The position numbers and the translations under genes are program-made. Positions 1 through 64,000 of a stretch of DNA of 64,000 nucleotides are shown in pieces. Under the pieces are notes generated by a model that saw nothing but the letters and a program-made list of their open reading frames with translations, ran no database searches and had not been told where the DNA came from. The stretch comes from Elsinoe ampelina (taxonomy: Eukaryota), in NCBI GenBank assembly GCA_010093995.1, contig ML992513.1, positions 741,203 to 805,202 on the forward strand, written 5' to 3'. Every line of letters begins with the position of its first letter. Position 1 is the first letter of the stretch.

Positions 1-1595
1 CTCAGACTTCCGACACATACCTGCCAAAGGAGAAGGAAGATGGCGGCGTCGACCACCTCAACAACAGCTCGGGCAACACCTCCGATGAGGATCTCGGATT
101 CGACGACAAGGCCACCAAGCGCATGATCCGGAAGATGGATGTGCGCTTGCTCCCCTTCCTCGCCCTCCTGTATTTGCTTTCCTTCTTGGATCGCACCAAC
201 ATCGGAAACGCTCGTCTGGTCAATCTCGAAGCCGACTTGGGCATGAACCCCAGAGGTCTCGACTACAATAATGCTCTAGCCATCTTCTTCCCCTTCTACG
301 TAGCCGCAGAAATTCCCTCCAACATTATGATGAAGAGGACGAGGCCATCAATCTGGATCCCCACTATCATGGTAGGTTGAAACACTTCAGCCAGACTGAT
401 AATCGCACGTGTCTGACTCTTTTTCCAGGTTGCTTGGGGTGTCTGCTGCACTCTCATGGGTGTTGTAAAGAACTACGAAGGACTCATGGCCGCCCGTGCT
501 GCACTCGGTTTCGCCGAAGGTGGTCTCTTCCCCGGTGTGACATATTACATCACCATGTGGTACCGTCGCCACGAGTGCGGTCTGCGCATGGCCATCTTCT
601 TTTCTGCCGCCACCGCCGCCGGCGCTTTTGGAGGTCTTCTAGCCCGTGGTATCAGTGAGATGGACGGTCTTGGAGGACTCAACGGATGGGCCTGGATCTT
701 TATCCTCGAGGGTCTTCTAACACTCGCCGTCGCCATCCTCGCATTCTTCGTCATGAGCGACTACCCAGCGACTGCAAAGTTTTTGACCACCGACGAGAAA
801 AAGGAGATTGTCAGGCGCCTGAAACAGGACCGCAGCAGCTTGTCAGATGAGTTTGACATGAAGTTCTTCTGGGCCGCCATCAAGGACTGGAAGATCTGGT
901 GCCACATGTTCATCACCATCGGGTGAGTACTGCGATCTTCATTCTGAAATTGTTCCACTGACATTACTAGCGTCTACACCCCTCTCTACTCCATCTCCCT
1001 CTTCCTCCCCACCATCGTCCGAACCCTCGGCTACACCAACAACACCGCCCAACTCATGACCGTCCCCCCTTACGTCGTCGCCTGCTTCTTCACCCTCGGA
1101 GGCGGCTACCTCGCCGACAAGAAACAAACCCGCGGCCTCTTCATGATGTTCTTCGACCTCATGGCCATCCTCGGCTGGGCCATGCTCGTCGGCACCCGCA
1201 ACAACGTCGTCCGCTACATCGGCTGCTTCTTCGCCGTCAGCGGCATCTACCCCAACGTCCCCCAGGGTGTGGCCTGGAACGGCAACAACATCGGCGGCTC
1301 GCTCAAGCGCGGCGTCGGTATCGCCATGCACGTCGGCTTCGGCAACCTGGGTGGTGTGGTGGCTGCGTACATCTACTTGCCGAGGGACAGCCCGAATTTT
1401 GTGACTGGTCACTCGATCCTGCTGGGTTTCATCAGCATGTCGTTCTTGTTGAGTGCGTTCATGACTACGTATCTCAGGAGGGAGAATGCGCGCAGGGATC
1501 GCGAGTATAAGAGGCCGGAAGAGTACACTGAAGAGGAGAGAATGTTGGAGAAGGACAAGGGTGACCATGCTACCTTTTTCAGGTACACGGTCTAG
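1..1595 (+). CDS. MFS transporter, Dal5/Tna1 (anion:cation symporter) family; probably 5'-truncated by the window edge; introns 372-428 and 923-970
   Basis: Motifs FLDRTNIGNA, GFAEGGLFPG and GWAWIFILEG. GT-AG introns join the track ORFs 123..380, 456..926 and 1056..1595 into one frame. Confidence 0.9.
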
Positions 1596-1665
1596 GTTTG
1601 GAGAAGAAACGGGAGGGGCTTGTATGATTTGTTCTTGATACCTAGATACGAGATGATGCAAATTT

Positions 1666-1700
1666 GAGTAATCGAGTGATCGAGTAATCGAGTAATCGAG
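1666..1700. repeat. 8-bp tandem repeat (GAGTAATC)x4 downstream of the MFS stop
   Basis: Read directly: gagtaatc gagtgatc gagtaatc gagtaatc gag. Confidence 0.8.
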
Positions 1701-2041
1701 CTCTGGGTATGCTGTGTCGTGAAACGTTCTTCTCGGTGTTGCGAGCGTGGTCAGCATTCCAGCTTGGCTAGTTTTGTGACACAATCCAGGAAGCTGTGTG
1801 GTCTGATGCTTGAATGATGCACCACAGCTTTTATACTACAGCTGTGATTCCAATTCCTCTGCAGCTGCCTATTCAACCTGGTCCAGACGAGAACGCTAAT
1901 CGGAATACCCAAAAGACTCCTTGTACAATGCACCAAGCAGGAGATAGGACTAGCACAGTACCCTCTCAGCTCATCCACTGCCGCCGACTTGACCCCTTTC
2001 GTCTCCCCCATCACCTTGCCCCCTCCCTTCCCGTCCTCAAC

Positions 2042-3217
2042 TCACAGTCTCCCAGCCCTAGCACTATTCCCCATCTCCACATCCCCTCCCCGATCCTCAC
2101 TCCCCATGAAGACCTCGACCTGGACATGCACCTCCCCCTTGTTCCCGAACCCCCTCCCCTTGCCCCCCTCCAGCTCCTTATCCACCGCCTCATCAGTCTT
2201 TGTCCTGAAAACCGACCTCTCCGAAGCGTAGGCCCTCCTCGCCGCGCCAGTCCCCGCACTACTACTCCCCTCTCCCCTCCAGAAATTCCCGCGGAAGAAC
2301 TGCCTCAGCACGGGCAGGTTCTTGAACAAAATCCCGACGAGCGCTTCCCTCACGCCCCACACGTCCAGGTTGACGGTCGTTTGCGCCAGGCCTAACCCAG
2401 CGCCGATACGTACCCCCGCCGCGAGAATGACCACCACGCCTGTAGTGAGGAACAGTCCGATGGCGATCTTCTGCTTGCGCGGCACCTGCAACTTCCACAG
2501 CAGGGGGATGGGGATGGAGAGGATAGCGAGGGACATGGCGATGTTGAGGGACGAGATGGTGAGGAGGGTGGGGGTGGGGGAGCAGGTTGTCGGTGCGGCC
2601 CAGTTTTGGACGAAAGGACGGCAGGAGAGGGAGATGGTGAGGATGTTGATCAGGTAGGTGACGAGGAGGGAGAGGGCGATCCATTGCACCAGACGTTGTT
2701 GGAGGGAGTTGAAGGTCAGGCGGCGGCTGGGGAGGGGGGTTAGTGGTGGTGAGAAGGAGAAGAGGAGGGGGAAGTACTAGAAGAAGAGCATCGAGGCTTT
2801 CATGGACCAGATCATGGAGGTGTAGGTGTACCATGCTGCGAATTGGAATTTGGAACCGGAGGTGATCCTTTCGATGTCGGATGAGGTCATGGTCGGGGTG
2901 TAGTCGAGGTTGGTGCCATGGTGGACTTGGATGGTCAGTGTCAATGGAGGAAGGCAGGTCAAGGTACATGCATGCTCTGTCGAACAATAGGACAGTAAGA
3001 AAGTAAAAGATCCAGGCACCGCCGGCAAAGGCATCATCCAGGTCAAGTTCACGAATGCCTTCGCCTGAGGATCTGATGCGGACGACGAAGCGGATCGTGA
3101 AGATCATGGACCCGGCGGCGAAGAGACTCCATATCTCGGGGAGGAACTAGACATGTCAGGACTTGACTGCAATGTGACTGATGGCCAACATACATGAGGG
3201 TTGTTAAGAACAGACAT
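2042..3217 (-). CDS. PTH11-like (rhodopsin-domain, no CFEM) integral membrane protein; 4 exons
   Basis: Spliced product MSVLNNPH|FLPEIWSLFAAG...GSKFQFAAWYTYTSMIWSMKASMLFFY...CRPF...IPIPLLWKLQVPRKQK...WGVREALV matches the family pattern. One intron (2926-2971) needs a GC donor. Confidence 0.8.
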
Positions 3218-4180
3218 GTTGCAGATGTGTCTACGACCAACGCTGTGTTTGGTGATCCAGTGTAATGGGTTGTTCTCTTCTTATACCACCAGCTCCATGC
3301 AACACGTCTTCACCGAACAGCATTCGGTGTTGCCGGTGGGTTTACCGCCCAGTCCCGGCTGACGTATTGTATGTGAAGGTTTCAAACCTTTGGCATATCT
3401 ACCAGTCGGTGCTCTGGCCGTTGATATAGGACAGTTGAGGGACCAGATGTACTAGAAGGTTCGTGGTGAGAAAGCTTGTGGCACAATTCTCGATTTCTCC
3501 GTTGCTAGGCTCAAGATCAAGCTATCTAGCATGTAGCCCAGCAGACATTTGTCATGCTGGTCGCCGGGAGAGTCGAGTCTCTCCGAGCGGCATACACACT
3601 GAAAATTCCTGAAGTGTGAGACGACATCTTTGGTACAGCATTGATACTAACTGTCCTGCGGTAGTATCCGGCAGCTTGCGGGAACCTCCACACCACATCT
3701 TGAGGGTAATTATGATCGGAGTATCAATCCAGTTCCAGCTGATCGGGACAGATACGTTCTCACCGTTGACAACACCCGATGGTTCTAGCCCCGCGGACAG
3801 CTGGCAAGGGGTGTTTTCGTGTTGATTGGGGGGCCGGCAAAACCCTGGGATGGTTTTTTCAACGGTTGGCGACCAACGGCTTGAGCTTCGCAGAAGATAT
3901 AGCGCGGTGTGGGTTCAACCAGAGACGACCGTTGCAGCGACAGATCGCAATACGGATATACTCATTACTGAGTGCACAATGACCGTCGTAACGTGCTAAA
4001 GTCTGATGCACGCAAGCAGCTCAACGCCCAACCTGGTCTGGCCTTTGAGTACCGAACTGAGATAATGAGCCACGTTATTCTGGCTGATGGTGACAGTTCC
4101 GAGCCGGCAATGGGTCTAGTGCGAGGAGGTCGTTGTCGTCGTGGATGAAAGCTTGAATACGCCGTTGATACTGAAGCGCT

Positions 4181-5793
4181 CTAGAAGAAAAGGTCGCCTA
4201 TCATGTCCTTATCGAGTAACAGGTAGGGACCATTCCTTGTGGAGGAATCTCTCGACCACACCTTGTTGTGGAAAGACTTGACTCTCCCTGCAGTACCCGG
4301 GCTGAACTTGAATCGGATATCCTCCAGTACTGCCAAACACTTGAGCCGGGCTTCTTTACTGCAACCAGTGCCTAGAACGGCCAACGGCCACATCATCTTT
4401 GGCGTGGGATTGAAATTGTCATTGATGTCTTCGAGAATCTTAATGCCTCTGTCGCAGGTGGATATCATATCTGTTGTTGGGATATTTGAGAGTACCGCGC
4501 TCAGCAAGTCGCAAGCCAGGTAGTATATCCACCGAATCTGGAGCGTCGAGTGTGACAATTGGCCACTAGTGTCCCAATCCTCGAGTACTAGAGAGTTGAT
4601 CTCGCTCAAATCCTTTTTGAGCGAATCATGGCGTACAAGATCCTCTCCCGAGAGCGGGTGTTGCTGAAGGAGCCAAGAGAGCTTGAAGCCTAGATCTGTG
4701 AGCTTGGGACCGGACAAGCCTACCCATGGACATGCGGTAGTCAGTCGACTGTCATGCTGTCTAGCTGACCACAACAAGACTTTGAGTGGAGCTTCCAAGT
4801 GGTCATAGGGAAGACCTACATTACCGTCACACAAGCAGTTGACAGATGTGCGACAGATGTAAGCTTCGAGCAGCAACGTCTGGTGGCGAGAGGCCTGCTC
4901 TGTCAGAGACAAGCTGTCTCGAAAGATCAGATGAGCTCCTCTGATGTGTGATTGACGAGTGATGGAGACATCGTCAGTCGCCTGATGCTCCTCAAAGATG
5001 TGTAGAGTAAGAATCGTGGCTTGCATCCACTCTTCTGTACGGAAGCCGTCCTTCCGAAGAGCATCGGCGAGACCTTTCACTGCGGCAGTGTAATGGGTCA
5101 AGAACAGTGGCCGAAGTTGACGATCACGATAAGCATATGGAAGTCCAGCACATGCAAGCCAAGCATGCAGTAGAGGAGGATGCTGTAAAGCTAGCTGCAT
5201 ACTCATGACGCTGATGCTTTGACCAGACTTTTCTGGGTCCAAGCAAGCATCTTCGAATGCTTGTATCATCGACGCCACATCTTCGTACGACAGCGATCTG
5301 ACATGTTAGGTGGAAATGCAACGTATAAGTCTTTACTCACGGTGTAAGACGTAGCGCATGTATGACCTCTGGTTCATGACAGAGGGCGTACAGTGATGGA
5401 TGAGGTATGACTTTCGTGTCATGACCTGGCGTGTTGACACAACCTGGTGCCCTCTGGGTATGATAGCTCAACGGTTCCAACACAATTACGCCTGGCGAAA
5501 TCGTTGACCCATGCACGTCTGCAACACGTACGACGTGGTCAGGCGGGCTTGTCGATACGGGCTCATCGTACGGCCATTCGCAGACGCTTCGTGAAGTCGA
5601 GTTGCGGCATCTGAAGCATTTCGGCTTCTGTAGATCGCATTTCTTCTTCTTCTTTCGACCTACCACAAGTTAGCACATGTGGCATATCAATGGCGAGGGT
5701 GTCACAACAAGCGCTACAGCCACGGTCTGATCTGACCTGCTTGGGACGAGGAGCTATGCGCTGCCCGGTCTGCGCATCAAAGCTGTCGAACAT
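4181..5793 (-). CDS. Zn(II)2Cys6 transcription factor with a fungal-specific C-terminal domain; 3 exons
   Basis: Spliced zinc cluster GCSAC-RKKKKK-CDLQKPKCFRC...VC. Body motifs LLHAWLAC, HYTAAVKGL, HIRGA and WPLAVLG. Confidence 0.85.
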
Positions 5794-6024
5794 GATTGTC
5801 CGTGCCGTCCACGCAAGTTGATCGGCCTAGCAGTCCCCAGAAACATGCCGACAATTAGTGCGTGAAGAAAGGTGGCAGTGGAGCCCTGCCCTGTGAGGGG
5901 AAGAGAGTAGTTTCATGTCTGGTGGCGCTTGACGGCTCCTTTCCGCTGATGGATATATACGGTATCGCTTCCATCTCTCCATCGATCTTACCCTCCTTCA
6001 TCTCACCTGGCAAATCTCGCGACC

Positions 6025-6652
6025 ATGTCGGTCCCTGGTGAGCCCTCAGATGGTCAGCAGCATTTGCCGCTGCCGGTGGCCATGCGGGTGCCATACATGG
6101 ACTTTGTCTACCGCATGTCCGCCGAAATGGCAGACACGACACAACCCGTTGGAGCGCCTTTCAACGGCAAATACGCTCGGATGATTATGCCTATCAAGGG
6201 TGGAATCGTCAAGGGTCCAAACTTTAGTGGTGAGATCGTTCACATGAGCGGTGCAGACTGGGGGACGACGGTACAAGGGGCAGATGTGAGTCTAGACAAG
6301 ATTCGATAGGACCCGTTACTGATAGCCAAAGTTCATGCGACTCGATGCCAGATACACAGTCAGAACTGATGATGGTATTTTCGTCTTTATCAAATCAAAG
6401 GGTGTATTCTCTGGTGGTGCTGGAAACCCGCCGGCTATCGATTCTTCCAAAGGACCACCAACAGAGATGTCCCAGGACCAGGTCGAATGGTTCACCCGAC
6501 TACAATTCGAAGCGCCGCCTGGTCGATACAACTGGATGAACGGTGTATTTGCTATTGGAGTGCTTGCCATGACCGAAAAGAAAATCATCATCGACGCTTA
6601 TCGAATCACAAACTTCCCGCATCTTCCACCGAGAGATATGAATGCATCTTGA
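6025..6652 (+). CDS. DUF3237 (UPF0311) family protein; one intron ~6286-6330
   Basis: PIKGGIVKGP, GADW, RLDARYTVRTDDG, FEAPPGRYNWMNGVFAIG. Confidence 0.85.
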
Positions 6653-6668
6653 TCACTTCCATCTAGCA

Positions 6669-8455
6669 TCATAGTTTGCTTTCTGCTTCCCTGTGCAAAA
6701 TCTCATCCACGACCTGTGCAACCTTCAATAACCTCTCATCCTCTTGCCTCATGCCGACAAGCTGGATCGACGTCGGGGCATCCTTGAACTGCTCAGGACC
6801 GGAGTCTGCCATGGTCAGCTGTATCGGGGTACATTCTTGTGGCGTTCTTACAAATCTGGTATGTCTGTTTGTCCATGTCGCCGTACTTGGCCGTCGAGAT
6901 GTCATCCTTCTTGTCTGTCGACTTGACCTTGCCGGTTGGGATGATGCAAGCGGGGTAGTCGAGTAAATTCCAGAGGCAAGTATAGGAAACAGATAACCAT
7001 TCATCAAACGGCATGGCAGTGTGTGGGGCGGCTGGGAGAAGGACCGCATCCAGGCTGTGCTGAAGCCAAAGTCGGTGGTACTTTGCTTGAATCTTGTGTC
7101 GAGAAGCATTGAGCTCGAACAGCTTCTTGATATCCATTGGAGGAGTGTTTGGTAGGTCCTTCTTCACCACGGATGGTACAAAGGGTTCCTGAGTGGAGCT
7201 GATCAGGCTCTGAATGTACTAAATGAACAAGTAAGCCATGTTTGACTTGAGACAGACACTAGCTGGACACTCACCTTGTTCTCATCAGCCGAATACAACT
7301 GGATTGTGGTAAGGAAAGCCTCGAGTATTGATGGGAGCTCCAATCTTACAACTTCAACGCCTGCGCTGGATAATTTCTGCGCACTTTCCAAGATTGTCCT
7401 TCTGATCGGAGGATGCGGCGTGTATAATCCATCATCATGGACAACACCAATCCGTATCTTGAGCGGCCTCGAATGAGCCTGCCAGTCGATGTGGTGGCAG
7501 TCTGCATCCCAAAGCCAGGGCTTCGATCGCATAATAGTTTCGAGGAGAAAGTTGCAGGATCTCAGATTGGTAGCCATTGGTCCAGCAACAGGGTCCACAC
7601 CCATCTCGCCATCCGGGACAGGCGCCCTTTGGTCTGCGAAAGGCACGATACCTGAGCTCGGCTTGAAGCCATAGATACCGTTACAAGCACTGGGTATGCG
7701 GATGCTGCCGGCGATGTTCGTACCGATGCCAGCAATGCTGCCGCGGAGAGCTATCAAAGCGCCCTCACCACCGGTCGAGCCGCCCGCCGTCAATTGGAGA
7801 TTGTTGGGATTGAGCGTCCGGCCGAAGACGTTGTTGTCCGAGTCTGCTGTCATCATGGTCTGCGGGACATTCGTCTTGCAGTATAGCACAGCTCCGAGGT
7901 CTGCCAAAAGCTGGGGGAGATTTGAGTAGTGGTCGTCCGGCTGATGTGCGAAACATGCAAGTCCGATGGTTGAGTCGACACCGGGGATCCTGAAGCTGTC
8001 TTTGAGAGATATCGGCAGACCATGAAGAGGTCGTAACTCGGCTTCTGGCTTCTCGTTCCTCTCCTTGTCAAGACTTCTGGCTCTTTCCATTGCATCGTCG
8101 AAGAAGATCTCGGTCAGACAGTTTGTCTATCCCAATTAGTCCATTGCCATGATCTCCGCCCAAGCCGGAGACGGACCAGTTGCTGCGCTATCGCGGCTCT
8201 CTTGCAGAAGGCGATTGTCACCTCTTCGGCCGACAGAATGCCTTTCTTCAGGGCGTTCACCAAGTCTACAGCATCGTAGTCGGAGGTGATCTGTAGCTCC
8301 CTCGGCGTCAGAATGCCCGCCTTTGCCGGGACGTCTAGGACATTGGACCCTTCGTATCTTTCCTGCAATTGCCATTGCTCTGGTATGAGCTTTGACCTCG
8401 CCTTTTGCTTCTTTTCGGCAATCTCCTGCCAAGGTCCTGCTTTCGTCGCCGTCAT
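6669..8455 (-). CDS. Amidase-signature family enzyme (acetamidase-like); multi-exon
   Basis: LHGLPISLKD (catalytic Lys), KTNVPQT, GGSTGGEG, AGSIRIPS (nucleophile Ser), YTCLWNLLDYP. ATG at 8455 (MTATKAGPWQEIA). Confidence 0.9.
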
Positions 8456-9107
8456 GACTGTCGTTCGTGTGCAAGAAGATAAAGACTCACGCGGAAAGAT
8501 CAAGTCAGAAAGTCACAAACATATTGGAGAAGTACACTTGTTCCAGTACTAACCCTGCTGGGGACTGTGGAGGAATCAAACGGAATACTTCCTTCTCAGC
8601 TGATCGCTTGAGGAACATCCATCACACGGCAGTTGGGTCTGCTCTCGGTATCGCGGCAATTTTGATATTCATGTTGCCGGCGCTGGGTCTGCGCCTCGAT
8701 TGTTGATAACAGCAATGTCTCATAAGACACCTCCTGCGGCTGTCTTCCGCGCGAGATAAAGGGTGTTCGGATGTGCAGGTTGATAGCTTCTCCATGCAGA
8801 TGTTGATATGCCGTTCACGCTAAAAGGCGGCAGACCCGATGTGGCATAGTGTGGTCGGTGTCTCTCCACAGATAACCTGTCAACCCTGCCAGCGGGTGCT
8901 CGGTAACCATACTCTGCACGTCTCACCCTGGACACCCCGCTATGAGCCTCTCGAGTCGAGATCGAACGAGGTATATCCTGATTGGATCCCAAACCTCCCT
9001 GTCGCTACGCAGCATGACCATGCTATCTCGTCTATGCTATAATTACTCGCTTCTCTGCTCCACTTGACGACAAGTGTCTTTGTTATTGTTCTTTGTCTCT
9101 GCGAATC

Positions 9108-10969
9108 ATGAATGTCATCAACGTCAACCCGGTGCCGGACTATGAAGTCGTGGCAGGTACAGTCTACATGATCGACGGGTCAGGCAACGCTGCCTTCTCC
9201 AAGAAGGACATATTGCTGGTACCTACGCCGTCGTCAGACCTCGAGGACCCTCTCCGCTGGAGCAGGTGGCGGAAGGGCTATCACCTCTTGCTCTTGGTGT
9301 AAGCATATAGTCTGTGCCATCGGGATTGCTGCTGACACGTACACAGTGCATACAGCTCCTTGATGGGAGCCATCACCAATTGGTCCTCAGTCATTTACGT
9401 CGTTCTTGCCCAGGTCTATGAAACCACAATTGCGAATCTCAGCATCGGCCTTGCTCTCTGCTTGTTGATGTTGGGTGTCGCCAATGTCTTCCTCATTCCT
9501 CTATCCAACAGTGAGTCGATCTGCAACGAGCTCCAGCGGCACAGCTGACGAATGCCGCACAGAACTCGGCCGAAGAGCCACATACAACTGGTCATTGCTC
9601 TTTGTCTTGGGCGCTGAGGTCTGGTTGGCCAGGTCAAAGTCCATCGGTGATTTCCAGGGTGCTCATGTGCTACTCGGCATCGGCGCTGCACCTTTCGAGG
9701 CACTGGTGCCTGTCTCGGTAAGTCGGCCCACCAGAACAATTTGGGCACGCACTAATGATGCAGGTCTCCGACACCTACTATGCCCATGAGCGTGGTACTC
9801 GCCTTGCCTACTACGTCTTCGGCCTCGCTTTCGGCTCTCTCGTCGGACCCATCTGCGCGGGCTACATGGTCACGAGCCAAGGCTGGGAATGGATCTACTG
9901 GTGGGGTGTCATCCTTACTGGTCTCCTGACTTTCCTCTTCTTCTTCACCTTCGAAGAGACATACTTTGAGCGGTCCGCCGACTTGCATGAAGCCGCCCAA
10001 AGCCTTCACGTGAGGAAGGTCGAAGAGATGAACCCGGAGGATTACGAGACCAAGGAAGCCATGGAAGGCGAGCAGATCCACTACGCGACGAGTGGCCCCA
10101 AGGTTGGCGATATACTTGATACAACCAAGTTCCGGCTTCAGTTTTCGTTTTTCAAGCTGTTCCCGACAACATGGAGTACGGTATTGAATGACTTTTGGCG
10201 GCCTCTCAAGGTCTGCTCCCTACCGGCTATCATCTGGGTGAGTCCATTGTAAAGGTTATCTGCATCGCGCTAAACCAGCCAGTGTGGCGTCAACTATGGT
10301 ACCTGCGTGTCTTGGCTTGCAGTCATGGGAACAACGGTGGCGGCGACGTTAGCACCTCCTCCATATCTCTTCAGCAACAGTCAGATCGGTCTGTTCTGGA
10401 TTGCCCCATTGATCGGAGCCATCATCGGGTGAGTCAATCAGGCCTCTTTGTCCATCGCACTGCTGACATTCTGCAGTGCCATCTACTCCGGGACGGTCAC
10501 TGATCGCTTCGTCCTTTTGGATGTCCAATCGAAACCGTGGATTCAGAGAGCCGAGTTCCGTCTTTGGAGCTGTCTTCCTGCCGCCATCATCTTCCCTGCT
10601 GGTCTGATGCTATACGGCATTGGAGCAGCGAGAGGCATGGCCTGGATCGTCCTATTCGTGGGTGGAGGCCTCATTGGGTTCGGACTGTCTGTTGGTGGTT
10701 CTGTCAGTATGGCGTACACGCTGGATTGCTACAAGGAGATTGATACCCAGGCCATCACCACCATCATTCTGATCCGCAACGTGGTAGGATTTGCTATTAC
10801 CTGGGCAATCCAGCCGTGGATCAACAATATGGGCAAGCAGAATGCTTTTATAGTTGTCGGATGTCTGGCTTTCACCATTACTGGGGCATCTGTCATCTTC
10901 ATCTTCTTCGGCAAAAGCATGAGGAAATGGACCGAGCCGAGGTATGCCAAATTGGCAGCACAGAGGTAG
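9108..10969 (+). CDS. MFS transporter (HOL1-like); multi-exon; contains a short frame-shifted patch
   Basis: LVPTPSSDLEDPLRWS, GIGAAPFEAL, SDTYYAHERG, FEETYFER, IRNVVGFA. Several GT-AG introns. Confidence 0.85.
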
Positions 10970-11540
10970 AACCAGTGGCGAGGCAATACTGTGGATGTAG
11001 AATTGCCGGATCTTGAGGTCTCGAAATTGATATCATTTCCCTCGACCTTACTAAACACTGTGCGTACTGATTTCGTGATCCGTTGGAAGGTGCGTATGAT
11101 AGTTTTTCGTCAAGGTCGCGTGCAGATGCGAGTATTTAGCCGCCACAATGATCATCAGCTCTTGATTCACCGTGAAAGCACCGTGATAGCGCATACCGAT
11201 ATCGGCGGATGGTGTAGAAATGTTGATGTTGATGTGATGGGAGTAGAACGGAGATTCGCAAAAAAGTGAAACTCCGAGGATAAAAACGCGACATGATGGA
11301 GCGGAATAGAGGCTGAACAGCGACAACTCCGATTGGCTCAAAATCAAATGCCGAACTGTGCGAGGGTTGATGACGCTAAACACTTTTGGGGCTGCGTCCT
11401 CAAGATAAGTTAACCACGCGGACTCTTTCCGCCGTAGCTCTCCAGAACTATACCTTCACCGTGATGTCCATGGCAAAAAGGTAGGATTTCATGGTCTAGA
11501 TAGTCTCGAGTCCATTCTCTTTCCATCAATCACACTCAAA

Positions 11541-13689
11541 ATGGCTCCTCATCCACTCTCCAACCTCAGCGAGGGCGAGATCCTTGCTGCAAAAGAGCTT
11601 CTCGTCTCCTTGTACCCCCAAAAAGTACTCAGCTTCCGCGAGATCTTCCTGCAAGAGCCAGCAAAGGCAGAGCTGGTAGCCTTCCTGGACGCAGAGCATG
11701 CTGGCAGAGATATATCGAAGACTCAGAGACCATCACGTCTAGCCAAATGCCAGTATGATGTCATTGGCTCGGACAAGATTCCTGTCTACGAAGAGGCGGT
11801 CGTTGATGTCGAGAAGAAGGAACGAGTAAAGCATGAAGTTATTGGCAAGGAATTCCATGCCGCTTTGACTATGTAGGTGCTCTCAACGTGTTCACGTGTG
11901 ACACCCACTAATACTACCAGGGATGAGTTTGACGTCCTGATCAGAGTATGCAAAGCCTCTCCAGAATTCCAAAAGGCCATTGCCGAGTTCAAGCTCCCCG
12001 AAGGCTTCGAGGTCGTCGTGGAACCATGGCCATACGGAGGTCTTGAAGACACGGAGGAAGTCAAGAGGTATTTCCAGGGCCTTGTCTTCGCCCAGGACAA
12101 CAACAATGGCAACCCAGACTCCAACTTTTACGCCTATCCTCTACCTCTCATTCCAGTCATGGACATCCACCAGGAAAAGATCATTCGGATCGATAGACTC
12201 GCCACGGGCGGCAAGGGTGACAGCTTGACTGGACTGACACGTTCCGAACGGGTCCTCGATCACTGTGGCCCGGCCGAGTACGTCCCTGAGCTGCTGCCGA
12301 ATGGCACCAGGAAGGACCTCAAGCAGATCGATATCACCCAGCCAGATGGACCTTCGTTCTCCGTCAAGGATGAATCATTGGTCGAGTGGCAGAAGTGGCG
12401 TTTCCGAGTATCCTTCAACCCACGCGAAGGTGCCGTCATCCACGACGTCCACTACGACGGCCGAAGTGTCTTCCATCGTCTGTCGATCAGCGAGATGACG
12501 GTACCCTATGCCGATGCCCGACCTGTGTACGTCCGCAAACAGGCCTTTGATTTTGGCGATGGTGGTGCAGGCAACTATGCCAATAACCTAGCGCTTGGCT
12601 GTGACTGTCTTGGTGTGATCAAGGTATATTCAATCCCTCTCTCTCCGCTGGCGCCTTACTGACCATCCTCAGTACTTTGATGGCTACACTGTCAACTCAG
12701 ACGGTAGCGTCCAGCACCAGCCCAACGTCATCTGCCTCCACGAGCAAGATGCCGGCATCGAGTGGAAGCACACCAACTGGCGTACTGGCCGAGCTGTTGT
12801 CGTCCGTCGCCGCGAACTCGCCGTGCAATTCATCATCACTCTCGCCAACTATGAATACATCTTCGCCTACAAATTCGACCTCTCCGGCGGCATCGACATC
12901 GAGACCCGCGCCACCGGCATCGTCAGCTGCGTCAACATCGACGCCAACAAGACCAGCGACTACGGCAACGTCGTCAACCCGGGCGTCCTGGCCCAAAACC
13001 ACCAACACATCTTCGCCATCCGCATCGACCCGGCCATCGAAGGCCACACCAACACCGTCATCCAAGAAGAATCCCACACCGTCCCCACGAACCCCACCAC
13101 CAACCCCAAAGGCAACTACTACGAAGTCCGCCAAACCCGCCTGGAAACCTCCACCTGGGCCGACGCCGCCCCGGAACACAACCGCGTCTTCAAGATCGTC
13201 AACGAGAACAAGCGCAACAAAATCAGCGGCAAACCCATGGGCTACAAACTCGTCCCGCCCGCCACCCAACTCCTGCTAGCCGACAAGACCTCCCTGCAAG
13301 CCAAGCGCGCCGCCTTCGCCCAGCACCACGTCTGGGTGACAAAGCACCGCGACGACGAGCTCTACGCGGCCGGACGCTTCACGATGCAGAGCAGGAGCGA
13401 AGTCGGCGGGGTGGGAGACGCGGTGGAGAGGAGGGATAATGTCGCCGACGAGGACGTGGTGGTGTGGTCTGTCTTTGGGCTGACGCATAATCCGAGGGTC
13501 GAGGATTGGCCCGTCATGCCGGTCGAGATTCACAATGTGCATTTGCGCCCCGCGGACTTTTTCGAGCGGAACCCGAGTTTGGATGTGCCGAGTGGTAAGA
13601 ATTGTGCGAGTAGGGTGGTGGTGGTGGGGAATGGGCATACGAATGGGACGAATGGGCGTACCAATGGGGAGGGTGGTGGGTGTCATTAG
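11541..13689 (+). CDS. Copper amine oxidase (TPQ-dependent); introns ~11873-11920 and ~12624-12671
   Basis: TPQ consensus ANYEY, copper-binding HQH, THNPRVEDWPVMP, PADFFERNP. Confidence 0.95.
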
Positions 13690-13813
13690 TGGGGGGAGGG
13701 ATGTAGATGCTTTCTTGAAATGGTTGATAGATGAAGTAATGTACAGACTGCCTTGTCATGTCTGGGCTCTGCCTGCCGCTACCTAGGGTGTGGGTGCTCG
13801 GTGGTCAAGTCCT

Positions 13814-14805
13814 CTAAGCTTGAGCAAGAATCTCCCTGCTCTTGACCAGATCGCTCGTGCCCCTGTCCGGATCCTCGTCCTGGGCATCCTTGATGTTGCA
13901 GAGTCCATCTTGACCGCGGACCTTGCTGTCATTCGGGCCCTGGACCCGCCTAAAGTCCCTCTTACTGTTACTCTTCAACATATCCGCGGCAGCCTCGGGC
14001 ACCCAACCGTTGATAAAGTCTCCGTGGAAGCAGTAGCTAGGTCCGCATGATAACTCGAGTGGTGGGGCACCACTCCATCCGTTGGGGAGAGCCTTGCGCA
14101 GATCATACCTGATGCTGAACCTCAATTGTGGGATACGCTTCATGCCGGCTGGGCAGCGGTTGGCAGGCTTGAACCCATCCTTCCAGTTCTGTGTACCAGA
14201 ATAGGCGCTCTCGAGAGTGCTTGGGTTGACGCAATCATGGAAGAGCAGGAGAGACTGGAGGTGCGTGCTGCACGTGGTAGTGGGGAAGGCACCAGCATCG
14301 GCGCCCGCGGCCTTGTTCGGCCCGCCTTCGCAGAACCAAGAGAAGCCGGCGAGAGGGATCGTGTCGGCCTGGGTAGTGGCTTTGGCATTGCCGGCGATGG
14401 CGGTGAAGTCCGTGGGGATTGGGATCTCGGCGGACTCGATAGCGACGTAGTAGGCGGAGAAGCGCATTGGTGCGATGGGCTTGTACTGCTTGTTGACGTT
14501 GGTGTAGAGCGTCGGAACCCCTGGTATCAATTAGTCAGAGCCATCGAGGGACTGTGAGAAACCAAACAGTAGACGGAAAGATCGTTGAGGTTGTCCACCG
14601 TGGAGCAGCCCTTCATGATCTCCGCAGACTTGGTGGTGTTGACGGTGACGGCATCAGATCCGAAGAAGGAGTGCATGTGACTGCGATACTGCCCCGGCAC
14701 GACGAGAGGATCAATGTTCTTCAACATGTACTGCCCGGCCACCACGACGGTGTAGGCATTTGCGAGACCAGCCGCAGCAGAAAGAGAAATCAAAGTCGAT
14801 AGCAT
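13814..14805 (-). CDS. Secreted DUF1996-domain protein; one intron
   Basis: Signal peptide, IDPLVVPG..SHMHSFFG, spliced DLSVYWVPTLY, FHGDFINGW. Confidence 0.88.
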
Positions 14806-15955
14806 CTTGCAAACCAGTGAAAGAGTGACTGGGGTGAGAATGAATGAATGGATGAAGGAAGAAGAAGCGACAAACCAACGTCCATGTATACTGATACAGA
14901 CCTAAGCTGAGGGAGGACGAACATGTTTGACTTTGCACAACCGACATTGACGGGGCCGGCGCCCTACAACGTCCCTCCTCCACCACTGTCAGCCAACGAT
15001 AGCAGCCCTGTACCCTCGTATACAAAGAAGCACCAGGCGCGAAAAGGTAAAAAGGATGTCAATGTCGATGTGAAACTGATGGTCGGTCAGGGTTGAGGAA
15101 GAACAACCACGCTAAGCTCAGCCAAGACGTTTCATGTCCCTTCGGATGCCTCGAAATGAAATGACACCAAGTCCAAGCTTCCACAAGAGTTTCCACAAGA
15201 TCTTTCATGTTCATAAGGATGAGTGCTTATCCATCGGGCGGCTTAGTCGATGTTCTCTGAAGAAGAATGCGAGCCACAGGGCCTTGCAGCTCTGATGCCA
15301 TGAGCTTTGTCATCACAAAATCGCATGGACAACCTTGATCTCCAGCGTGAGCTGGGTCACACCCAACACTGCGCTGAGCCTCCGAAACACCGCTCATATG
15401 GTTGTAACCCTAGATGCCAAGTGGCGCGTCACATGATCAGCGCACTCCGAACCAGCGGCTTGAGGTTTGAAAGTAGTCCAGCACACGACGAACTCCCAAC
15501 TATATCAACACGTCGGCCGTTGCAGCAGTCTCCGGTCGTCCTTTGAATTTCGTAAGCAGGTGCGGTGGAGCTTCAGAGGATATACGGTTGCAGATAGGGC
15601 CCGTCTTCTTCGACACATTTGACCGGTTTTTTGGGCCTAAATAGGAAATTCTGCTAGATAGCCGACGCAAAGGCCGACCGGACAAACCCTTGGCAAACAA
15701 AAGACCAGCTAAGGCGACGCTATCTCTAGACTATAGCGTGGTTCGCGAACTCCTCCTGACATTGAAAAAACCAGGATTGAAGAAGACGGCCCCATAGATC
15801 AGAGCTATATTCACATGGACTTGAGAGAGGTCGGGAATTAGGATCAAGATTAGGTTACTATGAATCTGCAACGGTAAGGCAGTTCATTGGTCTGGGATCA
15901 AGCGTAGTCGATCATGAAATCTTCTCTCGTCTCACATCACTCTTGTGGTGCTGGC

Positions 15956-16939
15956 TTATGCGAGTCCATCGAGCAGTCCTCCGACACCGGTTGCGCTGGG
16001 TGTAGCAGATAAGGACGCTGATGTCGTGGTGACTGACTCCAAACTGGTGGTGATGGTGATGCTGCTGCTGCTGGCCAGGGCGCTGACTGAGCTGGCAGAC
16101 TCGCTAACGCTGCTCAATGTGATGCTTGTAATTGAGGCGGTGGTAGTTGTGCTGCCGCTGATGCTGCTACCGCTGCTGCTGGTCGAAAGGAGTCCGCCGA
16201 GGAGATCCTCCGAGCTGACGCTGGAGCTCGAGACAGTGCCGGTGCTGGAGACCGAGCCGGTGCTGGTGAAAGAGCCGGTGCTGGGAAGAACGCTCAACAG
16301 AGTGATGGAGCTGCTGTGGGATGAAGTGATCGAGGAGTTGAAGAAGCTGCTCAGGACGCTAGTAGTCGTGGGAAGAGTGCCATTCAAAGACAAAGTGACG
16401 GATGCAGTGCTGTTACTCAGCATCGACGAGGTCGAGGACGCCATGGTGATGGTCGCGACAGAGGAGCTGCTAGGACGAGGCGTGGCGCTACTGGTGGAGT
16501 TGGTCTTTGCGAAGCACTTGCATGCATTGTACACGGAGCGGACGTTGATCTTCTCAAATGGAGAGTCGGCCCTCCATTTGGCCGTGTTCCAGTATTTGCA
16601 GAACTCGGATGTCTTCTTGGCCTCCTTCTGGAGTGCCTTCTTCTGGGCACTGCTACACTTGGGAGCAGCTCCTGGATTTGTGACCGGGCTAGCTGCCTTG
16701 GTGGACTGCTTCTTTTTGGTGATGCAGGTGCATGCCTTGGAGAATTGTGCTCGTGTGAGAGCATTGACCGGAGATTTGGTTTGCTTATAATCGAGGTACC
16801 AATTGCAGAAGTCCTTTGGTACGTTGAAGGCCTTCTTGACGGTGGCTACCTGTGTTTGATTGCATGACTGCTTGGGAGCCGCGAGGACAGCAGAAAAGAA
16901 AAGAGCAAGTAGGAGAACAACACTAGAGAGACGAGACAT
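15956..16939 (-). CDS. Secreted protein A: two Cys4 Lys-rich repeats plus a Ser/Thr-rich tail (mucin-like); paralog of 37153..38286
   Basis: Signal peptide MSRLSSVVLLLALFFSAVLA. Repeats C..FCNWY..ACTC and C..FCKYW..ACKC. ~180-aa S/T tail. Intronless. Confidence 0.85.
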   Translation of the reverse strand: MSRLSSVVLLLALFFSAVLAAPKQSCNQTQVATVKKAFNVPKDFCNWYLDYKQTKSPVNALTRAQFSKACTCITKKKQSTKAASPVTNPGAAPKCSSAQKKALQKEAKKTSEFCKYWNTAKWRADSPFEKINVRSVYNACKCFAKTNSTSSATPRPSSSSVATITMASSTSSMLSNSTASVTLSLNGTLPTTTSVLSSFFNSSITSSHSSSITLLSVLPSTGSFTSTGSVSSTGTVSSSSVSSEDLLGGLLSTSSSGSSISGSTTTTASITSITLSSVSESASSVSALASSSSITITTSLESVTTTSASLSATPSATGVGGLLDGLA

Positions 16940-17678
16940 GTTGATGAAGGTGATACTGACGTCTTTCGCAGGTAGTGTGAGTGTCGGAAGGGGGGTGGCC
17001 TGCCACCGAAGTTATAGTCTAGTGTGCTCTCATCACATATCAGTCCCGTTGATGGTAAAATTGCCGAATCAAGGAAATAACGGTCAAGATACAAACATCG
17101 TTGTTCGGTACTGTCGTTGCAAGCAGGCTTGTTGGTATTTTAATCACGATCGAAGTGCCGTTGGCTACGGATCTTGCTTCTGCCTGGGTGGCAGTTCAAC
17201 CACTTCTGACTGTTTGACAATCCAGATGACTTCCAATATGCCAAGGCACCGGCCTCACTCATCCCCAAGCCAGTGGTGTACAATCTCTCGTATGCTTGAG
17301 TCTAGGCGCTGGAGATACGACTGAAACAGGCCTGCTTGGATGTACTAGATGGTGTCGCTCCTTGGTTGCTACCCACCTCGCAATGCAACATGTAAGCACC
17401 AATTGAAAGCCATCTCGGCTGACTCGCAGATAGCAACAGTAGTTCTGAGTTTGCAACACTGAGTCTCGATCGGATGGAGGTCCTCTTCACCAGTCGCTGC
17501 AAGGGTGCCCATCATGACTGTGGGCGACCGTCCGATACCGTCTTCCACTGATCAGTGTCCATGACTAGCTGAAGATAAGGCAGAGGCTGTCAGGGACTCG
17601 TCAATCATCAAAGCTTGATCATCCGCTGTGTAAGGGTATTTGGAAATTATTCTTCTGTATCATGCAATAAAAAGGACA

Positions 17679-19199
17679 CTACTCGTTGCCATGTGTGGGA
17701 GAGAAGCCCAGCTCCTGGAATAACTTTGCGGCTCCATGCTTGCGGACGTAAGCGATTTCCTCGTCATCTGTGAATTTCTCGACCGGCTTCAGCTCTGCGT
17801 TGTGCCAGACGAGCTGACAGTCTTGATCTTTGTTCTTCCCGCAGAGCAGCTCGTACGAGCGTACTGTCCCGAATTGGTCCAAGAAAGCTCCCTCACCACC
17901 CCAACCGGTATGCTTCCAGAAGCTAGGTCCGCTGATCGCAGTGCCTAAAAGTGTCGAGTTGAATGTGAAAGATCCATAATCAAACAATCCCCCGACAGCC
18001 TCCCCGATATCCTCGTCGACTTTGGCCTTCTCGAAACCCACGAGGTCCGGACCAACGAGAAGATTACCAACCGGAACGACACCAAGACGTACCACCTTGA
18101 CAAGTTTGTCGAAGAGGCCTGGCACGATCTTGTTGTCGTCATCGAGTCCGTAAACTGGACCATGACCGTAAAGACCACCTCGACCGGATCGGGTCAAAGC
18201 ATAAATCATTTGAAATAGAGCATTCTTCTGTGCATTGCCCCAAGATTTGGTTTTGCCATATGCGAAGTAGATGAAGGATACACCGGTCCGTTGCAGCGTA
18301 CGAAGGATGAGAGGATCAATCTCAACATCATCCTCAGCAATGATCCAGACCACTTGCCAGTCACGAACGTCATGTTGTTCTTCTGAATTGACATCAAGCA
18401 TGCGCTTCTCCTGTTGCGACATCCAGGAGCGAATTGCACGTCCGTGGCGTCGGAAGTACTGAGGACGGAATTCGGCCGACTTTCCCTCCGGAGTGGTCGC
18501 TGTGGTCAGGTAGATTGTCGGCCTGCCAGTGTCCAGTCCGAACAGAGACCAGGCCATCATCTCATCGAGGTGATTGGCCGTCCGCCCGATGAGCTTCAGC
18601 GCTTGCTCACCATTAAGATGCTGTCGGGCGCAGTATATATCCAGAATTGCGAGGCGCACAAATTCGTTGACGTCGACCGTATCGGAAGAGGGATGTACAT
18701 GACTCTCAAGCGGTCGGGGCGGGAAACCAAAGCTGGCGCTTGATTGAGGAGTTGGCTTGTAATACGGAACGATTGCCTGACAGTTGCACAGTGTGCAGAG
18801 ATCTCTCGGCCTTGCGGACTCGAGATGGAGAGGAAATTGAGCTGGACTCGCAATTTCTGCGTCATAAAGTTGTTCGAAGAAAGGGCTGGTCGCATTCGTG
18901 ATATTTCCAGTTCGTGACCTTGACAACACCAAAGCTACCAGCAGGGAAATGATCAAGCAACCCACAGTGAGTGTCCGCCATGAGCTGGCAATGGTGGCGT
19001 AGGCATCATCCACGTCGAAGTTGTTGGCTATCGTGCGAATTTTCTCCAATAGTCTGCTCCTGGTAACCCTCCGCCGGCTGTTGCGGTCGTCGAGGTGCAT
19101 CTTTTCTGTGTCGCCTTCTTCATCCAGTAGTGCTAGATCACTTCCAGTATCACTTTCGTCTCGGTAGCGGTTCATGATTTCCGTGTCGCTTTCGACCAT
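17679..19199 (-). CDS. GT43-like glycosyltransferase (glucuronosyl/xylosyltransferase fold), type II membrane protein; intronless; alternative ATG at 19226
   Basis: Ordered GT43 motifs PTIY, WIIAED, NAQKNAL, GPVYGLDDDN, VVPVG, DYGSFTFN, GGEGAFL, LVWHN. N-terminal TM LTVGCLIISLLVALVL. Confidence 0.8.
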   Translation of the reverse strand: MVESDTEIMNRYRDESDTGSDLALLDEEGDTEKMHLDDRNSRRRVTRSRLLEKIRTIANNFDVDDAYATIASSWRTLTVGCLIISLLVALVLSRSRTGNITNATSPFFEQLYDAEIASPAQFPLHLESARPRDLCTLCNCQAIVPYYKPTPQSSASFGFPPRPLESHVHPSSDTVDVNEFVRLAILDIYCARQHLNGEQALKLIGRTANHLDEMMAWSLFGLDTGRPTIYLTTATTPEGKSAEFRPQYFRRHGRAIRSWMSQQEKRMLDVNSEEQHDVRDWQVVWIIAEDDVEIDPLILRTLQRTGVSFIYFAYGKTKSWGNAQKNALFQMIYALTRSGRGGLYGHGPVYGLDDDNKIVPGLFDKLVKVVRLGVVPVGNLLVGPDLVGFEKAKVDEDIGEAVGGLFDYGSFTFNSTLLGTAISGPSFWKHTGWGGEGAFLDQFGTVRSYELLCGKNKDQDCQLVWHNAELKPVEKFTDDEEIAYVRKHGAAKLFQELGFSPTHGNE

Positions 19200-20481
19200 C
19201 CTAATGATAGCAAAGGCTTTTTCCATACACAAATAGCAAGTGACCTGCTTTGACGACCTCAATCACTTCCATGCAAACTGGGAAGTGGTTTGTTGTTGGC
19301 AGGCAATCTGCAACCGGGGACCAAGCACGGCGGATACAACAGCGAAAATGGAAAGAAATTGGTTATGTACCAATTGCGGTTCAGACGTAGCCAGGCCCCA
19401 CGCCGACAACGGCTGATAATGCAGGTGCAGTGCTGTACTGTGACCACCGCTAAGCGTTCATGCACGAAGCTTCACTGGCTGGGGGGGATCATTCGTTCCA
19501 GGGGACCGAGAAAAGGGAGAAGCCATGACCTCGATCAATTTGCAAGGCGTCGTGGCTGTCGTGCAACGTTTCTGCAGATATTGACCACAACGGTCCCGCC
19601 CTTTCGAGGGCATCTTGGCAGATCATTGCCTCCTGAAATCAATCATGACAGAATCTGGTTCACAGACTCGCCTTGGGCGGCTGTGGGCTATCAATGGCCA
19701 TAAGGTGGTTCGAGGGCGTTCGCTGCAGCTGTGGTGCAGATCAGACCGGCTCTGGTCCAGAAAGACGTTGGTCGAGGCTCGATACGGTGACGTGGCGCGA
19801 GAGACATGCTGACGGGAGCAGACAATATTTTCAGCCATGTGGCAGATGTTACGAAAGTAAGGGATGCAGAAAGAGCTTGATGGGGGGTCCGTCGAAGCTT
19901 GATAGGCGCGCTGACTCATCCTTCATGGCGACACCACGCCACCTGTCTTTACCTCGCTTCATCTCCACCGCTGCTACTATATCAAACAGGATGATGTTGA
20001 TGCCATTTGCGAGCACAAATCGGACTCCCAGGATGACTGCATATACAAACGAAGCATTGATTCCCCTGCAAAGGGGCAGCTTTGCGGTGTGTCTACTGCG
20101 TAACGGCGGCCAAGTTACCCCTTATTAGTCGAATCTTCGACGCCGTTTAGAGCCTCACTACTAAGTTTAAGCACTCAGTCCACCTCGATTTGGTTGATTG
20201 GTTTAGCTCGGATCCTTTCGCCTGCATGCGCAAGCGTTCAGCTGAACATGTTCCAGCCAAAGGGGCAAGAAATTCGAGCTGCCATTTGATGTGCAACGTC
20301 TTCTCCCTTCTCGACTCCGGACGCTCTCCTCCCCCGTGAGGCTTGCAGATGGTTCAGTAGACGGCACCATGGGCGTCCCATAACGGTCTGATCGGTGAGC
20401 TTTGCTTAGTCTCTCACTTGATCCATCTTCTCCCACAATTGTCTTCTGCTTCAGAGAAAATCATAGTCGGTTTCAGTCATC

Positions 20482-22740
20482 ATGTTGACTTCAGTACAAC
20501 ACCGTCGGGTCGTCGTTGGGACAATCTCGTTCCTCATTCTGGTCACGATCCTTTTCTTGACGCTGCCAGCCTCATCAGTCGGCCGGGTCCCCAAGCTGCT
20601 GAGATACAAGCACACCAGCGATGCATCCACATCCGTCGATGTCAGTAATCAGGATCTGAGCATGCCCACGGGCTCCTTCACGTACGACAATATTGCTCAG
20701 ATAACGAGTGATTTAGAAGTAGCGAGAGATCCATGCGAAGGGCTTGCTCTACCAGAAGGAGGGAAGAATGCGTCAGGGACAGAGGGGACACTGGTACTTG
20801 TGACTGGCGGTGCGGGATTCATTGGCTCGAATCTTGTGGACAGATTGCTCCATCTGGGATACAAGGTCAGGATATTCGACAATCTCTACACTGGGTTTAT
20901 CCGCAATGTCCCGCTGGAGCATGAAAACGTCGAATTCTTCTTTGGCGATATTCTAAACAGGACGGCTCTCCAAGAAGCTATCAAGGGTGTCGACTACGTC
21001 TTTCATCTTGCCGCCATGAGCAAGGTCGTCCCGTCGCTGAAGAATCCCGACATGGCCCGTTTCTGCCTAGAAAGCAATGCTCTGGGGTCGTGGAACGTAC
21101 TGGAAGAAGCACGTCTTGCCGGCCACATCAAGAAAGTCATCTATGCGGCGTCATCGACATATTATGGTAATGCACCTCCGCCTCATAAGGAGACTATGGC
21201 TCCGGATTTCCTCACTCCCTACTCGAGCAGTAAATACGAAGGGGAGTTGCAGATGCAGACTTTTGACCAACTCTTTGGTGTGCCTACCGTTAGCACCCGC
21301 TTCTTTATGGTGTATGGTCCTAGACAACCGACCACTGGAGCCTACGCTATCGTTACCGGCGTGTTTGCCAAGGAAGCCGCAGACGGCAAGCCACTCACTA
21401 TCGAGGGAGACGGGAGTCACTCTCGTGACTTTATCCACGTCAGTGATATCGTGGAAGGCCTCATCCTCGCTCAGCAGTCTCCGACGCTTCACGGAGAAGT
21501 CATCAACCTAGGTACCGGCTCGTCGTACTCTGTGCAGGATCTGGCCGATCTGGTCTCTAAGGATCAGGTCAAGCTTCCACCACGCGAGCACGACTTGGTG
21601 CGCACTTTGGCCGACACTTGCAAGATGAAGAAATTGCTACAATACCAGCCCAAGACGGATTTCATCAAAGAAATGAGCTACATGGTGAAGGCGACGAAAG
21701 AAGGCAATGTGTTTACACAAGATTGGTTTACCATATCAAGAGCGTTGTCTGCGCCGCACTTGCTTCCCGCTGGCAGTCCGGAATTCGGATGGCCAAAGGA
21801 GCAGAACGATCTTGACGCACTCCTCGTGAGCTTGCAGCACGTCAAGGAGAAGATCCATGCTGGAGAGGAAGACAACCAACGCCTGGTCACCGTGCTGCCT
21901 CTCACACTTCATGGACTTGACGATACTGATTTGCCTGCTCTCCGAGAACTGCTCTTGAACACGGTGTATACTCTGGTTCGCTACGGAAATGTTGTTCGAT
22001 ATATCGTCGCAGCGACCAATGACAAAGCGCTGGCGATTTGCACCGAGCTCAACCTACCTTGCCTGGATGTCCGGGATAATCTCAAATCGAGCCCTGCTCT
22101 TGTGGACGCCCTGCTAAGCCGTGGATATGACGTGCATTACGCAGTCATCGGTAACAGCTATGCATCATCTGTGCCTGCCTTCTTGTACAGCAACAGCAAC
22201 GAAGAGATCTCCAGCTCGGACGTCATCCGGGTACAACAGCAAGGTGACTTCTTTGTGAGATTGACCGACGAGACTCGGCACGCTTTCTCGTCCATGGACA
22301 AGAATGGTCCAACCTCTCATTTATCCATGCTGCGAGGCAAATCGTGGCCAAACGCAGAACTCAGTCAAGCCCGTTTCGAGGCGGCACACCTTTGCGACGC
22401 ATCAGTCAAGCAGACTTCTTCGTACACAGATGACGATGGAGCGGGCTACTCATCCCCTCCAGGCGGTCACAAGGCCGCGCCGGGTTCGAAAGTACCACAC
22501 CAAGTCAGGGCCTCGCACAAAGTCTGCGATACTATCGGCCACCGTCTCTTTGTCACGCCTGGTTGTGCTGACAAGCCAGTGGTCGTGGCGAATGCGACTG
22601 TCGAGGCACTCGTCAAAGCGGGTGCGTTTCATCTCAGCCAATGTCATGACCCAGAACACTGCGATGTTCAGCAGATCCTTCCATCGAGGTGGATTCAGAA
22701 GACGGCGGATCTTGCCACGTCTGGAGATCTTTGTTCTTAG
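20482..22740 (+). CDS. Membrane-anchored NAD-dependent nucleotide-sugar epimerase/dehydratase (extended SDR) fused to a degenerate nucleotide-diphospho-sugar-transferase-like domain; intronless
   Basis: N-terminal TM, then VLVTGGAGFIGSNL, VFHLAA, AASSTYYG, YSSSK, VYGPRQ, GDGSHSRDFIHV. C-terminal YIVAATNDKALAIC..LPC..LLSRGYDV. Confidence 0.88.
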   Translation: MLTSVQHRRVVVGTISFLILVTILFLTLPASSVGRVPKLLRYKHTSDASTSVDVSNQDLSMPTGSFTYDNIAQITSDLEVARDPCEGLALPEGGKNASGTEGTLVLVTGGAGFIGSNLVDRLLHLGYKVRIFDNLYTGFIRNVPLEHENVEFFFGDILNRTALQEAIKGVDYVFHLAAMSKVVPSLKNPDMARFCLESNALGSWNVLEEARLAGHIKKVIYAASSTYYGNAPPPHKETMAPDFLTPYSSSKYEGELQMQTFDQLFGVPTVSTRFFMVYGPRQPTTGAYAIVTGVFAKEAADGKPLTIEGDGSHSRDFIHVSDIVEGLILAQQSPTLHGEVINLGTGSSYSVQDLADLVSKDQVKLPPREHDLVRTLADTCKMKKLLQYQPKTDFIKEMSYMVKATKEGNVFTQDWFTISRALSAPHLLPAGSPEFGWPKEQNDLDALLVSLQHVKEKIHAGEEDNQRLVTVLPLTLHGLDDTDLPALRELLLNTVYTLVRYGNVVRYIVAATNDKALAICTELNLPCLDVRDNLKSSPALVDALLSRGYDVHYAVIGNSYASSVPAFLYSNSNEEISSSDVIRVQQQGDFFVRLTDETRHAFSSMDKNGPTSHLSMLRGKSWPNAELSQARFEAAHLCDASVKQTSSYTDDDGAGYSSPPGGHKAAPGSKVPHQVRASHKVCDTIGHRLFVTPGCADKPVVVANATVEALVKAGAFHLSQCHDPEHCDVQQILPSRWIQKTADLATSGDLCS

Positions 22741-22825
22741 ATGTCGTTTGCGATAGTTTTTGCATGTATTTAGCACCTGTTTAATCATGGACAACTCACG
22801 ACTTTAATTTTGTACTAGTTCCATT

Positions 22826-22966
22826 TGTTGTAATAGAGGACTAGTACAGCTTCTCTAGTACTAAATAACTAGTACTAATGAGTTAGCACACGTATAGTAG
22901 ATAATCGGTTATTGTAACTTACTAAATAAATAACATATCTCTCGATCCGATTTGCTAATTATAATA
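22826..22966 (+). repeat. 5' LTR (141 bp)
   Basis: Direct repeat of 28795-28935 at constant offset 5969. Begins TGTTG. Confidence 0.95.
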
Positions 22967-25900
22967 CCTAAAGGTACTATAAAGATTTTATAAAGTACTA
23001 CTATTAATATACTATTACTATAGAGTAAAGAGTAAGTACTATTAGTACTATACTAGATAAGTTTAAGCTTTCTCTATACTATATTAAAACTATATTTATT
23101 ATAGGAATAAAGACTACTAAATAGTTAAAGAGCTAAAGATCTAGCCTTAACTATAAGAAGAGTCTTAAAGAGATAATAGACTCTTTTAGAATATAAAAGC
23201 CTCTATATAATTAAAGAACTAGTCTAAACTCTATCTATAAGGTAGTTAGCTATATTAAAGATTAATATACTTAATATACTTATTATATCTACTCTAATAT
23301 AGATTACTTTAAGTAGTACCTTAAGAAAGTACTAAAGAGTTAAAGTAAGAGAAATAATAAAGATAAGTTAAATAATAAGAATACTAAGGCTAAAGGTAGA
23401 AGTAATAAGTTAAAGACTAAGAAAGTTAAAGATTAAGCTATTATTAAAGAATCTAAAGAGCCTACTAAGATAGAGAAATTTAATAAGTAATCTAATAGTA
23501 ATATTAATATTATTAGATTAATTTATACTAAGGTAGCTATATCTATATTATTATTATTATTATTATTAATATATAGCTAGAATAAAGTAATCTATAACTC
23601 TAGTATATTAAGGTACTTTATTAAGGATAAGTTATAGTTCTTAATAATTAAGATATATAAAGAAGTTTTTAAATTTAAATAAGCTATTAGTATAAAGAAG
23701 CTACTTAATATAGAAATTAGTAAAGTTAGGCTTATTCTAACTAATAGTAAAGAAAAGAAGATAATTATTAAACTTAATAGTTATATATACTTACTATTAT
23801 TAACTAATACTCTTATATCTAATCTTTAGAATAAAGAAGAACTTAGTATTCCTATAGTTAGTAAATCCTTATTAAAGGATAGAAAGGAAGTTAGCCTTAT
23901 TAAACATTTTAAAAGAGTTAAGTAGTTAAAGAACTTTAAGATTTATAAGCCTTAGGATATAAGCTAACTACTTTTAAAGCTAAAACTATAAAAACTATAG
24001 GCTATAAGAGTAAATCTAGCTATAGTAACTATATAAAGACTAATATTAGAGAGATAGTACTAGAGACTAGGCTATATTAGTAATATAGTTCTTTCCCTTA
24101 CTAAAAGCCTAGCTATTAGACTAGAAGAACTTTAAATATTAGATCTTAATTACTATAAACTATATACTATATTAAAAGTATAAAGAGTAGTATTAAGGAA
24201 ACTAAGAGATCTACTAAAGTACTTACTAGATAAGCTTTATCTAGACCTTATTAGTCCTATTAAACTATAGTTAAGTAAAGGCTATAAGTACTTTCTCTTT
24301 ACTATATATAGTAAAAGTAAGTATAAGTTTATTACTATTCTCTTTCTAAAGAGTAATACTCTAGTAGCTATTAAAGCTATTTATACTAAGAACTATATAG
24401 CTTATAATAAACTATTATTTATCTTTATCTTTAATAGAGATAGTAAATTTAAGAATTATAAGCTAGTAATAGCTATTTAACTTAATAGTTAGAGATAGAA
24501 TATCTCTATACCTAATACTTAATATTAAAATAGAGAGTCTAAGGCTACTAATAAAGCTATTATCCTTAGAATAAGATATATCTTTATTAATTATAAAGCA
24601 CTCTTTAAACTCTAGTACTTATTAGTAGAGTTTATAATCTATATTAGTAATAGAATTACCTATACTAAAACTAAGAAAATCCCTATATAAGAATTAAGGA
24701 AAGATCTTCTTAATAATAATAAACTAGTCTTATTAATATATATTAAACACTTTAGCTATAAAGCCTATATCTATAATTAATATATTTCTAAATTATATAA
24801 GTTTTAAGCTAGAGTACTACTTAGCTAGTATATTAGAATATAACTTAACTCTAAGACTAATTACTTTATCTAGATACTTTACTAGTACTATACTTAATAA
24901 GCCTAGAAGAGAAAGATCTTAATATTACTTTATATTACCTTTAATAAAGGTATAGTCTATAGAGATTAAGTAATATAGCTTATTAAGTAACTATATATTC
25001 TATAAGTATAACTACCTAAAGCTTTATAGTTTTAGAGAGAGTAGATATTTAGTAGTAATTATTATAAAAGCTATAGCTAGAACTAACTACCCTTTAGTTA
25101 TAAGAATCTATAAACTACTTAGGCTAAATAGCTAATATCTAACTACTCTATAACTCCTAGATATAAATAACTATCTACCTCTATTAAAGAGTAAGAGAAG
25201 TATCTATAATACTATTACTTTTAAATAGATACTTAACTTATTAATAAATAAAAGAAGTAACTTATTAAGTAACTTAATAATAATAATTATAAAGGTAAAG
25301 ACCTTATAATACTACTACTTAAAGTTATTAGTAAACTATATTCTACCTTTAATTTAATATTTAATATTAATTAGCTACTAATATATACTTAAAATAAGAA
25401 TATTAACTTCCTTATTATACTCTTTAATATATAGTCTTTAATAGATAAAAGAAAGAAATTACTTTTACTATAAGAAACTATTAGAAAGTCTCTTAGAATA
25501 TACTACTAGATTAATTATAAGAGACTTAATAATAATAAGATTATTAGATCTATAGCTATTAACTTTAAGCTAGACCTATAAATAGTAAGAGATATACTAT
25601 TCTCTCCTAAAGAGTATTACTAGTAAGCTATAATAGAAGTAAAGTAGAATACTCTAAAAAATACTAAAACCTTTTTAATTATTAAGAAATTATAGATACT
25701 AAGAGGTATTAGGCTAATAATAAGTAAATAAGTCTTTAAGATTAAGAGGCTTACTAATAGTAAAGTTAAGAGATATAAGGCTTACTAGACTATAAAAGAC
25801 TTTACCTAAAGGTAAAGTATTAACTTTATTAGAATCTTTATACTAATACTAAGAGCTAAAACTAGAAGAGTAATTCTTATATATACTCTTTACTATAACT

Positions 25901-28794
25901 AGGTTATTATAATAGTAAATACTATTACTATATTCCTTAGACTAGATATTAATATTAAAAATTATATCTCTTACTTAGAAGATATACTAATCTCTAATAA
26001 GTAGAATAAGCTTATTATTCTTATAAAAGGCTTATATAGACTTAAGTAAGCTATAGCTCTTTAGTATAACTCTATAGTTAAAGCACTTCTATTACTTAGC
26101 TTTATTAAGTTATATAGTAATATTTATCTCTTTATTAATAAGTACTATATAGTTCTTATATATATTAATAATTTTAAAATTATTATTACTAAGTAGAAGT
26201 ATACTAATAAGCTAGTTAAAGACTTCTATCTTAAGTTTCTAATAAAGATTATAAACTTGAATCTCTTCCTTAGTATTTAACTTTATAAAACTAAGAATAT
26301 AATTAAGATTAAGTAATTATACTACTTAGAGGAAAAGCTTAAGGGCTATAATCTTTACTAAGTAAGAACTATAAAGTATCTTATTAATTAACTCTATAAA
26401 CTAACTAATAGCTAAGTTAATACTTAGAACTATAAGATATTTAATAGAATTATTAGTAAATTATAGTATCTAGCTAATAATATAAAGCTAGATATTAGCT
26501 ATACTACTAATTACTTAGCTAAATTCCTTTAGAATCTAACTATAGCTTATATAGTTATAGCTAAGTAAATCTAGAGATATATTAATAGAATAATTATAAA
26601 GAGTTTAACCTTTAAGAAGGTTAATAGCCTATTAGTTAATACTATTAAGGCCTACTCTAATTTAGACTTTATTAGTAATAGATTAACTATAAGATCTATA
26701 TCTAGTATAATTATCTATATACTTAGTATATTAGTTATTTAGAAATTTAGACTATAGAAGATTATTATACTATTAAGTACTAAGGCTAAGTACTTTACCT
26801 TAACTAAGACTTATAAAGAGAGTAATTAGTTAAGAAATCTTATTATTAAACTTAAGCTACTTACTAATATCTACCTTAGACTAACTATAGTCTTTATTAA
26901 TAATAAGTTAGCTATTAAACTTATAAGAGATTATACTAATTTAAGAAGATTAAAGTATATTAACTTAAGGAACTACTACTATAGAGAGTAGTATAAACTT
27001 AGAGTAATTAAGCTTAAGTATATTAATATAACTTAGTAATTAGCTAATATACTTACTAAGTCTAAGTCTCTTAATAAGATTCTTAACTAATTAGTAAAGG
27101 CTAATTACCTAGTATAACTTTATACTATATACTTACTTAGATTTTATTTATATTACTATCCTAAGTATATTATTTATACTACTACTACTTATTAAGCTAT
27201 TTTATTTATCTAAAGTCTAAAGTAGACTACTTTATTATTAAAAAGAGAGAAAGAAAAAGCTATTATAACTTTATTACTAGCTACTTATACCTAAGCTATA
27301 TCTACTACTTAATACTATTACTATCTCTATTATCTACTATCCTATCTTACTAATACTTATTTAATAAGCTTACCTTTTCTTCTATAGAGAGCTCTTTAAG
27401 CTAGATTTAGAACTACTTCTTTTCTTTCCTTTACTCTTACTACTACTAGACTTAGTTATTAGTAGAGTTCCTTTAGGAGTTAGAGATAAGCTTATATTAG
27501 ATATACTTCTTAGGATACCTTCCTAATTCTTAAGCTCTAAACCCTACCTATATATCTATAGACTAGGTACTTTACTACTCTTAGCTAATCTTCTTTATAA
27601 GTTATTATAGTTATTTATATAGTCTCTAAACTTCTTAGTATACCTAGCCTAAGTATTAGAATCTTATAGCTTAAATCTAGTAAGAGCTAGAATAGGAATA
27701 AAGACCTTATCCTTAGTATACTTTAGCTTTAGAATATTAATATCCCTAATTAGATCTATATTAATTTTTCTAGTTATACTAGAAGTAAATCTAGTAGTAG
27801 AAGAGTAATAACTATAAGAGGGACTAGAAAGAGTAGAAGAGAGACTAGTTAGAGTTAAGGGACTAGTAGTAGTTAATAACTTAGCTACTTTCCTTAGTAT
27901 AATATTCTAGCTATTAAGAAAGATATCTTTAGAGGCCTAAGACTAGAAGTTATACTTAAAGTACTTATTAATATAGATATAGTTAATATAAGCTCTACTA
28001 TAGACCTATTAGAAAGTTATATAAGAGTTAAAGGTCTTTAAGAAATAAGTACTATTAGTATTCTTAATGTTATAGTAGAAAGGTTAAGTATAAATAGTTC
28101 TACCTCTAGTATAATATATTAAGATTACTAGAAGATAGTTAGTATTTACTAATATTAAGGTTATTATATTAATAGTCTTATTAGCTATAATAGTATTAAC
28201 TAGAACTACTATATTATAGATATTATCTCTATTAGTAAATACTTTAACTTAAGTAGTCTAGACTAGTCTAGTAAAGTAATAAAGAGTACTAAACTTCTTT
28301 AATAAGTAAAAGAAGAAAAAAATACTAATAATACTATTTATTATAATTAGAAAGTTATTTAAAGCTATAGCTCTCTATATTAAGTTAATAATAATAATAA
28401 TCTAAGCCTTAGATAGAATTACTCTATTACTAGCTATAGATATATAAGAGAGCTAAGTATAATTAAAGAAGGTTATTACTATATTAGTAGTAATTAACTA
28501 ATATAAGTATAATAAAGAAAGGAGAAATTATAAAGAAGCTAGCTAGATACTTATATCTCCTTTATTAAGATTTATAAGCTAGTTTATTTATATAGAATAA
28601 TAGCTACCTAGCTATTATTAATAGTTACTATTATTACTAGTAATTATAAGCTAGACTAATAGTAAATTCTTACTAATAATTAGCTAGTACTAATAATTAT
28701 AAGTAATTATAATAAGATAAAGTAATAACCTAATTACTTTACTTATATATAATAGACAGTTCTTTAGCTTTAATAATCTATACTAGAGGAGGAG

Positions 28795-28935
28795 TATTAT
28801 AATAGAGGACTAGTATAGCTTCTCTAGTACTAAAGAACTAGTACTAATAAGTTAGCACACGTATAGTAGATAATTGGTTATTATAACTCACTAAATGAAT
28901 TACACGTCTCTCGATCCGATTTGCCAATTACAACA
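28795..28935 (+). repeat. 3' LTR (141 bp)
   Basis: Direct repeat of 22826-22966. Ends CAACA, followed by TSD CCATT. Confidence 0.95.
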
Positions 28936-29379
28936 CCATTTACCCCAAATCGCGGGACAGAAAGGCCGTTTGCGCCGTCGTTTAATCAATTTGGTGTTAT
29001 TATGCAGAGGGGTGAAAGAGCCGCCTCAATTATTAATGGCAGGGTTTATAGAAGCCCTCCATGTCCTTCTCCCATACTTCCAACAAGCTTTGCAAGACCT
29101 CACCTTGCTTGCTCGCATCGGGAATCGCTGCTTGATGAGACGGTCGAAATCAAGCCTTTGTGTCAAGACTCGCAACACCATTCAGGTGCTTCAGCAAGAT
29201 CTACATCGGTGGAGGGAATCACCGACTTTGCCGTTTTAGCCTTTCATAAATTATCCTCGGCATCTGTTTAATCCTGGCATAACTGTGCACCCACGGCATC
29301 TCGTTGGAGAAGCCTTCAAAACACCTCTGCCAGCCATGTAGGTATTCTGTCTTCTTTGTGCACATCATCTATTTTCATA

Positions 29380-31020
29380 ATGTCTACTATAATGTCGGAA
29401 AAGGAGCCCGATGTCGAGAATACGCCTGGCACTGTAGAGGCAATGCAGAAGAGCACATCCACCGCCAGCTCGGATGGGGAACCACAACAAGAACAACAGG
29501 ATCAATATCTGGTCACTTGGGATGGCGAGAATGATCCAACCAATCCTCTGAACTGGTCGAGAGGCAAGAAAATTATTCATATCGCCATGGTCTCTGGATT
29601 GACCTTTGTTACGTGAGTGCTACCACTTCTCGCTCACTCCACATTATTTCTGATCATGTCCAAGCCCGCTGGCTTCATCCATGTTCGCCCCAGGAGTACC
29701 CTACGTACTACAACGATTCCAACAATCAAACGAAGTCCTCGCCTCATTCGTCGTGTCCGTCTACCTTGTCGGTTACGCATTCGGTCCTCTTCTCTGTGCG
29801 CCTCTCTGCGAACTCTACGGCCGAGCCATCGTCTACCAAGTCACCAACGTCCTCTACCTAGGCTTCAGCATAGGCTGCGCCGCCGCACCCTCCTTCAACA
29901 GCCTCATTGGCCTTCGCTTCCTCGCAGGCGCTGCTGGTTCCGCACCCCTCGTCCTCGGCGGCGGCACCATTGCCGACCTCTACAAACGCGAAGAGCGCGG
30001 CGCGAAGATGTCCATTTTCTCCATGGGGCCTCTCATGGGTCCCGTCATCGGTCCCATCGCCGGTGCCTTTGTAGCACAAGATGTCAGCTGGCGATGGGTA
30101 TTCTGGATCATCTCCATCGCGGCAGGGGTATGCACTGTCTTCTGCCTGATCTTCATGCGAGAAACCTACGCTCCGGTCCTGCTCGACCGCAAGGCGAAGA
30201 AAGTCCGGGCCGAAACGGGTAACCCTCTGTACAAAACCATGTACGATACCGGCGACACGCCCAAGGACGTCTTCGTGAAAGCCCTCTCCCGCCCGACGCT
30301 CATGTTCGTCAAGTCCCCCACCGTCTTCATCTTCACAGTAAGTCACCTCCCCCAACCCTTGGACACCCAGCACCCTGACACGACGGACCATAGATGTACC
30401 TCTCCATCATCTACGGCTTCACCTACCTCCTCTTCGTCACCATCACCCAAGTCTTCGAGTCCACCTACGGCTTCTCCACCGGCATCGCCGGCCTCGCCTT
30501 CCTCGGCATCGGCATCGGCATGTTCCTCGGCCTGGCCGTCTTCGGCGCCACATCCGACCGCCGCATCCGGAGCCTCAAGGCAAAAGCCGAAGCCAAGGGC
30601 GGGACCGTCAACGATGTGCCTCCCGAAGTGAGGCTGGAAGGCATGATTGGCGCCGCGGTTGTGATTCCCATAGGGCTGTTTTGGTATGGATGGAGCGCGG
30701 AGAAGGAGATACATTATATCATGCCTATCATCGGCACGGGCTTGTTTGGTTTGGGGAATATTGGCATCTTTATCGCTGTACAGACGTACCTGGTGGATTG
30801 CTACCCATTGTATGCGGCGAGTGTGACGTCGACGCATACTGTGGTGAGGTCGTTGTTGGGGGCTTTTCTACCCCTGGCCGGACGGCCGCTGTACAGGGAT
30901 CTGGGACTGGGGTGGGGGAACTCGTTGTTGGGGTTCGTGGCCGTGGCTATGATACCGGTGCCGTTGGTGTTGCTGAAATATGGGGGTAGAGTGAGGGAGA
31001 AGTTTCAGGTCAAGTTCTAG
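29380..31020 (+). CDS. MFS drug:H+ antiporter (DHA1 family); 3 exons
   Basis: WDGENDPTNPLNWS, APLCELYGR, GGGTIADLY, GPVIGPIAG, ETYAPVLL, PPEVRL, LGLGWGNSLLG. Confidence 0.92.
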
Positions 31021-31269
31021 GCTTGTTACCGACGGACTGTAGCATTATGTGGAAAGGGCATAGCGTTGGCATGGTCGAGAGTCACTACATAGATGCATTG
31101 GCATGTGCTGCACCAATCATAGCAAGATACCAGTCTCTACAGTTTGAGCACAGGCCGGGTTATTGTGTCGGACTGAGCATGAATGAATTGACATGAACAC
31201 GCATCTTACATACGCTCGCTTGACCCCGGATCACCTGAACGCCGACAGTGAAAGTACTACTCAATCCAT

Positions 31270-33189
31270 TCAATCATACAGAGCAGCAACCTCCATCGCA
31301 TTCAATTCTTCCTCATCCACTTCGTCCTCTATGCAAACGTCAGCGAGCACTCTCACCAAGCCATGAATCAAACTCACCATGAGCCACCTTCTTTGCTGCC
31401 TTTTTCGCCGGGACACGTCCAGGACTAGTCTTGCCCTTTGCCGCCGCTGCAGGTTTCCCCTTCTTCGTCTCACTACTCTTGCCCTTCGGCTTAGCCTTCG
31501 GACCGGCTTTTGCGGCGGCCCCCACAGGTGCAGGTTTGGCGCCAGCCTTCCCAATGGCGACGTCAGCTGTAGCCTTCTTTTCTTGAGCTGGGTCACTCTT
31601 CCTTCCAGCCCCGACACTCCCATCCTTGCCTAGCTTGCCCTTCTTCTCAAACGTGGGCTTGACCCCTCCGGCTCCAGGGGCTTCGATGACCTTCTGCTTC
31701 GCCGCCTGCTCTTCTTCCTCGGCGACGAGCTGCTCGTGCTCTTCGAGAACATCCATAGCGTCGACGATATTCTCACTCGCCGAGTTGTCGATTTCTTCCG
31801 GATCAATCTCCTCGGCTTCTTTGGCAGCGACGACCTTCTTGAGTTCCTTGGCCTCGGCTTCTTTCTGTTTCGCAACCACTTCCTGAACCTTCTTAGCTTC
31901 GGCCTCCTTGGCGGCGGCGGCTGCCTTCTTCTCCTCGACTACCTTCTCGATGGCTTTCTTGTCTTCGGGTTTGACCTCGGGGGCTTTGTCGACGGCGGCA
32001 GGGGCTTCGTTTGGCTTCGCCAACCCGAGCTCGTTCACTGCTTCGGCACGTAGCTGTTCGTCCGTCTTGAACCAGCTGCCGTCAAACTTGTGTTTGGCAA
32101 ATGCCTTGCCATATGCTGGGTCGCCAGAGTGGCTGTGTGGTTGTCCCCAGCCGAAAGCGTTGACCGGAAGGATGAGGACGTCACCGAGCTGTTTTGGCTC
32201 TTTGATACCAGAGAGCATTTCCGGAACGAAATCAATACCTTGATCCTGCAAGTGATGAACCACAGAGTCACTGAGGCCGCCAGGGCCAGTGCTGAACAGG
32301 ATATCCTCGAAGCCAAGGTCGGCATCGTCGACTTCCTTGCGCTGTTGTCGAGCAATCAACTCGAGGTTGGCCATTGCTCGTGACACCATGTTTTCCATCA
32401 ACGGATGACCAGGCTTGACCATGAATGTCCACTGCACGAAGCTGACGGGTTTGGCAAAGGCGTATTTGGGCGGACTATCCCATTCGATGCCGACCACCGC
32501 ATTGATTTTGCCATTCCTGTACTCTTCCGGAATCCATTCATCAATGGGCTCCATACACTCGGTGTCCGAGTCGGTGTAAACGCCTCCTTTGGCCAGCAGG
32601 ATCAGGTAGCGTAGGACGTCGGAGCGAACGACAGGTACCGTGAGGCGTTTCCAGAACCGGGTGATGGCGGGGCGATTCTTGAAGATGCGGGCGACAAATT
32701 CATCGCTCTCTTCGTCTAGAAGGAAATGGTGTCAGGATCGCTGTGGGCTGAACATGGGTCAAGCGTAGACTCACCACTCAAATGCACATGTCTCCACCCG
32801 GGGTTCATCTTGTGCCACGAAGCGATATTCCGAGTATTCCGTCGCCGCAGATTGAGAGGTGACTTTTGCCATATGTTTTTGGGGAATGGTTGATCCAGTA
32901 GCTCTGTCACACGTGCTGAGTAGCCAGCGGTAAATATGTTTGTGCCTCCGGCGACTGATATACCCACGCTGGAGCTGCGGTGGTGGGATGATGTCCTTTC
33001 GCGACCGCTGGTAGCTCGGTGGATGCTGCCGGACCACTCTTGCTGACTCCGCATGCTCATGCTGGTAAATTTGTGCGGTACAACACTCTTGACATGCGAG
33101 GAAATGGATTTGGAGGAGATGCTCAGGTAGGTGAGGTAGCCGATGATGGCCAGCAGCCAAAATGGCCGCAGGCTTGACATGGAATGCAT
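31270..33189 (-). CDS. GT32 (OCH1-like alpha-1,6-mannosyltransferase family) glycosyltransferase with a long charged low-complexity C-terminal tail; 3 exons
   Basis: N-terminal TM, FPKNIWQ, SWHKMNP, spliced VVRSDVLRYLILLAKGGVYTDSD (DxD), VVGIEWD, QWTF..KPGHP, TGPG, HKFDGSW. The last exon ends ...EVAALYD at 31270. Confidence 0.88.
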
Positions 33190-33667
33190 CCTGTGTTTCG
33201 CAGAGCGAGAAAATAAAGACGGTCGACGTGAGGCACGACGGAGAAGATGCACAGTACTTACAGCATTTGGTCGGATGCCTATCTCGTCATGCAGGGGGCC
33301 CGGGAAGGAGACCAGCGCGAACGGGGGGGTGATCAAAGCTAGTTTATCCCTGGTCGCAACGGTGCGGCGTGAAGGTCTCGTTGATCGAGGGGACGATCTT
33401 TGCTAGAGTCTAGACGCGCCCGGTGCATTTTTGCGTCTTAGCGGAGGTACGAAGAGTATTGGGTTTGGATGGACGGCGATGGAGGAGAGAAAGATGCATG
33501 TCTGCTGGCAGGCCTGGAGATTTGGCCGAGTCACGGTCAAAAAATGCTTCACCATCATAAAATAATAGATACACGTCTGCAATACTGCATGTGATGGTAG
33601 ATCAGAAACAAAGACGCCCGCTCGTCCATATCCATGCAAATGTGTAGCGACTATGTCCATGTATTCC

Positions 33668-34881
33668 TCAAAACCCCGTTCCGCCCGTGGCATGTATACC
33701 ATGCTTCTTCCGATACAACCTTCGTTGTTGCATTTCTGTAATGAGGTCGTCGACGATCAGATCTTCCTCCAAAGCATCGCCAGACCAGAAGGATATGAGC
33801 TCGGTCTGTAGCTCTGATCCCTCGAATTCGAGCTCCCAATCTGACCGAGCCTCCTCGGCAATCATCATAAAGGCTTCCATTGCGCGCGTCTTGTGGGCGA
33901 GTCCGGCAAAGTGCACAAACAGATCGCCTTGTCGTAGGGTCGCTTTGTGTAGCTCCTTGTCCGGCAGCTCTGCTGACACAGATCCTCCCTCCATCTTCAC
34001 TTCCCACTCGGTCGGTTTCGCATTGAACCACCGTTGTGGCACATGCATGACGTGTTCGCGAAACGAGTCCTGCCATGAGTAAGAGCTTGCGGTGAGCCGT
34101 CTGACACTATGATACGTACACTGAGGATCCAGAGCTCAAGTGCTGTCTGCTCGCTGTATTCCAGGTCGACATCCCCCTCGTACATCTCAATACCAATGAC
34201 AGTCTTGAGCAGCTGTATCGACCAGGGGTGTACTCGTAGGAAGAAGACACCATTATTAAGTCCATTGTCGTCATTTGTGACGAGCATGTGGATATGCGAC
34301 CATTGATCTTGAGGCGGAAGGAAGGCTTCTAGAGGGGTGTTTGGGTTCATGAGGGTGACATCCGCATCATACCACCTTGGCATAGAAGTCAGTGCTCTGA
34401 AGCTCTAGGGTCAGTCAAAGACGTACATCATCCATTGCAATCGCTCATTTTCGGGTTTGGCCAGTTCCAGAGTAATGAGACTCAGCATGTAGACTGTTCG
34501 ATCCCAGAAACCTCCAATCACAGGCTGAGTGAGCACAAAATGTTTGTAGCCAAATCTTTCGTCATGTCGTCTGTGTAATTCGTGATTCCGCAAGACGATT
34601 TCGTTTTCTTGGTATTTCCCGGTGATTAATGATACCTTTGCCACTTCCAGGTTGTCCGCACTCGATTGTCGGCCTCCTTTGCGCAGCATGTCAGTGAGGA
34701 AGATGGCGACAAAGAGAAACGAAAAGACATAAAGCAAGGCTCGACAAGGTCCGCGGCCTCCCAATAGTGATTTCCGATTCCCAGCGTACATGTCCGGCGA
34801 CTGCGAAAAGCGTGTCGGCTTCCACAATGGCTCCTTGTGATGCCAGGCAGCTTGACTGACAGGTGGGCTTTTTGGCGACAT
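33668..34881 (-). CDS. GT34 (GMA12/MNN10 family) glycosyltransferase, type II membrane; 3 exons
   Basis: TM ALLYVFSFLFVAIFL, ELAKPENERLQW, spliced MWYDADVTLMNP (DxD), GLNNGVFFLRV, EQTAL, VPQRWFNA, GDLFVHFAG. Confidence 0.9.
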
Positions 34882-35237
34882 GAGGGCAAATGCGGTCAAG
34901 AACTGGAGGGGTCTGACGAGAATATTTATTATCGGACAGACAAGCTCCCAGCGGAAACGGCGTGCCCCTGGCGTGGAAGGGCCCAAAAATGTCCAGAAGG
35001 CACAAAAGCATGTACATGCCCCTATCCAGGTGCAGGAACTCCTCGTGCAGGCGGGGCACTCTGCCTGCATGGACATCTGTGCGTAACCGTAGAAGGTCTA
35101 GTCTGCATGTTGAGATGTAAATTGAGATGACGAAATTAGTTATCGAATACGATGGGGTTCTGGAAGGACAGATAAAAGAGCTGACATGTCCGCTGTGGAA
35201 GACATTATGTCTGGTCTTCCACACGTGTTTCGCCCCG

Positions 35238-35278
35238 CATCCCTCAGGGACACATCCCTCAGGGCACATCCCTCAGGG
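35238..35278. repeat. Three direct copies of CATCCCTCAGGG upstream of the GT34 gene
   Basis: Copies at 35238, 35253 and 35267. Confidence 0.85.
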
Positions 35279-37051
35279 CACTTTCAGCAGCACAACCAGA
35301 AGAGCCGCGTGTAGCTTCTCGCGAGTCTCAAACATGGTATCCAATGCACAGCTGTTGAGGTTACTCACTTGCTCACACGTGCAAAAGGGCTGATGGCCGT
35401 ACTACGACATCCGCAATAAGTCAGGTCTTGACCAGCTCCCTGCCTGCCGAGTCCAAAGCTATGCGGCCCCGAATCCGCCCTGAACAGCTTTGAGCAAATG
35501 TGGAAGCTCTCCCATCTTAGCATGCTAATAGTTTGCCGGTCGTCCCTTCTGCCCCATCGACAACGCGCACCTGAAACTTGCCACGCAGTCGAAACATCCA
35601 GAATACTTTCGCCTTGCCACTGGTGGTCTTAGGTCTTCAGCATGGTCAGACTTACTGGGATACTCGAGATCCGAAAAGATCCAGAATCACATCCGTGCAA
35701 GGCCAAACTTCAATGGTGATCGTGACAGCGGGTTGAAGAACCCTGGTCATGGCCTTTTGGAATGTCTATTTCGAGCTTACCTTGTGCACGCCGGTGGCCG
35801 CGCATGAACTATTGTTCACTACTTGAATAGTGCTTACGACGAGTCGGTTTGAACATGAGACATTGCCGACCAGACCCTTGTAGCGGATGTTTGTTTTCCA
35901 TCTGCCGCTTGACACTGCTAGTGACTCTAGACATGCTCCGAACCGTTGCCACCACCTCGTATAGTGGCAATTCAGAGCCGGGACTATTCTCCACTTTCTG
36001 GAGTCTTCTTTGCGGCACGGGTTCAAGATCGTTAGATAAGGACAGCGGGACAAAAGCCCAATGACGGATGTCCAGTCAGTGGTGCTTCTCGCGTCGTCAG
36101 GCCAGAAGCAGGCATTCATATCTAGACGTGCGTTTCAGCATCTCAGCAAGCCACAGCTGCAACTGTGGGAAGACTCTACGAGCCCTCCAGAGGCCGAAAG
36201 GGGTCCTAGGGGACGAACGTTCGATGTGGCTGCACGGGTATCCCGACAGCAAACGGTGCCGAGATGAACGTGGCAAAGCCTTTTTTGATGATCAGCGAGG
36301 GCGGCAGCGGTATGCCCGAGCACATGCGGCGCTAAGCTATCATGTCTGAGAAGAGCCAGTTGAGAAGCAGGTGCGAAGGATTTGACACATGTGAGATGCC
36401 ATGCTAGTTACTGTAGTGGTATTCGAGAAAGAAAACCCTATCCGTGAAGGCGAAAGGGCAGTGTGCCCACACTCGGGTGATTGTCGGTTGTTTTGCTGGA
36501 CACGGTAGACGACACACAACAAACATGACACCTCCTGTCTTCTCTCCCACACTCATCTCTCTCCTCCCCTTCGTGTCCATCGTTCATCTGGACTTCATCG
36601 ATGTCTCCTTGCTCTACACGAACGGGGCACGACCTCTGTCGGTCGGCTAATCTCGTGCAAACATTGTCCAGACCGGTACACACGACCGTTCTCAACCCGC
36701 CGGGGCCTATCACCATGGCAAGACTGGCCGGGCACTGCGGGCAGACCACGGCGAGCTATGCTTAATAGCACCTTTCAACGGCGCCGGTGTCCGTGTCTTG
36801 TCGTCTCACTTGCAACACTCGCCCAGGCAAATGAGCTTTGCCTACCGACTCATCTGCCAACGTCGTCCAAAGTCGTCTCTTGCTAGGAGACGTTGCACCG
36901 AAATTGTTGTGTCAACCCGTCGGTGAGATTATCGATCAATAATGCCTCTCCCAAGCAATCTCCCAGTCCAGAGAGAGGCGGTGGATAAATATCCTCGAGC
37001 TCGTCATCCTAATTCCAGAATCATCCTACCAGCTCAGTCATTCATTCAATA

Positions 37052-37109
37052 CACTGCACAGCACAGCACAGCACAGCACAGCACTGCACAGCACAGCACA
37101 GCACAGCAC
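37052..37109. repeat. (GCACA)n pentanucleotide microsatellite, ~11 units, just upstream of the secreted protein B ATG
   Basis: Read directly; two GCACT-type variant units. Confidence 0.9.
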
Positions 37110-37152
37110 GGTCTATTCCCCTCGTTTCACTTCTAATTCACTTCCATTCACA

Positions 37153-38286
37153 ATGCATCGCTCAGTCCTCTTCGTCTTCTTCGCGCTCTTCGCGACTGCC
37201 TTCGCTGCCTTCAACCCCAAGAACTGCGGCAAGGGAGTAAAGAAGACTGATGCCGCCTTCATCAAGACAAAGTTCACCAACTCCAAGGCCTTCTGCAACT
37301 ACTACCTGAGCGAGAAGCGCACTCTCATCCCCGTCACCGGCAAGCCATTCACTGGCAACGCCAACAGCGCTGCTCTCATCAAGCGCTTCTCCAACGCTTG
37401 CGAGTGTATCTCCAAGAAGAAGCAGTCCACCAAGAAGCAGGCTTCGATCAAGCGCCCCGGTGCCGCCCCGGTCTGCAACAAGGCCCAGCAGAAGACTCTC
37501 GCCGGCCTCGTCAAGAACCCAGCACCTTTCTGCAAGCAGTGGCGTACTTCCACCTGGAGGCCCGCTTCCCAGGCTCCTTTCGGCAAGACCTTGAACGTCC
37601 GCCAGATCTACAACGCCTGCAAGTGTGTCCTCGACCCTGTCAAGACCTCCTCGACCAAGAAGACCTCAGCAAAGACCTCAGCAAAGACCTCCGCAAAGAC
37701 CTCCGCTGTGACCTCCGCTGTCGCCACCTCTGCCGCTACCTCTGCCGCAACCTCTGCCGCCTCTGTCGCTACCTCCGCTGCTTCCTCCGCGACCACCTCG
37801 GCTGCCGGCTCCGTCACTGTCCTCCCAGTCGCTACCAGCTCTGCCACCACCACCAGCGCTGTCTCGACCACCTCTGGCATTGATCTCATCAGCACCACCT
37901 CCGCCTCGGCTGTCTCCACCTCGACCATCACCTCTGCCGTCAGCTCTTCCACCGCCTCTCCCGTCAGCTCTTCCACCTCCGAAGTCAGCTCTTCCACCAC
38001 CTCTGCCGCCAGCTCTTCCACCACCTCTGCCGTCAGCTCTTCCACCACCTCCGAAGTCAGCTCTTCCACCACCTCTGCCGCCAGCTCTACCACCACCTCC
38101 GACGTCAGCTCTACCACAACCTCTGCCACCACCACCACCACTGAGGCCTCATCCACCACCTCTTCCCAGACCGCCACTGCCTCCCCATCCAACGTCGGCG
38201 GTGGCTCCACCAAGAAGAAGATGGCCATGCGCCTCCGTGGCCGCCAGTACTCCAACGCTGGCGCCGGCAAGGTCGACCTCGAGTAA
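37153..38286 (+). CDS. Secreted protein B: two Cys4 Lys-rich repeats plus a Ser/Thr/Ala tandem-repeat tail; paralog of 15956..16939
   Basis: Signal peptide MHRSVLFVFFALFATAFA. FCNYY..ACEC and FCKQW..ACKC. Tail with KTSA repeats and SSSTTS[AE][AV] 24-bp repeats. Strong C-ending codon bias. Confidence 0.9.
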   Translation: MHRSVLFVFFALFATAFAAFNPKNCGKGVKKTDAAFIKTKFTNSKAFCNYYLSEKRTLIPVTGKPFTGNANSAALIKRFSNACECISKKKQSTKKQASIKRPGAAPVCNKAQQKTLAGLVKNPAPFCKQWRTSTWRPASQAPFGKTLNVRQIYNACKCVLDPVKTSSTKKTSAKTSAKTSAKTSAVTSAVATSAATSAATSAASVATSAASSATTSAAGSVTVLPVATSSATTTSAVSTTSGIDLISTTSASAVSTSTITSAVSSSTASPVSSSTSEVSSSTTSAASSSTTSAVSSSTTSEVSSSTTSAASSTTTSDVSSTTTSATTTTTEASSTTSSQTATASPSNVGGGSTKKKMAMRLRGRQYSNAGAGKVDLE

Positions 38287-39691
38287 GCGCCAGCTTGTTT
38301 CGACACGACATTGGGAATATGGCTTTGATGCGATCCAAAAAGAACTTGCAATGGATGCGGTGACTTCGAGTGTGAGTGTGCGGTTTGGGATCATTTGGGT
38401 TTTACTACACTGCGGGATCTTGTCCACCATTGGCTTTTCATAGCTTCTAATAATTACCTCTTCTCACTGAACCTCTTCTTTCCTCCCCTACATCATAAGG
38501 GGGTCAGAATCAGAGCTTCACCTTTTTGGCATACATATCACACATAGACGGCTTGCTGAATGCAACTAATAATGACTCTACCACTTTCCCCATCTTCTCA
38601 TTTCATGTCCGTGACTTTTCTCGTCCAAGCACTGAAGTCGTCCTCATGTCTCAGACCCTCTCAATCAATTTCGCCCTTCACATGCTTGCCAAAACTTCCC
38701 TGTTTACCCCAACAAACAATCGTTGGCCTCGTTTTACGCCACGCAATCTCGTCCAAACGGTCGACTATTTGTTCGGGCGCCGCGAGGCTTCCGTAACGGT
38801 CGAGGGCCAACCAGGCGGATAGCAGGCTTGGTGGTGGACTATTGGAAGTAAGCCGCGTGGTGGGATAGCGTGGAAGGTGAAGAGATGATTGGATGTCTTG
38901 AGGATCGGGTTTTGAGCATGAGAGGCAGGTGGAGGAACCTTCGGGACAGATCAAGTAGTTCTCAACACCAGAACTACCAGGACAGATCAAGCAGTACGCA
39001 TGACGATCCTCCAAGGACATCCTAGTGGCATAGTCCCCTCGGTATAGCAGTATCTATAGAAATCCGGTGGTATAGCGAAGGATCATACTACCGGCTTCAT
39101 GATGCATTAGCCGAATTATCAATATATGGGCAAGTCACAGAAGGGGCCTGTTATGAAGCTGATAGTGCGAGACTTCACCGAACTTGACGCGTTTGCGGAT
39201 GAGGAATCAACGACGCATTGTCGCGGAATGATACATGCATGAATAGATGCGGCTCATCCTCATCAAAATAAAGATCCAAGTTTCGATGCATGAATTATGG
39301 CTTGGGGAGGATGCATGCGCTCAAATGCTTTTTCTGACATTTTGTCCACGAAGCTCCACCGATTCCGTTATTCTTCTGTGCTGACAACCGCGCCACAAGT
39401 AAAGACTCATTATAAATTAGCAGAACGAAGTCGGAGTCTGCTGAAACACCCAATAAAGTCTGTGAGAGGCTTTTACTGACATGCTAGGACATCGACAAGA
39501 GTCAAGGTGTTCATATCACGCCCACCGCATCATATGACATTCACATGGATCACCCGGCCCAGGTATTCACGGGTCAAGCACGAGTGTCGAGTCAAATATT
39601 ATTGCTACGATACACACGATTCAATCCGTGGACACCGTCTTCCTTCCCCTCGTTGTGACCCAATGCTGCAGTCCCCACCAAGACCAATCGC

Positions 39692-40426
39692 TCAGTGCTC
39701 TGTAAGCAACAGTGTAATTCCAGGCCCACCGTCCCTCGCGCCGACTAGCATTCTTGCCCCGTGTCGAGACGTGGGAAAGTTGACATCAAAGGCGCCTCTT
39801 CTGCTCCTACGAGGACTACGAGGTTCCTGAATGGTGACTGATCGCGGCCGCGGATGGCCTGATCCTGGTACATGCTGTGTTCCGACGACGGAGCTGCTGG
39901 CATCATTGTACGTCATGGCCCTGGGCGGCTCATAAGGCCGATCCAGGGGTCGACCGTCCTTGGGAGTTTGCTCTCCCTGTGTGCCTTGGCCGTCGGTACC
40001 CGCTGGGCCAAGCATCCTGTCGCACTTTGGCCAGGGAAAGCAGCCGCATACATAGCCTGCTAGGTTCTTCGCGCCATCCGTGAGGTTTGCCACACTGGTC
40101 GGTGACGCGGCAGGACGAGTCCCGGGATTATCTTCGGATTCGACCTCGGGCTCATGTGCTTCTTGACTTGCAGTCTCCGGAACCCGAAGGCGACGCGTTG
40201 GCCTGGGTGACTTGGACCGGAGGAGCGTCTCCAATGGAATGCTTCTGGGTTCTCTACCACGACTTCCGTAAAGTTGATCGAGCGGCCTTCCAGACGAGAC
40301 TAGTGGAGCTGACCGGTCGAAGTGATGACATGGTCCGTCGTGAGCGTCGCTAAATAGTGGGCCGAATCGCTCTTGAAGCACGTGGTTGAAGGCAGCCTCC
40401 TCAGCCTGGGCTTGAGCTGTGTCCAT
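39692..40426 (-). CDS. Hypothetical protein (Pro/Arg/Ser-rich, no recognisable domain)
   Basis: Long open frame only; ATG at 40426 (MDTAQAQAEE). Confidence 0.3.
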   Translation of the reverse strand: MDTAQAQAEEAAFNHVLQERFGPLFSDAHDGPCHHFDRSAPLVSSGRPLDQLYGSRGREPRSIPLETLLRSKSPRPTRRLRVPETASQEAHEPEVESEDNPGTRPAASPTSVANLTDGAKNLAGYVCGCFPWPKCDRMLGPAGTDGQGTQGEQTPKDGRPLDRPYEPPRAMTYNDASSSVVGTQHVPGSGHPRPRSVTIQEPRSPRRSRRGAFDVNFPTSRHGARMLVGARDGGPGITLLLTEH

Positions 40427-40944
40427 CGTGAGAATTGTATGCGTAAGGTGATCTCGCTTCTCAAGTGGTGATAGAGGGATGCGATGCGGACGGTAGCTGC
40501 GAAGGGGTTGGACCGAGAGAACTTTGTGTCGTTTCATCTTCTCCACGACTATATAGGTGTCCAGCATCTGAGTTCATTACTCCGGCGGAAAAGCAAGCGC
40601 AATCAAGATTTGCAGCAGAAGAAGTGTTGGAATAATGAAGCCAACCTTGTGAAGCTACTCGCCTCTGGACTTACTGCAGTACGATCTACCTGTACATCGA
40701 CGTGCCTGGCATTGCATGCGTCTTCCGCTCTCGCGGGTGTGTTCTGTTCTACACGTTCTCTCCAGCTGTGTCTGGCTAAAGAGCACCGCACTTGGTGTTT
40801 GCCGATATCCGAGGCCGTAGCCATTTCTGTGAGCTCGCTGGCAACAAGGACATGCCAAAGGATGGTGTCGTTCCTTCGAAGGGTCTTGTCAGGATCGCAT
40901 CGAAGCCTCAACCATCGGACGTAGCCGCAATGGCGATGAGAAAC

Positions 40945-41640
40945 TCATTCCAAGTCGTCCACACCAATACCTTGCACTGCTTCCACTCCCTCCAGACCAC
41001 TCGCGAACTCTTCCACAAACACACCTGTGACCTCGTCGACCCCTGCTTCCGCACCCTGCTCCTTCAAACTTGTCGTCCTCTTCCCCTCCAGACCACATGC
41101 CACGATCCTGTCGAACCATGCCGAATCTGTGCTCACATTCAGCCCAACGCCGTGACTGCTCACGTTGCGTCTCAAATGTATGCCCAACGCAGCAATCTTC
41201 TCCTCCTCATTCACCCATACACCGGGATTCTCCGTCGTCCTTGTCTCCACGCCGTACCGCTTGCATACTCGTATCAGGCTCTTCTCGAGCAGACAGACAT
41301 AGCTCCGGGGTGTCAATCCGTGCCTCTTCAGGTCGATGACGGGGTATGCGACGAGCTGTCCTGGACCGTGGAAGGTCGTCTGTCCGCCTCTGAGCGCTTC
41401 GTGGAACTCGGCGCCGCCTTCGCGCAGGTATTTCTGCTGATCGGCTGTGACAGATCCGACGTCGCGTCGTCCGCAGGTGTAAACCGCGTGGAACTGAGCG
41501 GTGATCAATGTTGGAGGAGGCGCTGCCAGCGAAGTAGGCGACTTCTTGTGTGCAAGTGCAGTAGCAACGAGGCGATCTTGTAGCGCGCTGGCATTGGCAT
41601 AGGAGGTGAGGCCGGGAAGGCGGACGTGCCGGAGGATCAT
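40945..41640 (-). CDS. LIP2: Octanoyltransferase (lipoate-protein ligase B)
   Basis: RGGQTTFHGPGQLVAYP, KIAALG, SHGVGLN, IVACGL. ATG at 41640. Confidence 0.92.
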   Translation of the reverse strand: MILRHVRLPGLTSYANASALQDRLVATALAHKKSPTSLAAPPPTLITAQFHAVYTCGRRDVGSVTADQQKYLREGGAEFHEALRGGQTTFHGPGQLVAYPVIDLKRHGLTPRSYVCLLEKSLIRVCKRYGVETRTTENPGVWVNEEEKIAALGIHLRRNVSSHGVGLNVSTDSAWFDRIVACGLEGKRTTSLKEQGAEAGVDEVTGVFVEEFASGLEGVEAVQGIGVDDLE

Positions 41641-41849
41641 GAATTGAGAATGCGCTGCTGTTGACGTGAATGCGAGGGTGAAGACGGCAAGATTGTCGAT
41701 ATATCGGATCGTGGTGGGGTCATCGAGTTCAAGCTTCTTCACCCGATCTTTGATTTCCCGTGACCTCGCAGCTTCCACACTACAACCACGTTCTTCAACC
41801 ATGAAATCCCAATAACAGGCAATCCTGACCGCTGTCGAGTCTGTCCAGC

Positions 41850-42548
41850 ATGGGCATCAAACGTAAACGCGACCCTCCCACCACCGCCGGTCCCTCCGAC
41901 CAACTTCCCTCACCCCCTACCACTACTACCACCAACAATCCCACCTCACCTCCCGTGTCCAAACCCTCCCACTCGCACCCAAAGGACCAACCGACCAAAC
42001 TGCCCCCTCTCCCCACCGGCTACCGCACAACCAAACGCCCACTCCTCCGCCCCCCTCTCCCCTCGCCCTACTCCTCGTCTCAAAAAATAGTCTACGTCTC
42101 CCCCTCCACGCCCTTCATGTCAGCCACCAAACGAGTCGTCAAACTCCTCGACAAAGCCGACAAACGAGCCACGCAGTCCGCGCTAGACACGGTGAGGAAG
42201 AGGAGCCGGGATCACCGCTTCCAGAAAGGGAGGGCCCAGGCGCAGGAGGATCACGCGGGGCAAGGGGAGTTGGATGAGGCGGCGAGGAAAGCAGGGGAGG
42301 AGGAAGGAGGGGAAGTGGTGGTCAAGGGGACAGGGAGGGCGATCGAAAAGGCGCTTGGGGTGGGGAGTTGGTTTCAACAGAGGGACGGGTATAAAGTGAG
42401 GATCAAGACGGGGAGTATTGGGGCCGTGGACGATGTTGTGGAGACGGAGGAAGCGCTGGCGAACGAGAATGGAGCGGATGGGGAGGAGGTCCCGAGTGCG
42501 AGGATGAGGTGGGCGAGCACGGTGGAGGTGGTGATCACAAGGGTCTGA
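41850..42548 (+). CDS. POP7: RNase P/MRP subunit Pop7/Rpp20
   Basis: VYVSPSTPFMSATKRV.KLL, VVVKGTGRAIEKAL, VRIKTGS...VDD, STVEV.I. Confidence 0.85.
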   Translation: MGIKRKRDPPTTAGPSDQLPSPPTTTTTNNPTSPPVSKPSHSHPKDQPTKLPPLPTGYRTTKRPLLRPPLPSPYSSSQKIVYVSPSTPFMSATKRVVKLLDKADKRATQSALDTVRKRSRDHRFQKGRAQAQEDHAGQGELDEAARKAGEEEGGEVVVKGTGRAIEKALGVGSWFQQRDGYKVRIKTGSIGAVDDVVETEEALANENGADGEEVPSARMRWASTVEVVITRV

Positions 42549-42812
42549 CAGGCGCGAAAGAGGATATGCATGATACCCATACAGCGTTTGCTTCTTAAAA
42601 TGAATTGCGTTGAAACTGGTCTCTATAGAATTCGTACATCATCTAACACGTCGCTATGCAGTACAATGATTCGTCATATCCTCGTCTCCATCCTCTACAC
42701 GCCCGCTATGGTGACAGGAAAAACCGTTGTCGAGAATATTGTATCCATCAATAGTGTGAACAAAATAAAACATGTCTTCAAGGAACAGAAGCTATACACA
42801 AAATGTAGGTGA

Positions 42813-45800
42813 TCATAGCACCTTGCGAGCTGCAAACAGTTGCAAGCTGAGACTGGTATCGTTGCTGCCCATATTCGGGGTTGGGTCTTGCATCAACTCC
42901 CATTTGCGGAGGTGGAAGGGGTTGTATTTCATTTCAGTCGATACTGGACCAGGTGTCCGGATCTGAGCAGAGAGGGGCTGGCCGCCCGGAGAAGGAAGAG
43001 GTGTCGAAGTGTTTGATGCACTGCCGCCGAATGCCCTGGGTGATGGCATAGACTGCTGACCTTGCCGAGCAAGAGACTGGAAGGACGACTGGATCGGAGT
43101 TGGAGAACTGGTAGACGAAGGCTGCACCGGTACTCGCGAAGCAAGCGCAAGCCATTGGATCCTGGATTCCTCAATGCCCAACATGAAGCGAGTGCTCGCA
43201 TTTTGTCGTGTCGACTCGTCCAGTCTATGATAGATTGACGAGCGTTGATCTGTTGATAGGGACCGGCAGAGGAGCGCGCAGCAGTCGTGCAGCATTTCTT
43301 GAACTTCTTGGTGCATTTGTAAGTCGCCGCGGACCATTAGTGTACACAGTGACCCGAGCAGCTTTTGTGTCGTGGGTGATGTTGACTTGTCTGCAGACAT
43401 GGACGAGGCGGCGAGGATAGTGAAGCGGGTGAGGCTGGCGATGCTGTGAAAAATTAGACACGAAGACGTGAACAAGCCTTCGCGAGTGACTTGCCTTTCT
43501 AGAGCCCGATCGCCAACGGTACCTCTTCCCTTGGCCTCATCCAACCTCTCTGACGACTGCTGCAAAAGATCGACCACTCTGTCCATGACATGGATGCTTG
43601 ACTCATCATTGTTGCTCGATGTGATAGCTGCGACCTTGAGATTTTCCGCAATAGTTGAAGATGCAGAACTCGTCGGGGAATCGCCTAGAAGGTCGGCCAC
43701 GGCACTTAGTATCGCATCCGACGAGTGTTGGTGAAGACTCTTGGCGACCTCAGAGCCTGCTCCATCCATGAGTTGCGGCCAGGTCACACTGTGGTCGGCA
43801 ATCGCAGTCTCGAACGCCCGTCGTAACTTATCTTGCTGCTCCAAGCTGGCATTCGTACCTCCGACTTGCCCAATGAGCAGTCTGACGAAGGGTAGTCGTA
43901 ACTCATCCGATCCTCTTATCATCGTCACCAGACCGGCCGTATCGTCTTGATCCGTTGTCGTGGAAGGCGAAACACTGACGGCCCCGCGTGCCATCATCCA
44001 CACCAATTTCGTAACTCTTGGTCCTTTGGGAGCTGCAACTCGCTCATGTACATGCAATGCATCGGCGACCGCAGCAGAGTCATTGACGCAGCACGTAGAC
44101 AGCCAAGCTACTGCAGGACTTGTAAAGAGGCAATTGTTGGCGTCATTCAACATGGAAAGACCATGCCATACAAAGCGTAGCATCGTCTTGTATTGTTCTT
44201 TGCACACAGTGATCTGTGCGATCTGAAACCGGTATATTTCGGGACTAATCTTCTGATGGTCAAGATCGGTGAGCGGCAAGAATGTTTGTAGTGTCCCTGC
44301 GGCAAATCTTGCCAGCTGAGGAGCGTTGTTGGACTCCAGCATGTCAAGACGCTTGACAAAGGCGTTCAGGGCGTTGCCTGGGTTCAAGCATCCAGAGCTA
44401 ATAAGAGCAATGAGAATGGCGCGAACTTGGTCTGTACCGGCGTTGGCCACGAGCTTTCCGAGAAGATTGTTCATGTGGCGGTCAAACACTGTTGTGTCGA
44501 AGAGGCGAAGAGAAGCGAACCAGCGGCATGGACTCGCGAGGGAAGCCGAGCCAGATACAGTCCACTTCACGGTCCTCTCCACAATGGCCGAGAAAAGTCG
44601 AGCGAGTAGCTGTTCATCCATCATGTTTCCACTTGCCAATGTACGATCAATGTCTTCATCAGAGGCTATATCACCCGACTGTACAGTCAACATGCTGTCC
44701 GACGCTGGAGAGCAGACTGCTGCAGCATGTTGCTGCTCACAGATGATCAGATCCTGCTCCAGCGAAGGGCCCTGTGTAGCCAGCCTCGGTTGTGCACGAG
44801 ACAGGTCCAGAAGTGAGCAGATGAAGATCTTGTCGTACTGGTTCAAGTGTCTCAGTCTTGCATGAACACGGTGGAGGAGAACGGTCAATTCCTGCAGTAC
44901 ACCCATGGCGTCAAAGACATCCATATGTCTCTGGAGGGTGGCGGCATAGTTGGCCACGTCTTGGTGCTTGGCGTGTAGAATGAGCGTGCGAAGAACTTGA
45001 TAGAGTGATGGATAGTCAGCTGCACACTCCATCAAAACCCGAGCTGCCAAGAACGTTGCGATAGGTGTTGAGCGCCTCTCGTTGTGCTGCTCTATGAGGA
45101 TGGCGGCGAGCCTGCGTGACACAGCAAGTCGATCGCTGCTCGAGGCAGCCATAATTTCCGTCGTGAGGTCGGTCCATCTTTCTTGTGACAAATCTGATTC
45201 GAGGATTTCTCCTACTATTCCTTCGAGCGGTGGGAGAGACACAGACTGGTCATTTCGTTGACCGAGCCGACTAAGGATCGCGCGGCGTAGGCTCAGACTC
45301 TGGGTGCCCAGCTGAGACGAAGGTACACTGTGCAGTAGTGAAGCATGCGTTTTGTCGGTGGTGGACACATGGCCGCTCGAAATGAGCCATTGGAGGTATT
45401 TCCCAAAATTGAAGTGTCGCGATGAGACAAGCTCAACCACCACTGCATCGAACATGCTCCGATCTCTTGCCCCACCAGAAGAGGACTCAAGGCAGGAGAG
45501 CACAGGCTCTTCCAAACTCGTACCTGTGTTGGCGAGTTGACGCAGCAAGCGCACGGCCAAGTAGATTCTCGACCGACCGACGCGATGGACTGTAGACGCC
45601 CAATCGACAATTGCGGTAACCAACATCTCAGCATCGTTGCACAAACTCTGACAAGTACGGAGAATTGCATCGATAGGAGTTCCAATAGCTATCTGATCGA
45701 GGTGGTCGAAGACCTGTAATCGTGGAGTCTTGAGACGTGCTCGGGTTTGGTCGGACGAGACATTCAGGTGATCGTTCCGTGTAGCTATGCTTTGTAATCG

Positions 45801-47243
45801 TGCATTGATCTGGCCTTGTGGATGACGGTTGCATAGGCTTTTGTGGGCTGAAGATAGTGACGGCCAGCGTTTGAGCGCGACGAGTGTATTCGGGTGGAGG
45901 GCTGCCAGTTTGATAATCAGCTGGTCGAGACTTTTGACCAAGGTCGAGTGCGTAGAGTGGTGCGCCGCCGAGGAGAGGTTTGAGAGTTGTCCCAGTATAG
46001 CTTCTCCGAGATGACGGCCTCTTGCTTGCACTCGGGTTAAATGTTTCCAGCAAATCTGTACGATTAAGATCCATATTGGTAGTAGATCCAACGTGCTGGT
46101 GGTAAACGATGTGGTAACCCAATTGAGAAAGTGGTCGCGATCTAGTAAATCCTCATCGACAAGTGCGGTAACTAGACGAATCACATATCTGATGTGCGTG
46201 ACCCAATCTTTCTGGCCGCTACTCCGGATGGTAGCTTCCAGGAACTGCTCGACACAAATTGTCCACTCCTTGATCCACTTCAACTCGCCAGACAACGCGA
46301 CAGAGCCGCTGATACCCTTACGTCTGAATGCGCGGATCTCATTGGCACCGACACATTTGACCAGCCAGATGGCGCGGGCGAGTGGGATCTTCTTGCCGAG
46401 GCATTGATCGAGAAGGACTTTGTTACGGATACCGTGCGGTATGGTGCGGGATAGCCTTCTGAGAGGAACGTCAGCCGATGCGAGATCCCGGAGCCACGCT
46501 TCTCGTTTAGTGTCTGTAAGGGTGACTCGTGGAGGAGGTTTGAAGGTGGATTGCGCGGTACATTTGCCGAGTGCTTGACGTTTGTCCATGGTCTGGATGA
46601 AGAGTGCGGAGAGAGCTAGTAAACCATGCTTAGTCTTGAGATTCTGCCAGATGATAGGACGAGCAATGCTGGACTCGCTCTGGCCCGCATTGGCTGGCTT
46701 GTCAGAGAAGCCATTACGGAATATGGTTTCATTCAAAACATCTTCTGCACCGTCCCCCATCCAAGGTCGATAGTCTGCTTCTTTGCCAGGGCGGAGGGAG
46801 AATGCCAAATTTGGGGCCTTGTTTCCCTGAGCGCGTTGCTGGGCTTCTGTATACTGCTTGCGACTCGACCGAGATCCAGATGGCGTAGCGTCATGGGCAG
46901 GACCGGGGAGGGGAAGCGGCACTGGAACATGAGGAGGTGGATCGTCGTCATCCGAGAAAGGTGATGCCGAGTTCATGGATACATCATCATCCTCTTGGTC
47001 TGCTTCTTGCAAATCGCCCGAGTCTCCGTATGCCATCTGTACGTCATGGTCGTCGCCAACATTCTTCCAACTCTTGTCTTGTCCAGATGCTACAGATACA
47101 TTGTTCGACAATTCGGAGTGCAATCTGGGGGGTTCTTGAGATGAGTTCGAGATAGCAAATGTCGACTGCACGGTCGAGCCATGTCCATAGTCGCCAGGCT
47201 GCGGCAGATGCAGATGATCTAGGCTGGAGGATTGGGCCTCCAT
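42813..47243 (-). CDS. MED12: Mediator kinase-module subunit Med12/Srb8; probable in-frame intron 43444-43494; true start uncertain
   Basis: FKPPPRVTLTDTKREAWLRDLA..VPLRRLSRTIPHG, RAIWLVKCVGANE, C-terminal WELMQDPTP..NDTSLSLQLF. Confidence 0.92.
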   Translation of the reverse strand: MEAQSSSLDHLHLPQPGDYGHGSTVQSTFAISNSSQEPPRLHSELSNNVSVASGQDKSWKNVGDDHDVQMAYGDSGDLQEADQEDDDVSMNSASPFSDDDDPPPHVPVPLPLPGPAHDATPSGSRSSRKQYTEAQQRAQGNKAPNLAFSLRPGKEADYRPWMGDGAEDVLNETIFRNGFSDKPANAGQSESSIARPIIWQNLKTKHGLLALSALFIQTMDKRQALGKCTAQSTFKPPPRVTLTDTKREAWLRDLASADVPLRRLSRTIPHGIRNKVLLDQCLGKKIPLARAIWLVKCVGANEIRAFRRKGISGSVALSGELKWIKEWTICVEQFLEATIRSSGQKDWVTHIRYVIRLVTALVDEDLLDRDHFLNWVTTSFTTSTLDLLPIWILIVQICWKHLTRVQARGRHLGEAILGQLSNLSSAAHHSTHSTLVKSLDQLIIKLAALHPNTLVALKRWPSLSSAHKSLCNRHPQGQINARLQSIATRNDHLNVSSDQTRARLKTPRLQVFDHLDQIAIGTPIDAILRTCQSLCNDAEMLVTAIVDWASTVHRVGRSRIYLAVRLLRQLANTGTSLEEPVLSCLESSSGGARDRSMFDAVVVELVSSRHFNFGKYLQWLISSGHVSTTDKTHASLLHSVPSSQLGTQSLSLRRAILSRLGQRNDQSVSLPPLEGIVGEILESDLSQERWTDLTTEIMAASSSDRLAVSRRLAAILIEQHNERRSTPIATFLAARVLMECAADYPSLYQVLRTLILHAKHQDVANYAATLQRHMDVFDAMGVLQELTVLLHRVHARLRHLNQYDKIFICSLLDLSRAQPRLATQGPSLEQDLIICEQQHAAAVCSPASDSMLTVQSGDIASDEDIDRTLASGNMMDEQLLARLFSAIVERTVKWTVSGSASLASPCRWFASLRLFDTTVFDRHMNNLLGKLVANAGTDQVRAILIALISSGCLNPGNALNAFVKRLDMLESNNAPQLARFAAGTLQTFLPLTDLDHQKISPEIYRFQIAQITVCKEQYKTMLRFVWHGLSMLNDANNCLFTSPAVAWLSTCCVNDSAAVADALHVHERVAAPKGPRVTKLVWMMARGAVSVSPSTTTDQDDTAGLVTMIRGSDELRLPFVRLLIGQVGGTNASLEQQDKLRRAFETAIADHSVTWPQLMDGAGSEVAKSLHQHSSDAILSAVADLLGDSPTSSASSTIAENLKVAAITSSNNDESSIHVMDRVVDLLQQSSERLDEAKGRGTVGDRALERQVTREGLFTSSCLIFHSIASLTRFTILAASSMSADKSTSPTTQKLLGSLCTLMVRGDLQMHQEVQEMLHDCCALLCRSLSTDQRSSIYHRLDESTRQNASTRFMLGIEESRIQWLALASRVPVQPSSTSSPTPIQSSFQSLARQGQQSMPSPRAFGGSASNTSTPLPSPGGQPLSAQIRTPGPVSTEMKYNPFHLRKWELMQDPTPNMGSNDTSLSLQLFAARKVL

Positions 47244-48120
47244 GATAATGATATGGCGGATACTCGAGCTGGCGACATGGCCATAGCCAATCTGCCGGTC
47301 ACGTCGAAGTTGTCATTGCGGCGAGCAGATGGTGTCATTTAGAAATGTATGGTGGTGGAGTGTCGGTCAGCTACCGGATGGTGCTTTTGATTGCTGTGTG
47401 TAGCTGCGCCGCAGACAGAGGAAGGACTGAGGAGTCGAGACAGATAGCGAGCTGCAATTGGAAGAGCGACGAACGACAAATGAACAAGCGAGGTGAATCC
47501 CAGAGGCGTGGGATGTGCAAGTGCTCAGCTGCACCGTCGGAGGCTACTGTACATCACTTGTCGAGATGCGCCGTCGTTCCGGATTCCTTGGGGCTTCTTT
47601 GGCGGGCGGCCCTGTTGCGTCTTTCCCCGATTTGCCGAAAAGATACGCTTGCTTGCCTGGGCGAAGCGCCCCTTTTTTGCTATCGTCTTTTGCCCGCCTT
47701 CCCCCAAAAAAGCCCCAAAGAGGCCCCGGAAGGCCCGAGGAACCCCGAATTGCCAAAGAGCCCTAAAGCTCGTTTCGGCAAGACAAGGATAAACTAATTG
47801 GAGACAGATAGCGCCGATCCCGCGTGGGTACCGTACCCTTTAGCCTGTCATTCGATTCCACTCCGTCGGGTATATCTCTGGTGTCACGGCGATGTCATGA
47901 GATGAAGCATTTGGAATGCTGGGAATTGATCAATTGCTCTCCTCACATGGTGAAAAATAGTGTACAGAGTCGCTAAATCTTGAACGTTCAGACACATTGT
48001 CCCACCCTCCACATCTGGCAAAGTTTACCGGACCGGGATGCAGGATAACCCCAGATTATGAATGCTCTCGCCATCGCTGTCTCTGTATTCTCGGCCCGAC
48101 AAACTCGTCGCTAAATTTCA

Positions 48121-48827
48121 TTACGCACTCGGTGTGGCAGAAGGCGCTGCGGTATTACCCAGACCTGGAGTAGGCGGCATGAATAGCTGCATGTATGACT
48201 TGGTGACAAAGTTAGTGACGCGATATCAAATTAGTCGCTTGGGCTGAGCGCATACCACTCCCAAAGCCATGACTGTCACAAGATTAGCCACATTCTTCTG
48301 CACTCGGACCCGTGTCTACTCACATGCCATTCCGACTGAGAATATGGCTGGCGTGCTCGCTGTCGATTTGTTCTCGGGAGTTTCCTGCAGCCAGGATTGC
48401 ACAGCCATGGTCACTGCCGTCCTACATCAAGATCAGCATTTGTTTCTATTGTGAATCCTGCTGGAGTCTCACCATCCGATGATCCTGTGCGCTCACAGTC
48501 AATTTCGTCATATCGAGTTGGCAGAGAATGTGTTGGACTCACTTGTTCCTGGTAAAGATCTGTAAATGTCAGCATTGAAGCTTCCCAATGTAAAGTAGAG
48601 TCAACCTACCGCAGCCATCGGCAAAGTGCTAGTCATTGTACCTGTGAGATGATCAGAATGTCGTTCCTAAACATCGACCATGATTGTGCGTACTTGAAAT
48701 ATCATTGCTCTCCTTGGTGGCTGGTTCGATGTATGGCACAACTGTTAGTGGGTCAGCAGAGCACAACAATTCTGCCTTCCGAACAAATACCCAAATCTGG
48801 TCTTCGCATATCCTTTTTGCCTGACAT
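48121..48827 (-). CDS. Asterix/UPF0139 (PAT complex subunit, YPR063C-like) small ER membrane protein; 8 exons; absent from the ORF track
   Basis: Seven GT-AG introns with branch sites splice to MSGKKDMRRPDLVVPYIEPATKESNDISSTMTSTLPMAAIFTRNKIIGWTAVTMAVQSWLQETPENKSTASTPAIFSVGMAFMALGVSYMQLFMPPTPGLGNTAAPSATPSA. Confidence 0.85.
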
Positions 48828-49305
48828 TGTGGATCTTGAAGATTTGGAGTAGTGTATGAAGCCGGTGTCCTGTTAAGATGCACAGTATGAAGTCAAATCC
48901 GTGAAGCGGAGTGCCAAGACATTCGACGTCGTCCGCCGCAATCGCAAAAATCACATCACAGCTTCATCTCTCGCCCGCATTCACAACTCTCGACCTTTGC
49001 TTCTCACGCCCCTCGCGCGAGCAATGATCTCGGTGTAGCATCTCTCGAGCTCTTCAGTATACCTACACGCCATGTGGTCTTGTCGCTCATGCGTCACGAT
49101 CCGCACTCCACTGCTTAATCTCCCCTAGAATCAGTCTCCACATCTACTGCTTGGTAAGCTCTTCCACTACATGGAGCTTGTCCCTCATGCTATTTGAGCG
49201 GGACGGACGATCTAAGTTTACATAAACCGTACTGATATCACCAGGCAGCAGTCCTTTCGTCACGTCTGGTCACCTAAGACCAGACCTGACTCTCAGAGGT
49301 CGACC

Positions 49306-52056
49306 ATGAATCCAAACTATCCTCCGGGACCGCCGCCCCAGAACATGCACACACCCCATCAGTCAAGACGGCATCAGGAATACCACCAATACCAGCAGCA
49401 AGCTTCTCCACACTCTCCTTCGCCCTACAATCCCTACGCATATCCATATCCCTCTCCTTACTATGGACATCCGACACCTATGCCATATCAGATGCCACGA
49501 TGGGCACCACAACAGATGCATGCCCCGTACGGTATGCCGCCTCAGATGTACAATACCCCAAGATCTCCCATGGTCGTAAGCTCTCAACCACACATGTCTC
49601 ACATGCCACCTCAACCACAATCCCGACCAATGCCCTACGCTCACGTGCCCTTACCACCTCAATCGCCATATTCGAATCCTCTACCAGCACCATCCACTAT
49701 CTCACAGCCTGTATCATCTCCAAGGGAGCCCCCATCCAAGAGCTCGACACCTCAACCTGCTTCACGACGGTCATCATCTGTAGTTCAAGCTCAGGCAATT
49801 CGGCGGATGCCCTTTTATCCTACGGTATGCCCCTGACATTCTCTTCAGACAAGTATGACACTAATCTTGCCAAGCTCCCATGGTACTCATCACCAGACTC
49901 AAAAGAATCGTTCCCACCTCGAGCGTCGAAGAAGCGTCGACGACAGAACTTGCAGACCATAAACGATACTGTGATTTTACCCTCCCGAGATGCAGATGAG
50001 ACCGAGACGACGACGGAAGAGAAGGATGTTGATGGGGAATACTCAGACCACTCCACCGTCACAAGACAGTCGAATCCAGAGACTCCGGTGACATCACAGG
50101 CCCCGTCCGAAATCGACGCCGTACCTCAAGAGCCAAGGACCGATTTGGAGAAGCCCGCATCGTCACCGAAGCCGCCAGAAGTGAATGGACAGAAGTGGAC
50201 AGATACCAGGCCAGCAATCCCCATCATACCTGCACTGCCACACAGACCTGCGTCCAAACCCAAATCCGCCACGGCCAGCACCACCAATGGCGAGACAACG
50301 TCTCAGGCGCCGCAGAATACGTCGACGGAGCCAGTGTCCGAAACCACTCCTGAACCCGATTCTGCAGAACAGAAGCTGGACGAGCATGAGGTCAAGTCGA
50401 CGCCTAAGTCATGGGCCGATCTGGTCCGCAGCAAAGCAGCAGCCAACGCACAGGCTCTCATGATCAATGGAAATGCATCCAGCAATGGTGCTACCACTTC
50501 GCGATCCGGTACAATTGGCGAGGTGCTGGGCCAGTTTGATGTCCAGGGCGAGCACAAGATGGCCTTCCTCGAGCCTCGCGGCCTGGTCAATACTGGGAAT
50601 ATGTGCTACATGAATTCGGTAAGATTATTCTTAGAGGCTCATCAATAATGTTGCTAATCATTTGTAGATTCTTCAGGTACTCGTCTTTTGCGTTCCCTTT
50701 TACGATTTCCTTGATCAGGTTGGTAAGCGAGCAGCGCACTCTTTCAAAAGTGATACCCCTCTGCTTGATGCCATGATCATGTTTATGCGGGAGTTCAAGG
50801 TTATCGACAGCGCAGAGTCAGCCGAAAAGCTACGAATGCGCCTGAAGGACAACGAGCTGGAGCAGTATGGTGACTCATTGATCCCCGAATACGTTTACGG
50901 AGTGATCAATCGGTTGCCACGCTTTTCCTCCATGAGGGTATGTGCATGATACCGTCATCGGTCTGCATTTACTAACAAGTACCAGCGTGGTCATCAACAA
51001 GACGCCGAGGAGTTCCTTGGCTTCCTTCTTGCCGGGTTACATGACGAATGCACGTCCGTCATGCGATCGTTGGGTGTGCCTGCGCCGTCGGAGGCTCCTT
51101 CGTCGCCAACCTCTACCACATCAGGCACTGCAGATGCTGGATGGCTGGAGGTTGGACCGAAGCAAAAAGCAGCTATCACAAGACAGTCCGGAGATACGGC
51201 AAACTCTTCGCCTGTTACCCGCATCTTTGGAGGCGCCCTACGGTCCGAACTGCGTGTCCCAGGCTTGAAGAATTCCGTCACATTGGAGCCCTACCAGCCA
51301 CTCCAGCTTGACATTGGCGCACCAAACATCAACAATATCACCGAGGCCCTGAAGGGTCTGACCAAACCGGAAAGCTTGACGGGGGACTTCAATTCGCCTC
51401 GGGGTCCCGGCACGACGGCTACAAAGCAGGTCTTTATCGAATCTCTGCCACCGATTCTAATTTTACACCTCAAGCGCTTCCAGTACGATTCGTCTGGAGG
51501 GACGCAAAAGATCTGGAAGAGAATTGGATATCCGTTGGACTTTGAGCTGCCGAAAGAGGTTTTTCCTCCTGCAAAGCGCGGTGGATTCGCTGTCAAAGGC
51601 GGCCTGCCACGATACAGATTGACCGCTGTCGTCTATCATCATGGCAAGAGTGCGGCGGGTGGCCACTACACTGTGGATTTGCTTAGGCAAGACAGGCGAG
51701 AATGGGTGAGGGTGGATGATACGTTGATTCGACGTATCCGCCCAGAAGATGTGGCCGAAGCAGGCGCCGAAGAAGATCCAAAGGTGCTTGCCGAAGCACT
51801 CAAGCGTCATCAGGCTGAACAGGAGTCTGCCCAGCGCAACCCGTACGAAGGGCTTGACGGGGATCAGGAGAATGAGGATGACGGTAAGGCTTGGAACGAT
51901 GTGAACGGAGTGGATAATAAGAAGAGGTGGGCAGGTGTAGCAGCCACTGGAGGCACTGCGACCCCAAGCACGGCAGGGAAGAGGACACCGCGCAGGGAAG
52001 GGGTCAAGGACAACAAGGTCGCGTACATCTTGTTGTACGAGAGAATCTCGATTTGA
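49306..52056 (+). CDS. UBP3: Ubiquitin-specific protease (Ubp3/USP10 type); 4 coding exons
   Basis: Cys box GLVNTGNMCYMNS, QQDAEEFL, His box YHHG...GGHY, PKSWADL motif, Pro/Gln-rich N-terminus. Confidence 0.9.
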
Positions 52057-52365
52057 GAGTCTGCTTTGGCAGATGGAAGCTGGAACTGTGTCGGAGGTAC
52101 ATGGTGGTGAAAAGGTGCTTGTACAGATATTGAAGCAAGATGCGGAGTGTGATTGGAGGGGTAGATCCGTGTGCCTCGCTGGCCGTCACAGGAGGGCATG
52201 AAAAGTACAACAAATCTAATACAGCCCCAGTTAATTTGGGGATCTGCAAGACGGAGCTTGGTGATGTTTCTTTGTACAGTGTGAGTGTCCTTGGTCTTTT
52301 GGATCCTCCCTTGTTGACCCACTGAGAACCCTCTCAACTCGTCCTCCTCATTCCAGCCCTCATCA

Positions 52366-52877
52366 TTATGATCCTCGACCTGTCTCCCTCCGAATGTGTT
52401 CCAATCTCCTCCTTGCCATGATCGTCGGACTCCTCTGCGCCGCTTGTGCTCGAATGAAAGCCTCGGTCATGACAGGCGAGCTGTCTGTCCGTATCGTCAT
52501 GCCGATCGACATGAAAAATCTGGTCCGTCTCAGCATTTGCTTCAATACGGTCTACAAAGTTCCGTACCCAAATGTTGCGGCCGACCCCACCATGTATTGC
52601 CCGATCGTTCGCAGCATTCCGTTTGGTCCAGGACCGAATCGGATGATATTTGTTGCGCCAAAGATGAAGCCGATGATCAGACCGACGGCTGTCAGAAGTG
52701 TTAGGATGAGCTAGCTAGCTGCGGTGGAAGGGAATGACATACAGCTGCCCATCATGGCGCCCATCTTGACTAGGAGACATTAGTCGAAGCCTTGAATGAC
52801 TGAAAGGTTGCCGACACACGCTTGTCAAAAGTCGAGGGACCGGCCATGCCGCCGCCTGCTCCTACTGGGACGGGCAT
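52366..52877 (-). CDS. MGR2: Mitochondrial TIM23-associated Mgr2/Romo1 family protein; 4 exons; not assembled in the ORF track
   Basis: Spliced MPVPVGAGGGMAGPSTFDKLKMGAMMGSSVGLIIGFIFG...GPGPNG..RTIGQYMVGSAATFGFFMSIGMTIR. Confidence 0.9.
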
Positions 52878-53915
52878 ATTGCTGGCTTGTGTGAGTATAT
52901 ATCTTTTGCGTAAAGTTGTAGCGCCGCGGGCATCAAAGCAAGCACTTGGACATGCAGAAGTGCGGAGTTGATAATTTCCTAAAACAGAATTTGCAACAGG
53001 TTTTTCGGAGGAAATAAGGTGCACTAATCCAGGAATGGGTATAGAAATCATCTATGCTCCAACACCAACGTGACAGTCGCAAATGCAGCGATGGCGGAGA
53101 CATTGGAGACCAAGCACGAATGACTGACGATCACATGCAGTGAGATAGACGTATCTTGTGGCGAGAACGTCTACAACGACGTGCACGACGAGTGTTTCGG
53201 CCACAGATCACGTGGTCTTTTCCTTTGTGCTCCTCCACCAGTGACGCCGGCCAAAAGTTCCAAAGTTGCGTCCCCATTTCTTTCTTTGGCGCAAGCGGAG
53301 AAACGACTTTGAGCCAACTTCTGCATCCACTTGCCGCTTGTTTCTGCACCTTCTCACGACTTGCAACATCATCCTACAATAATTCAAGCGCCGCCACCTA
53401 CGATTCGATGTAAAAAGGACGTGACTGAATTCCTCTCATCCGCTCAGCGCTGGACGCCGTTGGCACCGCTCCCGCCGTCAAGAGTCCGTGCATTTTCCAA
53501 AGATCCACGTCCCTTGGTCCCTCCTTGACGAGAAAGACGTTCAATCGCGCACACGACACTGTTCACTGGTCTTCGACTTCTCTGCGCTCACCTGTATCGA
53601 TAATTTCGCTCTTGTCTACTTCCAGCTCGACTCCCCACTGTCTTTGCGCTGTCCAGCCTTGCCCTGCCCGATTCGTGTTCACAAAGTATCTCACGACCCT
53701 GCCGGATCACCGTCCGGATCGCGCAGACACGACTCGGATCTGCTTTACACGGTTTGCGATTGACGACATATCTTACCGAAGAAGAGTTGAATGAGACGGA
53801 ACGGACATTGGGTGCTTGCAGGCCAGGAGTTGTGGTGGAGAAACGACAAGTCTTCACCTGAGTGAAGTCTTTACACTCGAAACCTCGATCCGCTCTTTCC
53901 GCCGCGCACGAGACT

Positions 53916-56161
53916 ATGACCGCAGTAGCACCGCCAGTCCAACTTCAACCATCGAGGACAGGATGGGGTTCCGTTAACGGTGGTCAGAACGGTTTCGCAA
54001 ACATGAGCCAGGAAGAGGTGGGTAAGATGTTCATGCCCGGTCCACGAAAGACTGCGCAACGAACGAATTCTTCCTCATCTTTGAGCTCAAACTCGTCATC
54101 TACCTCGACCATATCTGCTTCCTCGGTCACAGCGAACGGAAACATTTCTGGCAACGATTGGGCGAGGAAGAAGACGACTCGAGGTATTTGGCCTCCTGGC
54201 AAGTCGGAGCCCACATCCGGACTCAGCACTGCTCGACCGCAGTCTGTGTCATCTGTGTCTTCAGGTCCGACCGCCGCATCCGCCATCTCAGCCCTCCACG
54301 GCCCTCTCCTCCCTTCACAGCAGATGGCGAACGGCCAAGTACAACAGAATGGCGCACCACGGACTGGCCCTCCACCGGAAGGCTCGGCGTTCTTGTATTT
54401 ACTTCCCATGAACGGAACGTTTGAGCGCAAAACAATACATGTACCATACTACCCGGACGTCCTCAGGATCGGACGACAGACCAATGCAAAGACTGCACCC
54501 ACACCGACAAATGGCTATTTCGACTCGAAAGTGCTGTCTCGCCAGCACGCAGAGGTATATGCGGAACGAAATGGGAGGATATTCATTCGCGATGTCAAGT
54601 CATCCAATGGCACATTCGTCAATGGCAAGCGCTTGTCACCTGAAAATAAAGAGTCGGAACCTCATGAGCTTAGAGAGCAAGACGTTCTGGAATTGGGTAT
54701 CGACATAGTGAGCGAGGATCAAAAGACGGTGGTCCACCACAAGGTCGCTGCGAGGGTTGAACATGCAGGTATTTATTCCCCGGGCATTGATATTGGGTTC
54801 GGCGACTTCGGTCCAACAGCCTCCAATGGCATTGTGCAGGTCCAGCAGCTGAAGAGAGCAGGCGGACATCCAGGACTTCCCAGCATTAAGACCGCAGGGC
54901 CAATGACTGGACCAGTGTCGGCAATTAGAGATCCCAACGCCTTTCAGCAGCAGCCTTGGTCACGGATGTGGGTTCAGCCAATCTCGACTGAACAGATTGT
55001 GAAAAGGCTCAATGTGAGTGTCGAAGGACAGAAAAGGGTGGATGTGGGACTGACAAACACCAGCGTGAGCTGAATCTGGCGCGGCAACAGCAGCAAGACA
55101 TTGCTCGTGCGAAACAATCTCTGGATCTCCTCATGAAGGGTGAAGCGCCTCCAACAGAAGAGGTTGACGAGAAGAAGAGTCTCGATGCCAAATCGCAGTC
55201 TTCCCCGAAGAAGAATCGACCGGACGTTAACAACCATTTCCCCGAACCTCCCGCACCTCCGCCCTCGCAGCCTCTCCCGGAGAAACCAGACATTAGCAAA
55301 GTCCTGAACGATCCAGCTATCCAGCCTCTTCTCCAGCGCACCGATACCGCCAGACCTTCCATGTTCGACACTTCCGACCACACCAACGCTCTCTTCGTTC
55401 TTACCAGGGAGCTCAAGGCTGCCAAAGATCAGATTCCTTCTCTGCAAGATCGTGTGGTACTTCTTGAACAACAACTCGAGAAGGAGCGGGTCGCTCGAGT
55501 GACCGCAGAGGAACGCGCGTATCAGCTAGAGCATGGTCCTAGGAAGGACTCTGCCGAACCGAATGGAGTGGATGCAGACATGTCAAAAGCTGGCGGATCT
55601 GATCTGAGCGGTAACGAGGACAAAGACTCCTTCTCCATGTCGGAATTGCAATCACAACTTGACCGACTACAGTCGAACATGTTCGACATGAAGCACCAGA
55701 TGGAGGAGTACAGACGTCGTGCAGAAACAGCCGAGAATGATCGAGACGAAGCCAGGCAAAGTCTGCAGGAGATGATCGAACACAAGCGGGCTGCCATGAC
55801 CGACGATGTCAGCACAAAAGGCACCAGGTCGTCGCCGGATGTGGATCTCGATGACAAATCGGAATTGAATGGACACACGATTCGACCATATGGACACGGC
55901 AGACAGGGGCGTCCGATCCCCATTGCCGCTCTTTTAGAACAAGCTGGACTCGGCATCAAGAACGAAGAAGGCGCTATGATCACTCGACAGCAAGCTGCCA
56001 AGCTCCAAGGTGTGCTCAGGAGGGAAGGATTGGTCGAAGAGGGCGCTGACTGGGAGGCTGTACGATACCACGGGCTACCTGGGGCTGCTGCACTGGGCAC
56101 AGTTGTTCTGGGCCTTGTCGTCATGAGGTGGTTGAATGGATGGGAAGCTGTCAAGAGGTGA
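53916..56161 (+). CDS. VPS64: FHA-domain, coiled-coil, tail-anchored STRIPAK subunit (Vps64/Far9/SLMAP-like); intron ~55014-55063
   Basis: RIGRQTN..NGYFDSKVLSRQHAE..DVKSSNGTFVNG.RLS, coiled-coil region, C-terminal TM AAALGTVVLGLVVM.WLNGW. Confidence 0.88.
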
Positions 56162-56952
56162 AGAATTTCCATTCTCTCCTCCGACACTTTCACATACATA
56201 CGTCTGCAGTCAAGCAGATGTACTATTCGGTCAGATCAGCTCATGCTGATTTGTCACCAGTCTCGCCCACGAGTAGGACTCTCCCGAAGGTCGATCAGTG
56301 CCCGGCATATTGGTCGCCACAAGCGTGGTCACCGCCATTCTCTGGCCGATCATTGAAGCAAGCATCTGTGCCTTGCTTAACGGTACTGGCTGGGCGCTGT
56401 ACCAGCTCTGGTCAAGTCAGCTGGAGCTGCTTGGACAGCAGAGTGGAGGCGATATGTGACAGTCCTTCGGTCTCGCGATTGGCAGGGCGAGAAAAGCGGG
56501 TCGATTACCAACCACGTTTGGTATCATGGAATCCATGGTTGGGCAGGGAATGGGAATAATGCATGGAAGGATGGATGGAACAAGGACCACAGCACCCTAT
56601 GATGCATACATGAATTGGACGCTCATTGTTTCTCTTGTACTATCACAGGTAGCATTCGGGTGGCGGTCAGTCATACCATGGGTGGAGCTGGGAGTAATGG
56701 AAATGTCACGCACCGGTGACAGGTCCTTCACGCTGAGAACTATGGTGAGTGATGTTCATGCTGTCATTGTCCCCCAAGATCCATTGTCCTCGCTTCGGTG
56801 AGAGGTGATGAGTGAGTGAGACATTGAAGTCGGATGTACCCGAGCTGCTGAGGTGGATATGACGCTTGGGTGAACACAAAGGACCTGAACACATCCTGAT
56901 CTTGTCTTCACATCAATCAACAATTTCGATGAATATATCGAAGCTGCAGATT

Positions 56953-57928
56953 CTAGATTGGCAAGCCCTGCAAGGTCACCCGCATGAGCATAGAATCCTT
57001 GATCTCTGACGACAGAGACTTGAGCTCGTCGACGTCCCAATTGCACCAGACGAATTTGCCCTTTAAGAAATCGGCTTCGGGAGAAGCAAGCCAAACGTTG
57101 AATTGCCCGGGCAGGTTTACTAGCGGACGGATCAGCTCATGCCATAGTATGGAAGGGTGTTGAAAGCTATGTAAGACATCCGAAGAACAAAGAGGAATGG
57201 AGCTTACCATCATCCTCTCCAGGAAAGTCGGAAACGTTGTTCAGATCGGTATCAACGACGCCGGGCTGGATGTTGTAGACATTGAGATCTGGGTTCTCGA
57301 CCTGGAGGTAATCGAACATCTTGATCGTGGCCAACTTTAATGCTGAGTAGACCCATAGCCCGGGGACCGGCTTTATGTGACCGATGCCAGAGCTGATGTT
57401 CAGGAAGTTGGCGTTGGGGGATAGGTGTGGTACTATCAGCTGTGTGGCGTTGTATGAGCCGATCAAATTGCCCTCAATGCTGGCGCGGAGGTCTGCCTCG
57501 GGGTATGAGACGACAGGATTGAGCGGCTTCAGGGACCCGGCATTATTGACGAAGACATCGACTTTGCTTTGACCTGATTTGCTGAGGGCGTTGGCGAAGG
57601 CAGCTTCTAGAGACTGCCGATTGCTGATATCAGCAGTCTCGGCGATGACGTTGGTGTTGGGATTGACTTCCTTGATCTCCTCAGCAGCTGCTTCGAGAGT
57701 TCCGAGTCGACGCCCGAAGATGGCGACGGCCTTAGCACTGGCCTGCGCAAAGGCGATTGCTGTTGCTTTACCGATCCCGCTCCCGCCACCAGTGATGAAG
57801 ACTACTTTGTCCGCAGCACTCAGCTCGGAGCGAAGAGGGGAGATGGCTGGGTAGGGTTTGTTGTGCCAGGTCTTGGTGAAAGATTGAAACGTCTGCTATC
57901 CGCTGTACGGACCCCCATATTGAACCAT
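56953..57928 (-). pseudogene. Short-chain dehydrogenase/reductase with an in-frame TAG at codon 11 (57896-57898); probable pseudogene or null allele
   Basis: FTKTWHNKPYPAISP, ITGGGSGIG, VNNAG, YSALK, WLASPEADFLKGKFVWCNWDVDEL. The only in-frame ATG upstream of the NAD-binding motif is followed by TAG. Confidence 0.75.
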
Positions 57929-58754
57929 ATTTGTGCTGATCTGTGAAAATGAGGCCAAAGCAAGCTGATCAATGTGGTAGGAAGGGGTTAAACGCGGTTT
58001 GTGTCTTGTGATAAAAGTGAATTGATGCAGGTCTACTCGCAATTTTATATACATGCCTCACTACTCACTAGAGAGTATAGCTTTATGTCTCTGGATGGTG
58101 TTCAGGGGAGCCAAGCAATGATTTCAAAGCATGCCGTCGGGTCGATTAGCAATCAGATGACGGACCGGGGACTGAATCTACATCCCTGATGGCGAAGAAC
58201 GTGACTCCCCGGGTAAGCGGCCTTGTAACGAAACGACATTGCGCGATATATCGAAGAGCAAGGAGAGCAAAAAAGTAACTTTAAGAAGCGAAGAGCGTGA
58301 GAGAAGCGCCCACTGGCAAGGGGAGCTTGAAATCTGATTACCGAGCAACATGGTCATCTTTTCTGGTAAGTACCCTGATTGTGGGACCTCCCACGAGTCA
58401 AGATTAGAGAATAAGGTACCCAAAGAACGCATTTTGCATATTTGTGACCCTCGATAAGTGTCGGTCGAGTCAATCAAAGAAAGTGTAGCATCGGGTCGAG
58501 AAAGGGACAAGCACTCTTGCCGTGTTTCGCTGGCCATGCTTAGTCATCCATCAGTGGTCCTGCGGACATTCGAGGGTTCTTTCAACACGTCCTCCTGTCA
58601 TATAAGCCAGTCTAAGGGTTCTGCCAAAGCTAGCGCTATTGCAGTGACTCTGGAAAGAACACAGAGAGCCATGATTATAAAGAAGTGGGCAGCGGATTGA
58701 GCGGAAGACTATAGCCGCTTTCTGTGATTAATAAAAATGTTATCGACTTCTATG

Positions 58755-60109
58755 TCACTGCTCATGCTCCTCCTCCTCCTCGTGTTCCTCATGCTCCTCG
58801 TGTTCCTCGACTCGTGCACTTTTGACTGCTGCATCGCTTGTGGCATTTTGTTCCGACCCGGGCGGATACAGAAGATCCTGATACTGCCAGTCGAGAACCT
58901 GCTGGTGGTGGGAAATCCAGCTGTGGTCGAGTTCCTCTTTCGCCTTCCTCACAGCGCGAGGTCCAACAAGAGCTCCTAGGCACGCTTCCTTGAGATGAGA
59001 CTTGAGACCTCCCCAGTAATGCTTGACGAATTTGCCACCAGCGGTCTCCTCGAATGGCATTTCGATGATGTTGTCCGCGTATTCATACCTGATGAAGTTG
59101 GAAAGGCCTGATTGCTCACGAAAGTGGTTTGACTTCCAAATCGAACAATTATGAAACTTGACGTCCGTAGGGCAGAGCGACCAGTCTCGCAGCAGATCTT
59201 CAGTGACCGGCGTTTTTTGGGTGATAACGAACCCGGAGTTGAGGTTAGCGTTACCCCTAATGTCTGTAGACTCGACAGGGTCTTTCCCAGCTGCGAGAGC
59301 AGTATTTTCATCGATCCCCCAATGACTGAACAAGGTTACTAGAGGGATCCGCATGTCGGTGAAAATGGTGTCAGCATCGAGAACAAGCACGAACTGATAT
59401 TTGTCCATCATTGTCAGACGGAATTGCTCATAGACTTTTGCCCAGGTGAAATGAAGACCTTCCATCTTGGGGATTGGGACCTGGGAATGTATGTAGGTGT
59501 ATCCGTGCAGTTTGGCGTAGAGTTGATGGTTAAGGAACCCCCAGTGTGAATCTTGCATGTCGTCGATCTGGGTATTCCAAGGATCCCAATGCCGGGTATC
59601 GACGTCGACAATGGCTATACGCTCTTTCAAGGGCGGATATCGTTTCAGGGTAGCAGGATCTAAGCCATACTCGGTGTAGTAGTCGACTGGAGGGAATGAC
59701 CTCAACATATCGAGCGCACTGTCAATTGGCCGGGGATGTCCTTCTCCATTCGCTGATGTATGAGATATGACAGTACTCGGGTGGCCACCTCCACTTTCAG
59801 ACGTGCTGGGCGTACTGCTTGTCGTGACCCGCTGCGTGAGACTGTAAAATCAGCTCTGATCATGACATGGATCGTTCAGCTGACTCACTCATGTGCGACG
59901 TCCGATCTGCCGAGACTAAAGCCCATTGTGAATGCAACCAGGATCACCGCAGCTGATATGACACCAATGCTGGCTGGCCGCGATAGCAAATCCGTCCATG
60001 TCTTTCTTGGTTGCAGGAATTGTGGGAGATCTTCGTACGAGTTGTCGGGGTCGCTTGAGCGCCTCTTTTCATGGCCGGTGAGGCGGGAATATGCCTGCTC
60101 AGGACTCAT
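58755..60109 (-). CDS. GT34-like / nucleotide-diphospho-sugar transferase, type II membrane; 2 exons
   Basis: TM IGVISAAVILVAFTMGFSLG, NHQLYAKLHGYTY, TWAKV, VLDADTIF (DxD), LNSGFVI, EQSG. C-terminal EEH repeats. Confidence 0.82.
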
Positions 60110-60297
60110 TATCGCAGCAATACGCGACTTTGGGAGAAATGATGTTGGGGAGTAGGCGCTCGAGAGACAACTCTTCGCACTTTATAGACTGCATGTTGAT
60201 TCAAGGGATCAGTCCCCTGGTCGCAGCTGAACGAACCGTTCGAACGTTGAGCTTGGTTCGTTATGCAAGTCTCAGGAGATTTTGCCACGGGCAAAGT

Positions 60298-60560
60298 CGC
60301 AATAACGTTAACGAGATTTTTAGGTTGTCAGGTCACACCTCAGAAAGGCAAGAATCGTAGAACTGTTAGCATCTGGTAGGATTGTTAGTACAAATACCAC
60401 TAGATGTGAATAGCAAATCTAAAAGTCTGCTATCTGTATTTAGATACTAAGTTCTGGTAGTTATTGTACTATAACACCTACTAGCCTAGGGTTCCTTAGG
60501 TATAGAGTACGTTTCGAGTTGTGACTAACAACCTAAAAATCTCGTTAAACGTTTATCGCG
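60298..60560. mobile_element. MITE-like element: ~260 bp bounded by ~50-bp imperfect terminal inverted repeats
   Basis: Perfect 21-bp inverted core TTAACGAGATTTTTAGGTTGT (60308-60328) / ACAACCTAAAAATCTCGTTAA (60528-60548), extendable with gaps. AT-rich, TpA-rich interior. Confidence 0.6.
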
Positions 60561-63500
60561 CTTACCTCTCTCCTAGGCACTATCGTGTAGCCGGAGAGTT
60601 CCGCTAAAACAGCTAAAACAGTTAAAACGTTAAAACTGTCAAAACGCTTAAACCTAAAGTTTATTACTACACTACCTTTTTACGTACTAACTACACTACC
60701 TAATACAATAATTACTATTGTAATTAATAGCTCTTATAGCTCTCTATCGATTAATATAAGGTTTATTATCTTACTATATATCTTTATTGTTTTATAGCTT
60801 AGTATTATATAAAAATTAGGTATAGTAGTTCTCTATACCTTTCTTTCTACTATTCTCTAATATACTATACTAGCTTAATATACCTTTATAATCCCTTTTA
60901 ATTAAGGCTAATAGGCCTCTTATTAAGTTCTAAATTATATATAAGTATTATAACTAGCTTAAAGTACTTTAGTAGCTATTAAGGTATAGCTATATACTAT
61001 TACTAAGAATACTCTAGTGCCTCTTATAAGGCTAGTAGATCTCTATATATCTAAGGGCACTAGCAAATTCTAAGCTTCTCTATAGTATAGAGAAGCTATT
61101 CTACCTATATATTAGCTAATAAGAGATACTAGATATACTAAAAGAGTAAGGCTTTAAGATATCTTTAGACGTACTAAAGTACCTATATAAGAAGGTAGGC
61201 CTTATCTATTAGATCGATTATAAAGAGGACAAAATTAAATATAAGCGAATATAGTAGCTATTATAAAGTAAATATAATACTAGTAGTATTAAGGATTAGA
61301 GTCTTAACTATATCTATACTTATATAAGGTAGAAGTATAGAATTATTAAGAGGTATTATATATTTATAATATGTTTACTAGTCTCTTTACTAACTACTAA
61401 CCTAGCTAACGCCTCTATAATATTATAATTACAATTAATCTCTTAGTTTTCTAGACTTATAGTAACTAGTAGCCTATAGATTATAGTATATAAGACGTAC
61501 TAGAGCCTAACTATACCTAGTTAATAGACACCTATTATATATAATAAAGGTAGAATATTAGAGCTAGAAAGACAAGTATATAGAAGTAAAATAGGTATTA
61601 TACTAGTATACTCTCGATTGTTATAAGACTAATCTCTACTCTATCTATTCTATAGGTAAGAAGTGTTTTATTCTTCTATAGAAAATAGTATCTCTAGAGT
61701 AAGCTAGTATAGTATACTTACTATATTAGTTCTTATAATTATTTCTCTTCTTCGAGAGGCGTACCCTTATACCTATAAGCCTTAATAAAACCTAGAAAAC
61801 CTAGTATAGGAGAAAACTAGAAAAGAGCGTCTCGCTAGTACCTCTTAGGCATAGTATACTCTTTATATATATAGTATACCTATAGTAGTCTATACTATTC
61901 TTCGTATACTAGATATAGTAATAATAGTATAATTCTTTATATATAAAATATAGCGCTTTTATATTATTATCTTTATATATAAGAATCTACTTATTGTTAT
62001 ATACTACTACCTATTATTCTCTAGATTAGTTTTAGCTTAGAGCTAGATATATATTCTTCTCTTCTCTTTCTCTTCTTCTTTTCTCCTTTATAATACTTTC
62101 TTTACGTAAGTATCTTACTTAATACTAGCTCTATACTTACGTAGGTCTAATACTATACTAGTAACCTATTTTAGGTGCTATATAGTATAGACTAGGTCTT
62201 ACTAGCCTAAGGGCTAGTAGGGGAAGCTTAGCGTATATACTAAGTCTACGCTACTATAGATCTAGCTATTAAGCTTATCTATTTAGTTGTTTATTTACTA
62301 ACCTAGTATAGTACCTATATAGTAATTTTTTTTCTCTTTATTATTCTAGCTCTATACTAGCTTATCTCCTATACGCTTATATACTTTAACAACTATAGCC
62401 TCTAAAGTTTCTAAGGAGTAAGTATTATATATAGTACTTATACTATACTAGCGCTAACCTTTTATAGACTTTATAAGAGCAATTTTACTAACTAGAACTA
62501 GTACTCTATACTATACTTACGCTACGCTATTGCTATTAATAAGCACCTCTAGCTTAAAGATAGTATACTCTCTATTAAGGATCCTCTCTACTAGATTACT
62601 AAGGCTAAGGCTACCTACTATAATTGTTATAGTTATAGTAATAAACACTACTACTAGGTATACTCTATATCTACGCTATATCTACTTTATACTAACCTTA
62701 GTAGCCTACTAAGCTTAACTCTAAGAATTAAGTTACTACTAAGAAGCTCTAGGATAAATACTTTACTATATATATACTACTCCGTAATAATACTACTACT
62801 CTTAAGAAGAACGTTATTCTCTTAAAGTACTAGATTACTACCTATACTAACTATATATATAAGAAGGCTAGTGCTAAATATATATAGAGTAAGTCTAATA
62901 CTAAGAGTAAGAGTAAGGTAGTTAATAAGAGTAATAGTAATAGTATAACTTCTTTATACTATAATAGCGCTATTACTATACTTTTCGCCCTTAAAGTCGA
63001 TACTAAGTAGCTAGCAAAGGCGCTACGCCTAGGTATAATTAGTAACACTAGCTTTATACTTAAGGCTTTAGCTAATTATATAAGTCTAGAAGTATACCTC
63101 TATAACGCCTAAGCTATACTAACTTTCTTATAGATAGTTACTAAGAATAAGTAAGCTACTACTATATAGGTAATTAACAACGCTATAAGAGCACTAACTA
63201 GGTATACTAATAGTGTTAAGAAGAATAATAAGAATAAGACTAAGGTAAATAATATAGATAATTAATATAAGGAAGGCTAGAGCGCTATACCTATACTATA
63301 CTCTCTTTACTTTAGTATAATTCTATAGTTTTTACTACGCTAGCGTTCTCCCTACGTAAGCTAATAATACTCTAAGCTAACTTAGTACTATACCTAGGTA
63401 CTTTTTACTTTAAAATTTATACCTTTAACTTATTAATCCTAAGTATATCTAGAGTATTTAGCTAGCGCTATACTTACGCTAAGCTACCTCGTATTTATAT

Positions 63501-64000
63501 AGTAATTCCTTAGCATTTATAAGGTTTTTTACTAGCTTCTATATACTTTCTTCTATAGGGTAACTCTACTACTTTACTAGGTAGTATAGCGCCTTTAGGG
63601 TACTAGTATAGCCCTTGCTAAGAATATATTTAATAATATATTCTTCTTACTCTTCTACCTCTAGAGGTAGTAGATATACGCTCTTACTACGCCTATATAG
63701 CTCTAGTAGCGTAATATTAAAGACGTTATAGATTAGCTTTATTTTGTCTAGTAAGTATAGCTTATACGCCTATATACTAATTCGTTATATAATTGTAAAC
63801 GGGCTAATATACTTAGCTAATAGCTTATAGCTAGGTCTAGTACTACGAAGATTCTTAGTGCTAAGTATAACTTTGTTACTATTATAGAAGACTTTTACTT
63901 ATTAATCTCTATTATAGACTAGCGCTTAGTCTTTCTATACTTTATAGAGGTGTTAGGTAAGCTCTATATACATTTTAGTAATAAATTATACTTAGTTATT
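60561..64000. mobile_element. RIP-degraded AT-rich repeat block, family unassigned, runs off the window end
   Basis: Strong TpA excess, near absence of CpA/TpG and no long ORF. Short tandem G[CT]TAAAAC-like units at 60603-60653 resemble subterminal repeats. Confidence 0.8.

What the first reader, a model, noticed from the sequence alone, without database searches (positions are those of the whole stretch)
15956..38286. Candidate glycoprotein-decoration cluster: three GT families and an epimerase-GT fusion bracketed by two paralogous secreted Ser/Thr-rich proteins
Seen: with the Copia removed, the order is secreted A(-), GT43-like(-), epimerase/GT-like fusion(+), DHA1 MFS(+), GT32(-), GT34(-), secreted B(+). 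All four glyco-enzymes carry an N-terminal membrane anchor of type II (Golgi-style) topology. The two outward-pointing end genes are clear paralogs with 180-200-aa Ser/Thr tails. Established: Golgi glycosylation genes are normally dispersed in fungal genomes. Precedents for clustering are the Aspergillus galactosaminogalactan cluster (uge3/gtb3/agd3/ega3/sph3, different enzymes) and bacterial serine-rich-repeat adhesin loci with dedicated GTs. Inference: this may be a self-contained system that makes a donor sugar and builds a special O-glycan on its own mucin-like scaffolds (adhesive, spore mucilage or immune-masking coat). I do not recognise it as a described cluster.
Basis: partly seen in the sequence, partly recalled or inferred. 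Interest (0 to 1): 0.88.

Follow-up and report, generated by a model that had tools for sequence, protein, structure and literature searches.

The report
Conserved fungal Golgi epimerase–GT43 gene pair
The seven genes are real, but only two are shown to belong together, a Golgi sugar epimerase and a GT43-like glycosyltransferase that stay adjacent across distant fungi and are fused into one protein in chytrids, while the link to the neighbouring enzymes and mucin-like proteins remains unproven.

Summary
All seven genes are present at the stated coordinates and belong to the stated families. SecA and SecB are true paralogs. Spliced contigs cover MFS, GT32, GT34 and SecB.

That unit is the divergently transcribed pair of a GT43-like transferase (17679-19226, -) and a type-II SDR 4-epimerase with a GT-A-like tail (20482-22740, +).
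- The pair has consecutive accessions in 9 named genomes from four ascomycete classes.
- The two genes also lie head-to-head on one metagenome contig.
- Two chytrid proteins carry both an SDR and a GT43 domain on one chain, one of them with a nucleotide-sugar-transporter domain as well.

The "GT" half of the fusion has lost its DxD motif in all 16 ascomycete-type rows, so it is probably not catalytic.

Nothing I could reach shows that GT32, GT34, the drug-type MFS or the Ser/Thr-rich proteins travel with the pair.
- Other lineages have GH51 or GH79-like genes beside it.
- In E. fawcettii the SecB ortholog lies 12 genes past the fusion gene.
- The Sec family occurs in species with no GT43-like protein listed.

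"Copia" was not confirmed. The block is an LTR-like, AT-rich element.

Fungal genome synteny for GT32 and GT34 could not be tested. The epimerase substrate and the glycan product are unknown.

The parts
15956..16939 (-). SecA: secreted protein of 327 aa. It has a signal-like N-terminus, an 8-Cys all-alpha domain and a 162-aa tail that is 54% Ser+Thr. Membership of the glyco-module is unproven.
   Evidence: - ORF; no Pfam family.
- Paralog of SecB; composition.
- Closest named relative is E. batatas KVT40_007796, 78% identical.
17679..19226 (-). GT43-like type-II Golgi glycosyltransferase, 515 aa as read from the first ATG. It has a cytosolic tail, a TM segment at aa 81-106, a Cys-rich stem and a GT-A catalytic domain with an invariant DDD at 362-364. 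This is core part 1.
   Evidence: - Pfam PF03360.
- The family profile hits only the human GlcAT-S, -P and -I structures at E 5.6e-11 to 2.7e-7.
- Alignment A1 shows D362, D363 and D364 invariant in 16 of 16 sequences.
- TM segment.
19227..20481 (.). 1255-bp divergent intergenic region shared by the GT43-like gene and the fusion gene. It is presumed to be a bidirectional promoter.
   Evidence: - Coordinates.
- The same head-to-head layout occurs on metagenome contig L003.
- Promoter function is inferred.
20482..22740 (+). Type-II membrane fusion protein of 752 aa. It has a TM segment at aa 7-36, an extended-SDR NDP-sugar 4-epimerase-like domain at aa ~105-400, and a degenerate PF03407/GT77-like GT-A domain at aa ~425-752 that lacks DxD. 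This is core part 2.
   Evidence: - Pfam PF01370.
- Best solved relatives are 4-epimerases; PelX 6wjb scores E 4.1e-49.
- The C-domain model has pLDDT 82.3 and GT-A-type fold matches.
- Homology to the PF03407 region of Allomyces P0071, E 1e-12.
- DxD is replaced by [ILVM]GN.
22828..28937 (.). AT-rich (GC about 22%) degraded LTR-like insertion between the fusion gene and the MFS gene. It is not part of the system.
   Evidence: - GC profile.
- 141-nt direct repeats 5969 bp apart, 90% alike.
- No Pfam hit in 6 read-through frames.
29380..31020 (+). MFS transporter of the MFS_1/TRI12-like (drug:H+ antiporter) type, 510 aa, with introns at 29613-29664 and 30338-30393. It is probably unrelated to glycosylation.
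   Evidence: - Pfam hits.
- Spliced contigs with GT..AG joints.
- Gene model.
31270..33189 (-). GT32 (PF04488) type-II transferase of 603 aa, with a DSD motif at aa 187 and a ~230-260-aa Lys/Ala/Glu-rich C-terminal tail. Introns at 31329-31377 and 32716-32774. A link to the core pair is not shown.
   Evidence: - Pfam hit.
- Splice joints in 3-4 runs.
- Gene model and motifs.
33668..35076 (-). GT34 (PF05637) type-II transferase. It is 435 aa from the first in-frame ATG, or 340 aa from the ATG at 34791. It has a DAD motif at aa 220. Introns at 34069-34118 and 34374-34424. A link to the core pair is not shown.
   Evidence: - Pfam hit.
- Splice joints in 4 of 4 runs.
- Gene model.
37153..38286 (+). 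SecB: secreted paralog of SecA, 377 aa. It has the 8-Cys domain, a 212-aa tail that is 54% Ser+Thr, and a conserved basic C-terminal motif (RLRGRQY-like). Membership of the glyco-module is unproven.
   Evidence: -.
- The E. fawcettii ortholog P0179 and Sphaceloma P0181 share the C-terminal motif.
- Contigs cover it in 4 runs.

Best explanation
**What it is**
- The functional unit here is a two-gene Golgi module, not a seven-gene cluster.
- Gene 1 encodes a type-II membrane protein. Its lumenal part is an extended-SDR nucleotide-sugar 4-epimerase followed by a degenerate, DxD-less GT-A domain related to PF03407/GT77.
- Gene 2 is transcribed divergently from the same 1.25-kb intergenic region. 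It encodes a type-II GT43-like GT-A transferase with an intact DDD motif.

**Proposed mechanism (inferred)**
- The epimerase converts an imported UDP-sugar into its C4 epimer inside the Golgi, at the site of use. Candidate pairs are UDP-GlcNAc/GalNAc, UDP-Glc/Gal, UDP-GlcA/GalA and UDP-Xyl/Ara.
- The GT43-like enzyme transfers that sugar, or its partner, onto a Golgi acceptor.
- The dead GT-A domain acts as a non-catalytic scaffold or acceptor-binding part that keeps the epimerase next to the transferase.

**Shown**
- The families, catalytic motifs and topology signals.
- Conserved adjacency of the two genes.
- Single-chain fusions in chytrids.

**Inferred**
- The substrate, the product, physical association of the two proteins, and the acceptor.

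**The other genes**
- GT32, GT34, the drug-type MFS and the two Ser/Thr-rich secreted paralogs are real neighbours, and four of them are covered by spliced contigs.
- On present evidence they are neighbours only. They may or may not be clients or helpers of the module in the Elsinoe lineage.
For: **Adjacency of the pair**
- GT43 and fusion have consecutive protein accessions in 9 named genomes:
  - E. fawcettii KAF4548486/87
  - Agyrium MCJ1307950/51
  - Lambiella MCJ1479308/09
  - Pseudovirgaria KAF2755455/56
  - Diploschistes KAI4148616/17
  - Exophiala sideris KIV82985/86
  - E. viscosa KAI1621169/70
  - a record labelled Elasticomyces, KAK4946367/68
  - Xylariales sp. KAH8667121/22
- On metagenome contig L003 the two genes lie head-to-head.
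- 24 of the 57 non-window GT43 hits share their longest-contig length with a fusion hit. Eight of those contigs are shorter than 13 kb.

**Rosetta-stone fusions**
- Gaertneriomyces P0064 is SDR + middle domain + GT43. Cladochytrium P0066 is TPT transporter + SDR + GT43.
- The GT43 part of P0064 is 31% identical to the window's GT43 over 236 aa, E 5e-25.

**Enzyme identity**
- The GT43 family profile hits only the animal beta-1,3-glucuronyltransferase structures. The DDD motif is invariant.
- The best solved relatives of the SDR domain are 4-epimerases: PelX E 4.1e-49, then WbpP, WbgU and the GalEs. UDP-GlcA decarboxylase is far weaker at E 5.6e-28.
- The window residues aligned to the PelX stretches that hold S121, Y146 and K150 are conserved Ser, Tyr and Lys (alignment; residue roles from passages of the PelX preprint).

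**The dead GT domain**
- DxD is present in 4 of 25 aligned rows, all SDR+PF03407 proteins: two Allomyces, one Gaertneriomyces and one unnamed.
- It is replaced by [ILVM]GN or AGT in all 16 rows of the ascomycete-type group, including the window.

**The same SDR clade elsewhere**
- In other eukaryotes this SDR clade is fused to transporter-type domains (TPT, EamA) and to a GT8 domain (Pfam columns).
Against: - In E. batatas the >=90%-identical orthologs all lie on one 1.68-Mb contig. They are fusion KVT40_007328, GT43 KVT40_007829 and SecA-type KVT40_007796. Their tags and accessions are not consecutive. Either the numbering is not positional or the pair is split there. I could not tell which.
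- Four glyco-enzyme genes in seven slots is unlikely by chance if each counts independently (0.003 per genome). That favours a larger functional cluster than I accept.
- In E. fawcettii a SecB ortholog stays on the same contig, 13 genes from GT43 and 12 past the fusion gene.
- MFS, GT32, GT34 and SecB are all covered by spliced contigs in the same runs from 3 studies.
- No experiment or structure shows that the two core proteins touch.
- The 4-epimerase call rests on similarity. No NCBIfam equivalog cut-off is reached.
Confidence: 0.7

Rival explanations
1. All seven genes form one self-contained system. The epimerase makes the donor, GT43, GT32 and GT34 build a special O-glycan, and SecA and SecB are its dedicated mucin-like scaffolds.
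For: - Four Golgi-type glyco-enzyme genes sit in seven slots, flanked by two outward-facing paralogs with 54% Ser+Thr tails.
- The rough chance expectation is 0.003 per genome if the genes count independently.
- MFS, GT32, GT34 and SecB are covered by spliced contigs in the same runs.
- The SecB ortholog stays within 13 genes of GT43 in E. fawcettii.
- A 7-mer, AGCTTTG, occurs in 6 of 6 upstream regions. This was selected post hoc.
Against: - No SecA/B, GT32, GT34 or MFS match was found on L001, L003 or L004 next to GT43. GH51 sits there on L003 and L004.
- Two of four Xylographa gene models run on into a GH79-like part.
- Sec-family members are named from Myriangium duriaei, Sphaceloma murrayae and Dothideomycetidae sp.. 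None of these species appears among the 58 GT43-like hits (word-index search, annotated proteins only).
- The MFS is TRI12/drug-type.
- If the pair counts as one unit, the chance expectation rises to 0.2 per genome.
Confidence: 0.15
2. The SDR domain is a UDP-glucuronate decarboxylase (UDP-xylose synthase), and the GT43-like enzyme is a xylosyl- or glucuronosyl-transferase. Together they make a plant- or animal-like Xyl/GlcA glycan.
For: - The known GT43 donors are UDP-GlcA and UDP-Xyl (passages of PMC4449007).
- A Perkinsus relative of the SDR carries the database name "UDP-glucuronic acid decarboxylase 1".
- Human UXS structures are matched at E 5.6e-28.
- A GH79-type (beta-glucuronidase family) part is appended to two Xylographa gene models.
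Against: - 4-epimerases score about 20 orders of magnitude better than UXS.
- The stretch around the catalytic Ser reads SSTYYG. It has no Glu at the position that, from my recall, dehydratases and decarboxylases carry. That motif rule is recalled, not tested here.
- The Perkinsus name is an automatic label.
Confidence: 0.1
3. The whole arrangement beyond the pair is a chance neighbourhood, and the pair itself is only a bidirectional-promoter accident kept by inertia. Under this view there is no functional coupling at all.
For: - Gene pairs can persist without shared function.
- No direct interaction or co-regulation data exist.
Against: - Adjacency is kept across four ascomycete classes whose proteins are only 40-60% identical.
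- Independent single-chain fusions of the same domains occur in chytrids.
Confidence: 0.05

Closest known systems
Animal GT43 beta-1,3-glucuronyltransferases (GlcAT-I, -P and -S; PDB 1fgg, 1v82, 2d0j)
   Same: - They are the only solved structures hit by the family profile, at E 5.6e-11 to 2.7e-7.
- They share the Pfam family PF03360, the type-II Golgi layout and the DxD motif.
   Different: - The relationship is distant; the Pfam score is only 32.7 bits.
- The fungal proteins have an extra Cys-rich stem (CxxCxC) and a long cytosolic tail.
- Donor and acceptor are unknown.
- A 2015 survey (passages of PMC4449007) listed fungal GT43 only from Pucciniomycotina. It treated most weaker fungal hits as false positives.
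Group-3 UDP-N-acetylhexosamine 4-epimerases (PelX 6wjb, WbpP 1sb8)
   Same: - They are the best solved relatives, at E 4.1e-49 for PelX and 3.3e-39 for WbpP.
- The GxxGxxG motif and the Ser/Tyr/Lys positions are conserved.
   Different: - Those enzymes are soluble and bacterial.
- This one is membrane-anchored and lumenal by topology, and it is fused to a GT-A-like domain.
- Its substrate is untested.
PF03407 / GT77-type nucleotide-diphospho-sugar transferases
   Same: - The C-domain aligns to the PF03407 region of Allomyces SDR fusions, E 1e-12.
- It is predicted to have a GT-A-type fold.
   Different: - There is no Pfam hit at E <= 10.
- The DxD motif is lost in all ascomycete-type members, so it is likely a pseudo-enzyme.
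   Same: - It is a fungal glycan locus that includes a nucleotide-sugar 4-epimerase. This resemblance is recalled, not tested here.
   Different: - No deacetylase or glycoside-hydrolase family of that cluster turned up in the Pfam scans of this window.
- The epimerase here has a membrane anchor and a GT-A tail.
- The transferase families here are different (GT43, GT32, GT34).
Plant Golgi nucleotide-sugar interconversion enzymes working beside wall glycosyltransferases, and non-catalytic GT43 subunits in xylan synthesis (recalled)
   Same: - It is the same logic: a type-II lumenal SDR makes the donor where it is used, and a catalytically dead GT serves as scaffold.
   Different: - This is only an analogy from memory. 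No plant sequence was compared here.
- In the fungal module the dead domain is PF03407-like, not GT43.

Membership tests
GT43 (Pfam PF03360) | Pfam model matched above the gathering score | tested here: met
   32.7 bits against a cut-off of 27, E 8.5e-8, aa 291-390.
GT43 (Pfam PF03360) | GT-A DxD metal and nucleotide-sugar motif | tested here: met
   D362, D363 and D364 are invariant in 16 of 16 aligned family members.
GT43 (Pfam PF03360) | Closest solved structures are GT43 enzymes | tested here: met
   Four GlcAT sequences score E 5.6e-11 to 2.7e-7. The other 4 rows are at E 0.8 and are noise.
GT43 (Pfam PF03360) | Inverting transfer of GlcA or Xyl from a UDP donor | not testable with these tools
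   This needs an enzyme assay.
Extended-SDR NDP-sugar 4-epimerase | Rossmann GxxGxxG motif plus Ser/Tyr/Lys catalytic positions | tested here: met
   - GGAGFIGS is present.
- SS-T and YxxxK align with the PelX stretches that hold S121, Y146 and K150 (alignment; roles from passages).
Extended-SDR NDP-sugar 4-epimerase | Closer to epimerases than to dehydratases or decarboxylases | tested here: met
   PelX scores E 4.1e-49 and WbpP 3.3e-39, against UXS at 5.6e-28 and RmlB-type enzymes at 1e-25 or weaker.
GalE / TviC / LegB equivalogs (NCBIfam) | Score above the curated equivalog cut-off | tested here: not met
   GalE scores 120.6 against 262.3, TviC 124.9 against 760, and LegB 143.2 against 475. 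It is not an equivalog of any of these bacterial enzymes.
PF03407 / GT77-like transferase | Pfam model matched | tested here: not met
   0 families at E <= 10 for aa 401-752.
PF03407 / GT77-like transferase | Homology to proteins that carry the domain | tested here: met
   30% identity over 160 aligned columns with the PF03407 region of P0071, E 1e-12.
PF03407 / GT77-like transferase | DxD motif | tested here: not met
   It is replaced by IGN in the window and by [ILVM]GN or AGT in 16 of 16 ascomycete-type rows. It is present in 4 of 25 rows, all SDR+PF03407 proteins.
GT32 (PF04488) | Pfam model above the gathering score, plus DxD | tested here: met
   49.2 bits against 23. DSD at aa 187 of the spliced model.
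GT34 (PF05637) | Pfam model above the gathering score, plus DxD | tested here: met
   28.3 bits against 23 on one exon. DAD at aa 220 of the spliced model.
LTR retrotransposon, Copia superfamily | Terminal direct repeats | tested here: met
   141-nt repeats, 90% alike, 5969 bp apart.
LTR retrotransposon, Copia superfamily | Copia-type reverse transcriptase or integrase domains | tested here: not met
   0 Pfam families in 6 read-through frames at E <= 0.01. The element is heavily degraded, so this does not exclude Copia.
Aspergillus galactosaminogalactan cluster | Deacetylase and glycoside-hydrolase genes beside the epimerase and the synthase | tested here: not met
   No such family was found among the Pfam hits for the ORFs of this window. 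The defining gene list is recalled.
Functional gene cluster of all seven genes | Co-location of the same families conserved outside the genus | tested here: inconclusive
   - Only the pair is seen together elsewhere.
- Flanks were visible for just 3 short metagenome contigs.
- No fungal genome collection could be searched.

The most novel reading that the evidence does not exclude
The divergent pair is the ascomycete remnant of an ancient fungal Golgi "glycan synthase", still one polypeptide in chytrids (transporter + epimerase + dead GT + GT43). It would make a so-far undescribed fungal glycan containing a C4-epimer sugar such as GalNAc, GalA or Ara. In the Elsinoe lineage it would have recruited GT32, GT34 and two fast-evolving mucin-like proteins with a new all-alpha 8-Cys domain, giving a dedicated surface-coat factory.
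Probability: 0.12. Interest if true: 0.8.

Novelty: new variant of a known kind. Interest (0 to 1): 0.5.

Why it matters
- GT43-like proteins of ascomycetes are uncharacterised. The one survey I read listed fungal GT43 only from rust and red-yeast relatives (passages of PMC4449007).
- Three literature searches found no paper on this pair.
- Three features give a concrete, testable handle on an unknown fungal Golgi glycan. The epimerase and GT43 genes are adjacent in lichen-forming fungi, black yeasts, Elsinoe and a Xylariales species. They are fused in chytrids. One GT domain has decayed.
- The same features also illustrate in-lumen donor synthesis tied to a transferase.
- The Sec proteins define a small orphan family. 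Its domain is modelled with confidence and has no solved look-alike.
- For the original claim, the value of this work is mainly in narrowing it from seven genes to two.

Tried and rejected
- **Own genome:** none is held for this window, so paralogs and genome-wide GT density could not be counted.
- **Metagenome scan with the GT43 alignment:** it gave only 4 short loci. Just L003 carried both core genes.
- **Word-index search with the SecB domain:** it found 1 protein among 49 candidates. The full HMMER search then found 33 representatives at E <= 1e-3. The profile kept the Ser/Thr tail columns, so some weak hits may be compositional.
- **An inference I withdrew:** I first read E. batatas P0004 (64% identical, on another contig) as the ortholog and concluded that SecA was unlinked there. 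One search showed that P0004 is a paralog. The true orthologs (96% and 90% identical) share a contig with the SecA ortholog.
- **RNA runs:** no RNA holder is on record for the GT43 and fusion stretch.
- **Depth of laid contigs:** the depths cannot rank genes, and uncovered intergenic bins are not evidence.
- **Complex prediction:** I tried it for the C-domain with GT43, and it was not available.
- **Sec N-domain fold searches:**
  - Foldseek gave 0 matches at E <= 0.001 and 14 at E <= 10.
  - VIA-align gave 1 of 48,161 chains at Z >= 2, with best Z 2.1.
  - The Atlas best feature score was 0.83, below the level of a lead.
- **Atlas search on the SDR domain:** it returned only generic epimerase clusters.
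- **Shared promoter motif:**
  - AGCTTTG occurs in 6 of 6 upstream regions, against a mean of 0.01 in block shuffles.
  - 14 window matches were found against 9.06 expected, and 6 of 100 shuffles reached 14. Eleven of the 14 lie at 15303-36840.
  - The word was chosen because it occurs in all six regions, so the clustering is largely built in. I give it no weight.
- **Earlier findings of this scan:** there were none.
- **Supplements:** I opened no paper supplements. CAZyme tables of the Elsinoe genome papers might list these genes.

Full report
**Observation**

The window is fungal DNA at about 52% GC, with an AT-rich block of 22-23% GC at roughly 22.8-28.9 kb.
- SecA, 15956-16939(-).
- GT43-like gene, 17679-19226(-): PF03360, 32.7 bits against a cut-off of 27.
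- SDR fusion, 20482-22740(+): PF01370, E 4.4e-50, aa 105-344.
- MFS: MFS_1 E 1.2e-34, and TRI12 E 5.8e-10.
- GT32: PF04488.
- GT34: PF05637.
- SecB, 37153-38286(+).

SecA and SecB are paralogs, 46% identical over 137 aa with E 5e-26. Their tails are 54% Ser+Thr. Hydrophobic N-terminal anchors are clear for the fusion, GT43 and GT34, and borderline for GT32.

The "Copia" label is not confirmed. The block has 141-nt direct repeats 5969 bp apart. None of six read-through frames hits a Pfam family.

**Transcripts and gene models**

Contigs of four public runs from three studies were laid on 28950-38700. They show six short skips of 49-59 nt with GT..AG ends on the strand of the gene:
- MFS: 29613-29664 and 30338-30393.
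- GT32: 31329-31377 and 32716-32774.
- GT34: 34069-34118 and 34374-34424.

The runs are not on record as RNA. Even so, these frame-restoring joints are best explained by mRNA-derived contigs. MFS, GT32, GT34 and SecB are all covered. Depth cannot rank them.

The spliced models are as follows:
- MFS: 510 aa.
- GT32: 603 aa, with a DSD motif and a long Lys/Ala/Glu-rich tail.
- GT34: 435 aa, or 340 aa from an internal ATG, with a DAD motif.

**The conserved unit**

The fusion protein has 495 relatives at E <= 0.001 among 8000 scored candidates. The GT43-like protein has 58 among 7999. Both lists draw on the same taxa:
- Elsinoe and Pseudovirgaria (Dothideomycetes).
- Exophiala (Eurotiomycetes).
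- Many Lecanoromycetes.
- One Xylariales species.

Of the 57 non-window GT43 hits, 24 share their longest-contig length with a fusion hit. Eight of those contigs are under 13 kb.

Exact look-ups give consecutive accessions for the two genes in nine named genomes. On metagenome contig L003 the genes lie head-to-head, as in the window.

Two chytrid proteins put the parts on one chain:
- Gaertneriomyces P0064 is SDR + middle domain + GT43.
- Cladochytrium P0066 is TPT transporter + SDR + GT43.

The P0064 GT43 part matches the window's GT43 at E 5e-25. Conserved adjacency together with these fusions is the main evidence that the two genes work together.

**What the parts are**

*GT43-like protein.* The family profile hits only the human GlcAT-S, -P and -I structures. 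It keeps an invariant DDD motif.

*SDR domain.* Its best solved relatives are 4-epimerases: PelX E 4.1e-49, then WbpP, WbgU and the GalEs. UDP-GlcA decarboxylase is far weaker at E 5.6e-28. PelX is a group-3 UDP-GlcNAc 4-epimerase with catalytic S121 and Y146 (passages of the preprint). The window has Ser, Tyr and Lys at the aligned stretches. No NCBIfam equivalog cut-off is reached, so the substrate stays open.

*C-terminal domain.*
- It has no Pfam hit.
- It aligns to the PF03407 region of Allomyces fusions, E 1e-12.
- Its model has pLDDT 82.3.
- The model gets weak GT-A and nucleotidyl-transferase fold matches, 6 at E <= 0.001.

In the 25-row alignment, DxD is present in 4 SDR+PF03407 rows. 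It is replaced by [ILVM]GN or AGT in all 16 ascomycete-type rows. I therefore read it as a non-catalytic domain.

**The rest of the locus**

*Neighbours of the pair in other lineages.* On L001, L003 and L004 none of SecA/B, GT32, GT34 or the MFS is found next to GT43. L003 and L004 carry a GH51 gene there instead. Two of four Xylographa models of the fusion run on into a GH79-type part.

*The Sec family.* It has 33 representatives at E <= 1e-3. Named members come from Elsinoe, Sphaceloma, Myriangium and an unnamed Dothideomycete. The last three do not appear among the GT43 hits.

*E. fawcettii.* The SecB ortholog lies 13 accessions after GT43 on the same contig.

*E. batatas.*
- The true orthologs are 96% (fusion), 90% (GT43) and 78% (SecA) identical to the window's proteins.
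- All three share one 1.68-Mb contig, but their tags are not consecutive. I cannot explain this.
- The species is too close a relative for its synteny to be informative.
- A second fusion paralog, 64% identical, lies on another contig.

*The Sec N-domain.* Its model has pLDDT 91.9 and is an all-alpha, 8-Cys double repeat. It has no solved look-alike.

**Verdict**

That idea is supported only for the two-gene module.

Whether the Elsinoe lineage has built a larger glycoprotein system around the module remains open. I put that at about 15%. I found no paper describing this pair in three searches.

Noticed in passing
E. batatas proteins P0212, P0213, P0180 and P0004: E. batatas has two fusion paralogs, one 96% and one 64% identical to the window's. 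The orthologs of the fusion, GT43 and SecA share one 1.68-Mb contig, but their locus tags (007328, 007829, 007796) are far from consecutive.
   Followed up: partly
L003:5867-6955(-) and L004:853-1872(-): On two metagenome contigs a GH51 alpha-L-arabinofuranosidase gene (PF06964, E about 3e-38) lies convergent to the GT43-like gene. Two Xylographa fusion models (1250 aa) carry a GH79 C-terminal domain, while two cluster mates are 755 aa.
   Followed up: partly
window 31270-32050 (GT32 C-terminus): The GT32 protein ends in a tail of roughly 230-260 aa made mostly of Ala, Lys and Glu (49 A, 43 K and 32 E in 233 aa of the unspliced ORF). That is unusual for a Golgi transferase.
   Followed up: no
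window 32716-32774: The run X1 contig keeps this GT32 intron, which would stop translation at aa 157. X2, X4 and X6 splice it out.
   Followed up: no
window 36121-36219 and ORF 35766-36134(-): One X1 contig shows a 97-nt minus-strand joint (CT..AC) between GT34 and SecB. This hints at an unannotated spliced transcript. The nearby ORF has no Pfam family.
   Followed up: no
window 37041-37118: A short tandem repeat, read as HSTAQ/HSTAL in one frame, sits just upstream of the SecB start codon. The read-laying tool skipped it as a repeat.
   Followed up: no
SecB C-terminus (window ~38200-38286), P0179 and P0181: SecB-type proteins share a basic C-terminal motif (MRLRGRQY-like) after the Ser/Thr tail. 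SecA-type proteins end in GGLLDGLA instead.
   Followed up: no
window 15303-36840: The 7-mer AGCTTTG occurs in all six upstream regions of the locus, and 11 of its 14 window matches fall here. It was selected post hoc and is not significant after that selection.
   Followed up: yes
window 4184-14530: The left flank holds a Zn-cluster-type transcription factor domain, an amidase, a second MFS, a copper amine oxidase and a DUF1996 protein. This may be an amine or amide catabolic neighbourhood.
   Followed up: no
window 60001-64000: A second AT-rich stretch, 30-32% GC, lies at the right end of the window. It is probably another degraded repeat.
   Followed up: no
Pfam columns (P0084, P0096, P0098, P0106, P0114): In protist and metatranscriptome proteins the same SDR clade is fused to TPT or EamA transporter domains, or to a GT8 domain. 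This suggests a recurring "donor made where it is used" design.
   Followed up: no

Follow-up and report, generated by a model that had tools for sequence, protein, structure and literature searches.

A putatively anchored nucleotide-sugar SDR fused to a GT77-derived domain and its linked GT43 gene in Elsinoe ampelina

Introduction

What does a fungus do with an apparently membrane-anchored nucleotide-sugar enzyme that ends in a glycosyltransferase-like domain lacking the DxD motif? This question is raised by a gene of Elsinoe ampelina located in the window, that is, the whole 64,000-nucleotide stretch of DNA that was analysed (GCA_010093995.1, ML992513.1:741203-805202). An initial annotation, made from the sequence alone, proposed a type II lumenal generator of donor sugars, bacterial-looking and possibly acquired horizontally. 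We conclude that the gene belongs to a module that is real, conserved and uncharacterised, and that is built of known families. The linked GT43 gene, which the initial annotation had overlooked, is the strongest clue to function.

Gene structure and putative expression

The SDR-fusion gene occupies positions 20482..22740 on the plus strand and encodes 752 residues (P0001), consisting of an anchor, a stem, an extended SDR and a degenerate GT77 tail. It had been described as intronless, and indeed it is one open frame whose coding region is spanned by gap-free contigs. These contigs were assembled from four public runs that we only guess to be RNA. The contigs of X1, X2 and X3 span the coding region without gaps, and those of X6 span it in three gap-free pieces. 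In all four runs the contigs break at about 19.8-20.0 kb, between the SDR-fusion gene and the GT43 gene, and stop short of the downstream repeat; one of the four has a GT..AG joint in another gene. This pattern resembles two divergent, unspliced transcripts, which is a hint of putative expression. Among runs recorded as RNA, the region was not found in any.

GC3 of the SDR-fusion gene is 0.59, and the 14 other measured ORFs of the window range from 0.55 to 0.79. Downstream of the gene lies an AT-rich block, which proved to be a RIP-mutated repeat of the dispersed kind and does not belong to the module. The closest named homologues of the 752-residue protein are from Elsinoe. A paralogue on contig C5 is 69% identical to P0001 and differs very little from a protein of E. 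batatas.

Putative membrane anchor and conserved cysteines

P0001 has a single hydrophobic segment (Kyte-Doolittle window 7-36, peak 2.72), which corresponds to an N-terminal transmembrane or signal-anchor segment at about residues 10-28 (20509..20565, plus strand) with Arg8-Arg9 ahead of it. All six tested homologues that possess an N-terminus show a similar peak. The anchor was called by hydropathy, not by a dedicated topology predictor, and a cleaved signal peptide is compatible with it. The stem follows (20566..20787, plus strand) and contains D83-P84-C85, invariant in an alignment of 61 proteins.

The family has 11 conserved Cys. C85 in the stem and C380 in the SDR are invariant (61/61 aligned), both are missing from a bacterial relative (L089), and they may pair with each other. 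C638, C682, C695, C721, C727 and C751, all in the C-terminal tail, are kept in at least 90% of the 61. The anchor, the conserved Cys including the C85/C380 couple absent from the bacterial relative, and the fusions to a transporter and transferases described below argue for a lumenal orientation, as expected of a type II membrane protein of the ER or Golgi. Thus the architecture that had been proposed agrees with the one N-terminal hydrophobic segment and the conserved Cys.

A head-to-head GT43 gene

A divergent GT43 gene (17679..19226, minus strand) lies head-to-head with the SDR-fusion gene, 1,255 bp upstream of it. The spacer (19227..20481) is a candidate shared promoter region, and a promoter function is possible. 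The GT43 gene encodes a predicted type II membrane protein of 515 residues with a transmembrane segment at about 79-106. PF03360 matches it with 32.7 bits (cut-off 27), and the protein has no second match in the genome. WIIAED, D362-D363-D364-N365, E445 and H475 are recognisable, D362-N365 and E445 being invariant in the family (51/51). When a profile of the family was compared with PDB, the only matches were human glucuronyltransferases (E 1e-11), and DDDN, Glu and W-H are retained. A 2015 survey placed fungal GT43 only in basidiomycete rusts and yeasts, and by its eight strict motifs the neighbour has two (motifs 2 and 4), under the threshold of three, with several of the remaining ones near misses (PMC4449007, partial text).

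Are the two genes linked in other genomes? By a proxy of shared contig size, rather than by seen adjacency, 24 of the 57 non-own GT43 homologues have exactly the same longest-contig size as 24 of the 62 non-own SDR-fusion homologues, and 33 of the 57 have no match. Eleven of these 24 pairs are on contigs of 20.5 kb or less. In Diploschistes the pair carries consecutive locus tags (LQ340_005025 and _005026); from the proxy we infer linkage beyond this case. The GT43 and SDR gene trees also give many common groups by eye.

In chytrids the domains of both proteins are found on one chain. Gaertneriomyces P0080 consists of the SDR, a DxD-less tail and a GT43 part (39.6 bits, cut-off 27) that is 31% identical to the window GT43 over 236 residues. 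Cladochytrium P0242 carries an N-terminal TPT-family nucleotide-sugar transporter ahead of the SDR, tail and GT43, and is 44% identical to P0001 over 668 columns. Rhizoclosmatium P0245 is a similar fusion whose partial GT43 scores 22 bits, under the cut-off. Among other relatives, P0084 has a GT90 in GT43's place after the dead domain, and in P0079 a second, intact GT77 follows it. These fusions suggest that where the tail is dead, an intact transferase of another kind usually accompanies it. The exceptions are Irineochytrium P0087 and the C5 paralogue, which has a GT34-like gene as neighbour instead of GT43. Neither P0087 nor the alveolate members have a fused GT43. A metagenome scan gave matches to the SDR part only (33-45% identity), and a full-length fungal locus was not found there. 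The predicted complex of GT43 (115-495) with the tail (400-752) scored 0.00; alignments were not used and the fold of the partner is uncertain, so that the score is evidence neither way.

The SDR domain and its pocket

The extended SDR covers residues 103-405 (20788..21696, plus strand), as judged from PF01370 and alignments. PF01370 matches residues 105-344 (E 4e-50, 170.8 bits). The GGAGFIG NAD-binding motif is found together with S224 and Y247xxxK251, so the SDR is as complete as had been claimed. S224 aligns with the Ser that is mutated to Ala in the 6WJ9 variant. The domain is further marked by S180-K181-V182, S224-S225-T226, M276, I290 and T375, and its pocket residues are invariant among the 61 aligned proteins. 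The unusual RFFMVYG motif was verified: the codon at 21307..21309 (plus strand) encodes Met276, where RYFNVYG normally has Asn. This Met is a family trait, since it is present in 119 of 123 eukaryotic relatives, the other four giving no motif match, and an equivalent is present in none of 169 prokaryotic or metagenome ORFs.

Which enzyme group does this SDR belong to? The top solved sequence matches are 6WJB (which we take to be PelX), 6PMH, 4ZRM, 6DNT and WbpP (E 4e-49 to 3e-39). This upholds the initial annotation in reading the SDR as WbpP-like, and in separating it from the cytosolic Gal10/Uge type, as it is unrelated to the GalE-type enzymes of the genome. The WbpP/PelX pocket fingerprint, mapped through the 6DNT alignment and PMC12820599 (partial text), was not matched: S180-K181-V182, M276, I290 and T375 stand for G/A102-S103-V104, N195, A209 and S306. 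With Met276 at the place of Asn195 and Ile290 at that of Ala209, WbpP-type (UDP-GlcNAc) activity looks doubtful; the Ser103 position is the invariant Lys181. The GalE/UGE fingerprint was not matched either. The positions of Lys84, Asn179 and Tyr299 (the Tyr/Cys gatekeeper) are Ser180, Met276 and Thr375, and the galE model scored 120.6 bits, below its cut-off of 262.3. The Glu that canonical UXS has two places after the catalytic Thr/Ser is absent, Thr226 of S224-S225-T226 being there, and a UXS-like probe is 31-32% identical to the SDR and falls far outside its clade.

S224-S225-T226 does match the hydroxyl triple of UDP-GlcA 4-epimerase, T126-S127-S128, which binds the carboxylate in the Bacillus enzyme (PMC7984243, partial text). 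This match is not diagnostic, since Ser-Ser-x is also found in WbpP-type enzymes. According to the same text, the Thr178 contact of the Bacillus enzyme is made by the main chain, and Met would therefore be tolerated at that position. Counted by offset from Thr178/Met276 in an alignment assumed to be gap-free, the epimerase Arg185 position is Pro283. Loss of the Arg185 contact turns a UDP-GlcA 4-epimerase into a primitive xylose synthase (PMC12338863, partial text); the invariant Lys181 might substitute for Arg185. In summary, the SDR pocket is not a full fit to any characterised group.

The GT77-derived tail

On its own the tail of about 290 residues has no Pfam match, and PF03407 matches weakly in three of seven tail sequences (best E 0.03). 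Atlas placed residues 462-752 beside PF03407 clusters (0.95). A profile of seven tails gave 118 matches among 1.84 billion proteins; 70 of the 118 were scanned, and most of the long distant ones were PF03407 proteins, several of which share the SDR-plus-tail layout but have their transferase intact. In addition, hhalign aligned the tail with the Allomyces SDR+GT77 protein P0095 at 98.3% probability, with D-T-D of P0095 sitting on V555-I556-G557 (22144-22152, plus strand). From the Atlas placement, the profile matches and hhalign, we conclude that the tail descends from GT77. Its GT-A-like core would lie at about residues 466-625 (21877..22356, plus strand), and the remainder (22357..22737, plus strand) is a Cys-rich part whose fold was not resolved. 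Both the GT77 likeness and the missing DxD had been pointed out before, and both hold.

The loss of DxD can be followed through the family. Of 10 Blastocladiomycota proteins, 6 retain it (three are degenerate and one unread). The four readable chytrid tails lack it and have D-T-N, T-T-N, S-P-D and S-I-S, and it is absent from 29/29 ascomycete-group proteins with a readable motif (29 of 63). This series from intact DxD through D-T-N to V-I-G would trace how a glycosyltransferase that is part of a fusion became inactive.

Structure prediction gave a mixed answer. The tail model has a mean pLDDT of 47 and a beta/alpha core of about 60-85, and the full-length prediction (pLDDT 38.7) was unusable. 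GT-A similarity of the tail had been expected, and GT-A folds, along with nucleotidyltransferase folds, do make up most of the top structural rows for this weak model; the agreement is weak, as the best Z of 6.8 (rmsd 3.6, 132 aligned) is within the range common for unrelated folds and Foldseek with the same model found no match at E<=0.001. The tail profile gave only a chance match against PDB sequences.

Distribution and origin

When residues 172-420 were used as the query, 144 matches of 413-1316 residues were obtained. The best 120 of the 144, which were listed, include Pezizomycotina of four classes, four chytrid genera, Allomyces, Blastocladiella and the alveolates Polarella, Perkinsus and Effrenium, and no named basidiomycete, mucoromycete or yeast is among these 120. 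Among the 14 ascomycete homologues with a named source, eight come from genera of ostropomycetid lichens or of fungi closely related to these.

In the SDR part, identity to the Elsinoe protein is 67-70% for chytrids and 59-61% for Blastocladiomycota, and the best prokaryote (Lachnotalea) is 48% identical among 169 ORFs, a sample limited by the search pattern. The SDR tree was built from 72 sequences, after 13 redundant eukaryotic and 16 lower-scoring prokaryotic ones had been dropped from the 101 prepared. In this quick LG+G4 tree, with SH-aLRT as its only support and with long-branch warnings, values were 100 for the eukaryotic clade, 93 for fungi, 97 for chytrids plus Pezizomycotina and 98 for Pezizomycotina. 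The domain-wise phylogeny that had been recommended thus sets the SDR in a eukaryotic clade apart from the fungus's own GalE-type enzymes.

Did this fungal lineage recently capture a bacterial gene and fuse it to a fungal GT77? We consider this very improbable. The gene has no intron, its Atlas neighbours are bacterial, and in the tree the eukaryotic clade is surrounded by prokaryotic sequences and well separated from the GalE-type and rhamnose-pathway SDRs that the fungus has of its own, all of which would suit a capture; set against this are the far higher identity of chytrids, which have the same fusion, the strongly supported eukaryotic clade and its chytrid plus Pezizomycotina group, and the ordinary GC3. 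Because of the chytrid identity, the eukaryotic clade and the lack of the Met in prokaryotes, the suggestion of recent bacterial transfer is not supported. An ancient prokaryotic root of the SDR remains a plausible reading. The GT43 tree was of the same quick LG+G4 kind as the SDR tree, with SH-aLRT only and long-branch warnings, and both unite Elsinoe with Exophiala (98-100) and not with Pseudovirgaria, the other dothideomycete. This hints at movement of the gene pair between fungi, or else at hidden paralogy.

Substrate and proposed mechanism

The reading that we favour, and hold to be probable, is that a lumenal donor-making SDR supplies GT43 and that the tail is a non-catalytic relic. The donor-generating role put forward by the initial annotation accords with the sequence and its context. 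In the proposed mechanism, the type II protein would reside in the ER or Golgi, where its lumenal SDR, with tightly bound NAD+, would oxidise C4 of an imported UDP-sugar. The converted donor would then be released beside the enzyme that consumes it, the co-inherited GT43. As for the C-terminal domain, it would be what is left of a GT77 transferase; this transferase would have worked in the ancestral fusion, and Allomyces still has it intact. Having lost its metal- and donor-binding motifs, the domain would be retained for structure, that is, for folding, dimerisation or holding GT43. A scaffold role of this kind may be supposed by analogy with IRX9.

What is the substrate? UDP-glucuronic acid is the most likely one, with a little better than an even chance, and the possible reactions can be ranked only roughly. 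Each single reaction is unlikely when taken alone. Decarboxylation to UDP-xylose comes first, followed by hexose or HexNAc 4-epimerisation and then by 4-epimerisation to UDP-galacturonic acid; UDP-xylose/arabinose epimerisation is improbable, and any other reaction even more so. A UDP-glucose-dehydrogenase-family gene adjoins three of the seven close prokaryotic relatives checked, although these dehydrogenases could act on UDP-GlcNAc. The Elsinoe genome has one UDP-glucose dehydrogenase, and three genome searches did not find a canonical UXS, subject to the completeness of the assembly. GT43 and GT90 include xylosyltransferases. GT77 does as well (PMC8778642, partial text). At one prokaryotic locus (L007) the SDR relative lies beside a canonical UXS and therefore probably does something else, which counts against decarboxylation. 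The uronic acid identified in lichens is reportedly all GlcA, which counts against GalA (PMC7164778, partial text).

On contig C5, a UGD gene, a transporter gene and the paralogue seemed to form a cluster. About 27 kb lies between them, with ceramidase, OTU, GH15, MFS and Med1 genes, and it is another contig, C66, that has the gene most similar to the chytrid transporter domain. The grouping is treated as loose or as chance.

Two alternatives concern the chemistry. In one, the SDR would be a PelX/WbpP-type 4-epimerase that acts in the lumen on UDP-hexose or UDP-HexNAc and gives Gal or GalNAc to other transferases, and GT43 would add GlcA from imported UDP-GlcA, as animal GlcAT does onto galactose; the two would share a pathway without the SDR making the donor of GT43. 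We regard this as unlikely, although it would explain why the best solved matches are the PelX/WbpP group and why human glucuronyltransferases are the only PDB matches of a GT43 that keeps DDDN, Glu and W-H. Thr375 also matches the small gatekeeper Ser306 of WbpP (PMC12820599, partial text). The change of Asn to Met, at one of the two residues that bind the 6-OH in GalE, and of Ala209 to Ile speak against it, as do the two GalE-type genes that the genome already has.

In the other, less likely still, the tail would remain active as an atypical or metal-independent transferase, or would bind the acceptor glycan, so that the protein is bifunctional as in Allomyces. Pezizomycotina have retained the whole tail, which is 38-58% identical among the six closest homologues, and Asp580 and Gly588-Asp589 are conserved; both would fit this. 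However, the motifs of intact relatives are all gone: DxD is replaced, a deletion has removed the W-x-K segment, and neither N-T-G nor D-Q is left. Conservation of the tail is centred on Cys, Pro, Trp, Gly (Gly557 is kept in at least 90% of the 61) and hydrophobic residues, whereas the SDR pocket is invariant. We infer that the tail is a non-catalytic relic, in line with the favoured reading of a donor-making SDR that supplies GT43.

A wider picture is more tentative, and on balance we would doubt it. It sees an assembly line of transporter, lumenal UDP-GlcA enzyme (a UDP-xylose synthase or GalA epimerase outside the known families), pseudo-GT77 scaffold and GT43. The line would be a single polypeptide in chytrids and would have been split into a head-to-head pair that survives in lichen fungi, black yeasts and Elsinoe and possibly moved among them. 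If true, its product would be a surface glycan with xylose or uronic acid of a kind that has yet to be isolated from ascomycetes.

Significance

With its two genes, the module may give access to glycans not known to be among the products of ascomycetes. Acidic lichen polysaccharides have been called "basically a black box", and no polysaccharide with glucuronic acid is reported to have been isolated from lecanoromycetes (PMC8355462 and PMC7164778, partial text). Culturable Elsinoe or Exophiala with the gene pair would open the question to knockout and sugar analysis. The Met/Lys-type SDR would add a specificity class to the nucleotide-sugar SDRs, one that ranges from fungi to dinoflagellates. 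In the literature searched, with most subscription journals outside it, no DxD-less ascomycete form, GT43 linkage or chytrid fusion was found.

Comparison with known systems

Plant GAE, UXE/MUR4 and membrane UXS and animal UXS1 are Golgi-lumenal type II SDRs. As predicted for the Elsinoe protein, plant GAE, UXE and UXS and animal UXS1 combine an anchor, a stem and an extended SDR that converts nucleotide sugars at the site of use. They differ in having no glycosyltransferase-derived tail, and in the Elsinoe protein the UXS Glu is Thr, Arg185 and Pro85 of GAE are Pro and Ser, and the Asn is Met. PelX, WbpP and WbgU (6WJB, 1SB8 and 6DNT) are the best solved sequence matches and share the YGPRQ...YA motifs and a small gatekeeper. 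These are soluble prokaryotic enzymes, however, and their Asn195, Ala209 and Ser103 are replaced by Met276, Ile290 and the invariant Lys181.

The joining of PF03407 to GDP_Man_Dehyd (PF16363) in early-diverging fungi has been mentioned in one sentence (PMC8778642, partial text). This two-domain architecture is identical, and the Allomyces proteins are clear homologues. The available text lists the architecture only, with no mention of GT43, whereas in ascomycetes the transferase motifs are gone and PF03407 no longer recognises the tail. As for the partner, the neighbour keeps WIIAED, DDDN, Glu and W-H of the GT43 systems, human GlcAT-I/P/S and plant IRX9/IRX14. That a protein of glycosyltransferase fold can serve a Golgi complex structurally has a precedent in IRX9 (PMC4132061, partial text). 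In Elsinoe the candidate pseudo-enzyme is the GT77-derived tail.

Paralogue and surroundings of the SDR gene

The genome contains a full-length paralogue of the main gene (window positions 20482-22740) on contig C5 (G000:C5:214540-216774, corresponding to L002:1498-3759, minus strand), which encodes a protein of 753 aa that is 69% identical to the main-gene product. This paralogue lies tail-to-tail with a gene for a GT34-like type II protein, which is 44% identical to the protein of window 58755-59708 (minus strand), a GT34/Nucleotid_trans-like transferase exon that has a DAD motif and whose Pfam matches are weak and below the cut-off.

Directly downstream of the GT43 gene, a secreted-looking protein is encoded at 15956-16939 (minus strand). 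It contains repeats rich in Cys and Lys, ends in a long Ser/Thr tail and gave no Pfam match; a 225-base GT..AG joint was observed in one run at 15872-16098. This protein is a possible glycosylation target. On the 3' side of the main gene, some 60-100 bases separate the stop codon from the start of an AT-rich block (22800-29000; GC 0.21-0.26, TpA/ApT about 1.8). The block carries a RIP signature and has 54 matches in the genome, most of them with 82-90% identity.

Other candidate nucleotide-sugar clusters

Separately from the paralogue, contig C5 carries a compact cluster (G000:C5:180600-188200; L191, L192), in which the single UDP-glucose dehydrogenase gene of the genome is head-to-head with a TPT-family transporter gene. 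Beyond this pair come two further ORFs, one PLOD-type and GT-like, the other unassigned and hydrophobic near its N-terminus, and the region is a candidate glucuronosylation cluster. Another locus (G000:C15:306012-308055; L003) combines a UDP-glucose 4,6-dehydratase-like gene, a divergent reductase-like gene and an adjoining TPT transporter gene; judged by motifs, it resembles a UDP-rhamnose cluster.

Domain context of homologous SDRs

Among the matches listed, protist Met-type SDRs (P0258, P0261, P0269, P0274, P0279 and P0282) carry TPT and/or EamA transporter domains. Long membrane regions are present at the N-terminus of some copies from Allomyces. The gene models of Xylographa P0207 and P0223 (about 1250 aa) continue from the SDR and tail into a PF16862 domain (GH79 C-terminal). 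Either two models have been merged, or a glucuronidase-like gene lies next to the SDR-tail gene. The closest prokaryotic SDR found, from Lachnotalea (L089:2992-5188), belongs to a polyketide-like cluster, in which it immediately precedes a glycosyltransferase gene of the GT1/GT28 type.
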